Source of the DNA: Lysobacterales bacterium
GTDB taxonomy: Bacteria; Pseudomonadota; Gammaproteobacteria; Xanthomonadales; BPKI01
DNA: 64,000 nt
Assembly: GCA_026005055.1 (NCBI GenBank)
Contig: BPKI01000001.1
Location: 918,392 to 982,391 of the forward strand
Direction of reading: 5' to 3'
Shown here: piece by piece, positions 1 to 64,000 of the stretch
Position numbering within the stretch: position 1 is the stretch's first letter
Layout of the letters: every line of letters starts with the position of its first letter
Notes under the pieces: generated by a model
Seen by the model: only the letters and a program-made list of their open reading frames with translations
Database searches by the model: none
Told to the model about the DNA's origin: nothing
Program-made: the position numbers and the translations under genes

Positions 1-1
1 C

Positions 2-1279
2 ATCGAGCGTTACTTCGGAAGCGGCCGCAGCGCGATGGGCACGATCGTCGAGAGCCTCGGCGATGAGGGCGGTGCCGACGAGGACGACGTCGAGCACCTG
101 CGCGATCTGGCGAGCGAGGCCCCGGTCATTCGCCTGGTAAACCTGATCATCCAAAGAGCGGTCGAGCAGCGCGCCTCGGACATCCACATCGAGCCCTTCG
201 AGAACCGGCTCAAGGTGCGCTATCGGATCGATGGGGTATTGCAGGAGGTCGAGGCGCCGCCGGCGAGCTCCACGGCGGCCGTGATCTCCCGGGTCAAGAT
301 CATGGCCAAACTCAACATCGCCGAGCGCAGACTGCCGCAGGATGGGCGGATCATGGTCCGGGTCCAGGGCAAGGAGCTCGATCTACGCGTGTCCACCGTG
401 CCCACCGCCCACGGCGAGAGCGTGGTCATGCGCCTGCTCGATCGCGAGTCGGTGGTCTTCGATTTCCATCGCCTCGGTTTCACCGACGATCTGCTCGAGC
501 GCTTCCTCGCCGTGCTCGATCGCCCCCATGGGATCCTGCTGGTCACGGGCCCGACGGGCTCGGGCAAGACCACGACCCTTTACACCGCGCTCTCCCGGCT
601 CAACACTCCCGACGTCAAGATCATCACCGTCGAGGATCCGGTCGAGTACCAGATCGAGGGGATCAACCAGATCCAGGTCAAGCCGCAGATCGGGCTCGAT
701 TTCGCGCACGCGCTGCGCTCGATCGTCCGCCAGGACCCGGACATCATCATGATCGGCGAGATGCGCGATCTCGAGACCGCGCGCATCGCGATCCAGTCCG
801 CGCTCACCGGCCACTTGGTGCTTTCCACGCTGCACACCAACGATGCCGCCGGCGGGGTGACGCGGCTGCTCGACATGGGGGTGGAGGATTACCTCTTGAG
901 CTCGACGGTCAACGGCATTCTCGCGCAGCGCCTGGTGCGCAAGATTGAGCCGAGCCATGCCGAACGTTACGAGGCTTTGCCGGAGGTCATCGAGGAATTC
1001 GCACTGCGCCGCTTCCAGCCGAACGGACCCATCCACCTCTTCCGGCCCGTCCCCTCGGAGCTCACCTCCACCGGTTATCTCGGTCGCACCATCATCGCCG
1101 AGTTCCTGGTGATGTCCGATGCGATCCGAAGGCTGATCATGCAGCATGCCGAGGCGGGCAAGATCGCCGAGCAGGCGCGCGCGGAGGGGATGCTGACGAT
1201 GTACGAGGACGGGTTGCGCAAGGCGCTTTCGGGCATCACTACGATCGAGGAAGTGCTTCGCGTCACCCAGGAGGGCTGA
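2..1279 (+). CDS. gspE: Type II secretion ATPase GspE/XpsE (5' truncated by window edge)
   Basis: Frame is open from base 2; ASDIHIEP, Walker [45 protein letters not shown]; first gene of gsp operon. Confidence 0.97.
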
Positions 1280-1285
1280 GCGAGG

Positions 1286-2503
1286 GTGGCGCTGTTCCAC
1301 TACCAAGTGCTCACCGCCGCAGGCGAACCGCAGGCCGGCCAGCTCGAGGCCGGGAGCCTCGAGGAGGCGGTCGCTCGGCTACAGGATCAGGGCCATGTGG
1401 TGCTGAAGGCCGTTCCGGCCGATTCCGCCCCTGCGCGCGGTGCCCTCGGACGGCTCTTCGAGCGTCGGGCGCTGTCGGGGGATGAGATCCTCCGGTTCAC
1501 CGAACAGCTCGCCGTCCTGCTCTCCGCCGGACAGCCACTCGACCGGGCCCTCGGCATCCTGCTCGACTTACCCGAGAGCGAGCGGGCGCGCCGCGTGATC
1601 GAAAAGATCCGCGAGGCGGTGCGCGGTGGGGCGAGCCTGTCCGAGGCGCTCGAGCGGCAGCATGGCGTCTTCTCGCGGCTTTATGTGAACATGGTGCGGG
1701 CCGGCGAGGTGGGGGGAGCCCTCGATCAGACGCTGCGCAAGCTGGCGGCGTATCTCGAGCGCCAGGCCGAGCTCAAGCAGCAGGTGATCAGCGCCTCGAT
1801 CTATCCGGCCATTCTCCTCGTCCTGGTCTTCGCCGCGGTGGGCGTGCTCGTCGGTTACGTCGTGCCGCGCTTCATCCCGATCTTCCAGGGCATGGGTCAG
1901 GAGTTACCCTTCGTCACCCGGCTGGTCCTCGGTTTCGGCCTCTTCGTCCAGCGGTGGTGGTGGTTGGGCCTGCTCGCGGTCGGGGCGGCGTTCTACCTGC
2001 TGTCCAGGAGCTTGCGCGATCCCGAGCGTCGGCTCGCCTTCGACACGTGGCTGCTCGCCCGCGGCCGCCTCGGCGCCCTGATCGCGCGTCTCGAGACGGC
2101 TCGTCTCGCCCACACCCTGGGAACTCTCATCCACAGCGGCGTTCCATTGCTGGCAGCCCTGTCGGTGGCCAAGAACGTGACCAGGAACAGTGCTCTTGCC
2201 GAGGCGATCGGGAAGGCGGCGGCGGAGGTGAAGGAGGGCGCGAGCCTGTCCTGGGCGCTGGCCCGTTCGCAGCGCTTCCCCCGGCTCGCCGTGCAGATGA
2301 TCCAGGTGGGCGAGGAATCGGGGGATCTGGCGCCGATGCTCGAGCGTCTGGCCGACACCTTCGAGCAGCAGACGCGCACCGAGATCGACCGGCTCATCGC
2401 CGCCTTGGTGCCGGCGCTCACGGTGGTGATGACCCTGATCGTCGCGCTGATCATGATGGCCATCCTGATCCCGATCCTGAACCTTTCCGCGACTTTCGGA
2501 TGA
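1286..2503 (+). CDS. gspF: T2SS inner membrane platform protein GspF
   Basis: GspF/PilC motifs (FSRLYVNMVRAGEVGG, SASIYP, MIQVGEESGDL), 3 TM segments, follows gspE. Confidence 0.96.
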   Translation: MALFHYQVLTAAGEPQAGQLEAGSLEEAVARLQDQGHVVLKAVPADSAPARGALGRLFERRALSGDEILRFTEQLAVLLSAGQPLDRALGILLDLPESERARRVIEKIREAVRGGASLSEALERQHGVFSRLYVNMVRAGEVGGALDQTLRKLAAYLERQAELKQQVISASIYPAILLVLVFAAVGVLVGYVVPRFIPIFQGMGQELPFVTRLVLGFGLFVQRWWWLGLLAVGAAFYLLSRSLRDPERRLAFDTWLLARGRLGALIARLETARLAHTLGTLIHSGVPLLAALSVAKNVTRNSALAEAIGKAAAEVKEGASLSWALARSQRFPRLAVQMIQVGEESGDLAPMLERLADTFEQQTRTEIDRLIAALVPALTVVMTLIVALIMMAILIPILNLSATFG

Positions 2504-2511
2504 GGACGACC

Positions 2512-2934
2512 ATGAGAAATCCCTTGCCGATGCCGGCCCGCGTCGCCGGCATGACCCTGATCGAAATCCTCGCCGTGATCGTTCTGATCGGCATCGTCAT
2601 GGCGGTGGTGGCGCAGCAGGTCTTCCAGCGGGTGGAGACGGGCAAGTTCAACGCCGCCAAGGCGCAGCTCCAATCCCTCAGCATGAAGATCGAGGCCTAT
2701 GCCCTGGACAACGGCCGACCGCCGCAGCGGCTCGAGGACTTGGTGCAGCGGCCGGGGGATGCACGCAACTGGAACGGCCCTTATGCCCGCGAATCCGATC
2801 TGCGCGATCCCTGGGGCAACGCCTTCGTCTATCGGGTGCCCGGGGAACGCGGGCCCTTCGATCTCATCTCCCTTGGCGCCGATGGACGCCCCGGCGGAGA
2901 GGGCAATGCGCGCGACCTCGGCAACTGGGAGTAA
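2512..2934 (+). CDS. gspG: T2SS major pseudopilin GspG
   Basis: Prepilin site AG|MTLIEILAVIVLIG; NWNGPY, DPWGNAFVY, SLGADGRPGGEG; GAGGA RBS before ATG 2512. Confidence 0.96.
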   Translation: MRNPLPMPARVAGMTLIEILAVIVLIGIVMAVVAQQVFQRVETGKFNAAKAQLQSLSMKIEAYALDNGRPPQRLEDLVQRPGDARNWNGPYARESDLRDPWGNAFVYRVPGERGPFDLISLGADGRPGGEGNARDLGNWE

Positions 2935-3370
2935 CCGCGGTTTCACGCTCATCGAGCTGACCGCGGTCCTGATGCTGGTGGCCATCGGTTTCGCGGCCTT
3001 GAGTTATGGACTGACGGCGCAGCTCGAGAACCAGCGGGTGAAAGCGGCGGCGCGCGAGCTGGTCGCGGCGCTGCGTCAGACCCGCGCCCAGGCCATCCTG
3101 AAAGGTGAATCCCAAGCGCTCGAACTCGATCTGCGCGAGCGCAGCTACCGGGTGCCTGGCCGGGAACCGGTATCGCTGCCGGAGGGCATGGAGCTTCGAA
3201 TGCTCACCGCCCGCAGCGAGCAGATCGATCGGGAGCGCGGGCGCATCCGCTTTTACCGCGACGGCAGCTCGACCGGCGGCAACATCGGGCTGATCAAGGG
3301 CCAGCGCGAGTGGCGCATCGAGGTGGCATGGTTGACCGGCGAGGTCGTTCTGCGGGAGCGCGAGCGATGA
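2906..3370 (+). CDS. gspH: T2SS minor pseudopilin GspH
   Basis: RG|FTLIELTAVL N-methylation motif; IRFYRDGSSTGG; start overlaps gspG end. Confidence 0.9.
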   Translation: MRATSATGSNRGFTLIELTAVLMLVAIGFAALSYGLTAQLENQRVKAAARELVAALRQTRAQAILKGESQALELDLRERSYRVPGREPVSLPEGMELRMLTARSEQIDRERGRIRFYRDGSSTGGNIGLIKGQREWRIEVAWLTGEVVLRERER

Positions 3371-3753
3371 GCGCGCGCCGCGGATTCACCCTGATCGAGG
3401 TGGTGGCGGCGCTTTTCCTGCTCGCGCTCGGCTTCGGCCTATTGATGCAGCTCCTCGGCTCGGCGCTTGCCCAGACGAGACGTGCGGCGTTGCAGACGGA
3501 GATGGCGCTCGCCGCGCAAAGCCTGATCGATCGCTTGGGCATGGATTTTCCGCTGGAACCGGGCGAACGGAGCGGCGAGCTGGGCGGCGGGCTGCGCTAC
3601 CGTCTTTCGATCGAAGAGGATGCGGCGAGCTCCTCCTTGGCGGGAGGAGTACCGCATCCCTGGACCCTGCTGCGGGTACGGCTGAGGCTTTCGGCGGAAG
3701 CCGGGGCCGAAGCCGACTTCGAGACCCTCCGGGTGGGGGTGCGCCAGCCGTGA
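3367..3753 (+). CDS. gspI: T2SS minor pseudopilin GspI
   Basis: RG|FTLIEVVAAL; ATGA overlap with gspH; operon position. Confidence 0.88.
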   Translation: MSARRGFTLIEVVAALFLLALGFGLLMQLLGSALAQTRRAALQTEMALAAQSLIDRLGMDFPLEPGERSGELGGGLRYRLSIEEDAASSSLAGGVPHPWTLLRVRLRLSAEAGAEADFETLRVGVRQP

Positions 3754-4454
3754 TCAGGGCGCGGGGCTTCACCTTGGTCGAGCTCGTCGCGGCGCTCACG
3801 CTCTTCGCGCTGCTTACCGCCATCGCCTTCGGCATCATGGGCTCGGCCACCCGCGCCGCAGCCAGCGGGGAGCGCCTCGCCGATTCCGTGGAGCGGGTGC
3901 GGGTGGCCCAGGAGTTCTTGCGGCGTCAGATCGCGCTCGCCCTCCCGCTCGCCTTCGCGAGCGATCCTACGAGCGGAGCGCCGGTGATCTTCGAGGGGGA
4001 TTCGCGCGAGCTCCGCTTCGTCGCGCAGATGCCGGGTCATCTCGGCGAAGGCGGGCCGCGCCGGCAGCTGATCAGGCTCGAGCAGGACGGCCGCGAGATG
4101 GCGCTCGTCTTCCGCCATCTCCCTCTGCACCCGGCGGAGGAAGACAGCCGAATCGAAGACACCGAGCCGGTGGTGCTGCTCGCTGGCATTCGTGACGGTG
4201 GCTTCCGCTACCGCGGGCTCGATGGGGCCGCCGAGCCGGGCGAATGGCGCGATCGCTGGGAGGAGAGCGCACAGCCGCCGGTGTGGGTGGAGCTTCAGTT
4301 GGAGCTCGACCCGGAAGTGCATCGCACGATCTGGCCTCCGCTGCTGATCGCGCTTCAGATCGACGGCGTTCCGGGCGGAGCGTTCCTGTTCGGACCGGCG
4401 CCGGGCGGTGTGGATTTCGGGCCGCGTCCTCCGACTGGAGGTGGGGAACGATGA
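3750..4454 (+). CDS. gspJ: T2SS minor pseudopilin GspJ
   Basis: RG|FTLVELVAAL; GTGA overlap; operon position. Confidence 0.88.
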   Translation: MIRARGFTLVELVAALTLFALLTAIAFGIMGSATRAAASGERLADSVERVRVAQEFLRRQIALALPLAFASDPTSGAPVIFEGDSRELRFVAQMPGHLGEGGPRRQLIRLEQDGREMALVFRHLPLHPAEEDSRIEDTEPVVLLAGIRDGGFRYRGLDGAAEPGEWRDRWEESAQPPVWVELQLELDPEVHRTIWPPLLIALQIDGVPGGAFLFGPAPGGVDFGPRPPTGGGER

Positions 4455-5359
4455 GCGCATCCCCTCCTCTGGTGCGCCGCGGGATCGCGCTGGTTCTCGT
4501 CATCTGGGCCACGGCCTTGCTCACCGTGACGCTGGGCGGTTTCGTCCTGATCGCCCGTGCCGAAAGCTTGATTGCCCGTCACCACCTGGACGGCGTCAGG
4601 GCGCGGCTGGCTGCCGAAGCGGGGATCCATCACGCCGCGTACAAGCTCTCCGAGCTGGAACCGACGGCGCGCTGGATCGGGGATGGCCGGAGCTACCGTC
4701 TCCAGATCGGGGATGCCGAGGTCGAGGTCGCGCTCACCGACGAAAGCGGCAAGATCGATCTCAACGCCGCCGACGAGGCCGTTCTCAAGTCCCTGTTCGT
4801 TCAGACCGGCGGGCTGCCGGAGGAGGAGGCGGCCGCGCTTGCCGATGCGATTCTCGACTGGCGGGACGAGGATGATCTGGTGCGTGCCAATGGCGCCGAG
4901 CGCGAGGATTATCGCCGGGCGGGTTTCCCCTACGTGCCGAGCAATCGCGCCTTCGCGACGGTGGAGGAGCTGCTGCAGGTGATGGGGATGAGTTACCCCT
5001 TGTTCCAGCGTGTCGAGCCGGCCCTCACCGTGCATTCCGGAATGTCCCAGCCCAATCCCGCCTTCGCGCCGCTCGAGGCCTTGATGGTCTTTCCCGGAAT
5101 GACCGAGGCCCTCGCCTCGAGCTTGATCCAGCAGCGGCAGCAGGTACCGCCCGAGATGATGGGCCAGCCCATCGGCCAGCTGCCCGATGGAACCCCCGTG
5201 ATCTCGCAGTTCGGTGGGCTCGCGTATAGTATTCGGGTTCGCGCGGTTCTACCGACCGGCGCCTCCCGCGAGTTTCATTACACCATCCGGCTCGGCATGC
5301 AGGCTCGGGCCGGTCGTCCGTTTCACGTCCTTCGCTTCCGCGAAGGGGATCCGTCCTGA
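4451..5359 (+). CDS. gspK: T2SS minor pseudopilin GspK
   Basis: RG|IALVLVIW (no Glu5, typical of GspK), DESGKIDLN, DAILDWRDEDD, FATVEELLQVMGM. Confidence 0.93.
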   Translation: MSASPPLVRRGIALVLVIWATALLTVTLGGFVLIARAESLIARHHLDGVRARLAAEAGIHHAAYKLSELEPTARWIGDGRSYRLQIGDAEVEVALTDESGKIDLNAADEAVLKSLFVQTGGLPEEEAAALADAILDWRDEDDLVRANGAEREDYRRAGFPYVPSNRAFATVEELLQVMGMSYPLFQRVEPALTVHSGMSQPNPAFAPLEALMVFPGMTEALASSLIQQRQQVPPEMMGQPIGQLPDGTPVISQFGGLAYSIRVRAVLPTGASREFHYTIRLGMQARAGRPFHVLRFREGDPS

Positions 5360-5361
5360 GC

Positions 5362-6489
5362 ATGGCGATCGCCGCCGACACCGAACGCATCCTGGCGCGT
5401 CTGAAACTGCGCTACCAGCGTTCCTCCTTGCCGGCATTCTTTCGCTGGTGGGGGGGTGAGCTGAAAGCCCTCCTGCCGCGCGCCTGGCGGGAGGCGATCG
5501 CGCGGCGTCCTCGGGCGGTTTACGTGATCGGTGAGGGAAATCGGCTCCATCTCCGGCGTCCCGATGGCGAGGAGCTGACCGCGGTGGCGCTCGAGGATCC
5601 GCCTGCGGAGCGCAGGCTTCGCATCGTCGAGGCGCTCGCCGCCCTCGGCGAGGAGCGACCTCCCGTGATCCTCGCGGTTCCCGCCGATCGCGCGCTGCGT
5701 CGAAGGCTGAGGTTTCCCGAGGCGGTCGAGGAAAGCCTCGAGCAGGCGCTCGTCTACGAGATCGACCGGCAGACCCCCTTCCGCGCCGAGGAGGTCTATT
5801 TCGGTGTACGGCTCGTCGATCGAGACCGTGAAGCTCGCCAGGTCGAGGTCGAGCTGGTGGTGGTTCCGCGTGCGATCGCCGATCCGTGGCTGGCGGCGGC
5901 GCGCGAATCGGGTCTGCCGGTCTTCGGCTTGGATGCTTGCGACGAGGAAGGCAATCCCCTGGGGTTCAACCTGCTGCCGCGCGGCGAACGGGTGCGGCTG
6001 CCGGATCGTCGCCGCCGGCTCAACCTCATCCTCGCGGCGACGGCATCGGTCCTCGCATTGATCGCGATGCACCTTTGGCTCGCCAATCGCGAGCACGCGC
6101 TCTCACGGATGCGGGCGGAGGTCGAACGGCTGCGTGAGGAAGCGCGCACCGTCGCTGCGCTGCGCGAGGAACTCGAACGCGCGGTCGCCAGCGCGAGGTT
6201 CCTTTCCGAGCGGCGAAGCAAGCAGCCGCCGCTGATCCTCGTAATGGACGAACTCAGTCGGATCATTCCTGATGACACCTTCCTGGAGCAGCTCAACGTG
6301 AGCCAGGGACAGGCGGCCCTTCGCGGCCTCAGCCCCTCGGCGGCGAATCTCATCGGGCTCTTGCAGCAGTCGCGCTATCTCGCCGAGCCTTCGTTCCAGA
6401 GCGCCATCCAGCCCGACCCGCGCTACGGCAAGGAGCGCTTCGACCTCAAAGCGGTGCTCAAGGCGCATGTGGGAGAGCCTTCATCATGA
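5362..6489 (+). CDS. gspL: T2SS protein GspL/XpsL (PilN-like C-terminus)
   Basis: FFRWWGGEL, EIDRQTPF, FNLLP then one TM and coiled coil; operon position. Confidence 0.88.
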   Translation: MAIAADTERILARLKLRYQRSSLPAFFRWWGGELKALLPRAWREAIARRPRAVYVIGEGNRLHLRRPDGEELTAVALEDPPAERRLRIVEALAALGEERPPVILAVPADRALRRRLRFPEAVEESLEQALVYEIDRQTPFRAEEVYFGVRLVDRDREARQVEVELVVVPRAIADPWLAAARESGLPVFGLDACDEEGNPLGFNLLPRGERVRLPDRRRRLNLILAATASVLALIAMHLWLANREHALSRMRAEVERLREEARTVAALREELERAVASARFLSERRSKQPPLILVMDELSRIIPDDTFLEQLNVSQGQAALRGLSPSAANLIGLLQQSRYLAEPSFQSAIQPDPRYGKERFDLKAVLKAHVGEPSS

Positions 6490-7094
6490 GCCGAGATCGG
6501 CTTCTCGCCGTTGGGCTCCTGCTGGCGAGCGTGGCGCTCGCCTATTTCCTCGGCGTGCACTGGTGGTTCGTCGCCGGCCATCGGGCGATTGCCCGCGAGA
6601 TGGCCGATCTCGCCGAGCAGGCCGCTCGCTTTCAAGCGATCATCGCCCAGCGTCCCGAGATCGAGGCGCGGCTCGAGCGGGTTCGCGCTTTCGAGGCGAC
6701 GAATCCGGCCTTTTTGCAAGATCCCAACTTCGATCAGGCGAGCGCCACGCTCATCACGCGCTTGCGTCAGAGCGTCGAGATGCATGCCGGGCGCAGCCCG
6801 CAGGGCTGTCAGGTGCTGAGCAACCAGCCCCTTCGTTCGCGGGAGGCGGAGCCATTCCTCAGGGTCACGCTCAGTGTGCGCCTGCGCTGTGGCCTCGAGG
6901 CGCTGGTCGCGGTGCTCCATGATCTGGAGGGCGGGACGCCGATGCTGTTTGTGGATGAGTTGACTATCCTCAGTCGGCGTTTCGGGGTGCCTGGCGTGCG
7001 TCAAAACTTCCCAGGGGCGCCGCAGGACTACACCGACGTCAACTTCGCGCTTTACGGCTATCTGCGACAGGAGGGAGGCGCCAATGCCCGGTGA
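6486..7094 (+). CDS. gspM: T2SS protein GspM/XpsM
   Basis: N-terminal TM, coiled coil, LHDLEGGTPMLFVDEL, FALYGYL; operon position. Confidence 0.88.
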   Translation: MSRDRLLAVGLLLASVALAYFLGVHWWFVAGHRAIAREMADLAEQAARFQAIIAQRPEIEARLERVRAFEATNPAFLQDPNFDQASATLITRLRQSVEMHAGRSPQGCQVLSNQPLRSREAEPFLRVTLSVRLRCGLEALVAVLHDLEGGTPMLFVDELTILSRRFGVPGVRQNFPGAPQDYTDVNFALYGYLRQEGGANAR

Positions 7095-7764
7095 TCCGAG
7101 GCAGGTCCTGACCCTCGCCCTGGCCGGGTTGAGCCTTCTCTCGGCGATCGTGGTCGCCCTCGAACTCGCCGGCCTGGGCCGAGGGTATCGTCTGCCTGAT
7201 CCGGTCCCGCAGGCGTCACTGCCCGAGCTCACGGTGGAGGAGGGCCTCGCCCGGCTTCCGCCGCTCGAGACCTTCGCGGCGGCGATCGAGCGCCCGCTGT
7301 TCGAACCCGATCGCCGTCCGCCGCCCCCACTCGTGTCCGAAAATCCCGCGCCGGTGCCGGAGCCGAAGCCCGAGGCACCGCCGCTCGAGGTCAGAGTCAC
7401 GGGGATCGTGGTCACGCCAGAGCTGCGGCTGGTGATGGTCCGCCCTCCTGGCGCGCCGGACTCGGTGGTGCTGCGCGAGGGAATGCCGCTACCGGGCGAT
7501 TTCGCTGCTTGGAAAGTGGCGCGCGTCCTCCCGCGGCAGGTCGAGTTCGAGGGCGGCGGGCAGATGCGCAGTACCGTGACCTTGGAGGTCGACAAGTCGG
7601 TTCGTGAGGTTGCGCCGCTCACCGGCGAGATCCCGCAACCGGCCGCCTCGAATCCCGATCTCGAGGTCCAGCGCCGCGCTGAGGAGATCCGGCGTCGCAT
7701 CGAAGAGCGTCGTCGGCAGCTTCGCGAGGAGGCCGCCCGACTGGGAGGACCTGAAAAACAATGA
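7084..7764 (+). CDS. gspN: XpsN-type T2SS protein (GspC-like function)
   Basis: N-terminal TM, ERPLFEPDRRP motif, VTGIVVTP; between M and D as in xps operons. Confidence 0.8.
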   Translation: MPGDPRQVLTLALAGLSLLSAIVVALELAGLGRGYRLPDPVPQASLPELTVEEGLARLPPLETFAAAIERPLFEPDRRPPPPLVSENPAPVPEPKPEAPPLEVRVTGIVVTPELRLVMVRPPGAPDSVVLREGMPLPGDFAAWKVARVLPRQVEFEGGGQMRSTVTLEVDKSVREVAPLTGEIPQPAASNPDLEVQRRAEEIRRRIEERRRQLREEAARLGGPEKQ

Positions 7765-9932
7765 AAACACGACGTGCGACCCTTCCATCCGTATTCATGG
7801 CTGCCGCGTGCTCGCTTCTCGCGGCCGGCTGCGCGGTGCCGCGCCTGGCTGCGCCGGAGCCGCTTCAGAGCGGTCAGGCCGCGCAGAAAGCCTTCGAGGA
7901 ATACACCGAGCGTCCTCAGGGTGCGGGGGAGCCGGTACCCCGAGAAGAGCCGTTGATCGAACGTGGGACCGGCAAGTTCCTCGACGAGCGTGCGGCCTCA
8001 CGGCCCCTTCCGCCCCCGCCTCAGGACGGCGAGCTGGTGCTCAACTTCGAAAACGAATCCATCCAGGCGGTGGTCAAGGCGCTGCTTGGCGATCTCCTCC
8101 AGCAGAATTACGTGATCGCCCCCGGGGTGGGCGGAACGGTGACCTTTTCCACCGCGCGGCCCATCAAGATCGACCAGGCGATGCCCATCCTCGAGATGCT
8201 GCTCGCCTGGAACAACGCCACGCTGGTCTGGCAGGACGGGCGCTACGTGGTCCTGCCCATCGCGCAAGCCATCCCGGGCAATCTCTCGCCGCGGATTGGC
8301 CCCCCGGAGAACGCGAAAGGCTACGAGCTGCGGGCCGTTCCGTTGCGCTACATCTCGGCGAGCGAGATGGAGAAGCTGCTTCAGCCTTACATCCGTCCCG
8401 GTGCGATCGTGCGTACCGACAACCTGCGCAACATGATTGTGCTCGCCGGGACGGCGCGCGAGCTCACGACGTATCTCCGGACAATCGAGGTCTTCGACGT
8501 CGACTGGCTCGCCGGCATGTCGGTGGCGATCTTCCCCATCGAGTCGGTGGAGGTGAGCAAGCTCCTGCCCGAACTCGAGGCGGTGTTCGGCGAGGGTGCG
8601 AACACCCCGCTCGCCGGACTCTTCCGCTTCTTGCCCATCGAGCGGCTCAACGCGGTGCTGGTGATCACGACGCAGCCGAAGTATCTCGACGAGGCCGAGA
8701 AGTGGATCCGCCGCCTGGACCGGGGGGGCACCGCGAGCGGAGCGCGCCTTTACGTCTATGACGTCAAGAACGTCAAGGCCGCTGATCTCGCCGGGTACCT
8801 CAACGAGATCTTCGGTTCGGGCACGGGTGGGCGACGCGCATCCTCCGGGGGTGCGGTCGCGCCGGGGCTTCAGCCGGTCGAGATCCGCGCCATCAACGAT
8901 CCGCGCGGCCCTGCGTCGCAGCCGGAGGTCAAGTCGGCCGATGTTCCTCCGCCGCCCTCCGCTGGTGGCACGGGGATCGCCATCGGCGATACCGAGGACG
9001 TGCGCATCACGGCGATCGAAGAATCGAACTCGCTGCTCATTCGCGCCACGCCGACCCAGTACGAAGCGGTGCTCGCCGCCATCCGCAGGCTCGATCGGGT
9101 GCCGCTTCAGGTGCACATCGAAACGCGCATCATCGAGGTCGCCCTCAACGATCAACTCCGCTTTGGAGTGCAGTGGTTCTTCGAAAACGCGCGCAATCAG
9201 CAGGGCGCGCCGCGCGCGCGCGCCGGGACGCTGAGCCAGCAGGGGCTTTCCTGGAGCTTCGTCACCAGCGACTGGTCCTCGATCCTCGAGACCCTCGACT
9301 CGATCTCCGAGACCCGGGTGATCTCGGCCCCCTCGGTGGTGGTGCTCAACAATAAGAGCGCGAACATCAACGTGGGCCGTCAGATTCCGGTGGTGAGCAC
9401 CTTCATCGACCCGATCGGCGGCATCGGCGGTACCCCTGGGACCGGCTTCCAGCGCGGCCTCGTGCAATTCCGCGACACCGGCGTGATCCTCAACGTCACG
9501 CCCAGGGTCAACCCCGGAGGATTGGTGTTCATGGAGATCAAGCAGGAAGACTCCACGCCGGAGGAGTCGGTGGATGCCACCGGCAACGTACCGGTCAGCC
9601 GCCGCTCGATCGAGACCGAGGTGGCGGTGCAGAGCGGCCAGACTGTTTTGCTCGGCGGCCTCATCAAACAGACCGAAGGCCAGGCGCGGGCCGGTGCCCC
9701 GGGTCTAAGCCGCATCCCGGTGCTCGGCGGGCTCTTCGGTCGCCAGAACCGCACCGCCGATCGCCAGGAGCTCTTGGTAATGATCACCCCCACGGTGATC
9801 GGCTCGGTGGAGGATGCCGAGAACCTCACCGAGGAGTATCGCCGCCGCTTCGTCGGCTTGGAGCCGCTGCGCCCGCCGCGCCGAACCGATTCCGATGCTT
9901 CCACCAACGATCGAGGAGATCCCACCCCATGA
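7761..9932 (+). CDS. gspD: T2SS secretin GspD/XpsD (lipoprotein secretin)
   Basis: Lipobox LAAGC, LNFENESI, secretin domain (DTGVILNVTPRVN, LSRIPVLGGLFG, ELLVMITP). Confidence 0.96.
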   Translation: MKTRRATLPSVFMAAACSLLAAGCAVPRLAAPEPLQSGQAAQKAFEEYTERPQGAGEPVPREEPLIERGTGKFLDERAASRPLPPPPQDGELVLNFENESIQAVVKALLGDLLQQNYVIAPGVGGTVTFSTARPIKIDQAMPILEMLLAWNNATLVWQDGRYVVLPIAQAIPGNLSPRIGPPENAKGYELRAVPLRYISASEMEKLLQPYIRPGAIVRTDNLRNMIVLAGTARELTTYLRTIEVFDVDWLAGMSVAIFPIESVEVSKLLPELEAVFGEGANTPLAGLFRFLPIERLNAVLVITTQPKYLDEAEKWIRRLDRGGTASGARLYVYDVKNVKAADLAGYLNEIFGSGTGGRRASSGGAVAPGLQPVEIRAINDPRGPASQPEVKSADVPPPPSAGGTGIAIGDTEDVRITAIEESNSLLIRATPTQYEAVLAAIRRLDRVPLQVHIETRIIEVALNDQLRFGVQWFFENARNQQGAPRARAGTLSQQGLSWSFVTSDWSSILETLDSISETRVISAPSVVVLNNKSANINVGRQIPVVSTFIDPIGGIGGTPGTGFQRGLVQFRDTGVILNVTPRVNPGGLVFMEIKQEDSTPEESVDATGNVPVSRRSIETEVAVQSGQTVLLGGLIKQTEGQARAGAPGLSRIPVLGGLFGRQNRTADRQELLVMITPTVIGSVEDAENLTEEYRRRFVGLEPLRPPRRTDSDASTNDRGDPTP

Positions 9933-10339
9933 TGAGAACGCCTGTGCTTCTCGCCGCTGCTGTCCTGCTCGCCGCCTGCGCTCAGGGACTGCGCAAGCCC
10001 GATTCGCGCTCGCCCGAGGAGATCGTGGCCCAGCGCGCCAAGGAGCGCTGGGAACACCTCATGCAGGGCCGCCCGGAGCAGGCCTGGGAGTACATCGCCC
10101 CCGGATCGCGGGCGCTACTCGACCGGGCCTCCTATCTGGCCCAGAAGCGCAACGCGCCGGTGATGTACACCGGGGTCGAGCTCCTCGAGACGAGCTGCGA
10201 GGCCGAGGCCTGCACGGTGGAACTGAAGGTCCACACCCAAGCGCCGCTGCCATTCGCAGGGATGGTGCCTGGCTATTCGTTGCTGCGCGAGCGGTGGGTG
10301 CAGAGCGAGGGCATTTGGTATTTCGTTCCCAATCTGTGA
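9929..10339 (+). CDS. Uncharacterised lipoprotein (136 aa), last gene of the gsp operon
   Basis: Lipobox VLLAAC; ATGA overlap with gspD stop; two Cys (TSCEAEAC); ERW...GIWYF C-terminus. Confidence 0.8.
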   Translation: MMRTPVLLAAAVLLAACAQGLRKPDSRSPEEIVAQRAKERWEHLMQGRPEQAWEYIAPGSRALLDRASYLAQKRNAPVMYTGVELLETSCEAEACTVELKVHTQAPLPFAGMVPGYSLLRERWVQSEGIWYFVPNL

Positions 10340-10361
10340 GCGGCCATGCAGTGGCGGGGGA

Positions 10362-10390
10362 TTGCAAGCCTCGCGGGCGCGCCGTATCAT
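10362..10390 (+). promoter_or_regulatory. Sigma70-type promoter of the surface-protein gene
   Basis: TTGCAA (10362-10367), 17 bp spacer, TATCAT (10385-10390). Confidence 0.7.
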
Positions 10391-10478
10391 CCGAACACCG
10401 TCATGCTGGGAGCAGGGGGTTTCGCATCTGTATCCCGGTGGACGGAAGCCCTGTGATCGTTCCGTTAGGAGTGTTGCC

Positions 10479-11960
10479 ATGAGAAGAAACAAGCTGAGCA
10501 CGGCGATCTTCGCCGGCATCGCGGGCGGGGCGGGCATCGCCGCTACCGGCAACGCCGCGCTCTACCTCAATCCAGATGGCACCGGCCAGGTGCTCATCTA
10601 TCCCTACTACACGGTCAACAACAACCTTCAGACCCTGATCTCGGTCGTCAACACGACCGACCAGGGCAAGGCAGTCAAGGTCCGCTTCCTCGAGGGCCGG
10701 AACAGTAAGGAAGTCCTCGACTTCAACCTGTACCTCTCCGAGTTCGACGTGTGGACGGCAGCGATCATCTCGGCCTCGTCGGATACCTCCGGGCCCGGCC
10801 GGCTGATCACGGCCGACCGTTCGTGCACGGCGCCGGCCATCCCCTCAGGCGGCGTGGATTTCCGTAACTTCGTGTACGCGGCGACCTCGGCCGACTCGGG
10901 TCCGGGCGCGCTCTCCCGTACGCGCGAAGGCCACATCGAAATGATCGAGATGGGTGTGGTTCGCAATGCGGCTCCGTTTACGCCGCTCACCTGGATTACC
11001 CACGTGAGTGGTACGCCGGCGAATTGCCCCCAGATTCGTGCGGCGTGGTCTCCCGGCGGGCAGTGGACGGTGAATCCGTTGACGGCGATCGATCCGCCTA
11101 CGGGTGGGTTGTTCGGTGCCGCAGCGATCGTGGATGTGGCCAATGGCGTGATGTACACCTACAACGCCGAAGCGATCGATGCCTTCCGGGCTACGGCGAA
11201 CCACACGGATCCGGGCAGCGTGTTCCCCTCGCTGGCGGATAACGACACGGCTCCGACTGCCCGCGCGAGCATCACGTTCTATAACGGCGTGGCGGTCAAT
11301 GCGTCGTGGCCGGTTGGTCAAGCGATCGATGCCACCTCCTCGGTGTTCATGCATAGCGCTCTGGTCAACGAGTACGCGCTCGACACCGTGTTGCGGGCGG
11401 ATACCGAGTGGGTGGTGACCTTCCCGACCAAGCGCTTCTACGTCGACCAGGCGACGCTCGGTGCCGCGGCGCCCATTCAGCCGTTCACTCGCCGCTTCCC
11501 GGCTGCGGGTGTTTCCACCCCAGCCGCGGGCCGTGCTTGCGTGGACATCGGAATCCAGATCTACGACCGCGAAGAGGGGCGTCCTGGTCCCGGTGGCATC
11601 GACTTCTCGCCGCCGCCTCCCGGTGCGACGGGTCCGCAGCTTTGCTGGGAGGCTCAAGTGATCTCCTTCAATCAGGGTGATCGTGTCACCGCTGGTCAGC
11701 CCTCGAAGCTGCTCGGTTCGACGCTCTACACCAACATCGATGCCGCTGCGTTCGGCTTCCAGAACGGCTGGGTGTCGCTGGACTTCGACACGGTTCCGGC
11801 GCATCAACTGCGTCCCTCGGTCGAAGGCTTCGACTTCGTCGGTCTTCCGGCGACGGGCTTCTCGATCTCGCGTTACATCAACGCTGCTGCCGCTCCGGGT
11901 GTCCTCGCGAACTACTCGGGTCTGTGGAAGCATCGTGGCGAGCGGACGATCCTGCCCTGA
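10479..11960 (+). CDS. Secreted cell-surface protein, S-layer candidate (493 aa)
   Basis: AGGAG RBS 10467-10471; Sec signal MRRNKLSTAIFAGIAGGAGIAATGNA; LNPDGTGQVLIYPYYTV and AVKVRFLEGRNSKEVLDFNLYLS motifs I recognise from proteobacterial cell-surface proteins; Ala/Gly/Thr/Pro rich; own promoter and terminator. Confidence 0.8.
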   Translation: MRRNKLSTAIFAGIAGGAGIAATGNAALYLNPDGTGQVLIYPYYTVNNNLQTLISVVNTTDQGKAVKVRFLEGRNSKEVLDFNLYLSEFDVWTAAIISASSDTSGPGRLITADRSCTAPAIPSGGVDFRNFVYAATSADSGPGALSRTREGHIEMIEMGVVRNAAPFTPLTWITHVSGTPANCPQIRAAWSPGGQWTVNPLTAIDPPTGGLFGAAAIVDVANGVMYTYNAEAIDAFRATANHTDPGSVFPSLADNDTAPTARASITFYNGVAVNASWPVGQAIDATSSVFMHSALVNEYALDTVLRADTEWVVTFPTKRFYVDQATLGAAAPIQPFTRRFPAAGVSTPAAGRACVDIGIQIYDREEGRPGPGGIDFSPPPPGATGPQLCWEAQVISFNQGDRVTAGQPSKLLGSTLYTNIDAAAFGFQNGWVSLDFDTVPAHQLRPSVEGFDFVGLPATGFSISRYINAAAAPGVLANYSGLWKHRGERTILP

Positions 11961-11982
11961 TCGTTCGGTCATCCGGCCTTCG

Positions 11983-12013
11983 GAACCCCCGCTTCGGCGG
12001 GGGTTCTTTTTTT
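11983..12013 (+). terminator. Rho-independent terminator
   Basis: GAACCCCCGC-TTCG-GCGGGGGTTC perfect 10-bp stem followed by T7. Confidence 0.95.
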
Positions 12014-12469
12014 GTCTCACCGTCGGAGAATCTTCGGCGTAGCGACCGACCCGCCGCTAGGATCCGGCAAGAATGGCGGTGCTGCTTAGGATGGATTTCA
12101 GGTGAACGATCACGCCGTGCCCGCCGCGTTCCCCGGCCGGATGAATCGCCGCAAGGGCTCAGGCCGTGGGCAGGGTGCTCAGGAAGCGCGAGACCTTGAT
12201 ACCCAAGGACGACATGATTTCAGCAGCGGTGAGGACGTGCTCCGCGCTCGGGAGGGCCGGGTGACGAAGACGACCGTGGCTCACGTGCCACATGTCTTTT
12301 TGCCTCCAGTCGGAGCAATGACTCCGCAGATCGGAAGCGAGATTCCCTCTCAAGCCCGAACAACCTAGGGTGCGAGTGGCTTCTCCGGCGCGGCGAGGTG
12401 CATTATCCTTCCCCCGGTAACTATTCAATTTTCTCTCGTGTCGAGGTGGTGATCGTGGTGACGACTAAG

Positions 12470-13765
12470 ATGCGTTCCGTGAAGCTGGCCGCTTTGAGCA
12501 CGGCGCTGGTGCTCGCTGGCGGCAGCCAAGCGGTGGATTTGATCCTGAGCACGGCGAACGGACCTTGCACGTTGCCGCTCACCAGCGGAAGCAACGTCAC
12601 CATCGATCCGAACACCGGCAACGTTCTCGCGAGCGTCGCCACGGGGGCGAGCTGTCCCCAGCTCGCGGGCAATGCGCCGTTGACCGTCACCAAGACGGGC
12701 GCTGGTTCGGGCACGGTCGTGAGCTCGCCTCCGGGGATCAACTGCGGTGCGAGCTGTTCGGCGCAGTTTCCTTCGGGATCGACCGTGAGTCTCACGGCCA
12801 GTGCCGGATCCGGTTCGATCTTCGCCGGTTGGTCCGGGGATTGCACGGGCACTGGATCGTGCACGGTGACCATGACCGCAGCTCGCAACGTCACGGCGAC
12901 CTTCAACGTCGCACCGACCTATCAGCTCACCGTGAACAAGGCAGGCACCGGCAGCGGAACCGTGACGAGTAGTCCTTCGGGAATCAGCTGCGGCTCCACT
13001 TGTTCGGCCAACTTCAACCAGGGCTCCACCGTCACGTTGACCGCGACGCCCGATTCCGGCTCGACCTTCGCGGGATGGAGCGGAGGCGGATGCTCGGGTA
13101 CGGGCTCCTGTTCGGTGACGATGAGCACCAACCAGACGGTGACGGCGACGTTCAACACGGGAAGCAGCACCCCACCCGGTTGCGATGGCGTGAACGCGCC
13201 TGCAGTGATCGCCAATCGGATGACCAGTACGACCGTGTTCGTGAATTTTGTTCCGCCCGAGATGACCGTGGATGCGACGTCCTACGCCGACATCTTCCGC
13301 CAGGCGATGACGGCTGGGGGTGCCCCCCCCGTACCTTGGCCGGGTCAAACGACACCGAGGGCGGTGCGGATCGCGAAGACGGGCCATATCGCGGCGCAAT
13401 TCACCGTGCCCGCCGACACGACATACGTTCGTTGGGATCTGTCCTTCGAGGTTCAAGGCGATCCCGCCGGATCCGCCGTTCCTCAACTTTTGCCCTACGC
13501 GACCATCTCGCGTTGTCCTGGCAACTTCAACACCACCGGCCCGAATGCGGTCCACCCGAACTGCGTCTGGCCGGCAGCGCCGGGAAGTTGGAGCATGCAA
13601 GTCGTCGCGAATGCGAGCACTTACTCGGGTAGCCGCTGTCCGATCGAGAAGGGGCAGACCTATTACCTCAATTTGGCGCATTGGAGTCCGAGTGCGCCGA
13701 CCGAGGCCGGCTGCACGGGTACGACGCAGTGCAGCATCGCTGTCCGCTCGCTCGCCTATGAGTGA
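12470..13765 (+). CDS. Secreted Cys-rich protein with two divergent InlB B-repeat (Flg_new_2-like) domains
   Basis: Signal MRSVKLAALSTALVLAGGSQA; two LTVxKxGxGSGTVxSSPxGIxCGxxCSAxF...FAGWSGxCxGTGSCxVTM...VTATFN units; start could be GTG 12455/12458. Confidence 0.85.
   Translation: MRSVKLAALSTALVLAGGSQAVDLILSTANGPCTLPLTSGSNVTIDPNTGNVLASVATGASCPQLAGNAPLTVTKTGAGSGTVVSSPPGINCGASCSAQFPSGSTVSLTASAGSGSIFAGWSGDCTGTGSCTVTMTAARNVTATFNVAPTYQLTVNKAGTGSGTVTSSPSGISCGSTCSANFNQGSTVTLTATPDSGSTFAGWSGGGCSGTGSCSVTMSTNQTVTATFNTGSSTPPGCDGVNAPAVIANRMTSTTVFVNFVPPEMTVDATSYADIFRQAMTAGGAPPVPWPGQTTPRAVRIAKTGHIAAQFTVPADTTYVRWDLSFEVQGDPAGSAVPQLLPYATISRCPGNFNTTGPNAVHPNCVWPAAPGSWSMQVVANASTYSGSRCPIEKGQTYYLNLAHWSPSAPTEAGCTGTTQCSIAVRSLAYE
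12680..13156 (+). repeat. Tandem intragenic domain repeat (2 x about 76 aa)
   Basis: Unit 1 12680-12907, unit 2 12926-13156, four Cys each, clearly alignable. Confidence 0.9.
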
Positions 13766-13767
13766 GT

Positions 13768-13865
13768 GGCTTCGGTCTTCGAAAGGTCGTGTGGCGCGCC
13801 TGAGGTCGTTTGCTCGCCGCGCCTAGGCGGAGCTTGACGCGTGTGGGCCGTCCGAGACCGAAGCC
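13768..13865. repeat. Inverted repeat closing a 98-nt hairpin
   Basis: GGCTTCGGTCT (13768-13778) / AGACCGAAGCC (13855-13865), perfect 11 bp, with further internal pairing. Confidence 0.7.
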
Positions 13866-13892
13866 GGGGCCCGAGGACAAGGCAGAATTCCA

Positions 13893-14813
13893 GTGCTGGC
13901 ACAGTTCCCGTTTCTGCTCGGCCGTGCGCTGATGGCGGCGACGGTCGTGGTGTCTGGTGGAGGGCAGTCCGTTTCCCTCGAGGACGTGGACGCCCGTGTC
14001 GCCCGTATTCCTGCGCAGGACCGCGGCACCTTCATGGACAGCCCGCGGCGGATTGAGGAGCTTCTGCGTCAGCTGCTGACCCACAAGCAGCTGGCCGCTC
14101 GGGCGCGGGAAGCAGGCTTGGACCAGGGCGAGGACTTCGAGGCCGAGGTGCGGGTTGCGGTCAATGAAATCCTCGCCCGGCGGTATCTCGAGCATATCGA
14201 GCGCACGACGCCGCGGCCGGACTTCGAGAAGGCGGCACGTGAACGCTACCTGGCGGATGCCTCCCTCGGAACGATTCCCGAGAATCGCGAGGTGTCGCAC
14301 ATTCTGGTCTCGACGCAAGGCCGGTCGGAAGCGGAAGCGCTCGCCAAGGCGCGGCAGCTCCGTGCGCAGCTGCTCGCCGATCCCTCGCGCTTCGAGGCGC
14401 TCGCCGAGAGCGAGTCGGACGACCCCTCGGCCAAGCAGAATCGCGGTCGCCTCGGGCCTTTGCGGCCGGAGTTCGTCGAGGAGTTCAACGAGGCTGCTCG
14501 TCGGCTCGCCAAGGTGGGCGACATCAGCGAGCCGGTCCGGACGAGCTTCGGGTTTCATCTGATCCGCCTCGATCGTCTCGATCCGCCGCGCCGCCAAAGT
14601 TTCGAGGAGGCGCGTCCTGCGCTGGTGATGAGGCTCGAGCAGGAATGGTTGCAGAGCCTCCGCCGGCGGGTCTTGGACGAGGTCCAGGGGCAACCGATCG
14701 AGGCCGATCCCGACTTGGTGGCCTCTCTGCGCTGGCGTTACCTGCCGCCGGAGATCGCCAAACAACGGCAAGCCGAGTACGAAGCCTGGAAGAAGAGCTC
14801 GGCGACTCACTGA
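13893..14813 (+). CDS. Parvulin (PpiC-type) peptidyl-prolyl isomerase, PrsA/EpsD-like
   Basis: VSHILV, FEALAESESDDPS, GRLG, EFNEAA, GDISEPVRTSFGFHLIRL. Confidence 0.9.
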   Translation: MLAQFPFLLGRALMAATVVVSGGGQSVSLEDVDARVARIPAQDRGTFMDSPRRIEELLRQLLTHKQLAARAREAGLDQGEDFEAEVRVAVNEILARRYLEHIERTTPRPDFEKAARERYLADASLGTIPENREVSHILVSTQGRSEAEALAKARQLRAQLLADPSRFEALAESESDDPSAKQNRGRLGPLRPEFVEEFNEAARRLAKVGDISEPVRTSFGFHLIRLDRLDPPRRQSFEEARPALVMRLEQEWLQSLRRRVLDEVQGQPIEADPDLVASLRWRYLPPEIAKQRQAEYEAWKKSSATH

Positions 14814-15108
14814 TTTCCGTGGCACCGAGCGCCAAGCGTCAGCGGCAACGGGACGGAGGAACGGCGAACCGAAGCCGCGCGCGCCCCGCCCTGGCGCGAT
14901 GCAGCCGGGCATTGCAGGAGCCGCCTCGGCCTGCCTGAGCGATGCCGAGCCTGTTGCCCACGCTTCGGGCCGATGGTCGCACGCCTCGGCTATACGGGTC
15001 GAGGAATGGCGTGCGTCGCGAAGCCTGGAAGGAACTTTGAGCGCACGGCATCTCGGGCGACGGGGGAAAGGCGGGAGCGGTGCGGGCATGCGCTAGACTC
15101 GCGCGGCG

Positions 15109-15882
15109 ATGACGCCCCGCTGCGACCTCTTCCGCCATTTCGTCCGGCAGGAGCTCAAGCGCCGATACCTCGGGACCTTGGGCTCTGCGGCTTGGGCGCT
15201 CATTCATCCGCTCGTCCAGTTCGCGGTCTATGCGACCGTCTTCGCGGTGATCTTCGCTGCGCGGGTGCCCGAGCGGCCGGAGGTTCCTTTCGGCGCATGG
15301 CTTGCGATCGCGCTGTGGCCTTGGTTCGCCTTCTCCGAGGCGATCAGCCGGGCGGCTGCCATCGTTCCCGAACATGCCGCCCTGATCGGGAAAGTCGCCC
15401 TTCCGATCGAGCTGCTGCCACTAGCGGTGGTGGCGGCGAGTTTCTTCCTGCATGGCCTGGGTTACTCGGTCGTTCTCCTGGCGCTCGCGGTGATGGGCTA
15501 CCCATTGAGCCCGTGGGGTTTGCTTCTGGCGCCTGCGCTGTTGGCGGTGCTCTTTGCGCTCGCGCTCGGTGTCGCGCTCGCGGTCGCGGCGCTCTCGGTC
15601 TTTCTGCGAGACGTGGCGCAGATCACGGCGCAGCTTCTGATGCTCGCTTTCTTCCTGACGCCGATTTTTTACTCCCGGGAGATGCTGCCGGAGCCTTGGC
15701 GGCCGATGCTCGATCTCAATCCGCTGACCGCCGTGGTCGAGGGATTGCGTTACGCTTGGCTCGACACGCCCCCTCCGACCGCGCAGGGGATCGCTCTCGC
15801 GCTGGCCTACGCGGCGTCGTTCCTGTTCGGCGGTTGGTGGCTTTTCCGCCGTACCGCGGGTCACTTCCACGATTACCTGTGA
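15109..15882 (+). CDS. wzm: ABC-2 polysaccharide exporter permease Wzm
   Basis: RYLGTLGSAAWALIHPL, LIGKVALP, RDVAQI, FFLTPIFY, LNPLT; 6 TM. Confidence 0.93.
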   Translation: MTPRCDLFRHFVRQELKRRYLGTLGSAAWALIHPLVQFAVYATVFAVIFAARVPERPEVPFGAWLAIALWPWFAFSEAISRAAAIVPEHAALIGKVALPIELLPLAVVAASFFLHGLGYSVVLLALAVMGYPLSPWGLLLAPALLAVLFALALGVALAVAALSVFLRDVAQITAQLLMLAFFLTPIFYSREMLPEPWRPMLDLNPLTAVVEGLRYAWLDTPPPTAQGIALALAYAASFLFGGWWLFRRTAGHFHDYL

Positions 15883-17060
15883 GCGAGCCCCTTCTTCTCG
15901 AAGCCCGGGGTTTGTGTAAGCGCTACCCTAGAACCGGTACCGGCCGCGAGCGCCTGCTCTCGCTGTGGAGCTTGCTGCGCGGCCGTGAGCGCTCCGATGC
16001 GATCGAGGTGCTCAAGCCGCTCGATCTCTTCGTCCGTCGTGGCGAGTCGCTCGGCATCATCGGCGAGAACGGCGCAGGAAAGTCCACCCTCCTCAAGCTG
16101 GTGACCGGGGTGATACGACCTTCCGCTGGCGTGGTGAGAATTCACGGTCGGGTCGGCGCCCTGCTCGAACTCGGTGCCGGTTTCCATCCCGAGCTGTCGG
16201 GGCGTGAAAACGTGCGTGCGAGCGCTTTGTTGAGCGGGATGAGCGCGGCCGAAGTGGAGGCACGCATGGAGGAGATTCTCGCCTTCGCCGACATCGGTCG
16301 GGCGGTGGACGAACCGGTCAAGCATTATTCGACCGGCATGGTCGTCCGCCTCGGTTTTGCGGTGATCGTCGCGCTTCGGCCCGAGCTTCTGATCACCGAC
16401 GAAGTGCTCGCCGTTGGCGACGAATCGTTCCAGAAGAAGTGCATCGCCTGGCTCGAGGACTATCTTTCGGCCGGCGGCACGCTGTTGCTCGTGTCGCACA
16501 GCATGTACCACGTGCAGAAACTCTGCCGCCGCGCGCTGTGGCTGAAGGATGGGGCGGTCGCGGCCCAAGGCGACGTCTTCGAAGTGACCCAGGCCTACCT
16601 CGCGTACCATGAACGCAAGCAGGCCCGGAGTCGAGCCGAGACCGCACGCGGCTCCTCTGCGGAGGGGTATCGGATCATCTCCGCCGAGCTCAACGGGGAG
16701 ACGGCGCGCGACGGCCTGATCCTGCTTCAAGGTGCGGAGCTCGAGATCCGCGCCGAGGTGGACTCGCCCGACGATCGGCCGCCGGTGCTCGCGGTCGGAA
16801 TCGTGCGCCTGGATGGGACGCCGGTCTATGGGGTCAGCTCGGAAATGGACGGAGCCCGGCCGGAACGCATCGAAGCCCGCCGCTATCGCTTCCGCCTGCG
16901 CTTTCCGGAACTGCCTTTGCTGCCCGGGGGTTATGCCCTGCGGGTGCATCCGCTCGATCCCGAGGGGCTGAGGCTCTTCGACACGGCGGAGTGGGAGTTC
17001 TTCGTGCGAGGGGAGTCGCGCGAGTTCGGGATGGTGCGTCTGCCCCATCGCTGGGAATGA
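15879..17060 (+). CDS. wzt: Polysaccharide ABC exporter ATPase Wzt with C-terminal Wzt-C domain
   Basis: GENGAGKST, LLELGAGFHPELSGREN, YSTGMVVRLGF, DEVLAVGDESFQKKC, plus about 140-aa beta-rich C-terminal extension; GTGA overlap with wzm. Confidence 0.93.
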   Translation: MSEPLLLEARGLCKRYPRTGTGRERLLSLWSLLRGRERSDAIEVLKPLDLFVRRGESLGIIGENGAGKSTLLKLVTGVIRPSAGVVRIHGRVGALLELGAGFHPELSGRENVRASALLSGMSAAEVEARMEEILAFADIGRAVDEPVKHYSTGMVVRLGFAVIVALRPELLITDEVLAVGDESFQKKCIAWLEDYLSAGGTLLLVSHSMYHVQKLCRRALWLKDGAVAAQGDVFEVTQAYLAYHERKQARSRAETARGSSAEGYRIISAELNGETARDGLILLQGAELEIRAEVDSPDDRPPVLAVGIVRLDGTPVYGVSSEMDGARPERIEARRYRFRLRFPELPLLPGGYALRVHPLDPEGLRLFDTAEWEFFVRGESREFGMVRLPHRWE

Positions 17061-17881
17061 TGTTCACCGTCATCATTCCCGTCTTCGACGCCCCAGAGGC
17101 GCTTGCGCGCTGCCTCGATAGCCTCGATGTCAGGGGGCTTGAGCAGGCGAGCGTGCTCATCGTCGATGATGCTTCGCGCGACCCGAGGACGGGACGGCTG
17201 ATCGAAGCCTTCGTCGCGCGGGATCCCGCACGGCGCCGGAGCATCCGAAATCCGGAGAATCGCGGCTTCGTGCATTCGGTGAACCGCGGGTTCCGAGAGA
17301 GCGAGGGCGATGTGGTGCTGCTCAACTCGGACACGGTGGTGACCTCGGGTTGGCTTCAGGGTCTTCGCCGCTGCCTCGACAGCGATCCGCGCATCGCCAC
17401 CGCCACGCCATGGTCGAACAACGCCACGATTTGCTCTTTGCCGCGCTTCCTCGAGGCGAACCCGGAGCCCGAAGACCCCGAGCGCTGGGCGAAAGCGGTG
17501 CGCGCCAAGGGCGCGCCGATCTATCCCGCGATCCCGACGGCGGTGGGCTTCTGCATGGCGATTCGCCGGCAGGCGCTTCGCGAGCTCGGCGACTTCGACG
17601 AGGCCACGTTCGGCCGCGGCTACGGCGAGGAAAACGACTTTTGCATGCGCGCCGCCGCCTTCGGTTGGCGCCACGTGCTCTGCGATGACGTCTATGTCGT
17701 GCACCAGGGAGGTGCCTCGTTTTCCCTCACCGGTGAGAAGCCAGGCGGACAGGCACTCGCCCGCCTTTCCGCCCGCTATCCGCACTACGAGCGGATGATT
17801 GCCGAATTCATCGCGGCCGACCCGCTCAGACCGCTTCGCGAGGCGGCGATCCTCGCCTTCGAACGCCTCGAGGATGCCTGA
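17057..17881 (+). CDS. Glycosyltransferase family 2
   Basis: VIIPVF, IVDDAS, NRGFVHSVNRG, LLNSDT, GYGEENDFCMR. Confidence 0.93.
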   Translation: MMFTVIIPVFDAPEALARCLDSLDVRGLEQASVLIVDDASRDPRTGRLIEAFVARDPARRRSIRNPENRGFVHSVNRGFRESEGDVVLLNSDTVVTSGWLQGLRRCLDSDPRIATATPWSNNATICSLPRFLEANPEPEDPERWAKAVRAKGAPIYPAIPTAVGFCMAIRRQALRELGDFDEATFGRGYGEENDFCMRAAAFGWRHVLCDDVYVVHQGGASFSLTGEKPGGQALARLSARYPHYERMIAEFIAADPLRPLREAAILAFERLEDA

Positions 17882-18285
17882 GCGCGGTCATCCCGAGGCT
17901 CGGCATCCCCCTTGGCATCAAGACGGCGATCGGAAGCTCGAGAGCGCCTCGCACCCCTGGGGGTCATCCGCATCGGCCCTCTCGTATCATCGATGCCTCG
18001 GCAAGCCGCTTGTGGCGAGGCAAGCCGGGAAAGGGCCAGGCGCTCGCAAGGGCGCACCGGAGCGGAGCGTGGACCTCGGTGGTACGGTTCGAGGCAGACG
18101 GCCTCGGCGCGAAGCGTGCTCGACCCGGTCGTGCCTTGTCGTGCCTCCACCGGCGCTTCGTGCCGGATCGCGAGGCCGCTGGATGAAGGAGCCCTTGCGC
18201 GAGAGAGCGCGCCGAATTGGCGCACACCCCGCATTCGTCCCCGCTTCGCGCTTAGACTGGGTGTCCCCTTGACCAGCCCATCCCG

Positions 18286-19131
18286 ATGAGCGAGCTTCCG
18301 ACGCTACCTTTCACCGGTGAGCGCTTCACGCCGGAGTGCGTGCGCGAGATTTGGTACGAGCACTGGCACCGCTACGCCTTTGCCAGTGTGTTCGCGCGCG
18401 GCAAGCGGGTGCTCGATGCCGCCTGCGGCGAGGGCTACGGCGCGGCGCTGCTCGCGCGTCAGGCCGCCAGTGTGGTGGGGGTGGATCTCTGCGCGGACAC
18501 CATCGCCCATGCCCGGCGGCGTTATCAGGGCTTCCCGAACCTCTGCTTTCTGCGCGCGGATGTCACCGATCTGCCCGAGGGCCTCGGCCGATTCGACCTC
18601 ATCGTGTCCTTCGAGACGCTCGAGCACGTGGCCGAGCAGGAGCGGATGCTCGCCGGCCTCGCGCGGCTGCTCGCCGAGGATGGCTTAGTGCTGATCTCCT
18701 CGCCGGAGCGGCGGGTCTATAGCGAGAAAAGCGGCTATCGCAATCCCTTCCACCATCGCGAGCTCACCCGCGAGGAGCTCGAGGCGCTGCTTCGCCGGTA
18801 TTTCCCCGCCTTCCGGCTTTATGGGCAGAAACTGTTGTTCCAATCGGCGCTGTGGCGGCTCGATGGGCAGGAGCGCGAGTACCTGATGCAGACCATGGAG
18901 GAGAATGGGGAGCTCGTGCCGGAGCCGCGCTACGAGGCGGTTTATTACCTGGCCGTCTGCGCCCGCCATCCCGCGGCCTTGCCGCAGCTTCCGGGACTCG
19001 CGCTGTTCGGCGATCGGGCCGAGTCGGTGTATCGGCACTACAACGAGGAGGTCGGCAAACACATTCGGGCGGGGCTTCGCATCCAGGAGCTCGAGCGCGA
19101 GCTTGCGGCGCTCAAAGGCGGTGGGCGATGA
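18286..19131 (+). CDS. Class I SAM-dependent methyltransferase (glycan-locus type)
   Basis: FTGERF, EHWHRY, VLDAACGEGYG, FDLIVSFETLEH, NPFH; short C-terminal coiled coil. Confidence 0.92.
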   Translation: MSELPTLPFTGERFTPECVREIWYEHWHRYAFASVFARGKRVLDAACGEGYGAALLARQAASVVGVDLCADTIAHARRRYQGFPNLCFLRADVTDLPEGLGRFDLIVSFETLEHVAEQERMLAGLARLLAEDGLVLISSPERRVYSEKSGYRNPFHHRELTREELEALLRRYFPAFRLYGQKLLFQSALWRLDGQEREYLMQTMEENGELVPEPRYEAVYYLAVCARHPAALPQLPGLALFGDRAESVYRHYNEEVGKHIRAGLRIQELERELAALKGGGR

Positions 19132-20786
19132 GGCCTGAGGAGCTCTACGCCTCGGTCGGGGGTACGGCGGCGATCCTGAGGATCGGGGAGATTGGCTTTC
19201 TTCCTGAGCTTCAGACGCGTTCGGTGGTGCTGAGCGAGGTGTTGGTGGCCATCCTTCACCACGCCCGCCCGTTCCGCAGCCTGAGCGAGCACCTCGCCGA
19301 GATTCCGCCACGAATCGGCCTTCTGCCGCCGCAGGATCCACGCTGGCGCGAGATGCTCGATGCGCTCATCGCGCAGGGTCTGCTGCGCAGCCTCGATCGC
19401 TGGATTGCGGATGCGGCCGCGATCCGAAGCGAGCAGGCGGTACCGCGGGCGATCCTGCTCTGTGGCCCGCCGTCGCGAGCGCGCGCCTGGTGCGAGGCGA
19501 TGGCGGTTTCCTTTCCGAGTTTGCCGATCGTGCTCGTGCACGACGAGGCGCCTGAGGGCGATTGGCCCGCTCAGCTTCGCTGGCTGAGCCCCGCCCAAAT
19601 CGCCGATTTGCTGCCGGCGGCCGCACGCGTGATCGAGCCGCTCAGCGAGCCTGTGCTTCGTGCCCTCCAGGGGGCTCTTCTGCTCGCCGCTGGCGAGGTG
19701 GTGCTTCTCGCCGAAACGCGATTGCAGCCGCCGCTGCGCGCCTTTCCCATCGCCGCGACGGGCGTGGGCCTCGCGCCGCTGCGCACTCCCGAGGAGTGGG
19801 TCGAGCTTCCTGCGGCGGAGGCGGTCCAAGCCGGCGAGTCCGCCTCCGCCGAGGCCCTGGCCGCGATGCTCGTGCCGCTCGGACGTTCGATCGGGGAATG
19901 GCTGAGCGCACTCGACCCGATCGACCTCGCGGCGAGCGCCCATCGCTTTGCACCCAGCCTGGTGACGCCCGGCTATTTTTTCCACCGCCTCGCGACGGTC
20001 ACCATCGGCCGCCGCGGCCGCATTCCTCCTGGGCTTTGGCAGTTCGAGCACGAGCCTGCTCCCGGGGCGATTCCCGATGCTGCCGCTTACGCCGAATGGT
20101 TGCGGGGTCCGAGCGGGGCAATCGGCGTGCAAAAGCCTCGGGTCAACCTCCCGCGCTTGGGGCGGTTGAACGCCCTCGATCTCAGGCACCTCTTCCCGGC
20201 CCCGCTGCTGGGCAGCGGGGCAGGCGCCGCCTCACTCTGGACGGAAACCGTCCATGTCCTCAACCCGGGTTTGCTCGGCTTGAGCTGGCCGCTGACCGCT
20301 CTCGGCGATCGCGCTTCCGAGGGCGGCTGGTTGCTGTCGGAACCGGTGGGCAGTGCTGAACAGCTCTTGGCCGACTGGGTCCGCCGCGCGGGCGACTCGG
20401 TGCGCGCTGCCCACCCGGCCGAGCGCTGCGCGAGCTTGCGTCGCTGGCTCGAGGACTACGCCTTATCCAGCGATGAACATCTCAAGCGGGACCTCGTCGA
20501 GTATCGGCTCATCGCCCTCTCCGAGCATCTGCGGACCATGAGCGAGCTGTTGCAAGGCCCGCTTCCGCCCGGCACGGCGCCGGAGTGGCGCGAGGGCCTG
20601 GCGATCGCTTTTCGAAGGATCGCGGCGGGCGTGACCGGCGGCGAGGATGCGCCCGTTCCCGATGCCTGGCGCAGCCCCGAGGCGGTGCGAGCCCTCGTCC
20701 GTGCCTATTCCCGGGCACTGGGGGATTTCTGCGAGGCCTACCTCGAAGCCTTGGACCGGCGGCCGCTCGAGCGAGTGCTCGCATAG
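19128..20786 (+). CDS. Hypothetical protein (552 aa) in glycan operon
   Basis: ATGA overlap with methyltransferase, 2-nt gap to next GT; long ORF with host-like codon use. Confidence 0.75.
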   Translation: MRPEELYASVGGTAAILRIGEIGFLPELQTRSVVLSEVLVAILHHARPFRSLSEHLAEIPPRIGLLPPQDPRWREMLDALIAQGLLRSLDRWIADAAAIRSEQAVPRAILLCGPPSRARAWCEAMAVSFPSLPIVLVHDEAPEGDWPAQLRWLSPAQIADLLPAAARVIEPLSEPVLRALQGALLLAAGEVVLLAETRLQPPLRAFPIAATGVGLAPLRTPEEWVELPAAEAVQAGESASAEALAAMLVPLGRSIGEWLSALDPIDLAASAHRFAPSLVTPGYFFHRLATVTIGRRGRIPPGLWQFEHEPAPGAIPDAAAYAEWLRGPSGAIGVQKPRVNLPRLGRLNALDLRHLFPAPLLGSGAGAASLWTETVHVLNPGLLGLSWPLTALGDRASEGGWLLSEPVGSAEQLLADWVRRAGDSVRAAHPAERCASLRRWLEDYALSSDEHLKRDLVEYRLIALSEHLRTMSELLQGPLPPGTAPEWREGLAIAFRRIAAGVTGGEDAPVPDAWRSPEAVRALVRAYSRALGDFCEAYLEALDRRPLERVLA

Positions 20787-20788
20787 GG

Positions 20789-21662
20789 ATGAGCGAGGCG
20801 CCTGAGCTCGCCGCAGTGGTGGTGGCTTGCGACAGCGGCCCGTGGCTGGCCGAGTGCGTTCGCCGACTGCGGGCCAGCCAGCCGCCGGTCGAACTGGTGG
20901 TGGTGGACAATGCCTCTCGGGACGGGAGCACCAAGACCCTCGCCGAGCAGGGGGTGCGCGTGCTCCGCAACCCGCGCAATCTCGGTTTCGCCGCCGCCTG
21001 CAATCAAGGCGCGAGGGCGAGCACCGCCCCCTACCTCGCCTTCGTCAATCCCGACGTCCTCCTCGAGCCGGAGACGCTCGCCCGGCTGCTCGCGAAGATT
21101 CGTCCGCGGCGCGAGATCGGACTGATCGGTGCGTGCCTCTACGATGCCGAAGGTCGGCGCGATCCGGCTTGCCGCAGGCGCGATCCCACGCCCTGGCGCT
21201 CCTTGATGAGCATCACCGGGCTTTCGCGCTTGTCGCGCCGTTGGCCGGCGCTTTCCGGCATCGAAGCCGATCCGGTGCCGATGCCCGAGCACATCGAGTA
21301 TCCCGATGCAGTCTCGGGGGCCCTGATCCTGATGCCGCGGGCAGCGTTCGAGAAAGTGGGCGGCTTCGACGAGGGCTATTTCCTGCACGGCGAGGACCTC
21401 GATCTCTGCCGGCGCGTGCGGCAAGCCGGCTTGCGGGTGGCCCTTGCCGCCGACGTCGAGGCCCTCCACCTGCGGGGAACCTCCAGCCGCAGACGGCCCG
21501 TGTTCGTCGCCTGGCACAAGCATCGCGGGATGGTGCGCTATTTCCGTCGGCACGAGCGTGCGCGCACGCCTTGGCCGTGGCGACACCTGGTGGTGCCTGC
21601 GATCTGGGCCTGGTTCGGCTTGCGCCTGCCCCTGCTCCTCGTGCGCGGGCTTGCGGAGCGAC

Positions 21663-21679
<17 letters not shown>
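20789..21679 (+). CDS. Glycosyltransferase family 2 (WbbL/rhamnosyltransferase-like)
   Basis: VVVDNASRDGS, NLGFAAACNQG, FVNPD, VSGALILM, GGFDEGYFLHGEDLDLC. Confidence 0.92.
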
Positions 21680-23318
<1,639 letters not shown>

Positions 23319-23490
23319 CGCGATGCGGGCTTTTCGCTGGAAACCCTCCATTGTCGCAGAAGCCGGCGCAAGGGTCGTGGTCCTGCGGGAACGGGCTCGT
23401 TTGCGAGCCGCACGAAGGGATCAGACGGCCGAGCGTCGTGACCCCGCGCGGGCGGGGTAGGTCGCATTCCCTTCATGCGTTTTGGGGAGA

Positions 23491-24384
23491 ATGAGCGATG
23501 AGCCGCCGGGGAGGTCGTGCGTGCAGACCAGCATCGAGCAGGCGATGGCCTTGGTCGTCGTAGGTAATAGGGTGCTTCGCGGCGAGCTCGATCCTGATCC
23601 GCGGCGTCTTTGCGCGTATTCCAACGGCCTGCTCGGCCGCGAGCACCGACCGACCTTCGTCGAGCCGGTCGCCAAAAGCGGGAGCTTTCGCCAGAGTCCT
23701 TACGCCACGAGCTCGGCCGGCTGGTTGCGGCGTCTGCGGGCGGAAGGGGTGAAGGCTTTGGCGCTCCGACACGGCGCGCGCAGGGCTTCTGCCCAGGCCG
23801 CAATGGAGCCGCCCGCGCAGGTGCGTTCAGCCTTCGCCGAAGGCGCCGAGGACTGGTGGATCGAAGCCTGGCGGGGCGACTCGCGCGATGCCTGGCTCCC
23901 ACGATGGAGACTCGGCCGAGCCAGGCGCGGGGAGGGCCGAGCGCAGCGCTGGCGCATCGTCTATACCCGAATCCCGCTCGCACCCGAAAAGCCGCCGCGT
24001 TCCGGCCCGGAGGAGATCGAGGCTCTCCGCGCTGCCTTGCTCGCGCATCTGCCCGAGATCGGCGAGTTCGCCTTTCGCCGTCGGTTGGAGTCCTTCGGGG
24101 AGTGTTTCGAGGCGGCCTGGGAACGACTGCAGCGCCCCATCCCGGACCCCTCGGCGTTTACCTCGCCGACCGAGATCGAATCGCTGCTGCCGGAGGATGC
24201 GGTGCGGCTGCTCAAAGCGGCCCGCATCGCCTGGGTCTTCGGCGGCATGCATTCGTGGAACGACCTCGGCTTCGCAGGCGAGGCCGGCGAACGCTACGAG
24301 GCTCTTTCCGCCAGGCTTCACGCCCTCCTCACCGCCGCCATCACCGCGGCGGTCAATGCCAGCCTCCGGCAGGCGCCGCTTTGA
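23491..24384 (+). CDS. Hypothetical protein with C-terminal VFGGMxSWND motif
   Basis: GGAG RBS before ATG 23491; AWVFGGMHSWNDLGF resembles DUF6966-type motif (from memory); start uncertain. Confidence 0.65.
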   Translation: MSDEPPGRSCVQTSIEQAMALVVVGNRVLRGELDPDPRRLCAYSNGLLGREHRPTFVEPVAKSGSFRQSPYATSSAGWLRRLRAEGVKALALRHGARRASAQAAMEPPAQVRSAFAEGAEDWWIEAWRGDSRDAWLPRWRLGRARRGEGRAQRWRIVYTRIPLAPEKPPRSGPEEIEALRAALLAHLPEIGEFAFRRRLESFGECFEAAWERLQRPIPDPSAFTSPTEIESLLPEDAVRLLKAARIAWVFGGMHSWNDLGFAGEAGERYEALSARLHALLTAAITAAVNASLRQAPL

Positions 24385-24409
24385 AGATCGCGCTTCGAGG
24401 AAACGAGCC

Positions 24410-25501
24410 ATGATGATTCGATCGAGTCTGTTCGCTGCGAGCCTCATCGTCGCGCCGTTCGCTTTCGCGCAGGAACAGCGCGTGTTCCGTGACTGGGTCG
24501 CCACTTGCGACAACACCCGGCACTGTTCGCTGATCGGCCTCAGCCTGGTCGACTCCGAACGATGGATCCATCTGCGCTTCGAACGGAGCGGCGAGCCGTC
24601 GGCGGGGATCGGGACGATGCACATCGAGTTCGGCGAGCCGCTGGTGGACGCAGGCGAGTGGTCGCTGTGGTCCGGCGAAAACCGCCTGTTCGTGGTCGCC
24701 GAGGGGGAGCGGCGCTGCGGCGAGCCCTATCCCGACGACCTGTGCGATGCGATCCTCATCGCCGACGAGGGCAGGAAGAAGCAGATCCTGCGGGAACTGC
24801 GCCGATCCGATGCGCTCACGCTGGTGGTGGACGATGAGGTGATGGCGGGGGTATCGCTCGATGGCGCGAGCGCCGCCCTGTTGTGGATGGACGACCGCCA
24901 GGGGCGAGTGGGCAGCGAGACCGCCTTGGTCCACCCGGGCGACAGGCCGACGAGCGCGCTGGCGCAGCCGCCGGCTCCCCCCGAGGTGCGAGTGCGGCCC
25001 GGGGTCTGGCTGGCCCTCGCCGAGGAGCGGGTTCGGACCATCGCCGAGGAGATCCTCCGCGGGATCGCGCCCGATCGCTGCGATCGCAGGCAGCCCCCCG
25101 ATCCGGAAGAGGTGGGCAGCTACGCCGTGCAGAGCGATGCGGTGTGGCAAGACGGCGAGGGACGAATGCTCACGAGCGTCTCTTGCTATGGCGGCGCCTA
25201 CAACTTCAGCAGCATTTGGTTCATCCGCTTCGGATCGGGCTCCTGGCAGGAGGTCGATTTCCCGCGGCCGGTCCGCGGCGCGACGGAAACCGGCGGCGAA
25301 CTCATCAACGCCGGCTTCGATCCGGCGAGCGGTCTGCTCGAGAGTTTCAACAAGGGACGCGGTTACGGGGATTGCGGGACGAACGCCGTCTGGGGCTGGG
25401 ACGGGGAGCGTTTCGTCCTGGTCGAGTGGCGTGCGATGGCGGAATGCCGCGGCGTCGGCCCGGAGCACTGGCCGGTGCTCTACCGCACCGCGCGCCCGTG
25501 A
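24410..25501 (+). CDS. DUF1176 family secreted protein
   Basis: Signal peptide; FRDWVATCDNTRHC, SLDGASAALLWMDDRQGRVG, GAYN, KGRGYGDCG, WDGERF. Confidence 0.85.
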   Translation: MMIRSSLFAASLIVAPFAFAQEQRVFRDWVATCDNTRHCSLIGLSLVDSERWIHLRFERSGEPSAGIGTMHIEFGEPLVDAGEWSLWSGENRLFVVAEGERRCGEPYPDDLCDAILIADEGRKKQILRELRRSDALTLVVDDEVMAGVSLDGASAALLWMDDRQGRVGSETALVHPGDRPTSALAQPPAPPEVRVRPGVWLALAEERVRTIAEEILRGIAPDRCDRRQPPDPEEVGSYAVQSDAVWQDGEGRMLTSVSCYGGAYNFSSIWFIRFGSGSWQEVDFPRPVRGATETGGELINAGFDPASGLLESFNKGRGYGDCGTNAVWGWDGERFVLVEWRAMAECRGVGPEHWPVLYRTARP

Positions 25502-25619
25502 GCGCCTCGCGGGCGGGGAGGGCGGCGAGAACGTCTCTTGCCCTTCCGGGGGCGGATCTACGCCGCCTTGGCTGCCCTCCGGCTAAGATGCGCGGCGGAA
25601 GCTTCGGGTGCTGCCCATC

Positions 25620-26873
25620 ATGCCTGCCTACGCTCGCATCGCCGATTTCGATCCGGAACTCGCCGCCGCGCTCGAGGGCGAGCTCAAGCGCCAAGAGGAA
25701 CACGTCGAGCTGATTGCCTCGGAGAACTACGCGAGCCCCAGGGTGCTCGAGGCGCAAGGCTCGGTGCTCACGAACAAATACGCCGAGGGCTATCCCGGCA
25801 AGCGTTACTACGGCGGCTGCGAGTACGTGGACATCGCCGAGCGACTGGCGATCGAGCGCGCCAAACAGCTCTTCGGCGCCGACTACGCCAACGTCCAGCC
25901 GCATTCGGGTTCGCAGGCCAATGCCGCGGTCTATCTCGCCTTGCTCGAGCCGGGCGATACCATCCTCGGCATGAGCCTCGCGCACGGCGGGCACCTCACC
26001 CATGGCGCCAAAGTGAACTTCTCCGGCCGCCTGTTCCGCGCGGTTCATTACGGGGTCAACGCCGAGGGCTACCTCGACTACGAGGAAATCGAACGATTGG
26101 CCCGCGAACACCGGCCGAAGATGATCATCGGCGGCTTCTCGGCCTATTCGCGGATCGTCGATTGGGAACGCATGGCCGCGATCGCGCGCGAGGTCGGCGC
26201 CTATTTCGTGGTGGACATGGCGCACGTGGCCGGTCTCGTGGCCGCCGGGCTTTATCCCAATCCGGTGCCGCACGCCGACGTGGTCACATCCACCACCCAC
26301 AAGACCCTGCGCGGGCCGCGCGGTGGCATCATCCTCGCCAAGGCCAATCCGGAGCTGGAGAAAAAACTCTCCTCGCTGGTCTTCCCGGGGATCCAGGGCG
26401 GTCCGCTGATGCACGTCATCGCCGCCAAGGCGGTGGCTTTCAAGGAGGCGCTCGAGCCCTCGTTCCGCGAGTATCAGCGGCAGGTGATCGCCAACGCCCG
26501 GGCGATGGCGGAAGTCTTCATCGAGCGCGGCTACAAGGTCGTCTCGGGCGGAACCGACAATCACCTGTTCCTCGTGGATCTCATCGGCAAGCCCTACACC
26601 GGCAAGGACGCCGAGGAAGCCCTCGGCCGCGCCCACATCACGGTCAACAAGAACACGGTGCCCGGCGATCCGCGCAGCCCCTTCCTCACCTCCGGGCTCA
26701 GGATCGGCACGCCGGCGATCACCACCCGCGGTTATCGCGAGCCCGAGGCCCAGGCGCTGGCCGGATGGATCTGCGATCTCCTCGACCGCTTCGGGGAACC
26801 GGCGGCGGAGGCCGAGGTGCGGGAGAAGGTCGTCGCGCAATGCCGGGCCTTCCCGGTCTATGGAACCCGCTGA
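25620..26873 (+). CDS. glyA: Serine hydroxymethyltransferase
   Basis: [38 protein letters not shown]. Confidence 0.98.
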
Positions 26874-26879
26874 GCGCCG

Positions 26880-27383
26880 ATGCGCTGTCCCTACTGCGGC
26901 CACGAGGACACCCGGGTGATCGATACCCGCCTGGCCGACGAGGGCCTGGTCGTGCGGCGTCGCCGCGAATGCCCGGCCTGTCACGCCCGATTCAATACCT
27001 TCGAGAGCGCCGATCTCAAGCTTCCGCACGTGATCAAGCGGGACGGACGGAGGGAGCCCTTCGACGAGAACAAGCTGCGCGGCGGCATCGAGCGGGCCCT
27101 CGAGAAGCGGCCCTTCGGGGCGCGCGACATCGACCGCATCGTCGAGCAGGTCCGCCATCAGGTGCGGGCTTCGGGCGAGCGCGAGGTACCTGCCCGGCGA
27201 ATCGGCGAGTGGGTGATGCAGGCGCTCAAGCGGGTGGACCAGGTGGCCTACGTGCGTTTCGCCTCGGTTTACCGACGCTTCGCCGACGTGCGCGATTTTC
27301 GGGAGGAGGTCGAGCGGCTCGAAAACGACCTGCCCGATCTGGGCGACCGCCAACTCTCCTTGCTCGACGACCACGAGCCATGA
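26880..27383 (+). CDS. nrdR: Transcriptional repressor NrdR
   Basis: MRCPYC, RRRRECxxC, ATP cone, VAYVRFASVY. Confidence 0.97.
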   Translation: MRCPYCGHEDTRVIDTRLADEGLVVRRRRECPACHARFNTFESADLKLPHVIKRDGRREPFDENKLRGGIERALEKRPFGARDIDRIVEQVRHQVRASGEREVPARRIGEWVMQALKRVDQVAYVRFASVYRRFADVRDFREEVERLENDLPDLGDRQLSLLDDHEP

Positions 27384-28480
27384 GCGAGCTCCGCTGGATG
27401 CGGCGAGCGCTCGAGCTCGCCGCGCGCGGCGAATACACCGCGAGGCCGAACCCCTGCGTGGGCTGCGTCCTCGTTCGTGACGGCGAGGTGGTGGGCGAGG
27501 GCTACCACGCCCGCGCCGGTGGCCCGCACGCCGAGGTGGAGGCGTTGCGCATGGCCGGGGACCGGGCGCGCGGGGCCACGGCCTACCTCAACCTCGAACC
27601 CTGTGCCCATCACGGCCGCACGCCGCCTTGCGCCGACGCCCTCATCGCAGCCGGCGTGCGCAAGGTGGTGGCGGCGCTTCGCGATCCGTTCCCGCAGGTT
27701 TCCGGTCGGGGCTTCGAGAAGCTGCGCGCAGCCGGGATCGAAGTCGAGGAAGGCTTGCTCGCCGCCGAGGCGCGCGCGCTCAATCGCGGTTTCCTCTCTC
27801 TGCACGAGCGGGGGCGTCCTTGGGTTCGCTTGAAGGTCGCCGCTACGCTGGATGGGCGCACGGCCATGCAGGATGGGCGCAGTCAGTGGATCACCGGCGA
27901 GGCGGCACGCGCCGACAACATGCGCTTCCGCGCCCGCAGCGGCGCCATCCTCACTGGCCGAGGAACGGTGCTCAAGGACGATCCCCGGCTGACGGTGCGC
28001 CTGGATCCGCCGGAGCCCTTCCTGCCGCCGGTTCGCGTGGTGCTCGACAGCGGGCTGCGCGTGCCGATCTCGGCGCGGGTGCTCGATGAGGAGGCACCGA
28101 CCCTGCTGGTGGCCGACGAAGCGGTGGTGCGCGATCGACGGGTCGAACACGATCCGAACATCCTCGCCGTGCCGCGAGGGGAGAAGGGGCTCGACCTCGC
28201 CGCAGTTCTCGCAGGGTTGGCCGCGCGGCGCATCCATGAGGTCCAGGTCGAGGCCGGCCCACGCCTGACCGGAGCCTTCCTGGCTGCCGGCCTCGCCGAC
28301 GAGTTGCTGCTCTACCTCAACCCTTCGCTGCTCGGCGATGCCGCTCTGCCGCTGGCTCGTCTCGCGGAGCCAAAGCGCCTCGAGGATCGACTGCGTTTCG
28401 CCATCGCCGACTTCAGACGGGTGGGCGAGGATTTGCGACTTCTTCTCTTACGGACCGAGGGATGTTCACTGGCATCGTGA
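27380..28480 (+). CDS. ribD: Riboflavin biosynthesis deaminase/reductase RibD
   Basis: PNPCVGCV, HAE, LEPCAHHGRTPPC, SQWITG, VEAG. Confidence 0.97.
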   Translation: MSELRWMRRALELAARGEYTARPNPCVGCVLVRDGEVVGEGYHARAGGPHAEVEALRMAGDRARGATAYLNLEPCAHHGRTPPCADALIAAGVRKVVAALRDPFPQVSGRGFEKLRAAGIEVEEGLLAAEARALNRGFLSLHERGRPWVRLKVAATLDGRTAMQDGRSQWITGEAARADNMRFRARSGAILTGRGTVLKDDPRLTVRLDPPEPFLPPVRVVLDSGLRVPISARVLDEEAPTLLVADEAVVRDRRVEHDPNILAVPRGEKGLDLAAVLAGLAARRIHEVQVEAGPRLTGAFLAAGLADELLLYLNPSLLGDAALPLARLAEPKRLEDRLRFAIADFRRVGEDLRLLLLRTEGCSLAS

Positions 28481-29097
28481 CCGCGATCGGCCGATTGGCC
28501 GGAATCGAAATGCTCGCCGGCGGGGAGCGGAGAGTGACCGTGAGCTTTCCCGAGGATTGGGGCGAAGGGCTGCGCGAGGGCGACAGCGTGGCCGTCGCCG
28601 GCGTCTGCCTCACGCTCGTCTCCTGCGCGGAGTCGCATTTCAGCGCCGACGTCTCTCGGGAGACGCTGGCTCGCACCACTCTGGGAATCCTCCGTACCGG
28701 GGATGCGGTGAACCTCGAGCGCGCCTTGGCGCTGGGCGCGCCGCTCGGCGGTCACTTGCTCACGGGCCACGTGGACGCGATCGGCAGGGTTTTGGCGGTC
28801 GAAGCCGAGGCCGCCTCGCAGCGCTGGCGCTTTTCGCTGCCGCCGGAGATCGCCCCGCTGGTCGCGGTCAAGGGTTCGATCGCGGTCGATGGCGTCAGCC
28901 TGACCGTGAACGCCGTGGACGCGGAGAGCTTCGATGTCCGGCTGATCCCGCACACGCTCGGGGCCACCACGTTCCGCTTCCGCCGGCCTGGCGATGCCGT
29001 GAACCTGGAGGCCGACTTGATCGCCCGCTACGTGGCGCGTTTCCTCGGTGCGGCGGGCGCTAAGATGCCCCCCGTCGAATGTGGAACGAACCGATGA
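28462..29097 (+). CDS. ribE: Riboflavin synthase (alpha chain)
   Basis: MFTGIV, GDSVAVAGVCLT, VNLERAL, KGSIAVDGVSLTVN. Confidence 0.97.
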   Translation: MFTGIVTAIGRLAGIEMLAGGERRVTVSFPEDWGEGLREGDSVAVAGVCLTLVSCAESHFSADVSRETLARTTLGILRTGDAVNLERALALGAPLGGHLLTGHVDAIGRVLAVEAEAASQRWRFSLPPEIAPLVAVKGSIAVDGVSLTVNAVDAESFDVRLIPHTLGATTFRFRRPGDAVNLEADLIARYVARFLGAAGAKMPPVECGTNR

Positions 29098-30200
29098 GCT
29101 TCGCCTCGATTCCCGAGCTGCTGGAGGAGATCCGCCAGGGGCGGATGGTCATCCTCCTCGATGACGAGGACCGCGAGAACGAAGGGGACCTGATCATGGC
29201 CGCCAGCAAAGTGCGGCCGGAAGACATCAACTTCATGGCCACCCACGCCCGCGGCCTGATCTGCCTCGCGCTCACCCGCGAGCGCTGCCGGCAGCTCAAG
29301 CTGCCTCTGATGGTTCAGGACAACGCGAGCCGACTCGGCACCGCCTTCACCCTCTCGATCGAGGCCCGAGAGGGGGTGAGCACGGGCATCTCGGCCTATG
29401 ACCGGGCGCACACCATCCGCACGGCCGTGGCGCCGGATGCCAAACCGGAGGACCTCGTGCAGCCTGGTCACGTCTTTCCGCTCATGGCGCAGCCCGGGGG
29501 CGTGCTGGTCCGTGCCGGACACACGGAGGCCGCGGTGGACTTGACCCGGCTGGCGGGGCTCGAGCCGGCCGGGGTGCTGTGCGAAATCATGGCCGAGGAC
29601 GGGCGCATGGCCAGGCGCGAGGAGCTCGAGGCTTTCGCTGCGCGCCACGGGCTCAAGATCGGCACCATCGCAGACCTCATCCGCCACCGACTTGCCAACG
29701 AGAAGACGGTCGAGCGGGTGGCCGACTATCCCGTGATCACCCATCACGGTCCCTTCCGCCTGCTCGCCTACCGCGATCTGATCGCCGGCGAGCTTCATTT
29801 CGCGATGCTGCGCGGCGAACCGCGCCATGACCAGTCCACCCTGGTCCGAGTGCATGTGGTGCAGCCCTTGAGCGACCTGCTGCTCCTGCGCCGTCCCGAC
29901 CTTCCGGCACCGCTCGCTGCGATGATCGAACGCCTCGCGAGGGAGGAGACCGCCGTGCTGGTACTCATCCGGGAGCGAATCGACCCGCACCGGCTCCTCG
30001 GTCTGCTCGCACAGCGCCACGAGCCGGCACCCGCCGGCGGGGAGTGGCGACGGCATGGCATCGGCGCCCAGATCCTGCGCGATCTCGGGGTGGGGCGGAT
30101 CCGCCTGCTCGGCCATCCTCGCAGCTTCCCGGCGTTGGCCGGATTCGGGCTGGAAGTGATCGACTACGTGCCGAGCGAGGAGGGGGGGCATGGGGCCTGA
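29094..30200 (+). CDS. ribB: DHBP synthase fused to degenerate GTP cyclohydrolase II domain (RibBX type)
   Basis: DDEDRENEGDL, PGHVFPL, RAGHTEA, CEIM; C-terminal domain lacks the Zn-binding Cys motif. Confidence 0.94.
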   Translation: MSFASIPELLEEIRQGRMVILLDDEDRENEGDLIMAASKVRPEDINFMATHARGLICLALTRERCRQLKLPLMVQDNASRLGTAFTLSIEAREGVSTGISAYDRAHTIRTAVAPDAKPEDLVQPGHVFPLMAQPGGVLVRAGHTEAAVDLTRLAGLEPAGVLCEIMAEDGRMARREELEAFAARHGLKIGTIADLIRHRLANEKTVERVADYPVITHHGPFRLLAYRDLIAGELHFAMLRGEPRHDQSTLVRVHVVQPLSDLLLLRRPDLPAPLAAMIERLAREETAVLVLIRERIDPHRLLGLLAQRHEPAPAGGEWRRHGIGAQILRDLGVGRIRLLGHPRSFPALAGFGLEVIDYVPSEEGGHGA

Positions 30201-30663
30201 GCGGCGCGAGGGCGCTTTGCGCTTGCCCTCGGGAAGGCGCATCGCCTTGGTCGCGGCTCGCTACAACGCCGAGATCGTCGAGGGCCTGCTCGAGGGGGCC
30301 TTGGCGGCCCTGAGGCGTCAGGGTATCGCGGATTCGGCCATGGTCATCGTGCGCGTTCCCGGCGCGTGGGAATTGCCGCTTGCGGTCCGCGCCATGCTCG
30401 AGCGCGCCGAATGCGCCGCGGCGGTGGCATTGGCCTGCGTCCTGCGCGGCGAGACCGAACACTTTCGCCTGGTCGTCGAGCAATCAAGCCACGGCTTGAT
30501 GCGCGCATCGCTCGATACCGGCAAGCCGGTGGGCAACGGCATCCTCGCGGTGGAGCGGCGTGAGCAGGCGCTGGTCCGCAGTGCGCCGGGGCCCTCGAAC
30601 CGGGGTGCCGAGGCGGCGCTGGCCGCGCTCGAGCTCGCCGATCTCTTGGAGAGGCTCGAATGA
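30190..30663 (+). CDS. ribH: Lumazine synthase
   Basis: ARYNAEIVEGLLEGA, VPGAWELP, LRGETEHF, PVGNGIL. Confidence 0.93.
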   Translation: MGPERREGALRLPSGRRIALVAARYNAEIVEGLLEGALAALRRQGIADSAMVIVRVPGAWELPLAVRAMLERAECAAAVALACVLRGETEHFRLVVEQSSHGLMRASLDTGKPVGNGILAVERREQALVRSAPGPSNRGAEAALAALELADLLERLE

Positions 30664-31121
30664 AGCGCGTTTCCGGCATCGATCCGGCGAGACGAACCCG
30701 CGCCCGTCGGCGTGCGTTGCAGGCGCTCTACGCCATCGAGCTCTCCGGCAATCCGCCGCGTCAGGTGCTCGCAGAATTCGCCGAGGAACGTGACCCCGAC
30801 AAAGTCGATCTCGAGTATTTCGAGGAACTGGTGCTCGGGGTGGCGAGGGAACGCGAGGATCTCGATCGGATCCTGGCGACGGCCCTCGACCGTCCGGTGG
30901 AACGGCTCGATCCGATCGAGCGGGCGGTGCTGCGAATCGGCGTCTATGAGCTCACTCGCCGCCCCGAGCTGCCTTTCAAGGTGATCATCGACGAAGCGGT
31001 GCAGTCGGCGCGTCAGTTCGGAGCGGACTACGGCTATACCTACGTGAACGGGGTCCTCGACCGTCTGGCGCGCGAGCTTCGGCGGACCGAGACCCTCCCC
31101 CCGTCTGCCGATGGGGACTGA
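30660..31121 (+). CDS. nusB: Transcription antitermination factor NusB
   Basis: RARRRALQALY, ERAVLRIGVYEL, YVNGVLD. Confidence 0.96.
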   Translation: MKRVSGIDPARRTRARRRALQALYAIELSGNPPRQVLAEFAEERDPDKVDLEYFEELVLGVAREREDLDRILATALDRPVERLDPIERAVLRIGVYELTRRPELPFKVIIDEAVQSARQFGADYGYTYVNGVLDRLARELRRTETLPPSADGD

Positions 31122-32061
31122 GCGTGAACTCATCGCGCGGATCGCGCGCCGCGTCCGAGGCGGGTCCGGCGTGGTCTTGGGCATCGGCGATGATGCCGCG
31201 CTGCTCGAAGCGCCCGCGGGCTGGCTCGTGGCGACCTGCGATGCGCTCCTCGCGGGCCGTCATTTCGCCCCGGAGGACGACCCCGCCGACGTGGGCTGGA
31301 AGGCGCTCGCGGTGAACCTTTCCGATCTCGCCGCGATGGGGGCGCGCCCCCGCCATGCGCTTCTCGCCCTGAATCTCCCCGAGGCCGATGTGGAATGGCT
31401 CGAGCGCTTTCTCGATGGCTTCCTTGCGATCGCGCACGAGCACGGGGTCGCTTTGGTCGGCGGCAACCTGGCGCGCGGTGATCTTTCCATCACCGTCACC
31501 TTGCTCGGGGAGGTCGCCGCGGGCCGAGCGCTGCGCCGCGACGGAGGACGCGCCGGCGATCGGCTCTGGGTGACGGGTGCGCTCGGCGCCGCGGCGGCCG
31601 CGCTCGCCTCGCTGCGGCGCGGCGAGAGGCCACCGCCGGATTGGCGGGCGAGACTGGATCGGCCGGTGCCGCGGGTGAGCGCCGGGCTTGCCCTCGCGGG
31701 GGTGGCCCACGCCGCGATCGATCTCTCCGACGGGCTGCTCGCCGATCTCGATCGCCTATGCACCGCGAGCGGAACGGGGGCCGAAATCGACCTATCGGCC
31801 TTGCCCTTCGCGCCCGGGTTGGAGGCGCTCGGGGACGATGATCGGCTCGCATTCGCCCTGGGCGGCGGAGAGGACTACGAGCTGCTCCTCGCCCTGCCAC
31901 CGGGGCTCGATCCGCGGTCCCAACTGGCCGACCAGATTCCGATCACTGCGATTGGGACCCTCACCGCAGAGCCCGGGATCCGGCTTCGCGACCCGCGAGG
32001 GGCGCTTCGCCCCGTCGGCGCCATGGGCTTCGATCACTTCGCGGGCGCTGGGGATGCCTGA
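31111..32061 (+). CDS. thiL: Thiamine-phosphate kinase
   Basis: GIGDDAA, KALAVNLSDLAAMGA, AAIDLSDGL, GGEDYELL. Confidence 0.96.
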   Translation: MGTERELIARIARRVRGGSGVVLGIGDDAALLEAPAGWLVATCDALLAGRHFAPEDDPADVGWKALAVNLSDLAAMGARPRHALLALNLPEADVEWLERFLDGFLAIAHEHGVALVGGNLARGDLSITVTLLGEVAAGRALRRDGGRAGDRLWVTGALGAAAAALASLRRGERPPPDWRARLDRPVPRVSAGLALAGVAHAAIDLSDGLLADLDRLCTASGTGAEIDLSALPFAPGLEALGDDDRLAFALGGGEDYELLLALPPGLDPRSQLADQIPITAIGTLTAEPGIRLRDPRGALRPVGAMGFDHFAGAGDA

Positions 32062-32548
32062 GACCGATCCGGCCCGGCGGCTCCTTCGCCATCCCCTCGG
32101 GCTGATCGCGCTCGGCTTCGGCACCGGCTTGTCTCCGCTCGCGCCGGGAACCGCCGCGAGTTTGGCGGCCTGGGCCGCTTGGAGCCTGCTCGTCCCCGCC
32201 GAACCGGGCCTGCGCCTGGCTTCGCTCCTCGGTTTCGGGCTCCTCGCCTGGGCGGCGGTGCGCTTCGCCTTGAGGCGACTGAGCGCTGCCGATCCCCGCG
32301 CGGTGGTGGCCGACGAATGGCTTGGGATGGGCTCGGCCCTCGTCGTCGCGCCTCCGGGCCTGGTGGGCGAAGGCGCCGCCTTCGCGCTTTACCGCCTGCT
32401 CGACGTCCTCAAGCCCTGGCCGATCTCACGCCTCGAGAGGCTTCCCGGAGCGGCAGGCGTGATCGCCGATGATCTGGCCGCGGGGCTGGCCGCGGGGGGC
32501 GCGGTCGCCGTGTTCGCAGCGTGGCTTCATGGGCTTCAGGGCGGCTGA
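32054..32548 (+). CDS. pgpA: Phosphatidylglycerophosphatase A
   Basis: GFGTGLSPLAPGT, VVADEWLG, RLLDVLKPWPI, ADDLAAG; follows thiL. Confidence 0.92.
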   Translation: MPETDPARRLLRHPLGLIALGFGTGLSPLAPGTAASLAAWAAWSLLVPAEPGLRLASLLGFGLLAWAAVRFALRRLSAADPRAVVADEWLGMGSALVVAPPGLVGEGAAFALYRLLDVLKPWPISRLERLPGAAGVIADDLAAGLAAGGAVAVFAAWLHGLQGG

Positions 32549-33159
32549 AGCGCCGCCTCCACCGCCTCGCGCAGGGCCGGTAACACCTCGCGCTCGAACC
32601 AGGGGTGTCGCCGCAACCATCCGATATTGCGTGGGCTCGGATGGGGCAGCGGGAAAAACGTGGGAAGGTAATCGCGGAAGGCGCGGACGGTGGCGGTGAG
32701 ATCGCGTTTGCGAAGCGGGCCGAGGTGGTAAGCCTGAGCGTGAGCGCCGACGAGCAGGGTGAGCCGCACCGTCTCGAGAAAGGGTTTCAGGCGTGGAAAC
32801 CAGGTGGGGGCGCATTCTCGGCGTGGGGGAAGATCGCCGTTTCGGCCCCGGCCCGGGTAGCAGAGTCCGACCGGCACGATGGCGATGCGTCGCTCGTCGT
32901 AGAAGCTTTCCCGATCCATGGCGAGCCAGTCACGCAGCCGGTCGCCGGAGGGGTCGTTCCAGGGAATGCCGGTCGCGTGCACCCGCGTACCGGGAGCCTG
33001 GCCGACGATCAGAAGCCGGGCGCCGAGGCCGAGGCGGAGCACCGGCTTGGGGCCGAGCGGAAGGGCTGCCGCGCACAGGCGGCAGGCGCGGATCTCGGCG
33101 AGCAGCGCGCGAAGTGCCGCCTCAGTCGGGGAGGAGCTTGCCGGGATTGAGGATGCCAT
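32536..33159 (-). CDS. Uracil-DNA glycosylase family protein
   Basis: CRLC, IVGQAPG, PWNDPSGDRLRDWL, CYPG, LPHPSPRN. Confidence 0.9.
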   Translation of the reverse strand: MASSIPASSSPTEAALRALLAEIRACRLCAAALPLGPKPVLRLGLGARLLIVGQAPGTRVHATGIPWNDPSGDRLRDWLAMDRESFYDERRIAIVPVGLCYPGRGRNGDLPPRRECAPTWFPRLKPFLETVRLTLLVGAHAQAYHLGPLRKRDLTATVRAFRDYLPTFFPLPHPSPRNIGWLRRHPWFEREVLPALREAVEAALQPP

Positions 33160-34486
33160 CCGGATCGAAAACGCGCTTGAGCTCCCGCCACAGGGTGGCC
33201 GTCATCGGATCCAGGGCGGCGGCGAGGAAGGGGCGCTTGCTCAGCCCAATGCCATGCTCGCCGGAGAGCGCACCGCCGAGGGCGAGCACCTGCTGCATCA
33301 GCGCCTCGGCGCAGCTTTCCGCGCGCATCCGCTCGTCGCGATCCTCGGCCTCGAACAGGATGTTGACATGGAGATTCCCATCGCCGATGTGGCCGAAGGA
33401 GAGGATCGGAAGCCGCCACTCGGCGGAGAGGGCCTCGAGCCGGTGCGCGAAGCCGACCAGTCGACCGATCGGCAACACCACGTCTTCGTTGATCTTGCCG
33501 CTCGCCGCCTGGCGTAGGGCGGGCGAGAGCTTGCGCCTGGCCTCCCATAGCCGGCCGCAGTCCGCTTCGGCCTGAAGCTCGAGCAGCCCCTCGCCGGTCA
33601 GCGCCTGCGACAATCGGGCAAGCGCCCGGGGTAGCTCCTCCTCATCGCCATCCGCTTCGACCAAAAGCAAGGCGCCTGGCGGGCCGGTCTCCGCCCCTCC
33701 CAAGCGGCGGGCGAGCGCCAGCGCCTGCGGGTCGAGGTACTCGATCGCCGTGGGCGTGACCGGCTGGCGCAACACCCTGACGACCGCTGCGACGGCGGCG
33801 CTCGCGTCGCCGTAGAGGGCTCGGACCGCGCCACGGGCCGGAGGTAGCGGTCGCAGCGCCAAGGTTGCCTCGGAGATCAGGGCAAGGGTGCCTTCGGAGC
33901 CCACCAGCAGTCCTACCAAGTCGTAACCTGCGGCGCGCTTGCGCACGTGAGCCCCGGTCCGGAAGGACCTTCCGCAGCCGTCCACCGCCGTGAGGGCGAG
34001 GGTGTTGAGGCGGGCTTGGCCGTACTTGAGCGTTCGCGGCCCGCCCGCGTTACAGGCGAGATTGCCGCCGATGGTGGCATAGCCCGCGCTGGTCGGATCG
34101 GGCGGCCAGAAAAGGCCGTGCGCGGCGGCGGCCGCTTGCAGATCGGCATTGAGCACCCCTGGCGCGACCCGGGCGATGCGGTCGGTGGGGTCGATCTCGA
34201 GGAGGCCGTTCATGCGCTCGAAGGACAGCACCAGCCCGCCCTCGCTCGGCACGGCCGCGCCGGTCGTGGCAGTGGCACGCCCGCGGGGGGTGATGGGGAT
34301 GCGATGTCGGCGCGCGAGCTGGACGATTTCGGGTAACTCCTCGGCCTGCTCCGCAAAGGCGACGGCCAGCGGCAAGCCGAAGCGGCGCGAGTTGTCGCTT
34401 CCGTAGGCGATGCGGTCGGGCAGGTCGGTCAGGACTCGGCCCGGCCCGAGCAAGGCCTCGAGCGCTTTCAGGAAAGCCTCATTCAC
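33122..34486 (-). CDS. FAD-linked oxidase, GlcD/D-lactate dehydrogenase-like
   Basis: PPDPTS, TIGGNLACNAGG, VGSEGTL, FGHIGDGNLHVN, SGEHGIG, FDPDGILNPGK. Confidence 0.92.
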   Translation of the reverse strand: MNEAFLKALEALLGPGRVLTDLPDRIAYGSDNSRRFGLPLAVAFAEQAEELPEIVQLARRHRIPITPRGRATATTGAAVPSEGGLVLSFERMNGLLEIDPTDRIARVAPGVLNADLQAAAAAHGLFWPPDPTSAGYATIGGNLACNAGGPRTLKYGQARLNTLALTAVDGCGRSFRTGAHVRKRAAGYDLVGLLVGSEGTLALISEATLALRPLPPARGAVRALYGDASAAVAAVVRVLRQPVTPTAIEYLDPQALALARRLGGAETGPPGALLLVEADGDEEELPRALARLSQALTGEGLLELQAEADCGRLWEARRKLSPALRQAASGKINEDVVLPIGRLVGFAHRLEALSAEWRLPILSFGHIGDGNLHVNILFEAEDRDERMRAESCAEALMQQVLALGGALSGEHGIGLSKRPFLAAALDPMTATLWRELKRVFDPDGILNPGKLLPD

Positions 34487-35063
34487 CAGGTGGATCGAGG
34501 TATTCGAAGATCGTCACTACGCGCTCGACCCCCCGGGTCCAGCGCGCCACCTCGACCACGGCCTCGGCCTCTTCCTGGCTCAGCAGTCCCTGGAGATAGA
34601 CCACGCCCTTGGAGGTGGTGACGTTGACCCGGGTGGGGTCGAAGCCGGGCAGGGAGGTGATGTCGAGGAGTCCCGTCTTCACCCGGGCGGTGATCGCGCC
34701 GTCGCGAGCGAGACGCCAGCCATCGGCGGGAGGGGCGACCTCGAGGGCGTTGATCACCTGCCGCACCCCATCGATGCCCGCGACCACGGTCTCGGCATGA
34801 GCGGCGAGCGCCGGGCTCTCGACCTCGCCGTGGAGCAACACGATTCCGTTGTACGAGACGACGCCGATCCGGCGTTGCGTGGGGGCGATCTCGGGGTCGC
34901 GGGCGAGACGGCGCTGACCGGCGGATTCGATCCGGCCGTCGTCGAAGAACACCCGCGCGCCGCGGCGGTCGTGCACCGAGAGCGCGGTCACGGTCGCCGT
35001 GCCCACCACCACGGCGGCACAGGCGGAGAGAGCGAGACAGGCGGCGAGCAGGAGGAACCTCAT
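34479..35063 (-). CDS. dolP: Dual BON-domain lipoprotein (DolP/YraP-like)
   Basis: Lipobox LSAC, DRRG, two BON domains (SYNGIVLLHGEV; VTTSKGVVYLQG); downstream of yraN. Confidence 0.85.
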   Translation of the reverse strand: MRFLLLAACLALSACAAVVVGTATVTALSVHDRRGARVFFDDGRIESAGQRRLARDPEIAPTQRRIGVVSYNGIVLLHGEVESPALAAHAETVVAGIDGVRQVINALEVAPPADGWRLARDGAITARVKTGLLDITSLPGFDPTRVNVTTSKGVVYLQGLLSQEEAEAVVEVARWTRGVERVVTIFEYLDPPGE

Positions 35064-35413
35064 GGGGCATCCTCGATCGCATTGCGGATCCAGTCCCAGC
35101 GCGGTCTGTGCCGATCGCCGCCGCCGGCGAGGAGGTCGAAGCGGATCGGGCGGTGCGCGTGCTCGGGATGCGCTTGCAGGTAGGTCGCGGCGGCCGCGCG
35201 CAGGCGGGCCTGTTTGCGCGCATCGAGCGAGGCGAGCGCCCCGCCGAATCCCTCATGCGCTCGGAAGCGGACCTCGATGAAGACCAGCGTGGTCTCCTCC
35301 AGCATCACCAGGTCGAGTTCGCCGCATCGGTAGCGCACGTTGCGCGCCAGGGTCACCAGCCCCCGATCGGCGAGGAAACGTTCGGCATCGCGTTCGAAGC
35401 CATCCCCATTCAC
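35060..35413 (-). CDS. yraN: YraN family putative endonuclease
   Basis: ARNVRYRCGELDLVM, LVFIEVRFR, RFDLL; GTG start overlapping lpoA stop. Confidence 0.92.
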   Translation of the reverse strand: MNGDGFERDAERFLADRGLVTLARNVRYRCGELDLVMLEETTLVFIEVRFRAHEGFGGALASLDARKQARLRAAAATYLQAHPEHAHRPIRFDLLAGGGDRHRPRWDWIRNAIEDAP

Positions 35414-37131
35414 GGCCAGGTCGCGGGCGAGCGCAGCAAAGACGGAAGGCTTTTGTCGAAGACGGCGCATTCGAGCCGACGATGCACCCGCCCGTCGGCA
35501 CCGGCCGAGAGCAGCCCGCTGCCGCCCTCGAGACCGGTGGGCGGCGCGCCGCTCTTCAGCCAAGCGCGGGCGATCCGTTCGGCGTCCATCCCGAAGAGGA
35601 ACAGGCGTTGCTCTGGACCATTCTCCAAAAGACTCGGCAGCTCGGCGCGCGAAGGCGGCGGGCCGCCGAGATCGAGCATCCAGGGTGCGTCGCAGAAGAA
35701 CAGGCCGTCGAGATCGCGATCGTCGAGCGAGCGTCTGCCATCGTGGAGCATCGCCGTACCGGCCAAGGGGAGCTCGCCCTCGGTGAACAGCCGGACTTGG
35801 GTCGCCACCAGCCGAGCGAGATGGGGGCGGGCGATCAGCACTAGTGCATCGAGATCGGCACGATGTCGCTCGGACACGTGGATCTTGAAGCCCAGGGCGC
35901 GCTGGAGCGTTTCGGCCCGCCGCTTCGCGAGAGCGGCGTCCAGCGCCACACGGATCGGCTCTCGGTGGTCCGTGGCATGGGGATCGAGAGAGGCCTCAGC
36001 TCGCACCCGTCCGCCGCCATGTCGAAAGGTCTCGGCAAAAGCCATCGCAGCGCGGTCGGCGGCCTCCTCCTGGGCGAAGAGAAGGGCGACGTCGTCCACG
36101 CCTCGCGCCAGCAGCTCGACGCCGAGGAAGCTGCCGTCCTGCTCCGGCGGTAGCGCGAAGCTCAGGTGACCGGAGGGAGGCAAACCCGCATCGTTGAGCG
36201 CGAGCACGGGGACCGGCAGAAACGGCTCGGCCCAGAGCGCCCGCACGGCCTCGCGCGCGAGCGGGCCGACCACCAGCGCCGTGTCGGCAGGGCTGAGGCG
36301 GCGCACCGTGGCGAGTGCCTCGCTCGCCGTGGCCCCGACGGAAACGAGGCGGACCTTGCCTTGCCTGCCTGCCTGGAAGTGGGAGGCGAGGAAGCCGTCG
36401 GCGACGAGCTGGGAGGCCGACGACAAAGGACCGGCATCGTGCACCAGCAGGACGATCGTCTTCGAGGAGGGCTCCACTCGGGGCGCTTCGCCGACCACGA
36501 GCCGCAGCGGATCACCCGGCGGAAGCTCGGCCAAGAGCGCACGCCGTTCATCGAGCGGCATCCGCTCCAGCGCGGCGCGGATCTGCTCGCGCACGATCGC
36601 GCCATCCTCCTCGCGCGTCAGGGGCAGGAGACGCGCGCGCTCGCGCGCGGCCTGCGGCCAGTTTCGTTCGAGCTCGAAGGCGCGTGCACGAAGCTCGTGC
36701 AGGCGTGGACGCAGGGTCCGTGGAAATTGGGAAGCGGGAGCCGCGAGCAGCATCAGGGCGCGCGCGGCCTCGCCATCGGCCAGAGCGATTTCGGCGAGGA
36801 GCAGCTCCAGCCGCCGCTGCTCGGGATCGGTGAGCGGATCGCCCCGGGCGGCAGAGAGGGCTTCCAAGGCCGAACGCATCGCCTCGAGATCGCCTTCCTC
36901 GCGCCAAGCCTCGGCGGCGCGCAGCCAAAGCCGCTTGGCGCCGGCCCGATCTTGCCGGGCGCGGTCCGCGAAAAGTTCCGCAGCCCGTCGGAAATCGCCT
37001 GCGAGGAGCGACTGTTCGGGATCCTCGGTCGGGGGCGGCGGGGGGCGTGTCGTCTTGGTCTGACAGGCCGCGAGCAGGAGCGCCGCCATGCAGACGAAGA
37101 CGATGAGACGCGGGGCTGAGGCGAGCGGCAT
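35410..37131 (-). CDS. lpoA: Penicillin-binding protein activator LpoA (LppC family)
   Basis: Lipobox LLAAC, TPR-like N-half, VVGPLARE, VLALN, FALPPEQDG, RLFLFGMDA; divergent from rsmI. Confidence 0.88.
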   Translation of the reverse strand: MPLASAPRLIVFVCMAALLLAACQTKTTRPPPPPTEDPEQSLLAGDFRRAAELFADRARQDRAGAKRLWLRAAEAWREEGDLEAMRSALEALSAARGDPLTDPEQRRLELLLAEIALADGEAARALMLLAAPASQFPRTLRPRLHELRARAFELERNWPQAARERARLLPLTREEDGAIVREQIRAALERMPLDERRALLAELPPGDPLRLVVGEAPRVEPSSKTIVLLVHDAGPLSSASQLVADGFLASHFQAGRQGKVRLVSVGATASEALATVRRLSPADTALVVGPLAREAVRALWAEPFLPVPVLALNDAGLPPSGHLSFALPPEQDGSFLGVELLARGVDDVALLFAQEEAADRAAMAFAETFRHGGGRVRAEASLDPHATDHREPIRVALDAALAKRRAETLQRALGFKIHVSERHRADLDALVLIARPHLARLVATQVRLFTEGELPLAGTAMLHDGRRSLDDRDLDGLFFCDAPWMLDLGGPPPSRAELPSLLENGPEQRLFLFGMDAERIARAWLKSGAPPTGLEGGSGLLSAGADGRVHRRLECAVFDKSLPSLLRSPATWP

Positions 37132-37152
37132 TCGGATGCGGTACTTCGACCC

Positions 37153-37162
37153 TAAGATCATA
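37153..37162. promoter_or_regulatory. Overlapping divergent -10 elements for rsmI (+) and lpoA (-)
   Basis: TAAGAT on + (37153-37158) and TATGAT on - (37162-37157) in a 57-bp gap. Confidence 0.5.
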
Positions 37163-37188
37163 GCGAAGCCTTGCGAAGACCCCGCACG

Positions 37189-38019
37189 ATGGCCGGGACC
37201 CTGTGGGTGATCGCGACACCGATCGGAAATCTCGAGGATCTGAGCCCGCGGGCGCGGACGGTCTTGGCGGCGGTGGATGCGGTATTGGCCGAGGATACGC
37301 GCCGCACGCGAGCGCTGCTCGCGAGCGTCGGCATCGAGCGGCCTCTCCTGTCGCTGCACGAGCACAACGAACGAAAGCGAAGCAACGAGGCGCTCGCGCG
37401 ACTGCAAGGGGGGGAGAGCCTCGCCCTGGTCAGCGATGCCGGTACTCCGCTGATCTCCGATCCCGGCTTCCGATTGGTGCGAGCCGCTCGCGAGGTCGGT
37501 GTGCCGGTGCGCCCGGTGCCCGGTCCGAGTGCGGCGATCGTCGCGCTCAGCGTCGCCGGCATCCCCTGCGAGCGCTTCTGCTTCGAGGGCTTCCTGCCCG
37601 CGGCGCCGATTCGGCGCAAGGCGCGGTTGTCCGAGCTCGCCCACGAAACGCGGACGATGGTGTTCTTCGAGGCGCCGCAGCGAATCGAGGCGATGCTTGA
37701 GGATGCGATGGCCGTCTTCGGCGAACGGCGGCGGGCTTGCCTCGCTCGCGAGCTTTGCAAACTGCACGAGACGCTGCTCGGTCCCGATCTCCTCGCGATC
37801 GCCGAACGCCTACGGCTGGATCCGGAGCAGCGTCTAGGAGAAATGACCTTGGTCGTGGCCGGTCTGGACGAGCCCGAGCCGCGGGCCATGGCCGAAGGCA
37901 AGAGGCTCTATCGGCTGTTGGCGACCGAGCTGCCGCCGGCGCGAGCGGCGAAGCTCGCGGCGAGTTTCACCGGTCTGCCCCGTGCCTGCTTCTACGGCGG
38001 GGATGGCGACGGGGATTAG
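37189..38019 (+). CDS. rsmI: 16S rRNA C1402 2'-O-methyltransferase
   Basis: VIATPIGNLEDLS, AEDTR, VSDAGTPLISDPG, FEGFLP, ARELCKLHE. Confidence 0.97.
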   Translation: MAGTLWVIATPIGNLEDLSPRARTVLAAVDAVLAEDTRRTRALLASVGIERPLLSLHEHNERKRSNEALARLQGGESLALVSDAGTPLISDPGFRLVRAAREVGVPVRPVPGPSAAIVALSVAGIPCERFCFEGFLPAAPIRRKARLSELAHETRTMVFFEAPQRIEAMLEDAMAVFGERRRACLARELCKLHETLLGPDLLAIAERLRLDPEQRLGEMTLVVAGLDEPEPRAMAEGKRLYRLLATELPPARAAKLAASFTGLPRACFYGGDGDGD

Positions 38020-38139
38020 TCGCAAGAAAGGCAACGCGCCGTTCGAACTTCCTGCCTGATCGACCATGCCGAACGGCACGTCGTAGGCGGACGGGGAGAC
38101 GTTAAGCTTCCGCCTCGTGTCGGGTGTGGAGTCCCATCC

Positions 38140-38376
38140 ATGAGCGAAAGCCAAGCAAGCGGCGAGGGGCCGGTGTGGGTCGCGCTGGAGGCCGGGAAGA
38201 CCTATTGGTGGTGCAGTTGTGGTCGTTCGGCGCGGCAGCCTTTCTGCGACGGAAGCCATCGCGGCAGCGGATACCGGCCGCTGGCCTTCACGGCAGAGCG
38301 CGACGAGACGGTGGCCTTGTGTCGCTGCAAGCGAAGCGCTCAGCCGCCGCGCTGCGACGGCAGTCATCGCCGCTGA
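38140..38376 (+). CDS. CDGSH iron-sulfur (NEET) protein with two CDGSH motifs
   Basis: WCSCGRSARQPFCDGSH and LCRCKRSAQPPRCDGSH. Confidence 0.93.
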   Translation: MSESQASGEGPVWVALEAGKTYWWCSCGRSARQPFCDGSHRGSGYRPLAFTAERDETVALCRCKRSAQPPRCDGSHRR

Positions 38377-39428
38377 TGCGGGCCGTTCTCCTTTTTCCGG
38401 CGGTGCTGCTCCTCGCCGCCTGCAGCTCGGAGGACCCGGCGGCGGCTCGGGGTGAATCGGCCGTTCCGGTGGTCGCTCGGCGGGTCGAGGCGATCGAGTG
38501 GCAGGACAGCGTCGAGGCGCTCGGCACCGCGCAAGCCAATGAATCGGTCACCATCACCGCCAAAGTCGCCGACGTCGTCACCCAGGTGGCCTTCGAAGAT
38601 GGTCAGGAGGTGCAGGCGGGTCAGCTTCTGGTAGCGCTGAGCGATCGCGCCGAGGTGGCGCAGCTTCAGGAGGCCGAGGCCGCCTTGCTCGAAGCCGAGC
38701 GGCAGTTCGAACGCACCCGGGAACTGGTCGAGGCCGGGATGCTCAATCGCTCCGCGCTGGATCAGCAGCAGGCGCTCAGGGACGCCGCGCGCGCCCGTGT
38801 GGAGGCGCTCAGGGCTCGTCTGGCCGATCGCGTGATCACGGCCCCTTTTTCGGGAAGGCTCGGGCTGAGGCGGGTGTCGCCCGGCAGTCTGGTGACGCCT
38901 GGAACCGTGATCACCACCTTGGACGACATCTCCCGGATCAAGCTCGACTTCTCGGTACCGGAAACCTTTCTCGCCGCGGTCGCGGTCGGCCAGCGCATCA
39001 GGGCGCGCTCGGCTGCCTTTCCCGACCGGAATTTCGAGGGCATCGTGCGCGCCGTGGACTCGCGGGTCGATCCGGTGACCCGCACCTTCGTGGTGCGGGC
39101 GGAGCTGCCCAATCCCGAGGGCCTGCTCAAGCCCGGAATGCTGCTCGTGGTCGCTCTGCTCGGGCCGCCGAGGCGCGCCATCGTGGTACCGGAGCTCGCC
39201 GTCTTCCAGGTCGGTTCGCGCCATTACGCTTTCCGGATCGACGAGGAAACCATGCATGCCGAGCAGCGCGAGCTCGTCCTGGGCGGCCGCCGTCCAGGCT
39301 TGGTCGAGGTGGCGTCGGGTCTGGCCGAGGGTGAGCTGGTGGTGGTCGAGGGTGCGCTCAGGCTGCGGCACGGCAGCCGCGTGGCGCTGGTGGGGGGGGA
39401 GGAAACGCCGGAGGTGCCGGCTTCATGA
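38376..39428 (+). CDS. RND efflux periplasmic adaptor (membrane fusion protein)
   Basis: Lipobox LLAAC, ITAPFSGRLG, LKPGM; TGATG overlap with CDGSH gene. Confidence 0.93.
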   Translation: MRAVLLFPAVLLLAACSSEDPAAARGESAVPVVARRVEAIEWQDSVEALGTAQANESVTITAKVADVVTQVAFEDGQEVQAGQLLVALSDRAEVAQLQEAEAALLEAERQFERTRELVEAGMLNRSALDQQQALRDAARARVEALRARLADRVITAPFSGRLGLRRVSPGSLVTPGTVITTLDDISRIKLDFSVPETFLAAVAVGQRIRARSAAFPDRNFEGIVRAVDSRVDPVTRTFVVRAELPNPEGLLKPGMLLVVALLGPPRRAIVVPELAVFQVGSRHYAFRIDEETMHAEQRELVLGGRRPGLVEVASGLAEGELVVVEGALRLRHGSRVALVGGEETPEVPAS

Positions 39429-42400
39429 GCCTTTCCGACATTTCGGTACGCCGACCGGTCTTCGCGGCCGTGCTCTCCCTGCTTCTGGTCGTGCTGGGCA
39501 CGGTCTCTTTCGGGCGCTTGTCGGTCCGCGAGTTTCCGGACATCGACCGACCGGTGGTTTCGATCGACACGGAATACCGCGGTGCAGCCGCGGCCGTGGT
39601 CGAGAGCCGGATCACGCAACCGCTCGAGGATGCGGTGAGCGGGATCGAGGGGATCGTGCTGATCCGCTCGAGCAGCGAGGCCGGCCGCTCCTCGATCAGC
39701 ATCGAGTTCGAACTCGGCCGCGACATCGATGGGGCGGCCAACGACGTGCGCGATGCGGTGGCCAGGGCGCGAGCGCTGCTCCCGACCGAGGCCGAGGCGC
39801 CACGGATCGCCAAGGCCCAAGCCGACGGGGAAGTGATCATGTGGCTCGGGCTGGCCTCCGATCGGCTGAGCACGCTCGAGCTGACCGATTATGCGGAGCG
39901 CTACATCATCGATCGGCTCGCCAACGTGCCCGGCGTGGCGCGGATTCAGCTCGGCGGCGCACAGCGCTACGCGATGCGCGTGTGGCTTGATCCGGTGGCC
40001 TTGGCCGCCCGCGGGCTCACGGTGAACGACGTCTTCGCCGCCCTCCGGCGCGAAAACGTCGAGCTTCCGGCCGGGCGCATCGAATCGACGACCCGCGATT
40101 TCCAGGTGCGTCTGCTCAGGCCCTATGGAACGCCCGAGGACTTCGCGGCCTTGCCCATCGCGCGCGGGGCCGATGGCCATGTCACCCGACTCGGCGAGGT
40201 GGCCAGAGTCGAGCTCGGCGCCGTCGAGCGGCGCAGTTTGTTCCGCGGCAACGGCCAAGGTTTTCTCGGGCTCGGCGTGATCAAGACCTCGACGGCCAAT
40301 ACGGTCGAGGTGGCGCGCGGCATCCGCGCCGAGGTGAGCCGTATCGAGCAGGGCTTGCCCCCGGGAATGCGCTTCCTGCCCGCCTTCGATAGCTCCGTCT
40401 TCATCGACACGGCGATCCGCGAGGTCTACAAGACGCTTTTCATCGCGATCGTGCTGGTGATCGCGGTGATCTGGCTTTTCCTCGGACGGCTGCGGGCGGC
40501 CTTGATTCCCGCGCTCACCGTTCCGATCTGCGTGGTCGCTGCCTTCAGCGCCCTGGACCTGTTCGGCTTCTCGATCAACCTACTCACCCTTCTGGCCTTG
40601 GTCCTCTCGATCGGGCTGGTGGTGGACGATGCCATCGTCGTGCTCGAGAACTGCCAGCGCCGGGTGGACAGCGGCGAGCCCAGGCTGCTCGCGGCCGATC
40701 GCGGCGCCCGTCAGGTGGCCTTCGCGGTGATTGCCACCACGGCGGTGCTGATCAGTGTCTTCGTCCCGATCGCCTTCTTGGAGGGGGATCTCGGACGCTT
40801 GTTCCGCGAGCTTGCCGTGACCGTGTCGGCGGCGGTGGCGATCTCCTCCGTCGTCGCCCTTTCGCTCGCGCCGATGCTTTGCTCGAAGCTGCTCGTCCCC
40901 CGCGTCGCCGAGCATGGTCTCGCCCGCGGCATGGGAAGCCTGTTCGAGCGCGTCTCGCGGCGCTACGAATCCTTCCTCGCGTCGGTGATCGCTCGGCCCG
41001 TCTGGATGGCGGTCGCACTCCTCGCCACGATGGGCCTGAGTGTATGGCTTTACCGTGCGGTGCCGCGAGAACTCACGCCCAACGAGGACCGGGGGGCCTT
41101 TTTCGTTCGGGTGGTGGCACCTGAGGGAGCCGGCTTCGACTACACGATGAGCAAGATGCTGGAGGTCGAAGCGCGTCTGCTCCCCCTGCTTGAGGAGGGC
41201 ATCGTCCAGCGGGTGCTCGTGCGAGTGCCTGGCTTCGGAGGCGGGGTGAGCAGCGAACGCTTCAACAGCGGTACCGCGGTGGTCAATCTCGTTCCCTGGG
41301 AGCAGCGCAGTATCACCACCGACGAGCTCGTCGAGCGGGTTCGGCGCGATCTGGACCAGATCCCGGGAATCCGCGCGATCCCGACGGTGCGGCGGGGACT
41401 CGGTCGCGGAGGAGGGGCGCCGGTTCAGCTGGTGCTCGGTGGCCCCACCTATGAGCAGCTCGTTGAGTGGCGGGACCGGCTGATGCAGGCGATCGAGCAG
41501 CGACTGCCCGGGCTGACCAACCTCGACAGCGACTTCAAGGAGACGGAGCCGCAACTGCACGTCACCATCGATCGCGCGCGCGCAGCCGATCTCGGCGTTT
41601 CCGTCGAGGAGATCGGACTCACGCTCGATGCGCTGATGGGCGGCCGTCGCGCGACCCGCTTCGTGATGGATGGGGAGGAATACGACGTGATCGTCCAGGC
41701 GCCGGGTGAAACCCGGGCCACGCCTCAGGCTCTGGCTCGTTACTTCGTGCGCTCTCAGCGTTCAGGCGAGCTGGTTCCCCTGGCCAACTTGGTCAATGTC
41801 CGCGAGATCGCCGAGCCGAGCCAGTACAACCGTTTCAATCGCATGCGAGCGATCACGATCAGCGCCAATCTGGCGCCCGGTTACCGTCTGGGCGAGGCGA
41901 TCGAGGATCTCACGGCCCTCGCCCGCGAGGTCTTGCCCGGGTCGGCGCAGCTCGACTGGGCCGGGGAGTCGCGGGAGTACTTGCGTGCGGGGCGCGAAGT
42001 GGTGTTCACCTTCGCGCTCGCCCTGCTGATCGTGTTCCTGGTGTTGGCGGCTCAGTTCGAGAGCTTCCTGCACCCGCTGACGATCATGCTCACCGTCCCC
42101 CTGGCCGTGCTCGGCGCCTTGCTCGGCCTCTACCTCGCCGGGGATACCCTGAACCTCTATAGCCAGATCGGAATCGTCATGCTGATCGGTCTGGCAGCGA
42201 AGAACGGCGTCTTGATCGTGGAGTTCGCCAACCAGCTGCGCGATCGGGGACTGTCGGTGCGAGCGGCGATCCTGCAAGCGAGCGCCATCCGTCTGCGGCC
42301 GATCGTGATGACCAGTCTCGCGACGGTGATGGGTGCTTTGCCGTTGCTCCTCGCGACCGGGGCCGGTTCCGCGAGCCGCGCGACGATCGGTCTGGTGATC

Positions 42401-42559
42401 GTCAGCGGCGTCCTGTTCTCGACGTTGCTCACCCTGTTCGTGGTTCCGACCTTCTACGCCGTGCTCGCGCCCTTCACCCGCTCGCCCGGTGCGGTGGCTC
42501 GCGAACTCGAGGAGGCCGCGCGTCGGCGACCCGAGGAAGTCGCGAAAGATCCCGCCTGA
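39425..42559 (+). CDS. RND efflux permease (AcrB/MexW-like)
   Basis: RRPVFA, GLVVDDAIVVLEN, GLAAKNGVLIVEFA, RLRPIVMT; 1044 aa. Confidence 0.96.
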   Translation: MSLSDISVRRPVFAAVLSLLLVVLGTVSFGRLSVREFPDIDRPVVSIDTEYRGAAAAVVESRITQPLEDAVSGIEGIVLIRSSSEAGRSSISIEFELGRDIDGAANDVRDAVARARALLPTEAEAPRIAKAQADGEVIMWLGLASDRLSTLELTDYAERYIIDRLANVPGVARIQLGGAQRYAMRVWLDPVALAARGLTVNDVFAALRRENVELPAGRIESTTRDFQVRLLRPYGTPEDFAALPIARGADGHVTRLGEVARVELGAVERRSLFRGNGQGFLGLGVIKTSTANTVEVARGIRAEVSRIEQGLPPGMRFLPAFDSSVFIDTAIREVYKTLFIAIVLVIAVIWLFLGRLRAALIPALTVPICVVAAFSALDLFGFSINLLTLLALVLSIGLVVDDAIVVLENCQRRVDSGEPRLLAADRGARQVAFAVIATTAVLISVFVPIAFLEGDLGRLFRELAVTVSAAVAISSVVALSLAPMLCSKLLVPRVAEHGLARGMGSLFERVSRRYESFLASVIARPVWMAVALLATMGLSVWLYRAVPRELTPNEDRGAFFVRVVAPEGAGFDYTMSKMLEVEARLLPLLEEGIVQRVLVRVPGFGGGVSSERFNSGTAVVNLVPWEQRSITTDELVERVRRDLDQIPGIRAIPTVRRGLGRGGGAPVQLVLGGPTYEQLVEWRDRLMQAIEQRLPGLTNLDSDFKETEPQLHVTIDRARAADLGVSVEEIGLTLDALMGGRRATRFVMDGEEYDVIVQAPGETRATPQALARYFVRSQRSGELVPLANLVNVREIAEPSQYNRFNRMRAITISANLAPGYRLGEAIEDLTALAREVLPGSAQLDWAGESREYLRAGREVVFTFALALLIVFLVLAAQFESFLHPLTIMLTVPLAVLGALLGLYLAGDTLNLYSQIGIVMLIGLAAKNGVLIVEFANQLRDRGLSVRAAILQASAIRLRPIVMTSLATVMGALPLLLATGAGSASRATIGLVIVSGVLFSTLLTLFVVPTFYAVLAPFTRSPGAVARELEEAARRRPEEVAKDPA

Positions 42560-42566
42560 GCGAGCG

Positions 42567-45500
42567 TCAAGCGATTCCCTCGCCCTTGGCGTTCTCACGC
42601 AACCAGTCGGCCAGCTGAGCGCCTGGAAGGGGCCGGCCGATGAAGAAGCCTTGGGCCAGATCACAGCCCTGGCGCCGCAGATAGTCGAGCTGCTCGCGGT
42701 TCTCGACGCCTTCGGCGACCACTGCGAGCTCCAGGGTATGAGCCATGGCGATGATGGTGGCGGTGATGGCTTCGTCGTCGGGATCGACGATGAGGTCGCT
42801 GACGAAGGTCTTGTCGATCTTGAGGGTGTCGATCGGCAGTCGCTTGAGATAGGCGAGCGAGGAATAGCCGGTCCCGAAATCGTCGATCGCAAGACGCACC
42901 CCCGTCGCCTTGAGCGCACGCAAGGTGCGGATCGATTGTTCGGGATTGGCCATGACGATCGTTTCGGTGAGCTCGAGCTCGATGCGCTGCCCGGAGGTGC
43001 GGGTCTCGGCGAGGATGCGCGAGAGACGGTGGTCGAGGTCGCCGCGAAGGAGCTGCATGACCGAGACGTTGACCGCCATGCTCAGACGCAGCCCCGTGAC
43101 CTCGTCGAGCTGGCGCAGTTGAGCGGTCGCTTCCCTCAGCACCCACTCCCCGATCGGGACGATCAGTCCCGATTCCTCGGCCAGCGGCACGAAGCTCGCC
43201 GGGGGCACCATCCCGAAATCCGCGCTATGCCACCTGAGCAGCGCCTCGACGCCGCAAATGCGGCCTCGCCTGAGGTCGAGCTTCGGCTGGTAAACGAGCC
43301 CGAGCTCGTTGCGTTCGAGGGCGCGCCGGAGAGCGGCGCCCATGGAGGCGCGGCGCCGGGCCTCGAGATCCATCGCCTCGACGTAGAACTGGTAGGTGTT
43401 GCGACCCCGCTCCTTGGCCTGATACATCGCCGCGTCGGCGCACTTGAGGAGATCGGCGGGCACGTCGCCGTGTTCCGGATAGAGGGCGATGCCGATGGAA
43501 GGCGAGATGACCACGTCCTGACCCCCATCGAGGGTGAGCGGCTCGCGAAAGGCGTCGAGCACGCGCTCGGCCGTTCGTTCCACTTCGGAGAGATCGCGGA
43601 CGTCCTCGAGCACCAGCGTGAACTCGTCCCCGCCGAGGCGAGCGACGGTGTCGCGCTCTCCCGTGATCTGGCGCAGGCGCTCCCCTGCGGCGCGTAACAG
43701 GCGGTCCCCGACCGCGTGACCGAGCGAATCGTTGACGTGCTTGAAGCGGTCGAGATCGAGGAACAAGACCGCGACTCGGCTGCCCTGTCGGCGCGCTCGG
43801 GCGATGGCATGGGCCAGCCTCTCGCCGAGGAGGGTTCGGTTCGGCAGCCCGGTGAGGGTGTCGTAATTGGCGAGGTAGCGCAGCTCGTGCTCGACTCGCT
43901 TGCGATCGGTGATGTCGGAGAGAACGGTGACGAAGAAGGCGCGCTTTCCCTGAGCATCGAGGACCTCGTGCGCCTCGAGCTCGCAAAGGAACTCGCTCCC
44001 GTCCTTGCGCCGCTGCCAAATCTCGCCATGCCAGTGCCCGTCGGCGGCGAGGCGCTCGCGGAGCCGCCGGCGTTGCTCGGGAGGAAACAGGGGGCCGTCG
44101 AGCATCGCGGCGTCTTCGCCCAGCAGTTCCTCGGCCCCATAGCCCGTGATCCGGGTGAAGGCCGGATTCACCGACACGAAGCGGAAGGCCGGATCGAGAA
44201 CCGCCACGCCCTCGCTCATGCAGCGGATCACCTCGGCTGCGATGCGCCGATCGCGCTCGATGCGACGCGCTTCGGTGACGTCGCGGGCGGTGCCGGCCAT
44301 GCGCAGGGGCCGACCCTCCGCGTCTCGCTCGACCACCTTGCCGCGGGAGCGCACCCAGATCCAGCGCCCACTCGCGTGGCGGATTCGATGTTCGGACTCG
44401 AAAAACTCGCTCGCTCCAGCGAGATGCTCCGCGAGCAGCCGCTCGACCCTTTCCCGATCCTCGGGGTGGATGGCGTGATGACGCCAACTGTCGCTATCCA
44501 TGGTTTGTTCGGATTCCCTGAAGCCAAGCAACAGATCGGCGCCGAGGCGGTAGAAGCGCCCGCGCGCGATGTCCCAGTCCCAGTATTCATCGCCGGAACC
44601 CCAAAGCGCCAAGCGAAGCCGCTGCTCCCGTTCGGCCAGCGCCCGCTCGTGGGCCGCACGCTGCAGTCGGCGACGTCGCTGCACGAGGAAAACCACGCTG
44701 GAAAGCAGGACGGCGCCGAGGGCGTAAAGCACCTTTGCAGGCCAGCTCGCCCACCACGCCGGCTCCACCGTGATCCCGATGCCCGCGCGGGTGATGCCGA
44801 AATCCGTACTCTCCGCGATCAGGTCGAAACGGTATTCTCCGGCGGGAAGGTGGCTGAAAGTCGCGGTACGGCCGCGGCCTGCCTCGGTCCAGACGCGATC
44901 GAAGCCGCTGAGCCGCCAGGCGATGCGGTGCTCGGAGAGCCGAGCCGGGTCGATGATTCCGAAATCGAACTGGATCACCGCGGAACTCGCCTTCAGTCGC
45001 AGATGATCCGGAGGCGGTTCGATCTCCACCGCCCGAGAACCCTCTTCCAAGATGCGCACCGCGCGGATCACCAGCGGCGGAGGCTGCTCGCGCCGATCCG
45101 GGCGGTCGCGCCCGATGACGACGCCGGTGATCCCGCCGAAAGCCAAGCGCCCGTCGCTGAGGCGAAGCGCTGCTCCTCCATTGAACTCGAGCTCCTCGAG
45201 GCCGTGGCGGCGGTCGAAGAGATGCCAGCGCCCCGCGGTGGGATCGAAGCGCAGGATACCGACATTGCTCGACAGCCAGAGCTTCCCTTCGGCCTCGAGC
45301 AGCGCGTAGACGGTGGTGTCGCCGCGGGAGGTCATGAGCGGAGGCAGCACGCGCTCGGCCCGAACGCGATCCTCCTCCATCTGGACGATCCGGAGGAGGC
45401 CGCCGTGCGTGGCCAGCCATCGCCGTCCCTCGCTGTCCTCGAGGAAATCCCGCACGAGCTCGGTGCTGGGCGTGGCGAGCGCCCCGTCCACCTCGAGGCT

Positions 45501-47084
45501 CACGAAGCGAAGCGTATCGCCCTCCCCGCGCCATCGCGCCAGTCCGGCTGCGGTGGCCACCCAGAGCTCGCCCTGGCGATCCTCATGGATCCTGAGCACC
45601 ATCGGTTCCCGGCGTAGGTGGATCGCCGCCGGCGCGAAGCTGAGGCTCCGGATAGTGCCCCCGGGTCCATAGCCGCGCAGGCCGCCGTGCCGATAGCCGA
45701 CCCACAGGGTTCCATCACGCGCGCGCAGGAGGGCGCGAGGCTCGCTGTACGGCGGCTCCTCCGGAACCCTCTCGAAGGTGCCCTCGGGCTGCCTGCGCAG
45801 CAGTCCTTGCGGTGTCGTGGTCCATAGCCGCCCCTCCTCATCGAAGGCGAGGGCGGTGACGCGCAAGGGATCGGCGGCCTTCAGCCCGAGCACCTCGCGC
45901 AAGGGGGCGTCGTGCACCTCCACCGTCTTGCGCGTGAAATCGACTCTCCAGAGGCCCTCGCCGTCGAATCCGATCCAAAGACCGCCCGCCCCATCCTCGG
46001 CGAGAGCGCGCGCGTTGCCCGCGCGCGGCCGGGATTCGGCGGCGCTTCGCCGACTCAGCCAAGAGAAGGTCGCGTCTCGGGTGTCGGTATGGGCGAGACC
46101 GCGGGCGAAGCCCCCGACCCACAGGGTTCCGCGGCGGTCGATCAGCAGGGCCTGGATCGAATCGTCGTGCAGCCCTCTTGGCACCTCTTCCCGCCGGAAA
46201 GCTCGCACCCCTTGCTCTTCGACCAGCCACAGTCCTTGGCCGAGCGTGCCGGCCCACAGGCGCCCTTGCGCGTCTTCCACGAGTTGGTTGACGGTGAGAT
46301 CGCTGAGCGCGAGAGGCTCCCAGATCGACTCCCTGAGCCTCATGATCCCGCCGACGCCGGCGATGACCAGCGTGCCATCGCGCCGCTCGAGGACGGTGCG
46401 CACTGCCCGCTCGAGCACCTGGCCGAGGCGGCGGGCACGACCATCGCGATCGATCGCGAGCACCCCATCGGCGACGGCGAGGATTGCGCCCTCGGGCGTG
46501 GGAAAGAGATCGCGCACCGGGACCGAGCGGGGATGGCTGCGGTCGAGCCGCAGGAGGTCGCGCAATTGCTGGCTCTCCCGCTCGAAGCGCAGGATGCGGT
46601 CGGGAAGCGCGATCCACAGATCGCCGCGAGCGTCCTCGTAGAGTTTCACGACCGGCCCGGTCGCATCGGCTTCGAGCGCAGCGAGCGCAGGCGGCAGGGC
46701 CTGAATGCGTCCCGTACGGAGCTCGAGGGAGCTCAACGTCGCGGCACTGCCCCCGATCCACAACCGGTCGCCAGCGCCCAAGGCGAGCGCGGTGACGAAG
46801 GATTCGGGGAGGCCGTCGTCGGATCGCCATAGCCGCAGGTTTTCCCCGTCGTAGCGGTGCAGTCCGCCCTGCGTGCCGATCCACAGATAACCCTGAGGAT
46901 CCTCGAGGAGCGCGGTGATCGTGTGCTGCAGGAGGGCACGCTCGGAGCCCTCCAAGGGCTCGAAGACGCGATCGCGCTCGATGAGCTCGTGGACCGAGGG
47001 CGTTCCGATCGCCGGCGCGCCCGGAGACGTGGTGGCGAGGAGGACCAGGCTCCATCCGAGCACGGCTGGAGCGATGGAAGTCAT
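42567..47084 (-). CDS. Membrane sensor: periplasmic beta-propellers + Y_Y_Y, TM, PAS x2, GGDEF, EAL
   Basis: Repeated EDxxGxLWIGT blades, YRFDL, WDWD PAS, ARLGGDEF, VEALLRW, IDDFGTGYSSL. Confidence 0.95.
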   Translation of the reverse strand: MTSIAPAVLGWSLVLLATTSPGAPAIGTPSVHELIERDRVFEPLEGSERALLQHTITALLEDPQGYLWIGTQGGLHRYDGENLRLWRSDDGLPESFVTALALGAGDRLWIGGSAATLSSLELRTGRIQALPPALAALEADATGPVVKLYEDARGDLWIALPDRILRFERESQQLRDLLRLDRSHPRSVPVRDLFPTPEGAILAVADGVLAIDRDGRARRLGQVLERAVRTVLERRDGTLVIAGVGGIMRLRESIWEPLALSDLTVNQLVEDAQGRLWAGTLGQGLWLVEEQGVRAFRREEVPRGLHDDSIQALLIDRRGTLWVGGFARGLAHTDTRDATFSWLSRRSAAESRPRAGNARALAEDGAGGLWIGFDGEGLWRVDFTRKTVEVHDAPLREVLGLKAADPLRVTALAFDEEGRLWTTTPQGLLRRQPEGTFERVPEEPPYSEPRALLRARDGTLWVGYRHGGLRGYGPGGTIRSLSFAPAAIHLRREPMVLRIHEDRQGELWVATAAGLARWRGEGDTLRFVSLEVDGALATPSTELVRDFLEDSEGRRWLATHGGLLRIVQMEEDRVRAERVLPPLMTSRGDTTVYALLEAEGKLWLSSNVGILRFDPTAGRWHLFDRRHGLEELEFNGGAALRLSDGRLAFGGITGVVIGRDRPDRREQPPPLVIRAVRILEEGSRAVEIEPPPDHLRLKASSAVIQFDFGIIDPARLSEHRIAWRLSGFDRVWTEAGRGRTATFSHLPAGEYRFDLIAESTDFGITRAGIGITVEPAWWASWPAKVLYALGAVLLSSVVFLVQRRRRLQRAAHERALAEREQRLRLALWGSGDEYWDWDIARGRFYRLGADLLLGFRESEQTMDSDSWRHHAIHPEDRERVERLLAEHLAGASEFFESEHRIRHASGRWIWVRSRGKVVERDAEGRPLRMAGTARDVTEARRIERDRRIAAEVIRCMSEGVAVLDPAFRFVSVNPAFTRITGYGAEELLGEDAAMLDGPLFPPEQRRRLRERLAADGHWHGEIWQRRKDGSEFLCELEAHEVLDAQGKRAFFVTVLSDITDRKRVEHELRYLANYDTLTGLPNRTLLGERLAHAIARARRQGSRVAVLFLDLDRFKHVNDSLGHAVGDRLLRAAGERLRQITGERDTVARLGGDEFTLVLEDVRDLSEVERTAERVLDAFREPLTLDGGQDVVISPSIGIALYPEHGDVPADLLKCADAAMYQAKERGRNTYQFYVEAMDLEARRRASMGAALRRALERNELGLVYQPKLDLRRGRICGVEALLRWHSADFGMVPPASFVPLAEESGLIVPIGEWVLREATAQLRQLDEVTGLRLSMAVNVSVMQLLRGDLDHRLSRILAETRTSGQRIELELTETIVMANPEQSIRTLRALKATGVRLAIDDFGTGYSSLAYLKRLPIDTLKIDKTFVSDLIVDPDDEAITATIIAMAHTLELAVVAEGVENREQLDYLRRQGCDLAQGFFIGRPLPGAQLADWLRENAKGEGIA

Positions 47085-47208
47085 GGCGTCTGGAACGGTG
47101 CGTGGCCGCTCGAGCGGTGTTGAGTCCGAGTGTAGGGCGACCGATACGGAGGCACAAGCTCGCCGAGCGGGCGATCTACACTAGCGCCACAGCGGAGGCC
47201 GATGGCGA

Positions 47209-47727
47209 ATGCGTTTCGATTTTCCGATCTTGGCACGCGATCTGGAGAGAGAAGGTCTGAGCATGGATGCGGCGGCCTTTCACGGCACGCTATGCGGTTG
47301 GCTTTGTGCGGGGCGCTCCGACGTCGCCGGCCTGCGCCGAGAGCTGCTTCCTTCCGAGGCGTCCTTCGAACGGTTGTCGAGCGAATGGTTCGAGCGCTCG
47401 CTGAGCATGGCGGCGGAGGATCTCGACGATGGGATGCTCGGTTTTCACCCGCTGCTGCCCGCGGACGAAAGGCCCTTGGCGGAGCGCGTGCGCGCGCTTG
47501 CCGCCTGGTGCGATGCCTTTCTCGGTGCCTATGGCCTCGGTGGGGGTGGCGAGAATGGCGATGCCGAGAAGATCGCGATCCTCGCCGACCTTGCGGCGAT
47601 CGCCCGAGCCGACGATGCCAACGTGGACGATTCGGATGAGGAGTCCTTCATGGAGATCGTCGAATACGTGCGCGTGGCGGCGGTCTATTTGCGCATGAGC
47701 GCATTCGACGGTGCAGGGCGGCGATGA
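47209..47727 (+). CDS. UPF0149 (YgfB/YecA) family protein
   Basis: FHGTLCGWLC, ALAAWCDAFLGAYG, EIVEYVRVA; upstream of pepP. Confidence 0.9.
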   Translation: MRFDFPILARDLEREGLSMDAAAFHGTLCGWLCAGRSDVAGLRRELLPSEASFERLSSEWFERSLSMAAEDLDDGMLGFHPLLPADERPLAERVRALAAWCDAFLGAYGLGGGGENGDAEKIAILADLAAIARADDANVDDSDEESFMEIVEYVRVAAVYLRMSAFDGAGRR

Positions 47728-49106
47728 GCGTGCGATCGACGCTCCTCAGCGAGTATCAGCGCCGACGCCGCGTCCTCATGCGCACCTGCGGCGAGGCTTC
47801 GGCGATCGTGGTGCCAGCGGCGCACGAAAAGGTCCGCAGCAACGACACACACTATCCCTTTCGCCAGGACAGCGATTTTCTTTATCTCACCGGATTTCGC
47901 GAGCCCGATGCCGTTCTCGTCCTGGTTCCGGGGCGAGCTCGGGGCGAGGCCGTGATCTTCTGCCGCGAACGCGACGCGGAGCGAGAGCGCTGGGATGGGC
48001 CGCGCCTCGGGGTGGAGGCGGCTGCGGCGTCTTTGGGACTCGACGATGCTTTTCCGCTCGCCGACATCGACGAGATCCTCCCCGGTCTGATCGAGGGCCG
48101 AAGCAAGATTTATTACCCGCTGGGGCGCGATCCGGACTTCGACCGCCGGATCTTGGCCTGGCTCGAGCGGCTGCGCTCGCGCTCGCGGCAGGGCGCCACA
48201 CCGCCGCAGGAATTGGTCGCCCTCTCTCATGTTCTCGCCGAGCAACGGCTGTTCAAGAGCCCCGCCGAGGTGGCCCTGATGCGCAAAGCGGTGGCGATCG
48301 CGGTGGCGGCGCATCGCCGGGCGATGGCGTCGGCCCGTCCGGGCATCCGGGAATACGAGCTCGAGGCCGAGCTGCTCTACGAGTTCAAACGCGAAGGCGC
48401 GGAACCGGCTTATGGCGCGATCGTGGCGAGCGGGCCGAATGCGTGCATCCTGCATCATCGCGCGGGCAGCCGCGCGGCCAAGCCGGGGGAGCTCGTGCTC
48501 ATCGACGCCGGCGCCGAGTTCGAAGGCTATGCCTCGGACATCACCCGCACCTTTCCGGTGGACGGGCGTTTCAGCGCGCCGCAACGCGCGCTCTACGAGC
48601 TGGTCCTCGCCGCGCAGGAGGCGGCGATCGCCGCCGTCCGCCCCGGGGCGAGCTGGATCGCGCCCCATCAAGCAGCGGTCCGCGTGCTGACCGAAGGTCT
48701 GGTCCGATTGGGTCTGCTCGATGGAGCGCCCGAGAAGCACATCCGCGAGGAGAGCTACCGCCGCTTCTACATGCACAAGACCGGCCATTGGCTCGGTCTG
48801 GACGTGCACGACGTCGGCGACTATCGGGTGGACGGGGAATGGCGGGTGCTGGAGCCGGGCATGGTGCTCACGATCGAGCCCGGGCTTTACATCGCGGAGG
48901 ACGATACGACCGTGGCGCCCGAATGGCGCGGGATCGGCATCCGCATCGAAGACGACGTTCTGGTCACCCGGCGCGGTGCGGAAGTCCTGAGCGCGGCCCT
49001 GCCCAAGGCACCGGAGGCGATCGAGGCCATGGTCGGCTGCGCCGCCAAAGGTGCCCCGAATCCGCTCAATGCGAAGCGCCCAGCCGCGCGAAAGCGTCGC
49101 GGGTGA
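47724..49106 (+). CDS. pepP: Xaa-Pro aminopeptidase P
   Basis: FRQDSDFLYLTGF, IDAGAE, YASDITRTFP, HWLGLDVHD, TIEPG, GIRIEDD. Confidence 0.96.
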   Translation: MSVRSTLLSEYQRRRRVLMRTCGEASAIVVPAAHEKVRSNDTHYPFRQDSDFLYLTGFREPDAVLVLVPGRARGEAVIFCRERDAERERWDGPRLGVEAAAASLGLDDAFPLADIDEILPGLIEGRSKIYYPLGRDPDFDRRILAWLERLRSRSRQGATPPQELVALSHVLAEQRLFKSPAEVALMRKAVAIAVAAHRRAMASARPGIREYELEAELLYEFKREGAEPAYGAIVASGPNACILHHRAGSRAAKPGELVLIDAGAEFEGYASDITRTFPVDGRFSAPQRALYELVLAAQEAAIAAVRPGASWIAPHQAAVRVLTEGLVRLGLLDGAPEKHIREESYRRFYMHKTGHWLGLDVHDVGDYRVDGEWRVLEPGMVLTIEPGLYIAEDDTTVAPEWRGIGIRIEDDVLVTRRGAEVLSAALPKAPEAIEAMVGCAAKGAPNPLNAKRPAARKRRG

Positions 49107-50406
49107 GATTTTCGACGCCCTCGGAACGAACGACCACGTCGTCTTCGACGCGGATGCCCCCGAAGGGCGATAGGCGCTCGACCATCTGCCAGTCCACCAG
49201 GCGTCCCTCCGGCCGGGTGCGAAGCGGCTCGAGCAAGGCCGGGATGAAATAAAGACCCGGCTCGATCGTGAGCACCATGCCCGGCTCGAGCACCCGCGTC
49301 AGTCGCAGGAATGGGTGCTCCGGCGGTCGTTCGGTGGGCGTGCCGGCGGCATCGCGTTGATGGCCGGCGACGTCGTGGACCTGCAAGCCAAGCAGATGGC
49401 CGAGGCCGTGCGGGAAGAAAACGCGCGTGATGCCTTGCTCGGTCAGCGCTTCGCTGCTCGCCCCCCGCGCCAGACCGCAATCGAGCATGAGTTCGGCAAT
49501 GGCGCGGTGGGCGCGCTCGTGCAGCTCCACGAAGGACGTGCCCGGCTGCGCGGCTGCCGCGAGACGGCGTTCGATGGCGTCCATCGCTGCGATCAAATCG
49601 GCGAAGAGCGTCTCGCCTGCGGCGGCGTGGGTGCGCGTGATATCGGCGGCATAAGCGAAACAGGTGGCGCCGGCATCGACGAGCAGACTCCGCGGCGGTC
49701 TGGGAGGCGTAGGATCTCGGTGCTGGTAATGCAGCACGGCCGCGTGTTCGCCGAGGGCGACGATGCTGTGGTAGGGAGGGTCCTGCTCGGACTGGGCGCT
49801 GGCCCGGAGGAAAGCCAGGGTGATCAGAAGTTCGCTCTCCCCCGCTGCGAAGGCGCTTTGCGCGGCGAGATGTCCGCGCGCTGCGCGCAGGCTGGCCTCG
49901 CGCATGCATGCGACCTCGTATTCGCTCTTGAAGGACCGCTGAAAGTCGAGCGCGGCGAGGATCGCGGGCGGGTTGTCGGGAACGAGATGTCCGAGCGCCC
50001 ACTCCGGCTCCCCGATCACGGCCATGCGCGCGCCGCTCGGGGGGAGGAGGGCGAGCGCGTCCTCGGGACGGCGCACCACGTGGATGTCGAAATGTTCCGT
50101 CCAGAACCCCGCTGGGTCGCTGGGAGGAACGTGCCAGAAATCGATCGGCTGGTGGTAGATCAGGCGTGGCCGTCGTCCGATGCTCAGGACGAGCCAGCTA
50201 TCGCTGAGCTCGGGCAGCGGTAGCCAAGCGAGGAAATGCGGATTGGCTCGGAAGGGAAAGCCCTGATCGTCGAGGAAGCGAAGACGCTGCCGTCCGGAGG
50301 GGATCACGAGGTGATCGAGCCGATGAGCGTCGAGCACGGCATCGCATTCGCTCTGGCGACGGGCGATGTGCGCGCCGTAGAGGAGGGCAGGATCCTGGTG
50401 GTTCAT
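49066..50406 (-). CDS. pepQ: Xaa-Pro dipeptidase (prolidase)
   Basis: FRANPHFLAWLP, AVLHY, YAADITRT, PHGLGHLLGLQVHD, FGGIRVEDD. Confidence 0.95.
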   Translation of the reverse strand: MNHQDPALLYGAHIARRQSECDAVLDAHRLDHLVIPSGRQRLRFLDDQGFPFRANPHFLAWLPLPELSDSWLVLSIGRRPRLIYHQPIDFWHVPPSDPAGFWTEHFDIHVVRRPEDALALLPPSGARMAVIGEPEWALGHLVPDNPPAILAALDFQRSFKSEYEVACMREASLRAARGHLAAQSAFAAGESELLITLAFLRASAQSEQDPPYHSIVALGEHAAVLHYQHRDPTPPRPPRSLLVDAGATCFAYAADITRTHAAAGETLFADLIAAMDAIERRLAAAAQPGTSFVELHERAHRAIAELMLDCGLARGASSEALTEQGITRVFFPHGLGHLLGLQVHDVAGHQRDAAGTPTERPPEHPFLRLTRVLEPGMVLTIEPGLYFIPALLEPLRTRPEGRLVDWQMVERLSPFGGIRVEDDVVVRSEGVENLTRDAFARLGASH

Positions 50407-51482
50407 GGCGTATCGCGCCGACAGTCGCGACCTGCATCGTACAACGTGACGGCCTCGATTCCTTTGGGACGGTCGAGCCGGGCGTTCAGCGCGGTGGTGA
50501 TCCAAAGCCCCAGTCCGGACTCGAAGTAGAGCGCGCAGCCCAGATCGAGCTCGCGAACGAGGTGGGGGAACTCCTCCGCACCGCCGATCAGCAGGGCGGT
50601 GGCGGCGCCATCGGCGAGGACCGGATCCTCGTGGAGGACGGCGGCGGTGGCGAGAGCCGAAAGCGCCCGCCCAGAGCGGGGGTCGAAGACGTGCGAGCGC
50701 CGCTTCCCGCCATCCTCGCGGTAGCGCGCATAGGTTCCTGCCGCGAACAATCCCTCCCGATCGTGAAGATCGAGCAGTCCCAAGATGCCGCCTTCGGGGT
50801 CGCGCAGCGCGACCCGCCAGGGTCGCCCCTCGGGATGCCGTCCCAGGGCGACTGCTTCCCCGCCGAGCACGAGCAGGCCGTGCCGAATCCCATGCCGGCG
50901 GAGCAGACGCGCACCCTCGGCCAGCGCCAGCCCCTCCGCGATCGCCGAGGGATCGAGCCGCAGGCGGGGATGGAGGCTGCGGAGGCGATCGCCGGACCTT
51001 TGGAGGTGGACCATCCTCGGGGGGTCGCTGAGCAGAGCGGCGAGTTCGGAATCCGCTCGAGGGTCGGCGGCGAGCGCTTCCCCCTCCGCCCGGAAGCGGG
51101 CGAAGAGCTCGCCCAGTGCGGGTGCGACCCGCGCGCCCGTAAGCCGCTCGATCCGCCGCGCTTGGTCCACGAGGAGGAGCAGCGAGGGCGGGAGCGGGTC
51201 CGACCATCCGCCCGAGGCGAGGGCATGGTTGAGGCGGGTGAGGGCGCCATCCTCCCAGGGATGCCAATCGCGGTGGAACGCGTTCCACAGCGCCGCGAGC
51301 TCGCTGAGCGCGCGCCGCGCGCGGGATTCCTCACCTTCAGGGACGATCTGCACCACGGCCTCGCTGCCGAAGAGGTGCCAACGGGCGGAGAGCAGCCGAT
51401 CGCCGCCGCAGCCGGAGACGCACAGGCCGAGCGCGCAGGCGAGCAGCGTGGCGAGGAGGGAAGTTCGAGCCTCAGCCTCCAC
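50403..51482 (-). CDS. apbE: ApbE-family FAD:protein FMN transferase (motif-divergent)
   Basis: Lipobox-like VSGC, LGGE, PWRVALRDP, SHVFDPRSG, ADGAATAL. Confidence 0.85.
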   Translation of the reverse strand: MEAEARTSLLATLLACALGLCVSGCGGDRLLSARWHLFGSEAVVQIVPEGEESRARRALSELAALWNAFHRDWHPWEDGALTRLNHALASGGWSDPLPPSLLLLVDQARRIERLTGARVAPALGELFARFRAEGEALAADPRADSELAALLSDPPRMVHLQRSGDRLRSLHPRLRLDPSAIAEGLALAEGARLLRRHGIRHGLLVLGGEAVALGRHPEGRPWRVALRDPEGGILGLLDLHDREGLFAAGTYARYREDGGKRRSHVFDPRSGRALSALATAAVLHEDPVLADGAATALLIGGAEEFPHLVRELDLGCALYFESGLGLWITTALNARLDRPKGIEAVTLYDAGRDCRRDTP

Positions 51483-51825
51483 CGAGATGGCCGTGCTGGA
51501 CCCAGTGCGCGATCCGGCGTTCGTCTTCAGGCGCGATGTCGATGATGCGAAAACCGATCAGTGTCGCGCCTCCCTGCAGGCTGGCCGACCACAGCTCGTG
51601 AACGCCGACTTCGATCGGACGCGATCGGCCAGCGGCATCGCGCAGCTCGAAGCGGAACTGGTAGAGCGCGTCCTCCCTGAGCGGGCGGTCAGCGATCAGC
51701 ATCATGCCACCGACCGAGAGATCGCCGAGTCGTCCCACGCGGCGCTCTCGAAGGACGTCGGTGACGAACACCTCCTCATCCGCCCGGCGTCGTGGATGGC
51801 GCCGCTGCTCGACACCCGGGGGCAT
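51472..51825 (-). CDS. Single-domain PilZ protein
   Basis: RRHPR (RxxxR) and DLSVGG (DxSxxG); start overlaps DUF1631 stop. Confidence 0.9.
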   Translation of the reverse strand: MPPGVEQRRHPRRRADEEVFVTDVLRERRVGRLGDLSVGGMMLIADRPLREDALYQFRFELRDAAGRSRPIEVGVHELWSASLQGGATLIGFRIIDIAPEDERRIAHWVQHGHLGGG

Positions 51826-54227
51826 CAGCTTGCCTCGCTCGGTTGGGCCTTCGCGCGCCCGCCGACGAAACTGCGCAAAGCGTCCAGGACTTGGCGCCAA
51901 GCGCGGTCGATCATAGTCTCCGACTGCCCCTCGAGGATGCGGGCATTGCCGCGGACGAGTTCGCGGGCGAGGGAGACGAGCGAACGCTCATCGACCTTTT
52001 GGCCGCGCTGATTGACGAAGAGACAACGCCCGGTCAACGGGCTGAACCAAGACAGGCGGCGACGAACGCGATCGCCCTGCTGGTTGACGACGAATTCCAC
52101 CCAGGTACCGAAAGGCAAGCGTTGGATCCTTTCGATCATCGCCTGCTCCTCCGCGTTGGGGGGGCGCTCCTCCCGTTTGGGACTCAAGCCATCTCCACCC
52201 ATCCGTCCGTGGTTGGCGAGACGAAGCGACACCTCCGCGCGAGAGACGGAGGTGGCGCCATCCTCGGAGGCTTGCCGAGGGGTGCTGGCAAACAGCGCAC
52301 TCGCGACTCTCTGCGCATCTGCGGGGGTCAGGCCGACCAAGGCCAGCCCCTGCTCGATCTCCCTGCGCAACTCGGAGAGGGCCTCGCCTCCGGCACGGGC
52401 AATTCCTTCGCTCGCGATGAGCGTGTCGGCGATCTCGAGCCGTCGGCGGTAGATCGGCGAATCCTCGCCGTGGCGGAGTTCGGTGAGAGCGAGAACGTCG
52501 GTCCAAGTCTGTTCGAGAACCTGCCTCAGGACCGGTGCGAGCGGTTTGCCTTCCGTACGCGCCGCGATCGCCGCCAGTGCCCTCTCGCGCGCCAGCTCGA
52601 GGCGCTCGCGGCCGCGTGCAGCCTCGACGTGACGCCGCTCGGCGACCTCGGCGCGGCGAGCGATCGTCTGCATGTACCCGCTCAAGTCCTCAAGCATGAG
52701 CTCGAAGATCCGAAGGTCGCCATCGAAGTCGGCGCTGATCCGATCGACCAGATGGTGCATCTTGTCGACCAGCTCGCGGTCCGCTTCCTCGGCGTCGAGC
52801 CAGTACATCCCCGTCTCGAGGATGCTGTTGAGGAGCCTGCGCGCCGGGTGGGAGCGTTCCACGAAAAAGCTGCGGTCCTTGAGCGCGGCGCGTAGAAGAG
52901 GGGCCTGCAGCTTTGCCAGGAGGAGCTGCGACATTCCGCTCGGCTTGAGATCACGCATGATCTGCTCGAACAGCATGCCGACCAAGTCGATGATGTCGGC
53001 ATCCTCCTCGCTGAGCCGCGGAACCAGCCCTTCGGGAACCTGGGCGCGGAGTTGCGCGAGCAGGTCCTGCTTGAGATGCTGGACGTTCGGCGCCTGGATT
53101 CGGCCGCCGGCATAGACCGGTCCGAGAGGCCGTCGCTGGAGCGCGCGCAAGGCCTCGTCCACCTCGCTCGCGGACACGCGATGCCCACGGGCGGCGTCCT
53201 GGCGCGAAGCGAAGCGGTCGATGATTTGCCGCCGCGAGGCGAGCAATTCGCGGATTGCGTCGAAAAGCTCGCGGGCGGGCGCCGCACCCTCATCGATCGG
53301 CGCCGGTGCCGGAACTCCGATCCACGAGGGGGTGAACTCGGTCGGATGCGCCCTTCCCCTTGTCGTCCCGGGGCGATCAAGAGAGGGCGGGCTCGCAGAG
53401 GAGCTGCGAGTGGTCGGCGCTTCGCCGACCATCGGCTTCTGCCGGAGGCGCGCGCCCTCGCCGTCATCGCGTAGTGTGCGCGTGCGCGGCTCCTCGGGCT
53501 GGGGCGCGGCAGGACGGGGGCGCACCGGGGCGAAGCTCAAGTTCGGCAGGATGCGTTCGCCGACCAGGAAGGCATTGAGGGTCTCGTAAAGCGTCGGTGC
53601 CAGTGTGAGGAGCTGCCGCTCGAACTGCCGGAGGAGCAGGACGCGATGCTCGGAGGGCATCTCGATGTCGGCGACGGTCTCCAGGAACAGGCGAGAGAGC
53701 ATTCGCGGGCCGACCGGCAGGCGATCGGCCTCGAAAGCCGGTGCGCCGGCGAGAACGCCGAAGCGCTGTCCGAGCAGGTAAAGCGGCACGCTGGCGCGCA
53801 CTTCGGCCCGTCCACCGGTTTCGGCGATGGCGGTTGCGATCTCGATCTCGGACTCCGAGACGAGCGTCAGTTCCCCGCGGCGAGAGAGGCTCGCTTCGGC
53901 TTCCGGCCGAGAGGGGCCGAATGCGAAGAGAACCTTTTGAAGATTGGCGAGGAATCGTGGGAAGAGCTCTGCGCGCCGACTGCGGAATGCACGCAAAGTC
54001 TCGAAGCAGCGTGCCTGAGCGGTCGAGATCGTGGGCTGATCGGCCATCCGAGAGAGCTCGCGCTCGAAGTCCTCGATGCTCTGGGCGATGGCCGGCTCGA
54101 GACGGGCGACCATCCGCTCGAGGATGCCATCGAGCAGCGAGCGCACGCGGGGCGGAAGCTCATGGGCAGACGGCGACGAAGCGCTGCTCGCATCAGGGTT
54201 GCGAGGAAGGTCGGCAGGTGGTTTCAC
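51825..54227 (-). CDS. DUF1631 family protein (about 800 aa)
   Basis: IDLVGMLFEQI, HPARRLLN, GTWVEF, LSWFSPLTGRCLFVNQRG; AGGAGG RBS before GTG 54227. Confidence 0.85.
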   Translation of the reverse strand: MKPPADLPRNPDASSASSPSAHELPPRVRSLLDGILERMVARLEPAIAQSIEDFERELSRMADQPTISTAQARCFETLRAFRSRRAELFPRFLANLQKVLFAFGPSRPEAEASLSRRGELTLVSESEIEIATAIAETGGRAEVRASVPLYLLGQRFGVLAGAPAFEADRLPVGPRMLSRLFLETVADIEMPSEHRVLLLRQFERQLLTLAPTLYETLNAFLVGERILPNLSFAPVRPRPAAPQPEEPRTRTLRDDGEGARLRQKPMVGEAPTTRSSSASPPSLDRPGTTRGRAHPTEFTPSWIGVPAPAPIDEGAAPARELFDAIRELLASRRQIIDRFASRQDAARGHRVSASEVDEALRALQRRPLGPVYAGGRIQAPNVQHLKQDLLAQLRAQVPEGLVPRLSEEDADIIDLVGMLFEQIMRDLKPSGMSQLLLAKLQAPLLRAALKDRSFFVERSHPARRLLNSILETGMYWLDAEEADRELVDKMHHLVDRISADFDGDLRIFELMLEDLSGYMQTIARRAEVAERRHVEAARGRERLELARERALAAIAARTEGKPLAPVLRQVLEQTWTDVLALTELRHGEDSPIYRRRLEIADTLIASEGIARAGGEALSELRREIEQGLALVGLTPADAQRVASALFASTPRQASEDGATSVSRAEVSLRLANHGRMGGDGLSPKREERPPNAEEQAMIERIQRLPFGTWVEFVVNQQGDRVRRRLSWFSPLTGRCLFVNQRGQKVDERSLVSLARELVRGNARILEGQSETMIDRAWRQVLDALRSFVGGRAKAQPSEAS

Positions 54228-54426
54228 GAGCGCGTCCCCCTCCTGGGCGCAAAGCCGCATTTTAGCGAGAAGAGCCCGCGAGAAAACGACGCTCGGCCGC
54301 TGGCGCGGCCGTGCAAACGGCTCCGGCACCCCGAGTTCCCCAAGGAAAGGCAACTCCGAGGGTGCCGCCGTCCTCCTCCGGCCGGTGAAGGACTCCGGGT
54401 GGGCCGGCGCCATACTCCGAATTTCC

Positions 54427-54488
54427 TTGACAGGGGGGCGTCTCGGTTCTAAGGTGGTCGGCGGTGGGAAATCGTGGGTTTCTGTGGG
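54427..54488 (+). promoter_or_regulatory. dcw promoter with MraZ operator repeats
   Basis: TTGACA (54427-54432), 17 bp, TAAGGT (54450-54455); GTGG at 54454, 54464, 54474, 54484. Confidence 0.88.
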
Positions 54489-54498
54489 TAGCCCGGCC

Positions 54499-54945
54499 AT
54501 GTTCCAGGGCGAGACGATCGTCAGCATCGACGAGAAGGGCCGCATGGCCATTCCGGCGATGTATCGCGATGCGATCAGCTCGCTCTGTCGGAACCGCCTG
54601 GTGATCGCCTACAACCCCTTCGATGCCGGCTGCCTGTGGATCTTCCCGCACGGTGAATGGGAGCGGGTACGGGATCAGGTCAACGGGCTTTCAAGCTTCC
54701 AGGCCGGACACCGACTCCTGAAACGCAAGCTCGTCGGGGCGGCCTTCGAGGTCGAACCCGACGCGCAGTGGCGGATCCTGCTACCCGCGAGCGCTCGTCA
54801 GACCTGCGGTATCGAACGCCGCGCCGTGCTCATCGGTCTCGGAGCGAAGTTCGAGCTCTGGAGCGAGGCGGCGCATCGCGAGCAGATCGGGGCGCCCATC
54901 CCCGCGCCGCTGGTCACCGAGGAGATGCTGAGCCTTCGCTTCTGA
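54499..54945 (+). CDS. mraZ: Transcriptional repressor MraZ
   Basis: MFQGETIVSIDEKGRMAIP, KFELWSE. Confidence 0.96.
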   Translation: MFQGETIVSIDEKGRMAIPAMYRDAISSLCRNRLVIAYNPFDAGCLWIFPHGEWERVRDQVNGLSSFQAGHRLLKRKLVGAAFEVEPDAQWRILLPASARQTCGIERRAVLIGLGAKFELWSEAAHREQIGAPIPAPLVTEEMLSLRF

Positions 54946-54954
54946 GCGACGCCG

Positions 54955-55881
54955 ATGCTGGCCATCCCTCACCGACCGGTGCTCTTGCATCAAGCCTTGG
55001 AAGGGCTATCGCTGCGCCCTGACGGCGTTTATCTCGACGCCACTTTCGGGCGCGGAGGGCATGCCCGCGCGATCCTGGCCAGGCTCGGTCCCAGCGGGCG
55101 CCTGTTGCTCAACGATCGCGATCCGGAGGCGGTGGCGGCGGCGCGGGCGGAGTTCGGGGAGGATCCGCGGGTCTCGATCCGTCATGGGAATTTCGCGAGC
55201 ATTGCCGAATGGCCCGCCCTCGCGGAGGGACTGGACGGGGCCCTCTTCGATCTGGGCGTGTCCTCCCCGCAGCTCGAGGACCCCGGGCGCGGCTTCAGCT
55301 TCCTGCTCGATGGCCCGCTCGATATGCGTATGGATCCTCATCAGGGGGAGACCGCGGCCGATTTCCTCGCCCGTGCCAGCGAAGCCGAGATCGCGCGCGT
55401 GTTGCGGGATTATGGGGAGGAGCCCAGGGCGCGACGGATCGCTCGCGCGATCATCGCCGCACGCCAGCAGGCGCCCATTCTTCGCACACGGCAGCTCGCG
55501 GAGCTGATCGAGCGTCTGGGCGGGCCGCGAACCGCCGGCCGACATCCGGCGACGCGGAGCTTCCAAGCGCTCAGGATCCAGGTCAACGGGGAGCTCGAAG
55601 CGCTCTCTCAGGCGCTGAACGCCGTGATCGACCGTCTCCGTCCGGGTGGTCGCCTCGTCACCATCGCCTTTCATTCACTCGAGGACCGCATCTGCAAGCG
55701 AGCGATCGGAGGCACGAGACCGAGGCCGAACACGGTGCCGGGCCGCCGACTGCCCCCGGCTCCGACGCCGGAGCCGATGCTCCGTCCGGTGGGGCGCCCG
55801 CAGCGGCCCGATGCGGAGGAGATCGAACGCAATCCGCGCGCGCGCAGCGCGGTGATGCGCATCGGAGAGCGAATCCGGTGA
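54955..55881 (+). CDS. rsmH: 16S rRNA C1402 N4-methyltransferase
   Basis: HRPVLL, DATFGRGGH, DLGVSSPQL, FHSLEDR, NPRARSA. Confidence 0.97.
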   Translation: MLAIPHRPVLLHQALEGLSLRPDGVYLDATFGRGGHARAILARLGPSGRLLLNDRDPEAVAAARAEFGEDPRVSIRHGNFASIAEWPALAEGLDGALFDLGVSSPQLEDPGRGFSFLLDGPLDMRMDPHQGETAADFLARASEAEIARVLRDYGEEPRARRIARAIIAARQQAPILRTRQLAELIERLGGPRTAGRHPATRSFQALRIQVNGELEALSQALNAVIDRLRPGGRLVTIAFHSLEDRICKRAIGGTRPRPNTVPGRRLPPAPTPEPMLRPVGRPQRPDAEEIERNPRARSAVMRIGERIR

Positions 55882-56153
55882 AGGAGAGACTTGCCTGGGC
55901 CTTGTTCGCGGCGCTGCTGTTCGCCACCGCAGCGAGTGCGGTCACGGTCGCGTGGGCGCGGCATCAAACGCGCATCCTGTTCGTCGAGCTGCGTCGGCTC
56001 GAGCGTGAGCGCGATCAACTCGATATCGAGTTCACCAAGCTTCAGCTCGAGCGAGCGACGCTCGCCGACATCGCTCGCGTCGAACGCATCGCCCGCGAGC
56101 GCCTCCGCCTGCGTCCGATCGGGCCCGACCGCGTGGAGGTGATCGCGCCGTGA
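55878..56153 (+). CDS. ftsL: Cell division protein FtsL
   Basis: TM then leucine-zipper, RVERIARERL; between rsmH and ftsI. Confidence 0.9.
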   Translation: MKERLAWALFAALLFATAASAVTVAWARHQTRILFVELRRLERERDQLDIEFTKLQLERATLADIARVERIARERLRLRPIGPDRVEVIAP

Positions 56154-57904
56154 ACGGGGGCGTTCGGGTGCGTGGCTATCGCATCGTGGCGCGAGCCTAC
56201 CTCGTGCTGATGGTGCTCGCCTTCGCCGCGAGCGCGCTGATGGTCCGCGCCATCGACGTTCAGGTGCTGCGCAGCGATTTCTATCAGAGCCAAGGCGATG
56301 CCCGTCATCTTCGCGAGATCGCGATTCCCATCTCGCGCGGTGCCATCCTGGATCGCAATGGCGAGCCGCTGGCGATGTCGAGCCCTGTGGATTCGCTGTG
56401 GGTCAATCCCCGCGCGCTCATCGCCGATCCGACCGCGGTCGCCCGCCTCGCGGAGGCGATCGGCGCGCCGCTGACCGATCTGGACGAGCAGATCAGGTCG
56501 CGTGCGGACCGCGAGTTCCTGTGGATCAGGCGCCACCTTCCGCCGCACGAAGCCGAGGCGATCCTGGAACGCAAGATTCCTGGTGTGCATGTCCAGCGCG
56601 AGTTTCGCCGCTTCTACCCCGGCGGCGAGGCCTTCGCCCATGTGATCGGATCCACCGACATCGACGGTGTGGGGCGGGAGGGGCTGGAGCTGGTCTATGA
56701 CGCATGGCTGAGCGGCAAACCAGGCTCGCAGCGCGTGCTGCGCGACCGCCTCGGTCGGGTGATCGAGGTCGTCGAGCGGGTGAGGGCGCCCGAGCCGGGC
56801 CGCGACCTCGTGCTCAGCCTCGACCGCCGCCTCCAATACCTCGCCTATCGTGAGCTCAAGCGTGCCCTCCTCGAACATGGCGCGGCCTCCGGTTCCATCG
56901 TGGTGCTCGACGTCGGCAACGGCGAGGTGTTGGCGATGGTCAATCTGCCGAGCTACAACCCCAATAGCCGCCAGGCGGTGGATGCCGCCTTTCGTCGCAA
57001 CCGCGCCGTCACCGACGTCTTCGAGCCGGGCTCGGTGATCAAACCCTTCACCGTCCTCGCCGGACTCGAGAGCGGACGCTTCCAGCCGGACAGCGTCATC
57101 GACACCAGTCCGGGTCGCCTGCCGATCGCACGTCACGTGGTGCGCGACATCCGCAATTTCGGCAGGCTGGATCTCCCCGGACTCCTCGCCAAGTCGAGCA
57201 ACGTCGGGGCGGTGAAGATCGCACAAGCGGTGCCCGACGAGGACTTCCATCATCTCCTTCGGCGTTTCGGCTTCGGACAGGCGACGGGCTCCGGCTTTCC
57301 GGGCGAGTCCGGGGGAATCCTCAATCCGCCGCGGCAGTGGCATGGGCTCGAGAAGGCGACGCTCTCCTATGGCTACGGGCTCTCGGCCACCGCCTTGCAG
57401 CTCGCGCAAGCCTACGCCGCGCTCGGTAATGAGGGGCGTCTGCGCGCGCCGACCTTCCTGCGCGGCGAGCACAACCCCGAGGTCAGCGTGATCGATCCCG
57501 CACTCGCGCGGCGGATGGTGGAGATGCTCGAAGGCGTCACTCGGCCCGGGGGAACCGCCCAGCTCGCAGGCATTCCGGGCTATCGGGTCGCGGGCAAGAC
57601 CGGTACCTCGCGGCGCGCGGTGCCCGGCGGCTACGACTCGCGCTACATCAGCGTGTTCGCCGGCCTGGTTCCCGCATCGCGCCCGAGGTTGGCGGGGGTG
57701 ATCGTCATCCACGATCCGCGCGGGGCCCACTACTACGCCGGGCTCGTCGCGGCTCCCGTCTTCGGCCGAGTGATGACGGAGGCGGTCAGGCTCTATGCCA
57801 TCCCACCCGACGATCCCGGTCGTCTCGCGACGATCGCACCGGGCCGTTCGGAGGAATCCTCGCTCGAGAGCGTGGTCGAGGCACCGATCGAGGGTCCGCC
57901 GTGA
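56150..57904 (+). CDS. ftsI: Peptidoglycan transpeptidase FtsI (PBP3)
   Basis: RGAILDRNG, FEPGSVIKP (SxxK), KSSN, GKTGT. Confidence 0.96.
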   Translation: MNGGVRVRGYRIVARAYLVLMVLAFAASALMVRAIDVQVLRSDFYQSQGDARHLREIAIPISRGAILDRNGEPLAMSSPVDSLWVNPRALIADPTAVARLAEAIGAPLTDLDEQIRSRADREFLWIRRHLPPHEAEAILERKIPGVHVQREFRRFYPGGEAFAHVIGSTDIDGVGREGLELVYDAWLSGKPGSQRVLRDRLGRVIEVVERVRAPEPGRDLVLSLDRRLQYLAYRELKRALLEHGAASGSIVVLDVGNGEVLAMVNLPSYNPNSRQAVDAAFRRNRAVTDVFEPGSVIKPFTVLAGLESGRFQPDSVIDTSPGRLPIARHVVRDIRNFGRLDLPGLLAKSSNVGAVKIAQAVPDEDFHHLLRRFGFGQATGSGFPGESGGILNPPRQWHGLEKATLSYGYGLSATALQLAQAYAALGNEGRLRAPTFLRGEHNPEVSVIDPALARRMVEMLEGVTRPGGTAQLAGIPGYRVAGKTGTSRRAVPGGYDSRYISVFAGLVPASRPRLAGVIVIHDPRGAHYYAGLVAAPVFGRVMTEAVRLYAIPPDDPGRLATIAPGRSEESSLESVVEAPIEGPP

Positions 57905-59373
57905 GCATTGCACTCGCCGAATGGATTCCCGAAGCCGACTGGCCCCCATCGCTCGCCGGTCATCGGGCGAATCAGCTCGTCCTCGACAGCCGCCAGGTCG
58001 AGCCGGGCGCGGTGTTCCTCGCCGTTCCTGGTCGTCGCAGCCACGGGCTCGTTCACGCCGAGGAAGCCTTGGCCCGCGGAGCGCGCGTGGTCCTGGCCGA
58101 TCCGCGGGGATATGGAGGAGCGATTCCGGCGACCGGTGTCGTGATCCTGCCCGGTCTCCTCGAGCGGCTGCCGGAGTTGGTGGACCGTTTCTTCGGTTCG
58201 CCCTCGGCTTCGCTCACCGTGATCGGCGTCACCGGGACCAATGGAAAGACCTCGGTGGTGCAGTGCCTCGCCCAGGCATGGCGAGCCCTGGGACACCGCA
58301 GTGCGACCTTGGGCACGCTCGGGGCGGGTGAGCCTGGTGCGCTGGTGTCACTGCCTCTCACCACCCCGGATCTGTGCACGGTGCAGAGTTGGCTCGCCCG
58401 CTTCCGGGCTCGGGGCGTCAGCCACGTCGCCATGGAGGTCTCCTCGCACGCACTCGAACAGGGACGAGTGGCGGGCGTGCGTTTCGAGGGTGCGGTGTTC
58501 ACCAACCTCAGTCGCGACCATCTCGATTATCACGGCTCGATGGACGCCTACGGGGCGGCGAAAGCGCGGCTGTTCCGCTGGCCGGGACTGCGCTTCGCGG
58601 CGATCAATCTCGACGATGCCTTCGGCCGCGAGCTCGCCTTCGATCGTCATGGCCCGACCCTCGGGTTCGGCATCGAGAACGGGGGCGAGGTCTCGGCCCG
58701 AGCCCTCGACCTCTCCGCCGACGGGGTCGCCTTCGATCTCGTCTACGGGCCGTCGCAGGCCCGCGTCCGTTCCGCGTTGCTCGGGCGTTTCAACGTATCG
58801 AACCTGCTCGCCTGCGCCGCCGTCCTTCTCGCCCTGGGCGAGCCTCTGGAAGAGGTCGCGCGGGCGCTCGCCGCGATCGAGCCGGTACCTGGTCGGATGA
58901 ACCGGCGTGGCGGGGGATCCGGCTTGCCGCTCGCGGTGGTGGACTATGCCCACACCCCCGATGCCCTGGCGCAGGCGCTCACCGCGCTGCGCGCCCATAC
59001 CCGCGGGCGTCTGACCGTCGTGTTCGGCTGCGGCGGTGAGCGAGACCGCGGCAAGCGCCCCGAGATGGGCCGCATCGCCGAAGGCCTCGCCGATCGAGTG
59101 ATCCTGACCGACGACAATCCGCGCTGCGAAGACGGCGCTTGCATCCTCGCCGACATCCTCGCGGGCATGGAGCGGCCGGAGGCCGTGAGCGTCGAACGCG
59201 ATCGACGGGCGGCGATCGCGATGGCGATCGCCTCCGCCGGGCCCGAGGACACGGTGCTCATCGCCGGCAAGGGACACGAGCGTTACCAGGAAATGGGGGG
59301 TCGGCGCCTGCCTTTCGACGACCTCGAGGAGGTCGAGCGCGCGCTCTCGCAGCGGAGGGAGGCCTCATGCTGA
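57901..59373 (+). CDS. murE: MurE ligase (meso-DAP type)
   Basis: GVTGTNGKTS, MEVSSHAL, DYAHTPDAL, DNPR, AGKGHE. Confidence 0.97.
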   Translation: MSIALAEWIPEADWPPSLAGHRANQLVLDSRQVEPGAVFLAVPGRRSHGLVHAEEALARGARVVLADPRGYGGAIPATGVVILPGLLERLPELVDRFFGSPSASLTVIGVTGTNGKTSVVQCLAQAWRALGHRSATLGTLGAGEPGALVSLPLTTPDLCTVQSWLARFRARGVSHVAMEVSSHALEQGRVAGVRFEGAVFTNLSRDHLDYHGSMDAYGAAKARLFRWPGLRFAAINLDDAFGRELAFDRHGPTLGFGIENGGEVSARALDLSADGVAFDLVYGPSQARVRSALLGRFNVSNLLACAAVLLALGEPLEEVARALAAIEPVPGRMNRRGGGSGLPLAVVDYAHTPDALAQALTALRAHTRGRLTVVFGCGGERDRGKRPEMGRIAEGLADRVILTDDNPRCEDGACILADILAGMERPEAVSVERDRRAAIAMAIASAGPEDTVLIAGKGHERYQEMGGRRLPFDDLEEVERALSQRREASC

Positions 59374-60731
59374 AGGCGCGGGCAAGCGAGATCGCTCGCT
59401 GGATCGGCGGCGAGTTGAGCGGAACCGATGCCTGGGTCGAAGGTGTGGGCTGCGACAGCCGCACGATCCTTCCCGGACAGCTCTTTGTCGCCCTTGTCGG
59501 TGCGAAAAGCGACGGCCACGAGTTCGCGGCCGAGGCGAGCTCGCGCGGTGCAGCGGCGGTGCTCGCCGAACGCCGCGTGGGGGGCTGTGCAACGCTGATC
59601 CTGCATCGCCAGCCCAAGCTCGCCCTGGGCTTGCTGGCGCGAGCCTGGCGGGAGCGCATGGGCTGCGAGGTGATCGGGGTGGCCGGCTCCTCGGGCAAGA
59701 CCACGGTCAAGGAGCTCATCGCCCGCATCCTCTCCATCCGCCATCCCACCCACGCGAGCCAGGGCAACCTCAATACCGAGGTGGGTCTTCCGCTGGTGAT
59801 CTGCAACGCGCCCGCCGAGTGTCGTCTCCTCGTCCTCGAGATGGGCGAGAGACTCCCCGGAGACGTGGCCTGGCTGGCCTGGATCGGGAGGCCGCAGGTG
59901 GGGGTGATCACGAACATCGGGCCCGCGCATCTGCAATTCCTCGGCTCGATCGACGCCGTGGCCGACACGCTCGCCGCCTTGCCCGCAGCACTCCCGGCGG
60001 CGGGCGTGGCGGTCCTTCCCGCCGAGGACCCCTTCCTCGACCGACTCCTCCGCGACTGCGTGGCGCGCGAGCGCCTTCGCTTCGGGCTATCGAGCGATGC
60101 CGAGGTCCGTGCCGAGGTGCTGAGCCTCTCCGCGGAAGGCAGCCGATTCCGCTTGGTCTCGCCCTTCGGCACGACCGAGATCGGTCTGCCCCTCGCCGGT
60201 CTGCACAACGTGCGCAACGCCACGGCCGCTGCCGCGGCCGCACTCGCTGCCGGTGCGCGCATCGAGGACTGCGCCCAGGGTCTCGAGCGCGCCGAGCCGG
60301 TTTCCGGTCGGCTGCGTGCACACCGCCTGAGCGGCGGGGTCTTGCTGATCGACGACAGCTACAACGCCAACCCGGCCTCGGTCGCCGCCGCGATCGAAAC
60401 GCTGGCGCTTTCGCCTCCGCCCCGGTTCCTGGTGCTCGGGGACATGGCCGAGCTCGGCGAAGCCTCGAGCGAGGCGCACCGGAGCGTCGGACGGCTGGCG
60501 CGCGATCGCGGCATCGAACAGCTCTTCGCCCTGGGGGCGAAGGCGGCGGACGCCGCCCGCGCCTTCGGACGCGGCGGGCGGGCCTTCAGCGATCTCGAGA
60601 CCCTGGTGGAAGCGCTCAAGGCCGAGCTACGGACGGGATCGACGGTGCTGGTCAAGGGCTCGCGCGCGAGCGCGATGGAGCGGGTCATCGCGGCGCTCTC
60701 GGCGCCGGAGGAGGGCCGCCATGTTGCTTGA
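59367..60731 (+). CDS. murF: MurF ligase
   Basis: [32 protein letters not shown]. Confidence 0.96.
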
Positions 60732-61803
60732 GCTGAGCCTGTGGCTGCGCGATCTGCACTCCGGCTTCAACGTCTTCCAATACATCACCGTGCGCGCGAT
60801 CCTGGCCGCGCTGACCGCGCTCGCGGTGAGCCTGCTGCTCGGCCCGGCGATGATCCGGATGCTCAGCGAGCGGCAGATCGGCCAGACCATCCGGAACGAT
60901 GGACCGAAGTCCCATCATGGCAAGGCGGGCACGCCGACGATGGGCGGCACGCTGATCATCCTGGCCGTGCTGCTCGCCACCGTCCTGTGGGCGGATCCGG
61001 GCAACCGTTACGTCTGGATCAGCCTCGGGGTCTTGGTGGCTTTCGCGGCGATCGGCTTCGTGGACGATTACCGCAAGCTGGTGCTCAGGGACGCGCGGGG
61101 CTTGCCCGCTCGCTGGAAATATTTCTGGCAGTCGGTGGCCGGTTTGGCCGCGGCGCTCGCCCTTTACGCCACCGCCGACGTCGCTGCCGCGACCCAGTTC
61201 TACGTGCCCTTCTTCAAATCGGTCGCCGTTCCCCTCGGGGCCACTTTCGTCCTTATCGCCTATCTCTGGATCGTGGGGTTCTCGAACGCCGTCAATTTGA
61301 CCGACGGGCTGGATGGACTTGCGATCATGCCCGCCGTCTTGGTGGCCGGCGGTCTCGGCATCTTCGCCTATGCCGCCGGCCATGCCGTCTTCGCCCAGTA
61401 CCTACAGATTCCCGCCGTGCCCGGTGCCGGCGAGCTCGCTGTGCTGTGTGCAGCGATGGTGGGTGCCGGCCTGGGGTTTCTCTGGTTCAACACCTATCCG
61501 GCCCAGGTGTTCATGGGCGACATCGGGGCGTTGGCGATCGGCGCAGCGCTCGGTTGCATCGCCGTCATCGTCCGTCAGGAGCTCGTGCTCGTGATCATGG
61601 GCGGAATCTTCGTGCTCGAGACGCTCTCGGTGATGTTGCAGGTGGCTTCCTTCAAGCTCACCGGAAAGCGGGTGTTCAGGATGGCGCCCTTGCACCACCA
61701 CTTCGAGCTCAAGGGCTGGCCGGAGCCGCGGGTGATCGTTCGCTTCTGGATCATCAGCGTGGTGCTCGTGCTCATCGGGCTCGCCACCCTGAAGGTACGC
61801 TGA
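60721..61803 (+). CDS. mraY: Phospho-N-acetylmuramoyl-pentapeptide transferase
   Basis: [34 protein letters not shown]. Confidence 0.98.
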
Positions 61804-61804
61804 G

Positions 61805-62977
61805 ATGGCCGCAGTCTCCGTCGAGGTCGTCGCGGATCCGGGCCCTGCGCCCGAGGTGGATCGTCTCCTGCTGGTTCCGGTGCTGCTGCTCGCGGCGATC
61901 GGCGTGGTGATGGTCGCGTCGGCCTCGCTGCCGATCGCCGAGGCGCGCGGCGTCGGATCGTTCCACTTCCTCGTCCGGCATCTCGGCTATCTCGCGCTGG
62001 GCGCGGCGCTCGCCGCGATCGCCGTCCGCCACTCGCTGTCCTCGCTCGAGCGATTCGGATCGCCGGCCCTGCTGGCGGCATTCGCGATGCTGCCGCTGGT
62101 CTTCGTGCCGGGTCTCGGCCACGAGGTCAACGGCGCGGCTCGCTGGATCCGCATCGGCCCCTTGCAAATGCAGGTGGTCGAGCCGGTGAAGCTGCTGCTG
62201 ATCGTATTCCTGGCCGCTTATCTCGCTCGGCATCAGCAGGCGCTTCAGACGCGTTTCCTCGCCGCCCTCTTGCCTCTGCTCGTGGCCTCGATCCTGGCGG
62301 CGATGCTGCTTTTGCAGCCCGATTTCGGTTCGGCGGTGCTGATCGCGGCCATCGCTGGGGGAATGCTTTGGCTCGGCGGGGCGCGGGTGCGCTTCCTGAT
62401 CGCTCCGGCTCTGCTCGCGCTTCCGGTGCTCGCATGGGCGGCGCTGAGCGAGGGTTATCGGCTCCGCCGACTCACCTCTTTCCTCGATCCCTGGTCCGAT
62501 CCTTTCCGAGACGGCTTCCAGCTCACCCAGGCGCTCATCGCGGTGGGCCGAGGCGAATGGTTGGGGGTGGGGCTCGGCGCTTCGGTCCAGAAGCTTTACT
62601 ACCTGCCGGAGGCGCACAACGACTTCATGGTCGCCGTGTTCGCCGAGGAATTCGGTCTGCTCGGACTCGCGGTGCTGATCGGCTTGTTTTCGCTCCTGGT
62701 CGGGCGGAGCTTCGTCTTGGCGATGAGATTGCATGCGGCAGGAAGAGGTTTCGCCGCCCATCTGATGTTCGGCATCGCGCTCTGGATCGGCTTGCAGGCG
62801 CTGGTCTCGATCGGCGTCAATCTCGGGGTTCTGCCCACGAAGGGACTCACGCTGCCCCTGATCAGCTCTGGAGGCTCCAGTCTGGTCGTGACGCTGATCG
62901 CCGTCGGCTTGCTGCTGGCGGGAAGCCGAGAGGCGGCCGCCGCGGCCGCTGGAATGCCGACGGAGGCGAAGCGATGA
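61805..62977 (+). CDS. ftsW: SEDS peptidoglycan polymerase FtsW
   Basis: VNGAARWI, QPDFG, YLPEAHNDF, LPTKGLTLPLISSGGSS. Confidence 0.96.
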   Translation: MAAVSVEVVADPGPAPEVDRLLLVPVLLLAAIGVVMVASASLPIAEARGVGSFHFLVRHLGYLALGAALAAIAVRHSLSSLERFGSPALLAAFAMLPLVFVPGLGHEVNGAARWIRIGPLQMQVVEPVKLLLIVFLAAYLARHQQALQTRFLAALLPLLVASILAAMLLLQPDFGSAVLIAAIAGGMLWLGGARVRFLIAPALLALPVLAWAALSEGYRLRRLTSFLDPWSDPFRDGFQLTQALIAVGRGEWLGVGLGASVQKLYYLPEAHNDFMVAVFAEEFGLLGLAVLIGLFSLLVGRSFVLAMRLHAAGRGFAAHLMFGIALWIGLQALVSIGVNLGVLPTKGLTLPLISSGGSSLVVTLIAVGLLLAGSREAAAAAAGMPTEAKR

Positions 62978-64000
62978 GCCAAGCGCCCGTCCTCATCCTC
63001 GCAGGCGGCACTGGCGGTCACGTGTTCCCTGCGCTGGCGGTGGCCGAGGCGCTTCGCGGCCTGGGCGCGAGCGTGCACTGGTTGGGCGCCGCCGATCGCC
63101 TGGAAAGCCGGGTGGCCATGCAAAACGGCATCCCCTTCACGGGTATCGAGGTGGCGGCTTTGCGCGGTCGGGGAATCGCTCGCTGGCTGGCGGCGCCCTG
63201 GCAGCTCTCGCGGGCGCTGGTCGAGGCGATGCGCCGCCTTCGCGCGATCGCGCCTCGTGTGGCCCTGGGCTTCGGCGGTTTCGCCGCCGGCCCCGGGGCG
63301 CTCGCGGCGCGTCTCCTCGGGATTCCGCTGCTGATCCATGAACAGAATCGCGTTCCCGGCTTGACCAACCGGGTTCTGGCGAGACTCGCGCGCCGCGTGC
63401 TGTGCGGCTTTCCGGATGCTTTCCCGAAATCGCGCTGCGGCGAGTGGACCGGCAACCCGGTGCGAGCGGAAATCGCGGCTCTGCCGCCCCCGGAGGCGAG
63501 GCTGGCTCGACGCGAGGGACGGCACCGTTTGCTGGTGCTCGGCGGCAGTCAGGGTGCCGCCTTCCTCAACCGCACCGTGCCGGTGGCGCTCGCGCGTCTC
63601 GCTCCGTCCCAGCGTCCCGAAGTCATCCACCAATGCGGGGCCGCGCATCGCGAAGACTGCCTGGCTGCTTACGCCAAGGCCGGGGTCGAGGCGCGAGTCG
63701 AGCCTTTCCTTGAGGACATGGCCGCGGCCTATGGCTGGGCCGATCTCGTGCTCGCCCGCGCCGGAGCCTCGACCCTGGCCGAAATCACCGCCGCTGGTCT
63801 CGCCTCAATCCTCGTCCCTTTCCCCTACGCGGTGGACGACCACCAGACGCGCAACGCGGATTTCCTGGTCGAGCACGGAGCGGCTGTGCGCATCCGCGAG
63901 GCGGAGCTCGATCCCGATGGACTGGCCGGCTGGTTCACGACGCTGCTCGGCGACGAACGGCGACGGCTCGCGATGGCGAAGGCGGCGCGTGCCCTCGCCC
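62974..64000 (+). CDS. murG: MurG glycosyltransferase (3' truncated by window edge; absent from ORF track)
   Basis: Read directly from sequence: ATG 62974 MSQAPVLILAGGTGGHVFPALAVA, HEQN, GGSQGA, RAGASTLAE, DDHQTRNA. Confidence 0.96.
   Translation, partial: MSQAPVLILAGGTGGHVFPALAVAEALRGLGASVHWLGAADRLESRVAMQNGIPFTGIEVAALRGRGIARWLAAPWQLSRALVEAMRRLRAIAPRVALGFGGFAAGPGALAARLLGIPLLIHEQNRVPGLTNRVLARLARRVLCGFPDAFPKSRCGEWTGNPVRAEIAALPPPEARLARREGRHRLLVLGGSQGAAFLNRTVPVALARLAPSQRPEVIHQCGAAHREDCLAAYAKAGVEARVEPFLEDMAAAYGWADLVLARAGASTLAEITAAGLASILVPFPYAVDDHQTRNADFLVEHGAAVRIREAELDPDGLAGWFTTLLGDERRRLAMAKAARALA

Follow-up and report, generated by a model that had tools for sequence, protein, structure and literature searches.

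A probable NpdA-type S-layer cassette with conserved accessory genes in a Lysobacterales bacterium

The genes located at positions 1–21,679 of the window (the whole stretch of DNA analysed, 64,000 nt in length, from a Lysobacterales bacterium) probably form a complete S-layer cassette of the NpdA type, for which a mechanism of folding, export and attachment can be proposed; we give this reading a probability of about 70%. According to the proposed mechanism, pre-NpdA would cross the inner membrane via Sec, fold in the periplasm with the aid of a SurA/PrsA-like parvulin and be exported in the folded state through the adjacent type II secretion system (T2SS). NpdA would then have two holds. The first would be an NTF2-like lipoprotein at the outer membrane, for which binding to the N-terminal beta-sandwich of NpdA is predicted. 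The second would be an O-chain-like glycan: the GT2 enzymes would synthesise it, the methyltransferase might cap it, and Wzm/Wzt would export it, Wzt carrying a Wzt_C domain, a type of domain that recognises the capped end of a chain. A Cys-rich protein could add a further part, specific to this lineage, to the layer or to its anchorage.

Sequence searches usually fail to find S-layer proteins, which vary too much; NpdA is an exception with thousands of relatives, in nitrifiers and sulphur oxidisers as well as in plant pathogens and bacteria of hot springs or mats. The published work on NpdA names the layer protein and the adjoining T2SS and leaves folding, export and attachment open. The cassette described here offers four knock-out targets (the lipoprotein, the parvulin, the putative capped-glycan exporter and, in Lysobacterales, the Cys-rich secreted protein) as well as one binding prediction.

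Gene layout and the NpdA family

Gene identification with Pfam and NCBIfam confirmed the layout described by the sequence-only reading: everything from gspE to the last GT2 gene lies on the + strand, in the order gspE–D, lipoprotein, npdA, Cys-rich protein, parvulin, wzm, wzt and GT2/methyltransferase/unknown/GT2 (Table 1). The full gspE gene starts 449 nt upstream of the window and encodes an MshEN N-terminal domain (ORF L120:13944-15671). The end of the co-oriented block, placed at 21679 by the same reading, was also borne out, because the long + strand ORF at 21444–23441 was rejected as a gene, since it only mirrors, in antisense, an ABC-F gene of the − strand (21663–23351).

Table 1. Features of the putative S-layer locus in window coordinates; the start codons of the pseudopilin genes (2494..4454) are inferred positions.
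Feature	Position	Strand	Evidence
gspE, T2SS ATPase (cut by window start)	1..1279	+	Pfam T2SSE, 478 bits; TIGR02533 GspE, 649 bits, above cut-off
gspF, Xps-type inner-membrane platform	1286..2503	+	Pfam T2SSF
Pseudopilins gspG, gspH, gspI, gspJ	~2494–2934, 2903–3370, 3367–3753, 3750–4454	+	N_methyl motifs, GspH domain, translations
gspK, minor pseudopilin	about 4451..5359	+	T2SSK_1st, 70 bits
gspL, PilN-type	5362–6489	+	Pfam PilN
gspM	6486–7094	+	Pfam T2SSM_b; NCBIfam GspM_XpsM, 155 bits, above cut-off of 60
XpsN-like gene, weak match	7084–7764	+	XpsN, 45 bits, far under cut-off of 400
gspD, secretin	7761..9932	+	Secretin, Secretin_N and N0 domains; TIGR02517, 461 bits
136-aa NTF2-like lipoprotein, predicted NpdA partner	9929..10339	+	
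Promoter-like site (TTGCAA, 17 nt, TATCAT at 10362–10390) and 5' leader	10362..10478	+	Consensus scan
npdA-family S-layer protein gene, 493 aa, ~26-aa Sec signal	10479..11960	+	
Intrinsic-terminator-like hairpin after npdA	11982..12017	+	11-bp stem (11982–12007), 8 GC pairs, then T run
Secreted Cys-rich protein, two InlB-B-type repeats, ~200-aa conserved C-terminal domain	12467..13765	+	Flg_new_2 repeats
SurA/PrsA-like parvulin PPIase, hydrophobic N-terminus	13893..14813	+	Rotamase PF00639, 78.5 bits (cut-off 21.7)
wzm, ABC-2 permease	15109–15882	+	ABC2_membrane, 65 bits
wzt, ATPase with C-terminal Wzt_C	15873–17060	+	ABC_tran, 71 bits; Wzt_C, 33.3 bits (cut-off 30.4)
GT2	about 17057–17881	+	Pfam
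Class I SAM methyltransferase	18286–19131	+	Pfam
Protein of 552 aa, no family match	19128–20786	+	
Second GT2	about 20789–21679	+	Pfam

NpdA was described in 2011 (PMC3110197) and 2023 (PMC10765051) as the S-layer protein of Delftia acidovorans and Paracidovorax citrulli, on the basis of knock-outs and cryo-EM; the layer was lost in the knock-outs of Delftia (PMC3110197) and of P. citrulli (PMC10765051). The npdA gene is reported to follow 12 gsp genes; its product is described as lacking conserved domains and as having a signal peptide of 25 aa and a mature mass of ~52 kDa. Orthologs from Xanthomonadales, namely Chiayiivirga, Rudaea, Tahibacter and Dokdonella, are listed in Table 3 of the later paper, which also reports an imaged S-layer of Rudaea cellulosilytica (PMC10765051).

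The 493-aa protein, whose gene is present in a single copy in the genome, has at least 5168 relatives (3414 cluster representatives) and is 48% identical to Nhal_3646. A conserved hydrophobic N-terminus with an Ala-x-Ala-type site before residue 27 was found across 30 aligned members. A tblastn search of the plasmid collection yielded one record, from Comamonas odontotermitis, whose gsp-adjacent 'cell surface protein' shows 29.6% identity (E 1e-27, 74% of the query); the alignment spans residues 31–397, or 1–397 in the locus-only tblastn. The taxa of the relatives overlap with Table 3 of PMC10765051 (Nitrosococcus halophilus, Wenzhouxiangella, Chiayiivirga, Rhodanobacter denitrificans, Rudaea, Tahibacter and Dokdonella), and C. 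odontotermitis appears in Table 2 of the same paper. Judged by these relationships, the 493-aa protein belongs to the NpdA surface-layer family; the link runs via taxa, neighbourhood and the Comamonas record rather than via an alignment with the reference NpdA (WP_011797163) itself.

The protein resembles the NpdA of Comamonadaceae (D. acidovorans Cs1-4 and P. citrulli AAC00-1) in the signal peptide of ~25 aa, the size of ~50 kDa and the lack of a Pfam domain. In both cases, npdA comes immediately after a gsp cluster with the same gene order (here the cluster ends at 9932 and npdA starts at 10479) and is followed by the same accessory genes, as seen in the Comamonas record. However, the identity is low, and the loci of the Lysobacterales type add a secreted protein between npdA and the parvulin. 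The proposal of an Aeromonas-like S-layer module made up of a T2SS, lipoprotein, layer protein, foldase and glycan exporter is therefore supported by NpdA homology and by the conserved neighbourhood. The S-layer function was called correctly, but the module can no longer be regarded as uncharacterised, because the 493-aa protein is a member of a family that is already in print.

Conserved neighbourhood and the lipoprotein partner

The conservation of the neighbourhood was assessed in 80 fetched related loci, with the denominators restricted to loci with enough flank. On the same strand and on the expected side of npdA, the lipoprotein was found in 76 of 77 loci, gspD (upstream) in 66 of 67, the parvulin in 63 of 67, wzm in 60 of 65, wzt in 59 of 63, the methyltransferase in 55 of 60 and the second GT2 in 49 of 57. 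The adjacency and co-occurrence of npdA with gspD, lipoprotein, parvulin and wzm/wzt, which the sequence-only reading had proposed as a check that could refute it, came out strongly positive, with near-complete synteny, and the conservation of gene order, as far as these sequences go, is far beyond chance.

The association also persists in distant loci that are rearranged or where gsp is out of reach (L100, L106). In both of these, the lipoprotein is still located beside npdA with no gsp gene within reach, and the glycan genes stay near npdA in the rearranged L106. The parvulin, which gives weak matches to the PrsA, SurA and EpsD models, also occurs in Comamonas and, among the distant loci, in L100, L103, L104/L105 and L106. 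In C. odontotermitis, gspE..D are followed by a small lipoprotein, the 'cell surface protein', a PPIase, an ABC permease and ATPase, methyltransferases and GT2s, so that through this record the association spans two classes, Beta- and Gammaproteobacteria, and methyltransferase genes go with the exporter in both. The lipoprotein, the SurA/PrsA-like parvulin and the Wzm/Wzt(+Wzt_C)/methyltransferase/GT2 module are, on this comparison of loci, a conserved accessory set of NpdA. The main text of the NpdA papers covered here does not discuss these accessory genes.

The Cys-rich protein showed a narrower distribution. When the 8502 ORFs of the 80 loci were searched with jackhmmer, seeded with its C-terminal 207 aa, 70 matches were obtained. 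All but one of these (69) lie immediately downstream of npdA, and 67 of the 72 loci that extend far enough have such a match. The distant loci, Comamonas and the rest of the window's genome gave no match. By this distribution, the gene is an accessory specific to the lineage.

The 136-aa lipoprotein matched no family in Pfam or NCBIfam, and a lipobox was present in 78 of 86 tblastn matches within the fetched loci. Its AF2 model reached a pLDDT of 92.5 and gave 49 Foldseek matches at E ≤ 0.001, mostly NTF2-like among the matches listed (best 2jq5, E 4.6e-5). For the lipoprotein as a candidate secretin pilotin of the PulS/AspS type, no pilotin was among these matches, although such an absence is not a proof. 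In a profile search of a 400-genome sample of the class, the lipoprotein was detected in 13 genomes, including eight of the 13 that were NpdA-positive, and in seven of these eight it lay on the contig of npdA, beside it within a few kb. As the profile was not found in any of three NpdA-less genomes of the same order, two of which (G234 and G382) carry a strong match to Xps-type GspD, the lipoprotein is probably not a general part of the T2SS.

Modelling of the complex predicted that the lipoprotein binds the N-terminal domain of NpdA. The score was 0.81 (runs 0.76–0.84), while the best of three controls gave 0.20; 58 of 80 solved complexes attained the mark used for this score, as did two of 110 mismatched pairs. 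At least 84% of the contacts were common to the runs, with a partner pLDDT of at least 85. A sequence search of the PDB returned no relative of either chain and NpdA had no fold match at E ≤ 0.001, so it is unlikely that the score comes from a memorised structure. However, the predicted interface is no better conserved than the remainder, with a mean column entropy of 1.56 vs 1.45 in NpdA and of 2.40 vs 1.97 in the lipoprotein. Measured against the main text of the published NpdA work (PMC3110197, PMC10765051), the NTF2-like lipoprotein is an accessory part so far undescribed.

The role of the lipoprotein can also be read in another way: as a periplasm-facing secretion chaperone or targeting factor, which would keep hold of folded NpdA, prevent the lattice from forming too early and pass NpdA to the secretin, with LPS alone attaching the layer. 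Lol sorting by default places such a lipoprotein on the inner leaflet of the outer membrane, a location that would suit a chaperone better than an anchor, and the predicted binding to NpdA is silent on location. The start codon of the lipoprotein gene overlaps the gspD stop codon, and for the layer protein of Delftia to reassemble, LPS and not a protein was needed (Shetty et al., PMC3110197). Against this reading, the lipoprotein remains beside npdA in L100 and L106, it was not found in the three NpdA-less genomes of the same order despite the Xps-type GspD of two of them, and its NTF2-like fold resembles no pilotin among the matches listed. We therefore regard such a periplasmic role as somewhat unlikely and retain attachment at the outer membrane as the preferred one.

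Secretion system and glycan genes

The window carries a complete set of E, F, G–K, L, M, N and D within a single operon, in the order E-F-G-H-I-J-K-L-M-N-D, which is also the order of the xps genes of Xanthomonas. In the translation, GspD has an N-terminal lipobox. For GspF, the top NCBIfam model was XpsF, with 511 bits under its cut-off of 650, whereas the GspF model (427 bits) was above its own; of the other curated Xps models, XpsM was above and XpsN below the cut-off. By gene order and model matches, the T2SS appears to be Xps-type, although it differs from the Xps system of Xanthomonadaceae in the scores of XpsF and XpsN and in being followed by the putative S-layer cassette, where an NpdA-less relative has two GT2 genes. 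The Xps secretion system of plant-associated Xanthomonadales is thereby tied to an S-layer context.

The relative in question, G234, belongs to the same order and retains an orthologous Xps cluster (GspE 78% and GspD 44% identical), with homologs of the two GT2 genes directly after gspD. The genome of the window contains two GspK-type matches, of which the second marks a classical T2SS located elsewhere, and a second match, i.e., another T2SS, is also present in all five named relatives. On a dedication of the Xps-type T2SS to the layer the genomic data point in both directions, through the second T2SS on the one hand and the Xps cluster of the NpdA-less relative on the other, and such a dedication is not supported as it stands; the caveat of the sequence-only reading that linkage alone is no proof of dedication stands.

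These data bear on the possibility that the arrangement is an inherited backbone, in which the Xps T2SS is a general one, the glycan genes belong to the usual O-antigen locus of the organism, and npdA merely lies between them, together with its small partners, and has no specific need of either. Because the Xps cluster of G234 directly precedes the GT2 homologs, the S-layer genes and wzm/wzt give the impression of having been inserted into, or lost from, a backbone that the genomes share, and the Xps models match best. Nevertheless, we consider this explanation unlikely, since the same combination occurs in Comamonadaceae and in rearranged loci, the second GspK-type match of the window's genome and the five named relatives speaks against it, and the architecture is like that of Aeromonas, whose T2SS is taken to be a dedicated one (PMC10765051, PMC4483657). 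The A-layer of Aeromonas (VapA/AhsA, Sps T2SS) likewise combines a T2SS operon starting from E with a layer-protein gene inside a wzm/wzt O-antigen (wb) cluster; in A. salmonicida the wzm and wzt genes flank a block made up of the T2SS and vapA (PMC4483657), and the A-layer is considered to require the T2SS (PMC10765051). Unlike in the cassette described here, no lipoprotein or parvulin was seen in the Aeromonas gene table, ORFs 14–17 excepted (PMC4483657).

The genes wzm and wzt are, by their domains, a putative ABC exporter of an undecaprenol-linked glycan; the NCBIfam matches of the Wzm/KpsM and Wzt/TagH types were below cut-off. The methyltransferase adjoining the exporter is generic class I, with terminator-specific models unmatched, so that capping by this enzyme is only an inference. 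No gene for an initiating transferase, a ligase or an oligosaccharyltransferase-like protein (Wzy_C/PglL type, GT-C) was found in the locus, and the sole Wzy_C (WaaL-like) match of the genome is ~850 kb away. In Escherichia coli of the O8/O9a type, O-polysaccharide is exported by a Wzm/Wzt ABC transporter with capping of the chain end. The present locus is similar in having a Wzm permease, a Wzt ATPase with Wzt_C and an adjacent SAM methyltransferase and GT2s; it differs in that neither a WbdD-like kinase nor a coiled-coil terminator could be recognised, and the 552-aa neighbour has no family.

Instead of serving as an LPS O-chain anchor, the glycan might be transferred onto NpdA or the Cys-rich protein, giving an S-layer glycoprotein. 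The S-layer glycans of Geobacillus are ABC-transporter-dependent and methyl-capped, and here the glycan genes accompany npdA even in the rearranged L106, with methyltransferase genes alongside the exporter in both classes. We hold this to be quite improbable, given the lack of an oligosaccharyltransferase-like gene in the locus and the distance of the only Wzy_C match; furthermore, the published NpdA work, as far as it is covered here, reports dependence on LPS and does not mention glycosylation (PMC10765051, PMC3110197). An O-chain-like glycan holding the layer remains the preferred reading.

Further comparisons and transcription of npdA

The layer genes of Caulobacter (RsaA) and Pseudoalteromonas (Slr4) also cluster with a secretion system, which is a T2SS cluster in the case of Slr4 (PMC10765051). 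However, both are unrelated beta-helical proteins (PMC7821379), RsaA is exported via a type I system, and a lipoprotein partner is not described in the RsaA/Slr4 literature covered here.

A wider proposal, which we put forward tentatively and regard as possible rather than probable, is that a so far unnoticed conserved multi-part cassette builds the NpdA S-layers of Beta- and Gammaproteobacteria, with an architecture like that of the Aeromonas A-layer locus. Its key would be the NTF2-like lipoprotein on the N-terminal domain of NpdA, acting either as a surface-exposed lipid tether that passes through the T2SS together with NpdA, as the lipoprotein pullulanase travels through a T2SS to the cell surface, or as a nucleator of the lattice at the secretin, with the methyl-capped Wzm/Wzt glycan as a second attachment. 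The Xps-type T2SSs, with E first and D last, would then descend from, or be kin to, an ancestral S-layer exporter.

That the 493-aa protein is instead a secreted adhesin, lectin or enzyme forming no lattice in this lineage is very improbable: the N-terminal domain gave only weak matches to beta-sandwich or galectin-like folds and a lattice has yet to be observed in the organism, but membership of the NpdA family, the conserved cassette and the absence of any Pfam or NCBIfam match, catalytic families included, all stand against it.

The layer protein gene had also been described as strongly expressed, and of this claim only a hint is left. The consensus scan gave one promoter-like site where 0.7 were expected, and adapter-flanked 5' ends of RNA contigs at 10413–10415 in X1 to X3 are a weak hint in the same direction. 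The metatranscriptome contig depth was 49–153 for npdA vs 3–10 for the neighbouring genes in the same runs, although such depths cannot rank genes. The greater depth over npdA is at the same time the one hint here of a paracrystalline layer or SDS-stable oligomer at the surface of the cell. RNA contigs end at 11977–11978, near the GC-rich terminator-like hairpin. With the promoter-like site and this strong terminator, npdA is a putative transcription unit of its own.

The layer protein and its family

The 493-aa protein showed no relative in sequence searches of Pfam, NCBIfam and the PDB, nor in a profile search of the PDB. The scoring of 8000 candidates yielded a family of at least 5168 proteins at E <= 0.001, and 3414 representatives of 50% clusters were found, some of which are ~950 aa long and hold two copies. 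Proteins of ~930-1650 aa with two NpdA-like stretches were also seen (P0121-P0127 and others). The named relatives belong to Ahniella (annotated as 'cell surface protein'), Dokdonella, Tahibacter, Chiayiivirga, Rudaea, Wenzhouxiangella and a MAG labelled Rhodanobacter denitrificans, and Nhal_3646 of Nitrosococcus halophilus is 48% identical to the window protein over its full length. The gammaproteobacterial genera among the matches are those in Table 3 of PMC10765051.

According to the main text of that paper and the account in PMC3110197, the S-layer of both Delftia acidovorans Cs1-4 and Paracidovorax citrulli AAC00-1 is made of NpdA, as shown by knock-out, proteomics and microscopy, and this protein forms SDS-stable oligomers. 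It has a 25-aa signal peptide, a mature mass of ~52 kDa and no conserved domain, and its gene comes after 12 gsp genes (PMC10765051). A layer was also imaged in Rudaea cellulosilytica, a member of Xanthomonadales (PMC10765051; Gajbhiye et al. 2023).

Neither a second homolog search, started from the G019 protein, nor the cluster look-up of 10 proteins gave a Comamonadaceae name, and only Nhal_3646 was confirmed. In a plasmid collection, a gsp-adjacent 'cell surface protein' of Comamonas odontotermitis, encoded on a 372-kb record, was 29.6% identical to the window protein (E 1e-27); this species is listed in Table 2 of PMC10765051. We regard the 493-aa protein as an established member of the NpdA family, with the link running via taxa, gene neighbourhood and the Comamonas odontotermitis protein and not via a reference NpdA. 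The sequence-only reading of the locus as an S-layer system was right, and its layer protein belongs to an experimentally studied family (PMC10765051, PMC3110197); the module is therefore neither uncharacterised, as that reading had put it, nor a new kind of system.

In the Foldseek search with the NpdA model, no PDB entry reached E <= 0.001; galectin-7 came closest (1e-2). The alignment of the model to 48,161 chains with VIA-align placed TM1070 (1nc7) first, with Z 8.6 and rmsd 2.9 over 108 residues (model residues 32-235), and the next chain at Z 5.2. We take this likeness to reflect a beta-sandwich of a common type, from which no function can be deduced. The ESM Atlas matches to NpdA were clusters without a name, apart from a single one named automatically as 'Cell surface protein family protein'.

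Gene content and conservation of the npdA neighbourhood

The genome (G000) is a single contig of 2.44 Mb, in which the window spans C1:918392-982391. The ORF listing and family scans confirmed the gene list, the order and the + strand orientation from gspE to the last GT2 glycosyltransferase gene described earlier from the sequence. The ORF at 21444-23441 runs antisense to an ABC-F gene and was rejected as a gene on that ground, so the co-oriented block ends at 21679, as first proposed. The gap of ~400 nt between the first GT2 gene and the methyltransferase gene (17881-18286) holds only short + strand ORFs (17799-18272 and 17912-18289).

Features of the npdA locus, with the number of loci showing synteny among those with enough flank (L120 is the fetched locus upstream of the window; other positions are window coordinates)
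Feature	Position	Strand	Remarks	Synteny
258-aa ORF without family	L120:13171-13947		after purL, overlaps gspE start	
gspE	L120:13944-15671	+	cut at window start, whole gene starts 449 nt upstream; MshEN domain	
gspF, pseudopilins G to K		+	after gspE	gspF 58/61
PilN-type gspL, gspM, XpsN-like gene (weak)		+		gspL 63/64
gspD		+	lipobox present	66/67
Lipoprotein gene, 136 aa	9929-10339	+	start codon overlaps gspD stop	76/77
Promoter-like site	10362-10390		upstream of npdA	
npdA-family gene, 493 aa	10479-11960	+	Sec signal	
Terminator hairpin			11-bp, GC-rich, directly 3' of npdA stop	
Cys-rich protein gene	12467-13765	+	secreted, two InlB-B-type repeats	
Parvulin gene	13893-14813	+		63/67
wzm		+		60/65
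wzt		+	Wzt_C domain	59/63
First GT2 gene		+		
Class I methyltransferase gene		+		55/60
Gene for 552-aa protein without family		+		
Second GT2 gene	ends 21679	+		49/57

The analysis of synteny was performed on the best 80 of 591 confirmed genome loci, a choice that biases the sample to Lysobacterales-like genomes. A gene was counted when it lay on the same strand and on the expected side of npdA, and only loci whose contig reached far enough were considered. The check on neighbourhood conservation proposed with the sequence-only reading was positive for the lipoprotein, gspD, parvulin, wzm and wzt genes alike, and, judged by these counts, the npdA neighbourhood is conserved to an unusual degree. 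One locus (L031) holds a stray npdA copy with none of the cassette genes around it.

In an even sample of the class, the NpdA family was found in 13 of 401 genomes, and the same company of genes recurs in different forms among the more distant of these, whose flanks were analysed. G019 carries lipoprotein, npdA, parvulin, wzm, wzt, methyltransferase and GT2 genes with no gsp gene within 8 kb, while G284 and G101 have gspL, gspD, npdA, wzm, wzt, methyltransferase and GT2 genes, and G215 has gsp, lipoprotein, npdA and parvulin genes. The company is kept in another order in G346, where wzm and wzt are followed by the lipoprotein, npdA, parvulin and methyltransferase genes and two GT2 genes. G253 has several npdA paralogs together with lipoprotein and parvulin genes; three NpdA-like matches lie there within ~12 kb (G253:C2:142000-154000, fetched as L104 and L105), with the lipoprotein and parvulin. 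In G284 and G101, which belong to one genus, the NpdA match crosses one TAA and the lipoprotein match one TGA (G284:C6:109037-111056 and G101:C45:12485-14504); split genes or pseudogenes could be the cause, as could an alignment that extends beyond the real end of the gene.

The locus of Comamonas odontotermitis (L119, NZ_CP083452.1, 296351-331568) starts with rfbBDAC, gspE to gspM, a hypothetical gene, gspD, a gene for a 122-aa hypothetical protein and the cell surface protein gene, followed by genes for a peptidylprolyl isomerase, an ABC permease, an ABC ATPase, two methyltransferases and GT2 enzymes. The 122-aa protein is a homolog of the lipoprotein (E 7e-14) with a lipobox, and each of the products listed for this locus has a matching counterpart in the window. 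A 3.7-kb methyltransferase-domain gene of this locus includes a match to the first GT2 of the window. The 372-kb record is called a plasmid; as argB, slmA, a pantothenate kinase gene and rfbBDAC are also present on it, it is more like a chromid or a piece of chromosome.

The main text of PMC10765051 treats the upstream gsp genes only. Outside the reference list it has 0 occurrences of isomerase, lipoprotein, LPS, O-antigen, polysaccharide or 'glycos', and Figure S5 of that paper may show downstream genes. What the text of its main part does not contain is the conserved accessory set, above all the predicted pair of NpdA and lipoprotein, and both the set and the pair lead to clear experiments.

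The lipoprotein and the Cys-rich protein

Among the tblastn matches to the lipoprotein in the fetched loci, 78 of 86 have a lipobox. The AlphaFold model, based on a 36-row alignment, is an NTF2-like cone (pLDDT 92.5), for which Foldseek gave 49 matches at E <= 0.001, with 2jq5 (4.6e-5) at the top. The profile search of the class sample found the lipoprotein in 13 of 400 scored genomes, eight of which belong to the 13 NpdA-positive ones, and in seven of these eight it lies beside npdA, on the same contig and a few kb apart. The NpdA-negative genomes with a lipoprotein match are G082, the strongest (E 3.4e-15), G172 (1.7e-10) and three weaker ones. The NpdA-positive genomes lacking it are G160 and G287 (match runs to the end of the stretch), G158 (5.3-kb contig), and G114 and G237 (weak matches). 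The same search did not find the lipoprotein in any of three same-order genomes without NpdA. Since it was not found in two of these, G234 and G382, despite their strong match to an Xps-type GspD, the lipoprotein appears to follow NpdA and not the secretin.

The predicted complex of NpdA (residues 27-493) and the lipoprotein (residues 18-136) passed with a score of 0.81 (runs 0.76, 0.81 and 0.84), compared with 0.20 for the best control; 58 of 80 solved complexes reach this mark, as do 2 of 110 mismatched pairs. The runs had at least 84% of contacts in common, with a partner pLDDT of at least 85. On NpdA the predicted contacts fall in the N-terminal beta-sandwich; on the lipoprotein they involve the sheet face and the C-terminus. 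Interface conservation was rejected as support for the complex, as neither the NpdA nor the lipoprotein alignment showed higher conservation in the interface columns than in the remaining ones. The model supports a predicted binding of the lipoprotein to NpdA and does not address on which side of the outer membrane it would take place.

The tblastn search detected the Cys-rich protein in 17 loci only, which had pointed to a variable slot between npdA and parvulin. This impression was rejected after the profile search: with the C-terminal 207 residues as the jackhmmer seed, the 8502 stop-to-stop ORFs from the 80 loci gave 70 matches. All but one of these (69) are on the npdA strand and follow that gene closely; they occur in 67 of the 72 loci with enough flank. 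The npdA-to-parvulin gap measures 1.4-2.05 kb in 61 of 67 loci. The N-terminal parts vary, with InlB-B repeats in the window and PKD domains or nothing recognisable elsewhere. Neither the distant loci nor Comamonas nor the rest of G000 gave a match to the C-terminal domain, for which the ESM Atlas had nothing useful either. Based on these searches, the Cys-rich protein is a lineage-specific fifth member of the set. A second protein, which has the InlB-B-type repeat region in common with the Cys-rich protein (61% identity over 139 residues) and lacks the C-terminal domain, is encoded at G000:C1:1670778-1671191 (- strand).

Secretion system, glycan module and expression

The GspM of the npdA locus scored above the cut-off of the NCBIfam XpsM model, while XpsF was the best model for GspF, with a score below its cut-off. 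The genome also holds a second, classical T2SS in two pieces or more: gspC (PDZ), gspD and gspE at ~565,200-569,500 (L111), and gspG to gspL with a T2SSN-type gspN at ~2,090,700-2,096,000 (L110). No gspM was recognised in this classical block at ~2.090-2.096 Mb. A further GspE-like ATPase with MshEN is encoded at ~580 kb. In each of five named relatives (two Dokdonella, two Tahibacter and Chiayiivirga) the Pfam model gave two GspK-type matches, the NpdA-linked one scoring lower; in the GspL protein search the second matches were weak, and GspK was the clearer case.

An orthologous Xps cluster is present in G234, a genome of the same order without NpdA (GspE 78%, GspF 53% and GspD 44% identical). 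Its Xps-type gspD is directly followed by homologs of the two GT2 genes of the window (L118, G234:C1:1010000-1029999, 9100-12760). Judged from this layout, the two genomes seem to share an Xps-plus-GT2 backbone that differs by insertion or deletion of the S-layer and exporter genes, as if the block from the lipoprotein gene to that of the 552-aa protein had been cut out of G234 or never inserted. Since the NpdA-linked GspE carries MshEN, elsewhere a c-di-GMP-binding module, export of NpdA could by analogy be under c-di-GMP control.

Wzm, Wzt with its Wzt_C domain, the methyltransferase and the GT2 enzymes are consistent with a polymer that depends on an ABC transporter and is modified at its chain end, a reading that comes from the E. 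coli O8/O9a model. The published account of the Delftia layer protein describes reassembly only with LPS added (Shetty et al. 2011, PMC3110197), and in Aeromonas salmonicida, as described in PMC4483657, wzm and wzt of the O-antigen cluster flank the block of T2SS genes and vapA. The npdA locus holds no oligosaccharyltransferase-like gene, and Wzy_C has a single, far-off match in the genome. Because of the LPS need in Delftia and the Aeromonas salmonicida layout, we favour an O-chain anchor by analogy over glycosylation of NpdA, which would also fit less well with the lack of such a transferase gene in the locus.

Part of npdA was found in seven metatranscriptome runs from three studies, of which X1 to X3 (one sample) and X5 (another study) were compared. 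In X1 to X3, single npdA contigs had depths of 49-153, and the contigs listed over gsp, the Cys-rich gene and parvulin 2.6-10.5, with few or no mismatches; in X5 the values were 3.9-11.9 for npdA versus 2.7-4.9. These depths, which cannot rank genes, hint at agreement with the earlier description of the gene as strongly expressed. Some runs lacked RNA contigs over portions of the gsp and glycan genes, from which nothing was drawn. Adapter-flanked RNA contig ends, which cannot show transcript ends, were found at 10413-10415, 11977-11978 and 12446. One contig of X3 (1929 nt, 12446-14354) covers the Cys-rich gene and the start of parvulin, which are possibly co-transcribed; it begins 21 nt 5' of the ATG at 12467 and fits this start codon.

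Follow-up and report, generated by a model that had tools for sequence, protein, structure and literature searches.

A probable NpdA-family S-layer protein gene and its conserved locus in a Lysobacterales genome

In Delftia sp. Cs1-4 and Paracidovorax citrulli, the S-layer is formed by NpdA, as demonstrated by knockout, immunolabelling and cryo-EM (PMC3110197; PMC10765051), the tested proteins being DelCs14_5206 of Delftia (Shetty 2011, PMC3110197) and WP_011797163 of P. citrulli AAC00-1 (Gajbhiye 2023, PMC10765051). The P. citrulli protein is described as having a 25-aa signal peptide, a mature mass of 52.4 kDa and no conserved domains, and the cluster upstream of npdA as comprising 12 gsp genes (PMC10765051). 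NpdA runs as an SDS-resistant oligomer of >150 kDa (PMC3110197; PMC10765051), and the tubes coated with it, termed nanopods, are S-layer sheaths around vesicles (PMC3110197). The assembly of the S-layer protein of D. acidovorans needs LPS, according to the cited papers. Among the 16 additional npdA-bearing cultures imaged by cryo-EM, Rudaea cellulosilytica being one of them, 1 yielded no clear NpdA-like layer; the images cover three gammaproteobacterial cultures, and gammaproteobacterial S-layers are spoken of there as only "hypothesised" to be NpdA (PMC10765051).

The gene studied here is located in a window of 64,000 nucleotides (the whole stretch of DNA that was analysed) of a Lysobacterales genome, and the coordinates of the features are collected in Table 1. 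The start of its open reading frame at TTG 10362 is an over-extension, the real product, translated from the ATG at 10479, being 493 aa long. Like NpdA, this product has a Sec signal of about 25 aa (~27 aa in the window protein), a mature part of about 50 kDa (49.5 kDa, pI 5.0) and no database domain (0 Pfam, 0 NCBIfam), its gene directly follows some 12 clustered genes for a type II secretion system (T2SS), and its predicted tight self-association matches the SDS-resistant oligomers of NpdA. The differences are that the window protein has ~29% identity to the Comamonas member, the sole betaproteobacterial one compared, that the Delftia protein is larger, ~61 kDa, and that the gammaproteobacterial loci carry a leader box, AGCCCTGT, which was sought in the Comamonas locus and is absent from it.

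The RsaA layer of Caulobacter crescentus is held on O-antigen. RsaA resembles the window protein in being an abundant S-layer protein with a gene clustered with its own secretion system (PMC10765051), but it uses a type I system and a C-terminal signal for its export and lacks an N-terminal signal peptide, whereas the window protein combines a Sec signal peptide with a T2SS. Assignment to the RTX-type, RsaA-like class of S-layer proteins was rejected, as a signal peptide is present, no repeat family is matched in Pfam, and the neighbouring system is a T2SS. In Aeromonas, the gene of the VapA/AhsA A-layer similarly adjoins a dedicated T2SS and an ABC-transporter-dependent O-polysaccharide cluster (PMC10765051; PMC4483657; PMC4413209), while VapA/AhsA is of another protein family as far as known.

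Table 1. Features of the npdA-like locus. Fractions with the denominator 80 refer to the best 80 loci, many of which are cut by contig ends; fractions with the denominator 78 refer to orthologous upstream regions.
Feature	Position (nt)	Strand	Remarks
Xps-type type II secretion operon	1..9932	+	Pfam and NCBIfam matches; collinear in orthologous loci and in Comamonas
gspE, cut by window edge	to 1279	+	Xps-type operon
gspF	1286-2503	+	Xps-type operon
gspG	2512-2934	+	Xps-type operon
gspH	~2930-3370	+	Xps-type operon
gspI	3310-3753	+	Xps-type operon
gspJ	3750-4454	+	Xps-type operon
gspK	within 4244-5359	+	Xps-type operon
gspL	5362-6489	+	Xps-type operon
gspM	6486-7094	+	Xps-type operon
XpsN-like gene	7084-7764	+	Xps-type operon
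gspD	7761-9932	+	Xps-type operon; in 74/80 loci
136-aa lipoprotein, between gspD and npdA	9929..10339	+	lipobox LLAAC read from sequence; in 77/80 loci
Sigma-70-like promoter TTGCAA-17-TATCAT	10362..10390	+	9/12 consensus positions matched
Putative 5' leader, ~82 nt	10397..10478	+	carries box AGCCCTGT and Shine-Dalgarno
Leader box AGCCCTGT	10447-10454	+	in 76/78 upstream regions
Shine-Dalgarno TAGGAGT	10466-10472	+	TAGGAG in 77/78 upstream regions
npdA-like gene, 493-aa precursor	10479..11960	+	ATG 10479, stop TGA 11958-11960
Sec-type signal peptide, ~26-27 residues	10479..10559	+	MRRNK, hydrophobic core, probable cleavage at GNA/A
Intrinsic terminator	11982..12014	+	11-bp stem, TTCG loop, T7 run
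Secreted protein, two Flg_new_2 (InlB B-repeat) domains	12470..13765	+	relative in 14/80 loci; variable block member
PpiC-type peptidyl-prolyl isomerase (parvulin, PrsA/SurA-like)	13893..14813	+	in 67/80 loci
Glycan export and synthesis genes	15109..19131	+	Pfam/NCBIfam matches
ABC-2 permease (Wzm-like)	15109-15882	+	glycan module
ABC ATPase with Wzt C-terminal domain	within 14973-17060	+	in 65/80 loci
GT2 glycosyltransferase	16991-17881	+	in 47/80 loci
SAM methyltransferase	18286-19131	+	in 60/80 loci

We consider the gene npdA-like and its product very probably an NpdA-family S-layer protein, membership in the family being based on sequence and gene context. Sequence searches with the window protein against Pfam, NCBIfam and PDB yielded 0 matches, and all clusters returned from the ESM Atlas are either unnamed or labelled "cell surface protein". 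Among 8000 scored candidates, 5168 relatives have been identified at E <= 1e-3, the family comprising 3414 clusters at 50% identity; among the matches listed, Pfam domains are present in 0/120 relatives. Dokdonella, Rudaea, Chiayiivirga, Tahibacter, Wenzhouxiangella and related taxa account for the best 80 genomic loci, and Nhal_3646 of Nitrosococcus halophilus shares 48% identity with the window protein, with 100% of the query covered, which agrees well with Table 3 of PMC10765051, where npdA is reported in these five genera and in Nitrosococcus.

The homology extends over the full length of a Comamonadaceae NpdA orthologue. Comamonas odontotermitis is among the species of Table 2 of PMC10765051, and its locus was retrieved by protein search of plasmid records. 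The "cell surface protein" encoded there behind the gsp cluster aligns with the window protein over residues 1-486 at 29% identity (BLASTP, E 1e-41), and hhalign aligns the same pair over 451 columns with probability 100 and E 4.6e-41; the link to the tested proteins of P. citrulli and Delftia runs via this orthologue and the genus lists. The reading of a 589-aa distant member (P0240) as betaproteobacterial was rejected, its named relatives being Elongatibacter and Lysobacterales. The preliminary description of this DNA had proposed a secreted, lattice-forming S-layer subunit of an unnamed family: the full-length homology to NpdA and the gene context support the former, while the family is already published, having received the name NpdA in 2011 and a survey in 2023, and the window protein adds one gammaproteobacterial member to it.

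The NpdA family ranks among the larger protein families that have neither a Pfam nor an NCBIfam model, and its members are called "hypothetical" or "cell surface protein" in databases, though two papers show the role of the family. Its recognition leads to a surface-layer prediction for a small-genome Lysobacterales organism from microbial mats and for hundreds of uncultured relatives; judging by sequence, the source organism would form an S-layer, a structure that bears on phage resistance, vesicle formation and cell-cell contact.

The gene context agrees with that of npdA: gspE to gspM, the XpsN-like gene, gspD and the lipoprotein gene are all found upstream on the same strand. The order in Comamonas, gspE-F-G-H-I-J-K-L-M-hyp-gspD-hyp-npdA-PPIase-ABC-methyltransferase, is the same as in the window, with homologues of the 136-aa lipoprotein (E 1e-16) and of the PpiC-type isomerase (E 5e-24) at the same places. 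The lipoprotein itself has no match in Pfam or NCBIfam. A second T2SS is encoded elsewhere in the source genome, with its gspD at about 566-569 kb, as a second system is also described for P. citrulli (PMC10765051), and therefore the npdA-linked system can be a dedicated exporter. The gene had been called stand-alone, which holds for its own promoter and terminator, but not for its surroundings, as it is part of a conserved block, with the T2SS operon upstream and the foldase and glycan-export module downstream. As a separate observation, a conserved lipoprotein, a foldase and a glycan-export module accompany npdA-type genes.

From this arrangement, we infer the following pathway. The 493-aa precursor would cross the inner membrane via Sec with removal of a signal peptide of ~26 residues, adopt a fold of two beta-sandwich domains in the periplasm, perhaps aided by the conserved parvulin-type isomerase, and pair into a tight two-fold dimer, which the Xps-type T2SS encoded upstream would carry across the outer membrane. 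At the surface, it may build a para-crystalline layer anchored to lipopolysaccharide, the anchor probably being the polysaccharide that the downstream Wzm/Wzt genes synthesise and export. The export route, the role of the foldase, the anchoring of the layer by the glycan module and the appearance of the organism's own surface are putative.

The signal peptide, read from the sequence, is kept across the family. The contrast between a mature protein rich in Ala, Gly, Thr, Pro and Asn (A 12.7, G 9.2, T 8.4, P 7.7, N 4.9%) and neighbours rich in Arg, Glu and Leu (R 10.6, E 8.6, L 12.1, T 3.8, N 2.2% in eight neighbours pooled), noted previously, is reproduced here, as are the four Cys residues (116, 183, 354, 389) and the absence of a terminal aromatic residue, the last residue being Pro (...RTILP).

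The AF2 model of the window protein (pLDDT 83.9, pTM 0.85; pLDDT < 50 in residues 1-34) consists of two beta-sandwiches. A porin of the outer membrane, or an integral beta-barrel protein of another kind, would also be a secreted, beta-rich, abundant-looking envelope protein, but a confident model with no barrel, the C-terminal Pro in place of an aromatic residue, and the lack of porin family matches in Pfam and NCBIfam make its probability negligible. A confident match to an enzyme or porin fold had been named in advance as contrary evidence; porin folds are dealt with above, and matches to enzyme folds are all weak. In the proposed comparison with known S-layer structures no known S-layer fold was matched, Foldseek against PDB yielding nothing at E <= 0.001 for either the whole model or its C-half.

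The best structural match of both halves is TM1070 of Thermotoga maritima (PDB 1nc7), a small structural-genomics protein with a beta-sandwich fold and no function given in the title of the PDB entry; it differs in being a single 116-residue domain. The N-half (model residues 32-235) matches it with Z 8.3, rmsd 2.8 A, 108/116 residues and 14% identity (next row, Z 5.2), and the C-half (precursor residues 286-490), with Z 7.3, rmsd 2.9 A, 110/116 residues and 4% identity (next row, Z 3.6), Z near 8 possibly reflecting merely a common arrangement. Comparison of the N-half and C-half profiles by hhalign detects no internal repeat (probability 0.1), and it is the shared match of the modelled halves to the TM1070 fold that would point to a duplication.

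Multimer modelling, proposed previously and run here for the homodimer, predicts self-association, with ipSAE 0.88 (0.88, 0.89 and 0.88 in three runs) compared to 0.00 in the best of 3 controls; the ipSAE mark is reached by 20/30 proteins solved as one-chain pairs and by 1/23 solved as single chains. At least 94% of contacts agree between the runs, and the pLDDT of the partner is at least 91. As the sequence search of PDB found no relative with a solved structure, this result is not taken over from a known structure. A tight two-fold homodimer is thus strongly predicted by the models, and the predicted interface, made up of residues 28-35, 87-93, 210-235, 265-274, 292-298, 360-368 and 476-489, holds the most conserved motifs of the family.

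Many charged residues are invariant across the family (R147, E150, E154, H175, K318, R364, E365, E366, H485 and R489), a pattern compatible with an enzyme or a metal site as well. Type II secretion systems mostly export enzymes, and both sandwiches weakly resemble galectins, carbohydrate-binding modules, glucanases and eqolisin peptidases; these features, with the invariant Glu, His, Arg and Lys, could be those of an abundant soluble T2SS cargo, a lectin-like binding protein or hydrolase, released and not assembled on the cell. We consider such a cargo improbable, given that the fold matches are all weak (Foldseek E at least 0.013; Z <= 5.2 except for TM1070), that the conserved motifs sit in the predicted dimer interface rather than in any evident pocket, that an O-polysaccharide-type exporter, fitting a surface anchor, is linked in 65/80 loci, and that members of the family were shown by knockout to be the S-layer protein (PMC3110197; PMC10765051).

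In the modelled dimer, residues 28-35 at the N-terminus of the mature protein lie against the C-terminal strands 476-489 of the partner copy. This could suggest a fibre or pilus-like adhesin subunit polymerising by strand exchange and not forming a two-dimensional lattice; weak fold rows do include Gram-positive pilins, FimA and Ena fibres, and NpdA-coated tubes are known. None of the pilin matches rises above noise (Z <= 3.3, Foldseek E at least 0.1), the predicted interface is that of a closed symmetric dimer, not head-to-tail, and the nanopods described are sheaths of S-layer around vesicles, which makes a fibre subunit highly unlikely. An NpdA-family S-layer protein remains the preferred reading.

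The previously noted shift toward GGT, CGT and GCT codons is evident, all three being above the genome fractions: GGT accounts for 0.38 of Gly codons in the npdA-like gene vs 0.14 in the genome, CGT, for 0.40 of Arg codons vs 0.10, and GCT, for 0.19 of Ala codons vs 0.08. By the index of T-ending codons the gene is the 6th of 1730 ORFs of at least 100 aa, with the two tuf copies ranking 1st and 2nd, in a ranking where some top rows look like mis-called frames (the gene calls are from a home-made caller, with 1828 ORFs and 86% of the genome covered). With 34 ribosomal and elongation-factor genes as the reference, the codon adaptation index has an average value of 0.689 (rank 686/1730, genome median 0.672), and average expression is what the preliminary description itself had named as evidence against its reading. 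Because codon selection is weak in the source genome, GGT being used at 0.22 in ribosomal genes vs 0.14 genome-wide, this result is uninformative rather than negative.

In one microbial-mat sample, RNA contigs ~99.5% identical to the npdA-like gene cover it at a depth of 49-119, compared to 2.7-22 in contigs with 0 differences over neighbouring genes of the same sample, but the depth of contigs reflects expression poorly, as other strains contribute (one gene-covering contig differs at 22/320 places), and three of the four RNA runs compared come from one sample. In three further runs (X6-X8), a small share of the sequence words sought, or almost none, occurs. The claim of very high expression is not borne out in the form first given; it draws on the T-ending index beside tuf and the deeper RNA contigs, with an average adaptation index on the other side, and its support is only indirect. 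None of the RNA contigs listed bridges 10340-10412 or 11979-12400, and the gaps there define no transcript boundary.

The near-consensus promoter and the AGGAG ribosome-binding site (10467-10471, 7 nt 5' of the ATG) are located as first described. The promoter is the 1 sigma-70-like match found in 64 kb; shuffles predict ~3.3, so a lone match is no more than chance. The pattern TTGnnn-N16-18-TAnnnT is found 60-130 nt before the ATG in 73/78 orthologous upstream regions, compared to 105/1560 shuffles; conservation of the location, not uniqueness in the window, is what counts. Transcription would start near 10397; RNA contigs begin at 10413 and 10415, which is a weak hint on the transcript start, as contigs cannot show one.

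In minimum free energy folds, the AGCCCUGU box pairs with the Shine-Dalgarno region in 30/76 leaders and with upstream sequence in 9/76, and in the window's own leader it is mostly unpaired; the folds support no single structure, and, the box and the Shine-Dalgarno both being invariant, covariation gives no test of pairing. The box as a mark of a regulon was rejected: it has 26 copies in the genome, and only that in the npdA leader precedes a Shine-Dalgarno. Tentatively, gammaproteobacterial npdA might be controlled post-transcriptionally via the invariant AGCCCUGU leader box, acting as an anti-Shine-Dalgarno switch or as a protein or small-RNA site that ties S-layer synthesis to export or envelope growth; the lipoprotein, the parvulin and Wzm/Wzt would then be obligatory in an undescribed assembly pathway of an intertwined dimer of two TM1070-like sandwiches. 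We regard this scheme as possible, though rather doubtful as a whole. The leader box, the block of lipoprotein, foldase and glycan export, the two-domain model and the predicted dimer provide handles on the regulation, folding, export and anchoring of diderm S-layers.

Thirty terminator-like sites are found in the window, close to the ~32 predicted by shuffles. Only the one at 11982-12014 pairs a long G+C stem (11982-12007; 11 pairs, 8 of them G-C, with a 4-nt loop) with a directly adjoining unbroken T run (TTTTTTT), and in this sense it is indeed the sole textbook intrinsic terminator in 64 kb. The gene's own promoter, the conserved leader and the strong terminator fit a product needed in amounts far beyond those of the surrounding machinery. 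An equivalent hairpin with a T run is present within 150 nt past the stop codon in 69/77 loci.

The assignment of the window protein, a 493-aa precursor, to the NpdA (nanopod protein A) family is supported by sequence homology and gene context, the tie to the two experimentally tested proteins running through the lists in PMC10765051. NpdA serves as the S-layer protein in Delftia sp. Cs1-4 and Paracidovorax citrulli; the npdA knockout leads to loss of the layer, antibodies mark the envelope, the protein migrates as an SDS-resistant oligomer of >150 kDa, and LPS is required for assembly of the D. acidovorans protein (PMC10765051, PMC3110197). NpdA of P. citrulli has a 25-aa signal peptide, a mature form of 52.4 kDa and no conserved domain, and its gene sits behind a cluster of 12 gsp genes (PMC10765051). 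A survey in the same source (Gajbhiye et al., 2023) lists npdA for Dokdonella, Rudaea, Chiayiivirga, Tahibacter, Wenzhouxiangella, and Nitrosococcus, which are also the genera of the relatives of the window protein; Rudaea cellulosilytica is among its three imaged gammaproteobacterial cultures (PMC10765051).

Comamonas odontotermitis, listed in Table 2 of PMC10765051, carries a homologous locus on a 373-kb replicon, with the gene order matching from gspE through the methyltransferases. Residues 1-486 of the window protein align with the 510-aa "cell surface protein" of this locus at 29% identity (E 1e-41; hhalign probability 100), and the small lipoprotein in the same position (E 1e-16) and the isomerase (E 5e-24) have homologs as well. 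The S-layer subunit suggested in the preliminary description is supported by homology and gene context, but its "unnamed family" already has a name, NpdA (PMC3110197, PMC10765051). The features that merit further work are the leader box, the accessory genes conserved alongside npdA, and the model of a two-domain dimer.

The mature protein (49.5 kDa, pI 5.0) is enriched in Ala, Gly, Thr, Pro, and Asn, compared to the Leu-, Arg-, and Glu-rich neighbors, has four Cys and ends with Pro, so the composition and the lack of a terminal aromatic residue are as described previously. It has no match in Pfam, NCBIfam, or PDB sequences. Among 8000 scored candidates, 5168 relatives were identified at E <= 1e-3; at 50% identity the family has 3414 clusters. 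The family is conserved over the full length, including the signal peptide, with motifs such as NPDGxGQVLxYPYYT, SxxDVWT, DxSCTxP, RTxEGxxExIxM, PxGGLxG, WVxxFPTK, DREE, FSP, and HR. Some members (P0122-P0128, P0132, P0141, and others), of about 930-975 aa, match over two stretches and so comprise two tandem NpdA units in one protein; one member has 1647 aa.

A confident match to an enzyme or porin fold had been named as evidence against an S-layer role; Foldseek found no solved relative of the confident AlphaFold2 model (pLDDT 83.9, pTM 0.85). In a full structural scan the best hit for residues 32-235 was TM1070 (PDB 1nc7; Z 8.3, rmsd 2.8 A over 108 residues; next hit, 5.2). The C-terminal half, folded separately (pLDDT 86.1), again had TM1070 as the best hit (Z 7.3, rmsd 2.9 A over 110 residues, precursor positions 286-490; next, 3.6). 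As both halves match TM1070 best, the modeled protein looks like two sandwiches of the same type, each with long inserted loops, although Z near 8 is no proof; sequence similarity between the halves is not detectable. Multimer modeling yielded, for two mature copies, a predicted symmetric dimer with the score of 0.88 in three runs, compared to 0.00 for the best of three controls; among solved proteins this score is reached by 20 of 30 one-chain pairs and by one of 23 single chains. At least 94% of contacts recur across the runs, and the partner pLDDT is at least 91. Conserved motifs, the mature N-terminus and the C-terminal strands among them, form about 200 contacts; such an interface would explain the strong conservation of an S-layer protein. 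As far as model confidence goes, the dimer is consistent with the detergent-resistant oligomers of NpdA.

Features of the npdA-like locus (window coordinates)
Feature	Position	Strand	Basis or context
Complete Xps-type type II secretion operon, gspE to gspD	upstream of npdA-like gene		Pfam/NCBIfam
136-aa lipoprotein, no known family	9929-10339		between gspD and npdA
Sigma-70-type promoter-like site TTGCAA-17-TATCAT	10362-10390	+	sole such match within the 64-kb window
Leader box AGCCCTGT	10447-10454		leader of npdA-like gene
AGGAG	10467-10471		ribosome-binding site
npdA-like gene, ATG to stop	10479-11960	+	predicted start
Intrinsic terminator: 11 pairs, 8 G-C, TTCG loop, then seven T	11982-12007 (stem)	+	sequence
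Secreted protein, two Flg_new_2 (InlB B-repeat) domains	12470-13765		between npdA and isomerase
Parvulin-type prolyl isomerase, Wzm/Wzt-type ABC exporter, GT2 glycosyltransferase, methyltransferase	13893-19131		downstream of npdA

This gene order is retained in the best 80 genomic loci, which come from Lysobacterales and from MAGs labeled Halomonas, Oceanospirillales, Thioalkalivibrio, Marinicellaceae, and Wenzhouxiangella. Of the 80, many of which end at contig edges, 74 contain gspD, 77 the lipoprotein gene, 67 the isomerase, 65 the ABC ATPase, 60 the methyltransferase, and 47 GT2. The Flg_new_2 protein is a variable passenger, since a relative is found in just 14 of 80 loci. The lipoprotein could be a secretin pilotin or an S-layer assembly factor. 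As the isomerase, exporter, GT2 and methyltransferase genes follow npdA in most loci and in Comamonas, they suggest that the S-layer has a dedicated foldase and is anchored by a glycan; the main text of PMC10765051 contains no mention (0 occurrences) of isomerase, LPS, or glycosyl genes, which may appear in its Figure S5.

We infer that the linked type II secretion system exports the window protein. The source genome contains a second one, with a gspD-gspE pair above the NCBIfam cut-offs (contig G000 C1:566211-569491), as well as a third secretin (G000 C1:1090002-1091366) that falls short of the GspD cut-off and is probably PilQ. Two gsp clusters are also reported for P. citrulli (PMC10765051).

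One plus-strand gene occupies 10362-12013; automatic ORF listing places its first codon at TTG 10362 (532 aa). Judging by the sequence, the true start is the ATG seven bases past AGGAG, yielding 493 aa. The promoter, ribosome-binding site and terminator of the preliminary description were all recovered. A single promoter match is weak evidence alone, because shuffles yield about three per window. However, 73 of 78 orthologous upstream regions carry TTGnnn-N16-18-TAnnnT 60-130 nt ahead of the ATG, compared to 105 of 1560 shuffles, and the promoter-like site appears informative by its position rather than by mere occurrence. Similarly, the window has 30 terminator-like sites, not above the shuffle expectation, with the one behind npdA conspicuous among them; in 69 of 77 loci a similar hairpin and T run are found past the stop codon.

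The leader is variable except for two elements: exact AGCCCTGT 27-36 nt upstream of the ATG (76 of 78 orthologous upstream regions) and TAGGAG at 12-15 nt (77 of 78), while the proteins of these loci are 40-50% identical. The box is absent from the Comamonas locus. Out of its 26 genomic copies, just the npdA-like one precedes a Shine-Dalgarno (SD) sequence. It may act as an anti-SD element or serve as a binding site; the predicted pairing is inconsistent, involving the SD region in 30 and upstream sequence in nine of 76 leaders, with the window's own box mostly unpaired.

The shift toward GGT, CGT, and GCT is real (0.38, 0.40, and 0.19 of codon families, compared to 0.14, 0.10, and 0.08 genome-wide). 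A home-made codon model yielded 1828 ORFs in the 2.44-Mb genome. Indicators of very high expression disagree: the CAI, with 34 ribosomal and elongation-factor genes as the reference, is average (0.689, rank 686 of 1730), and average expression had been named as a refuting result, but by the index of T-ending Gly/Arg/Ala codons the gene ranks sixth of 1730, after the tuf copies (first and second) and ahead of a type IV pilin (eighth). Codon selection in this genome is weak, T-ending Gly/Arg/Ala codons being the one clear signal, strongest in tuf; as ribosomal-protein genes barely deviate from the genome average while tuf does, the standard CAI is a weak proxy of expression here. The two tuf copies (G000 C1:2237150-2238340 and 2253686-2254876) share the first 45 residues and the codon index.

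The gene is found in microbial-mat metatranscriptomes. In one sample (runs X1, X3, and X4 being the same), RNA contigs over it, with 2-4 differences, have word depth of 49-119, compared to 2.7-22 for contigs over the secretion and downstream genes (no differences); this is at most a hint of high expression, as contig depth is unfit for ranking genes and other strains contribute. In two runs of one sample, contigs over the gene have their left ends at 10413 and 10415 and their right ends at 11977 and 11978, shortly past the predicted transcription start and shortly before the terminator stem; in run X1 both ends adjoin sequencing-adapter letters. One more RNA contig (2086 nt, no differences) spans the Flg_new_2 protein gene and the start of the isomerase gene.
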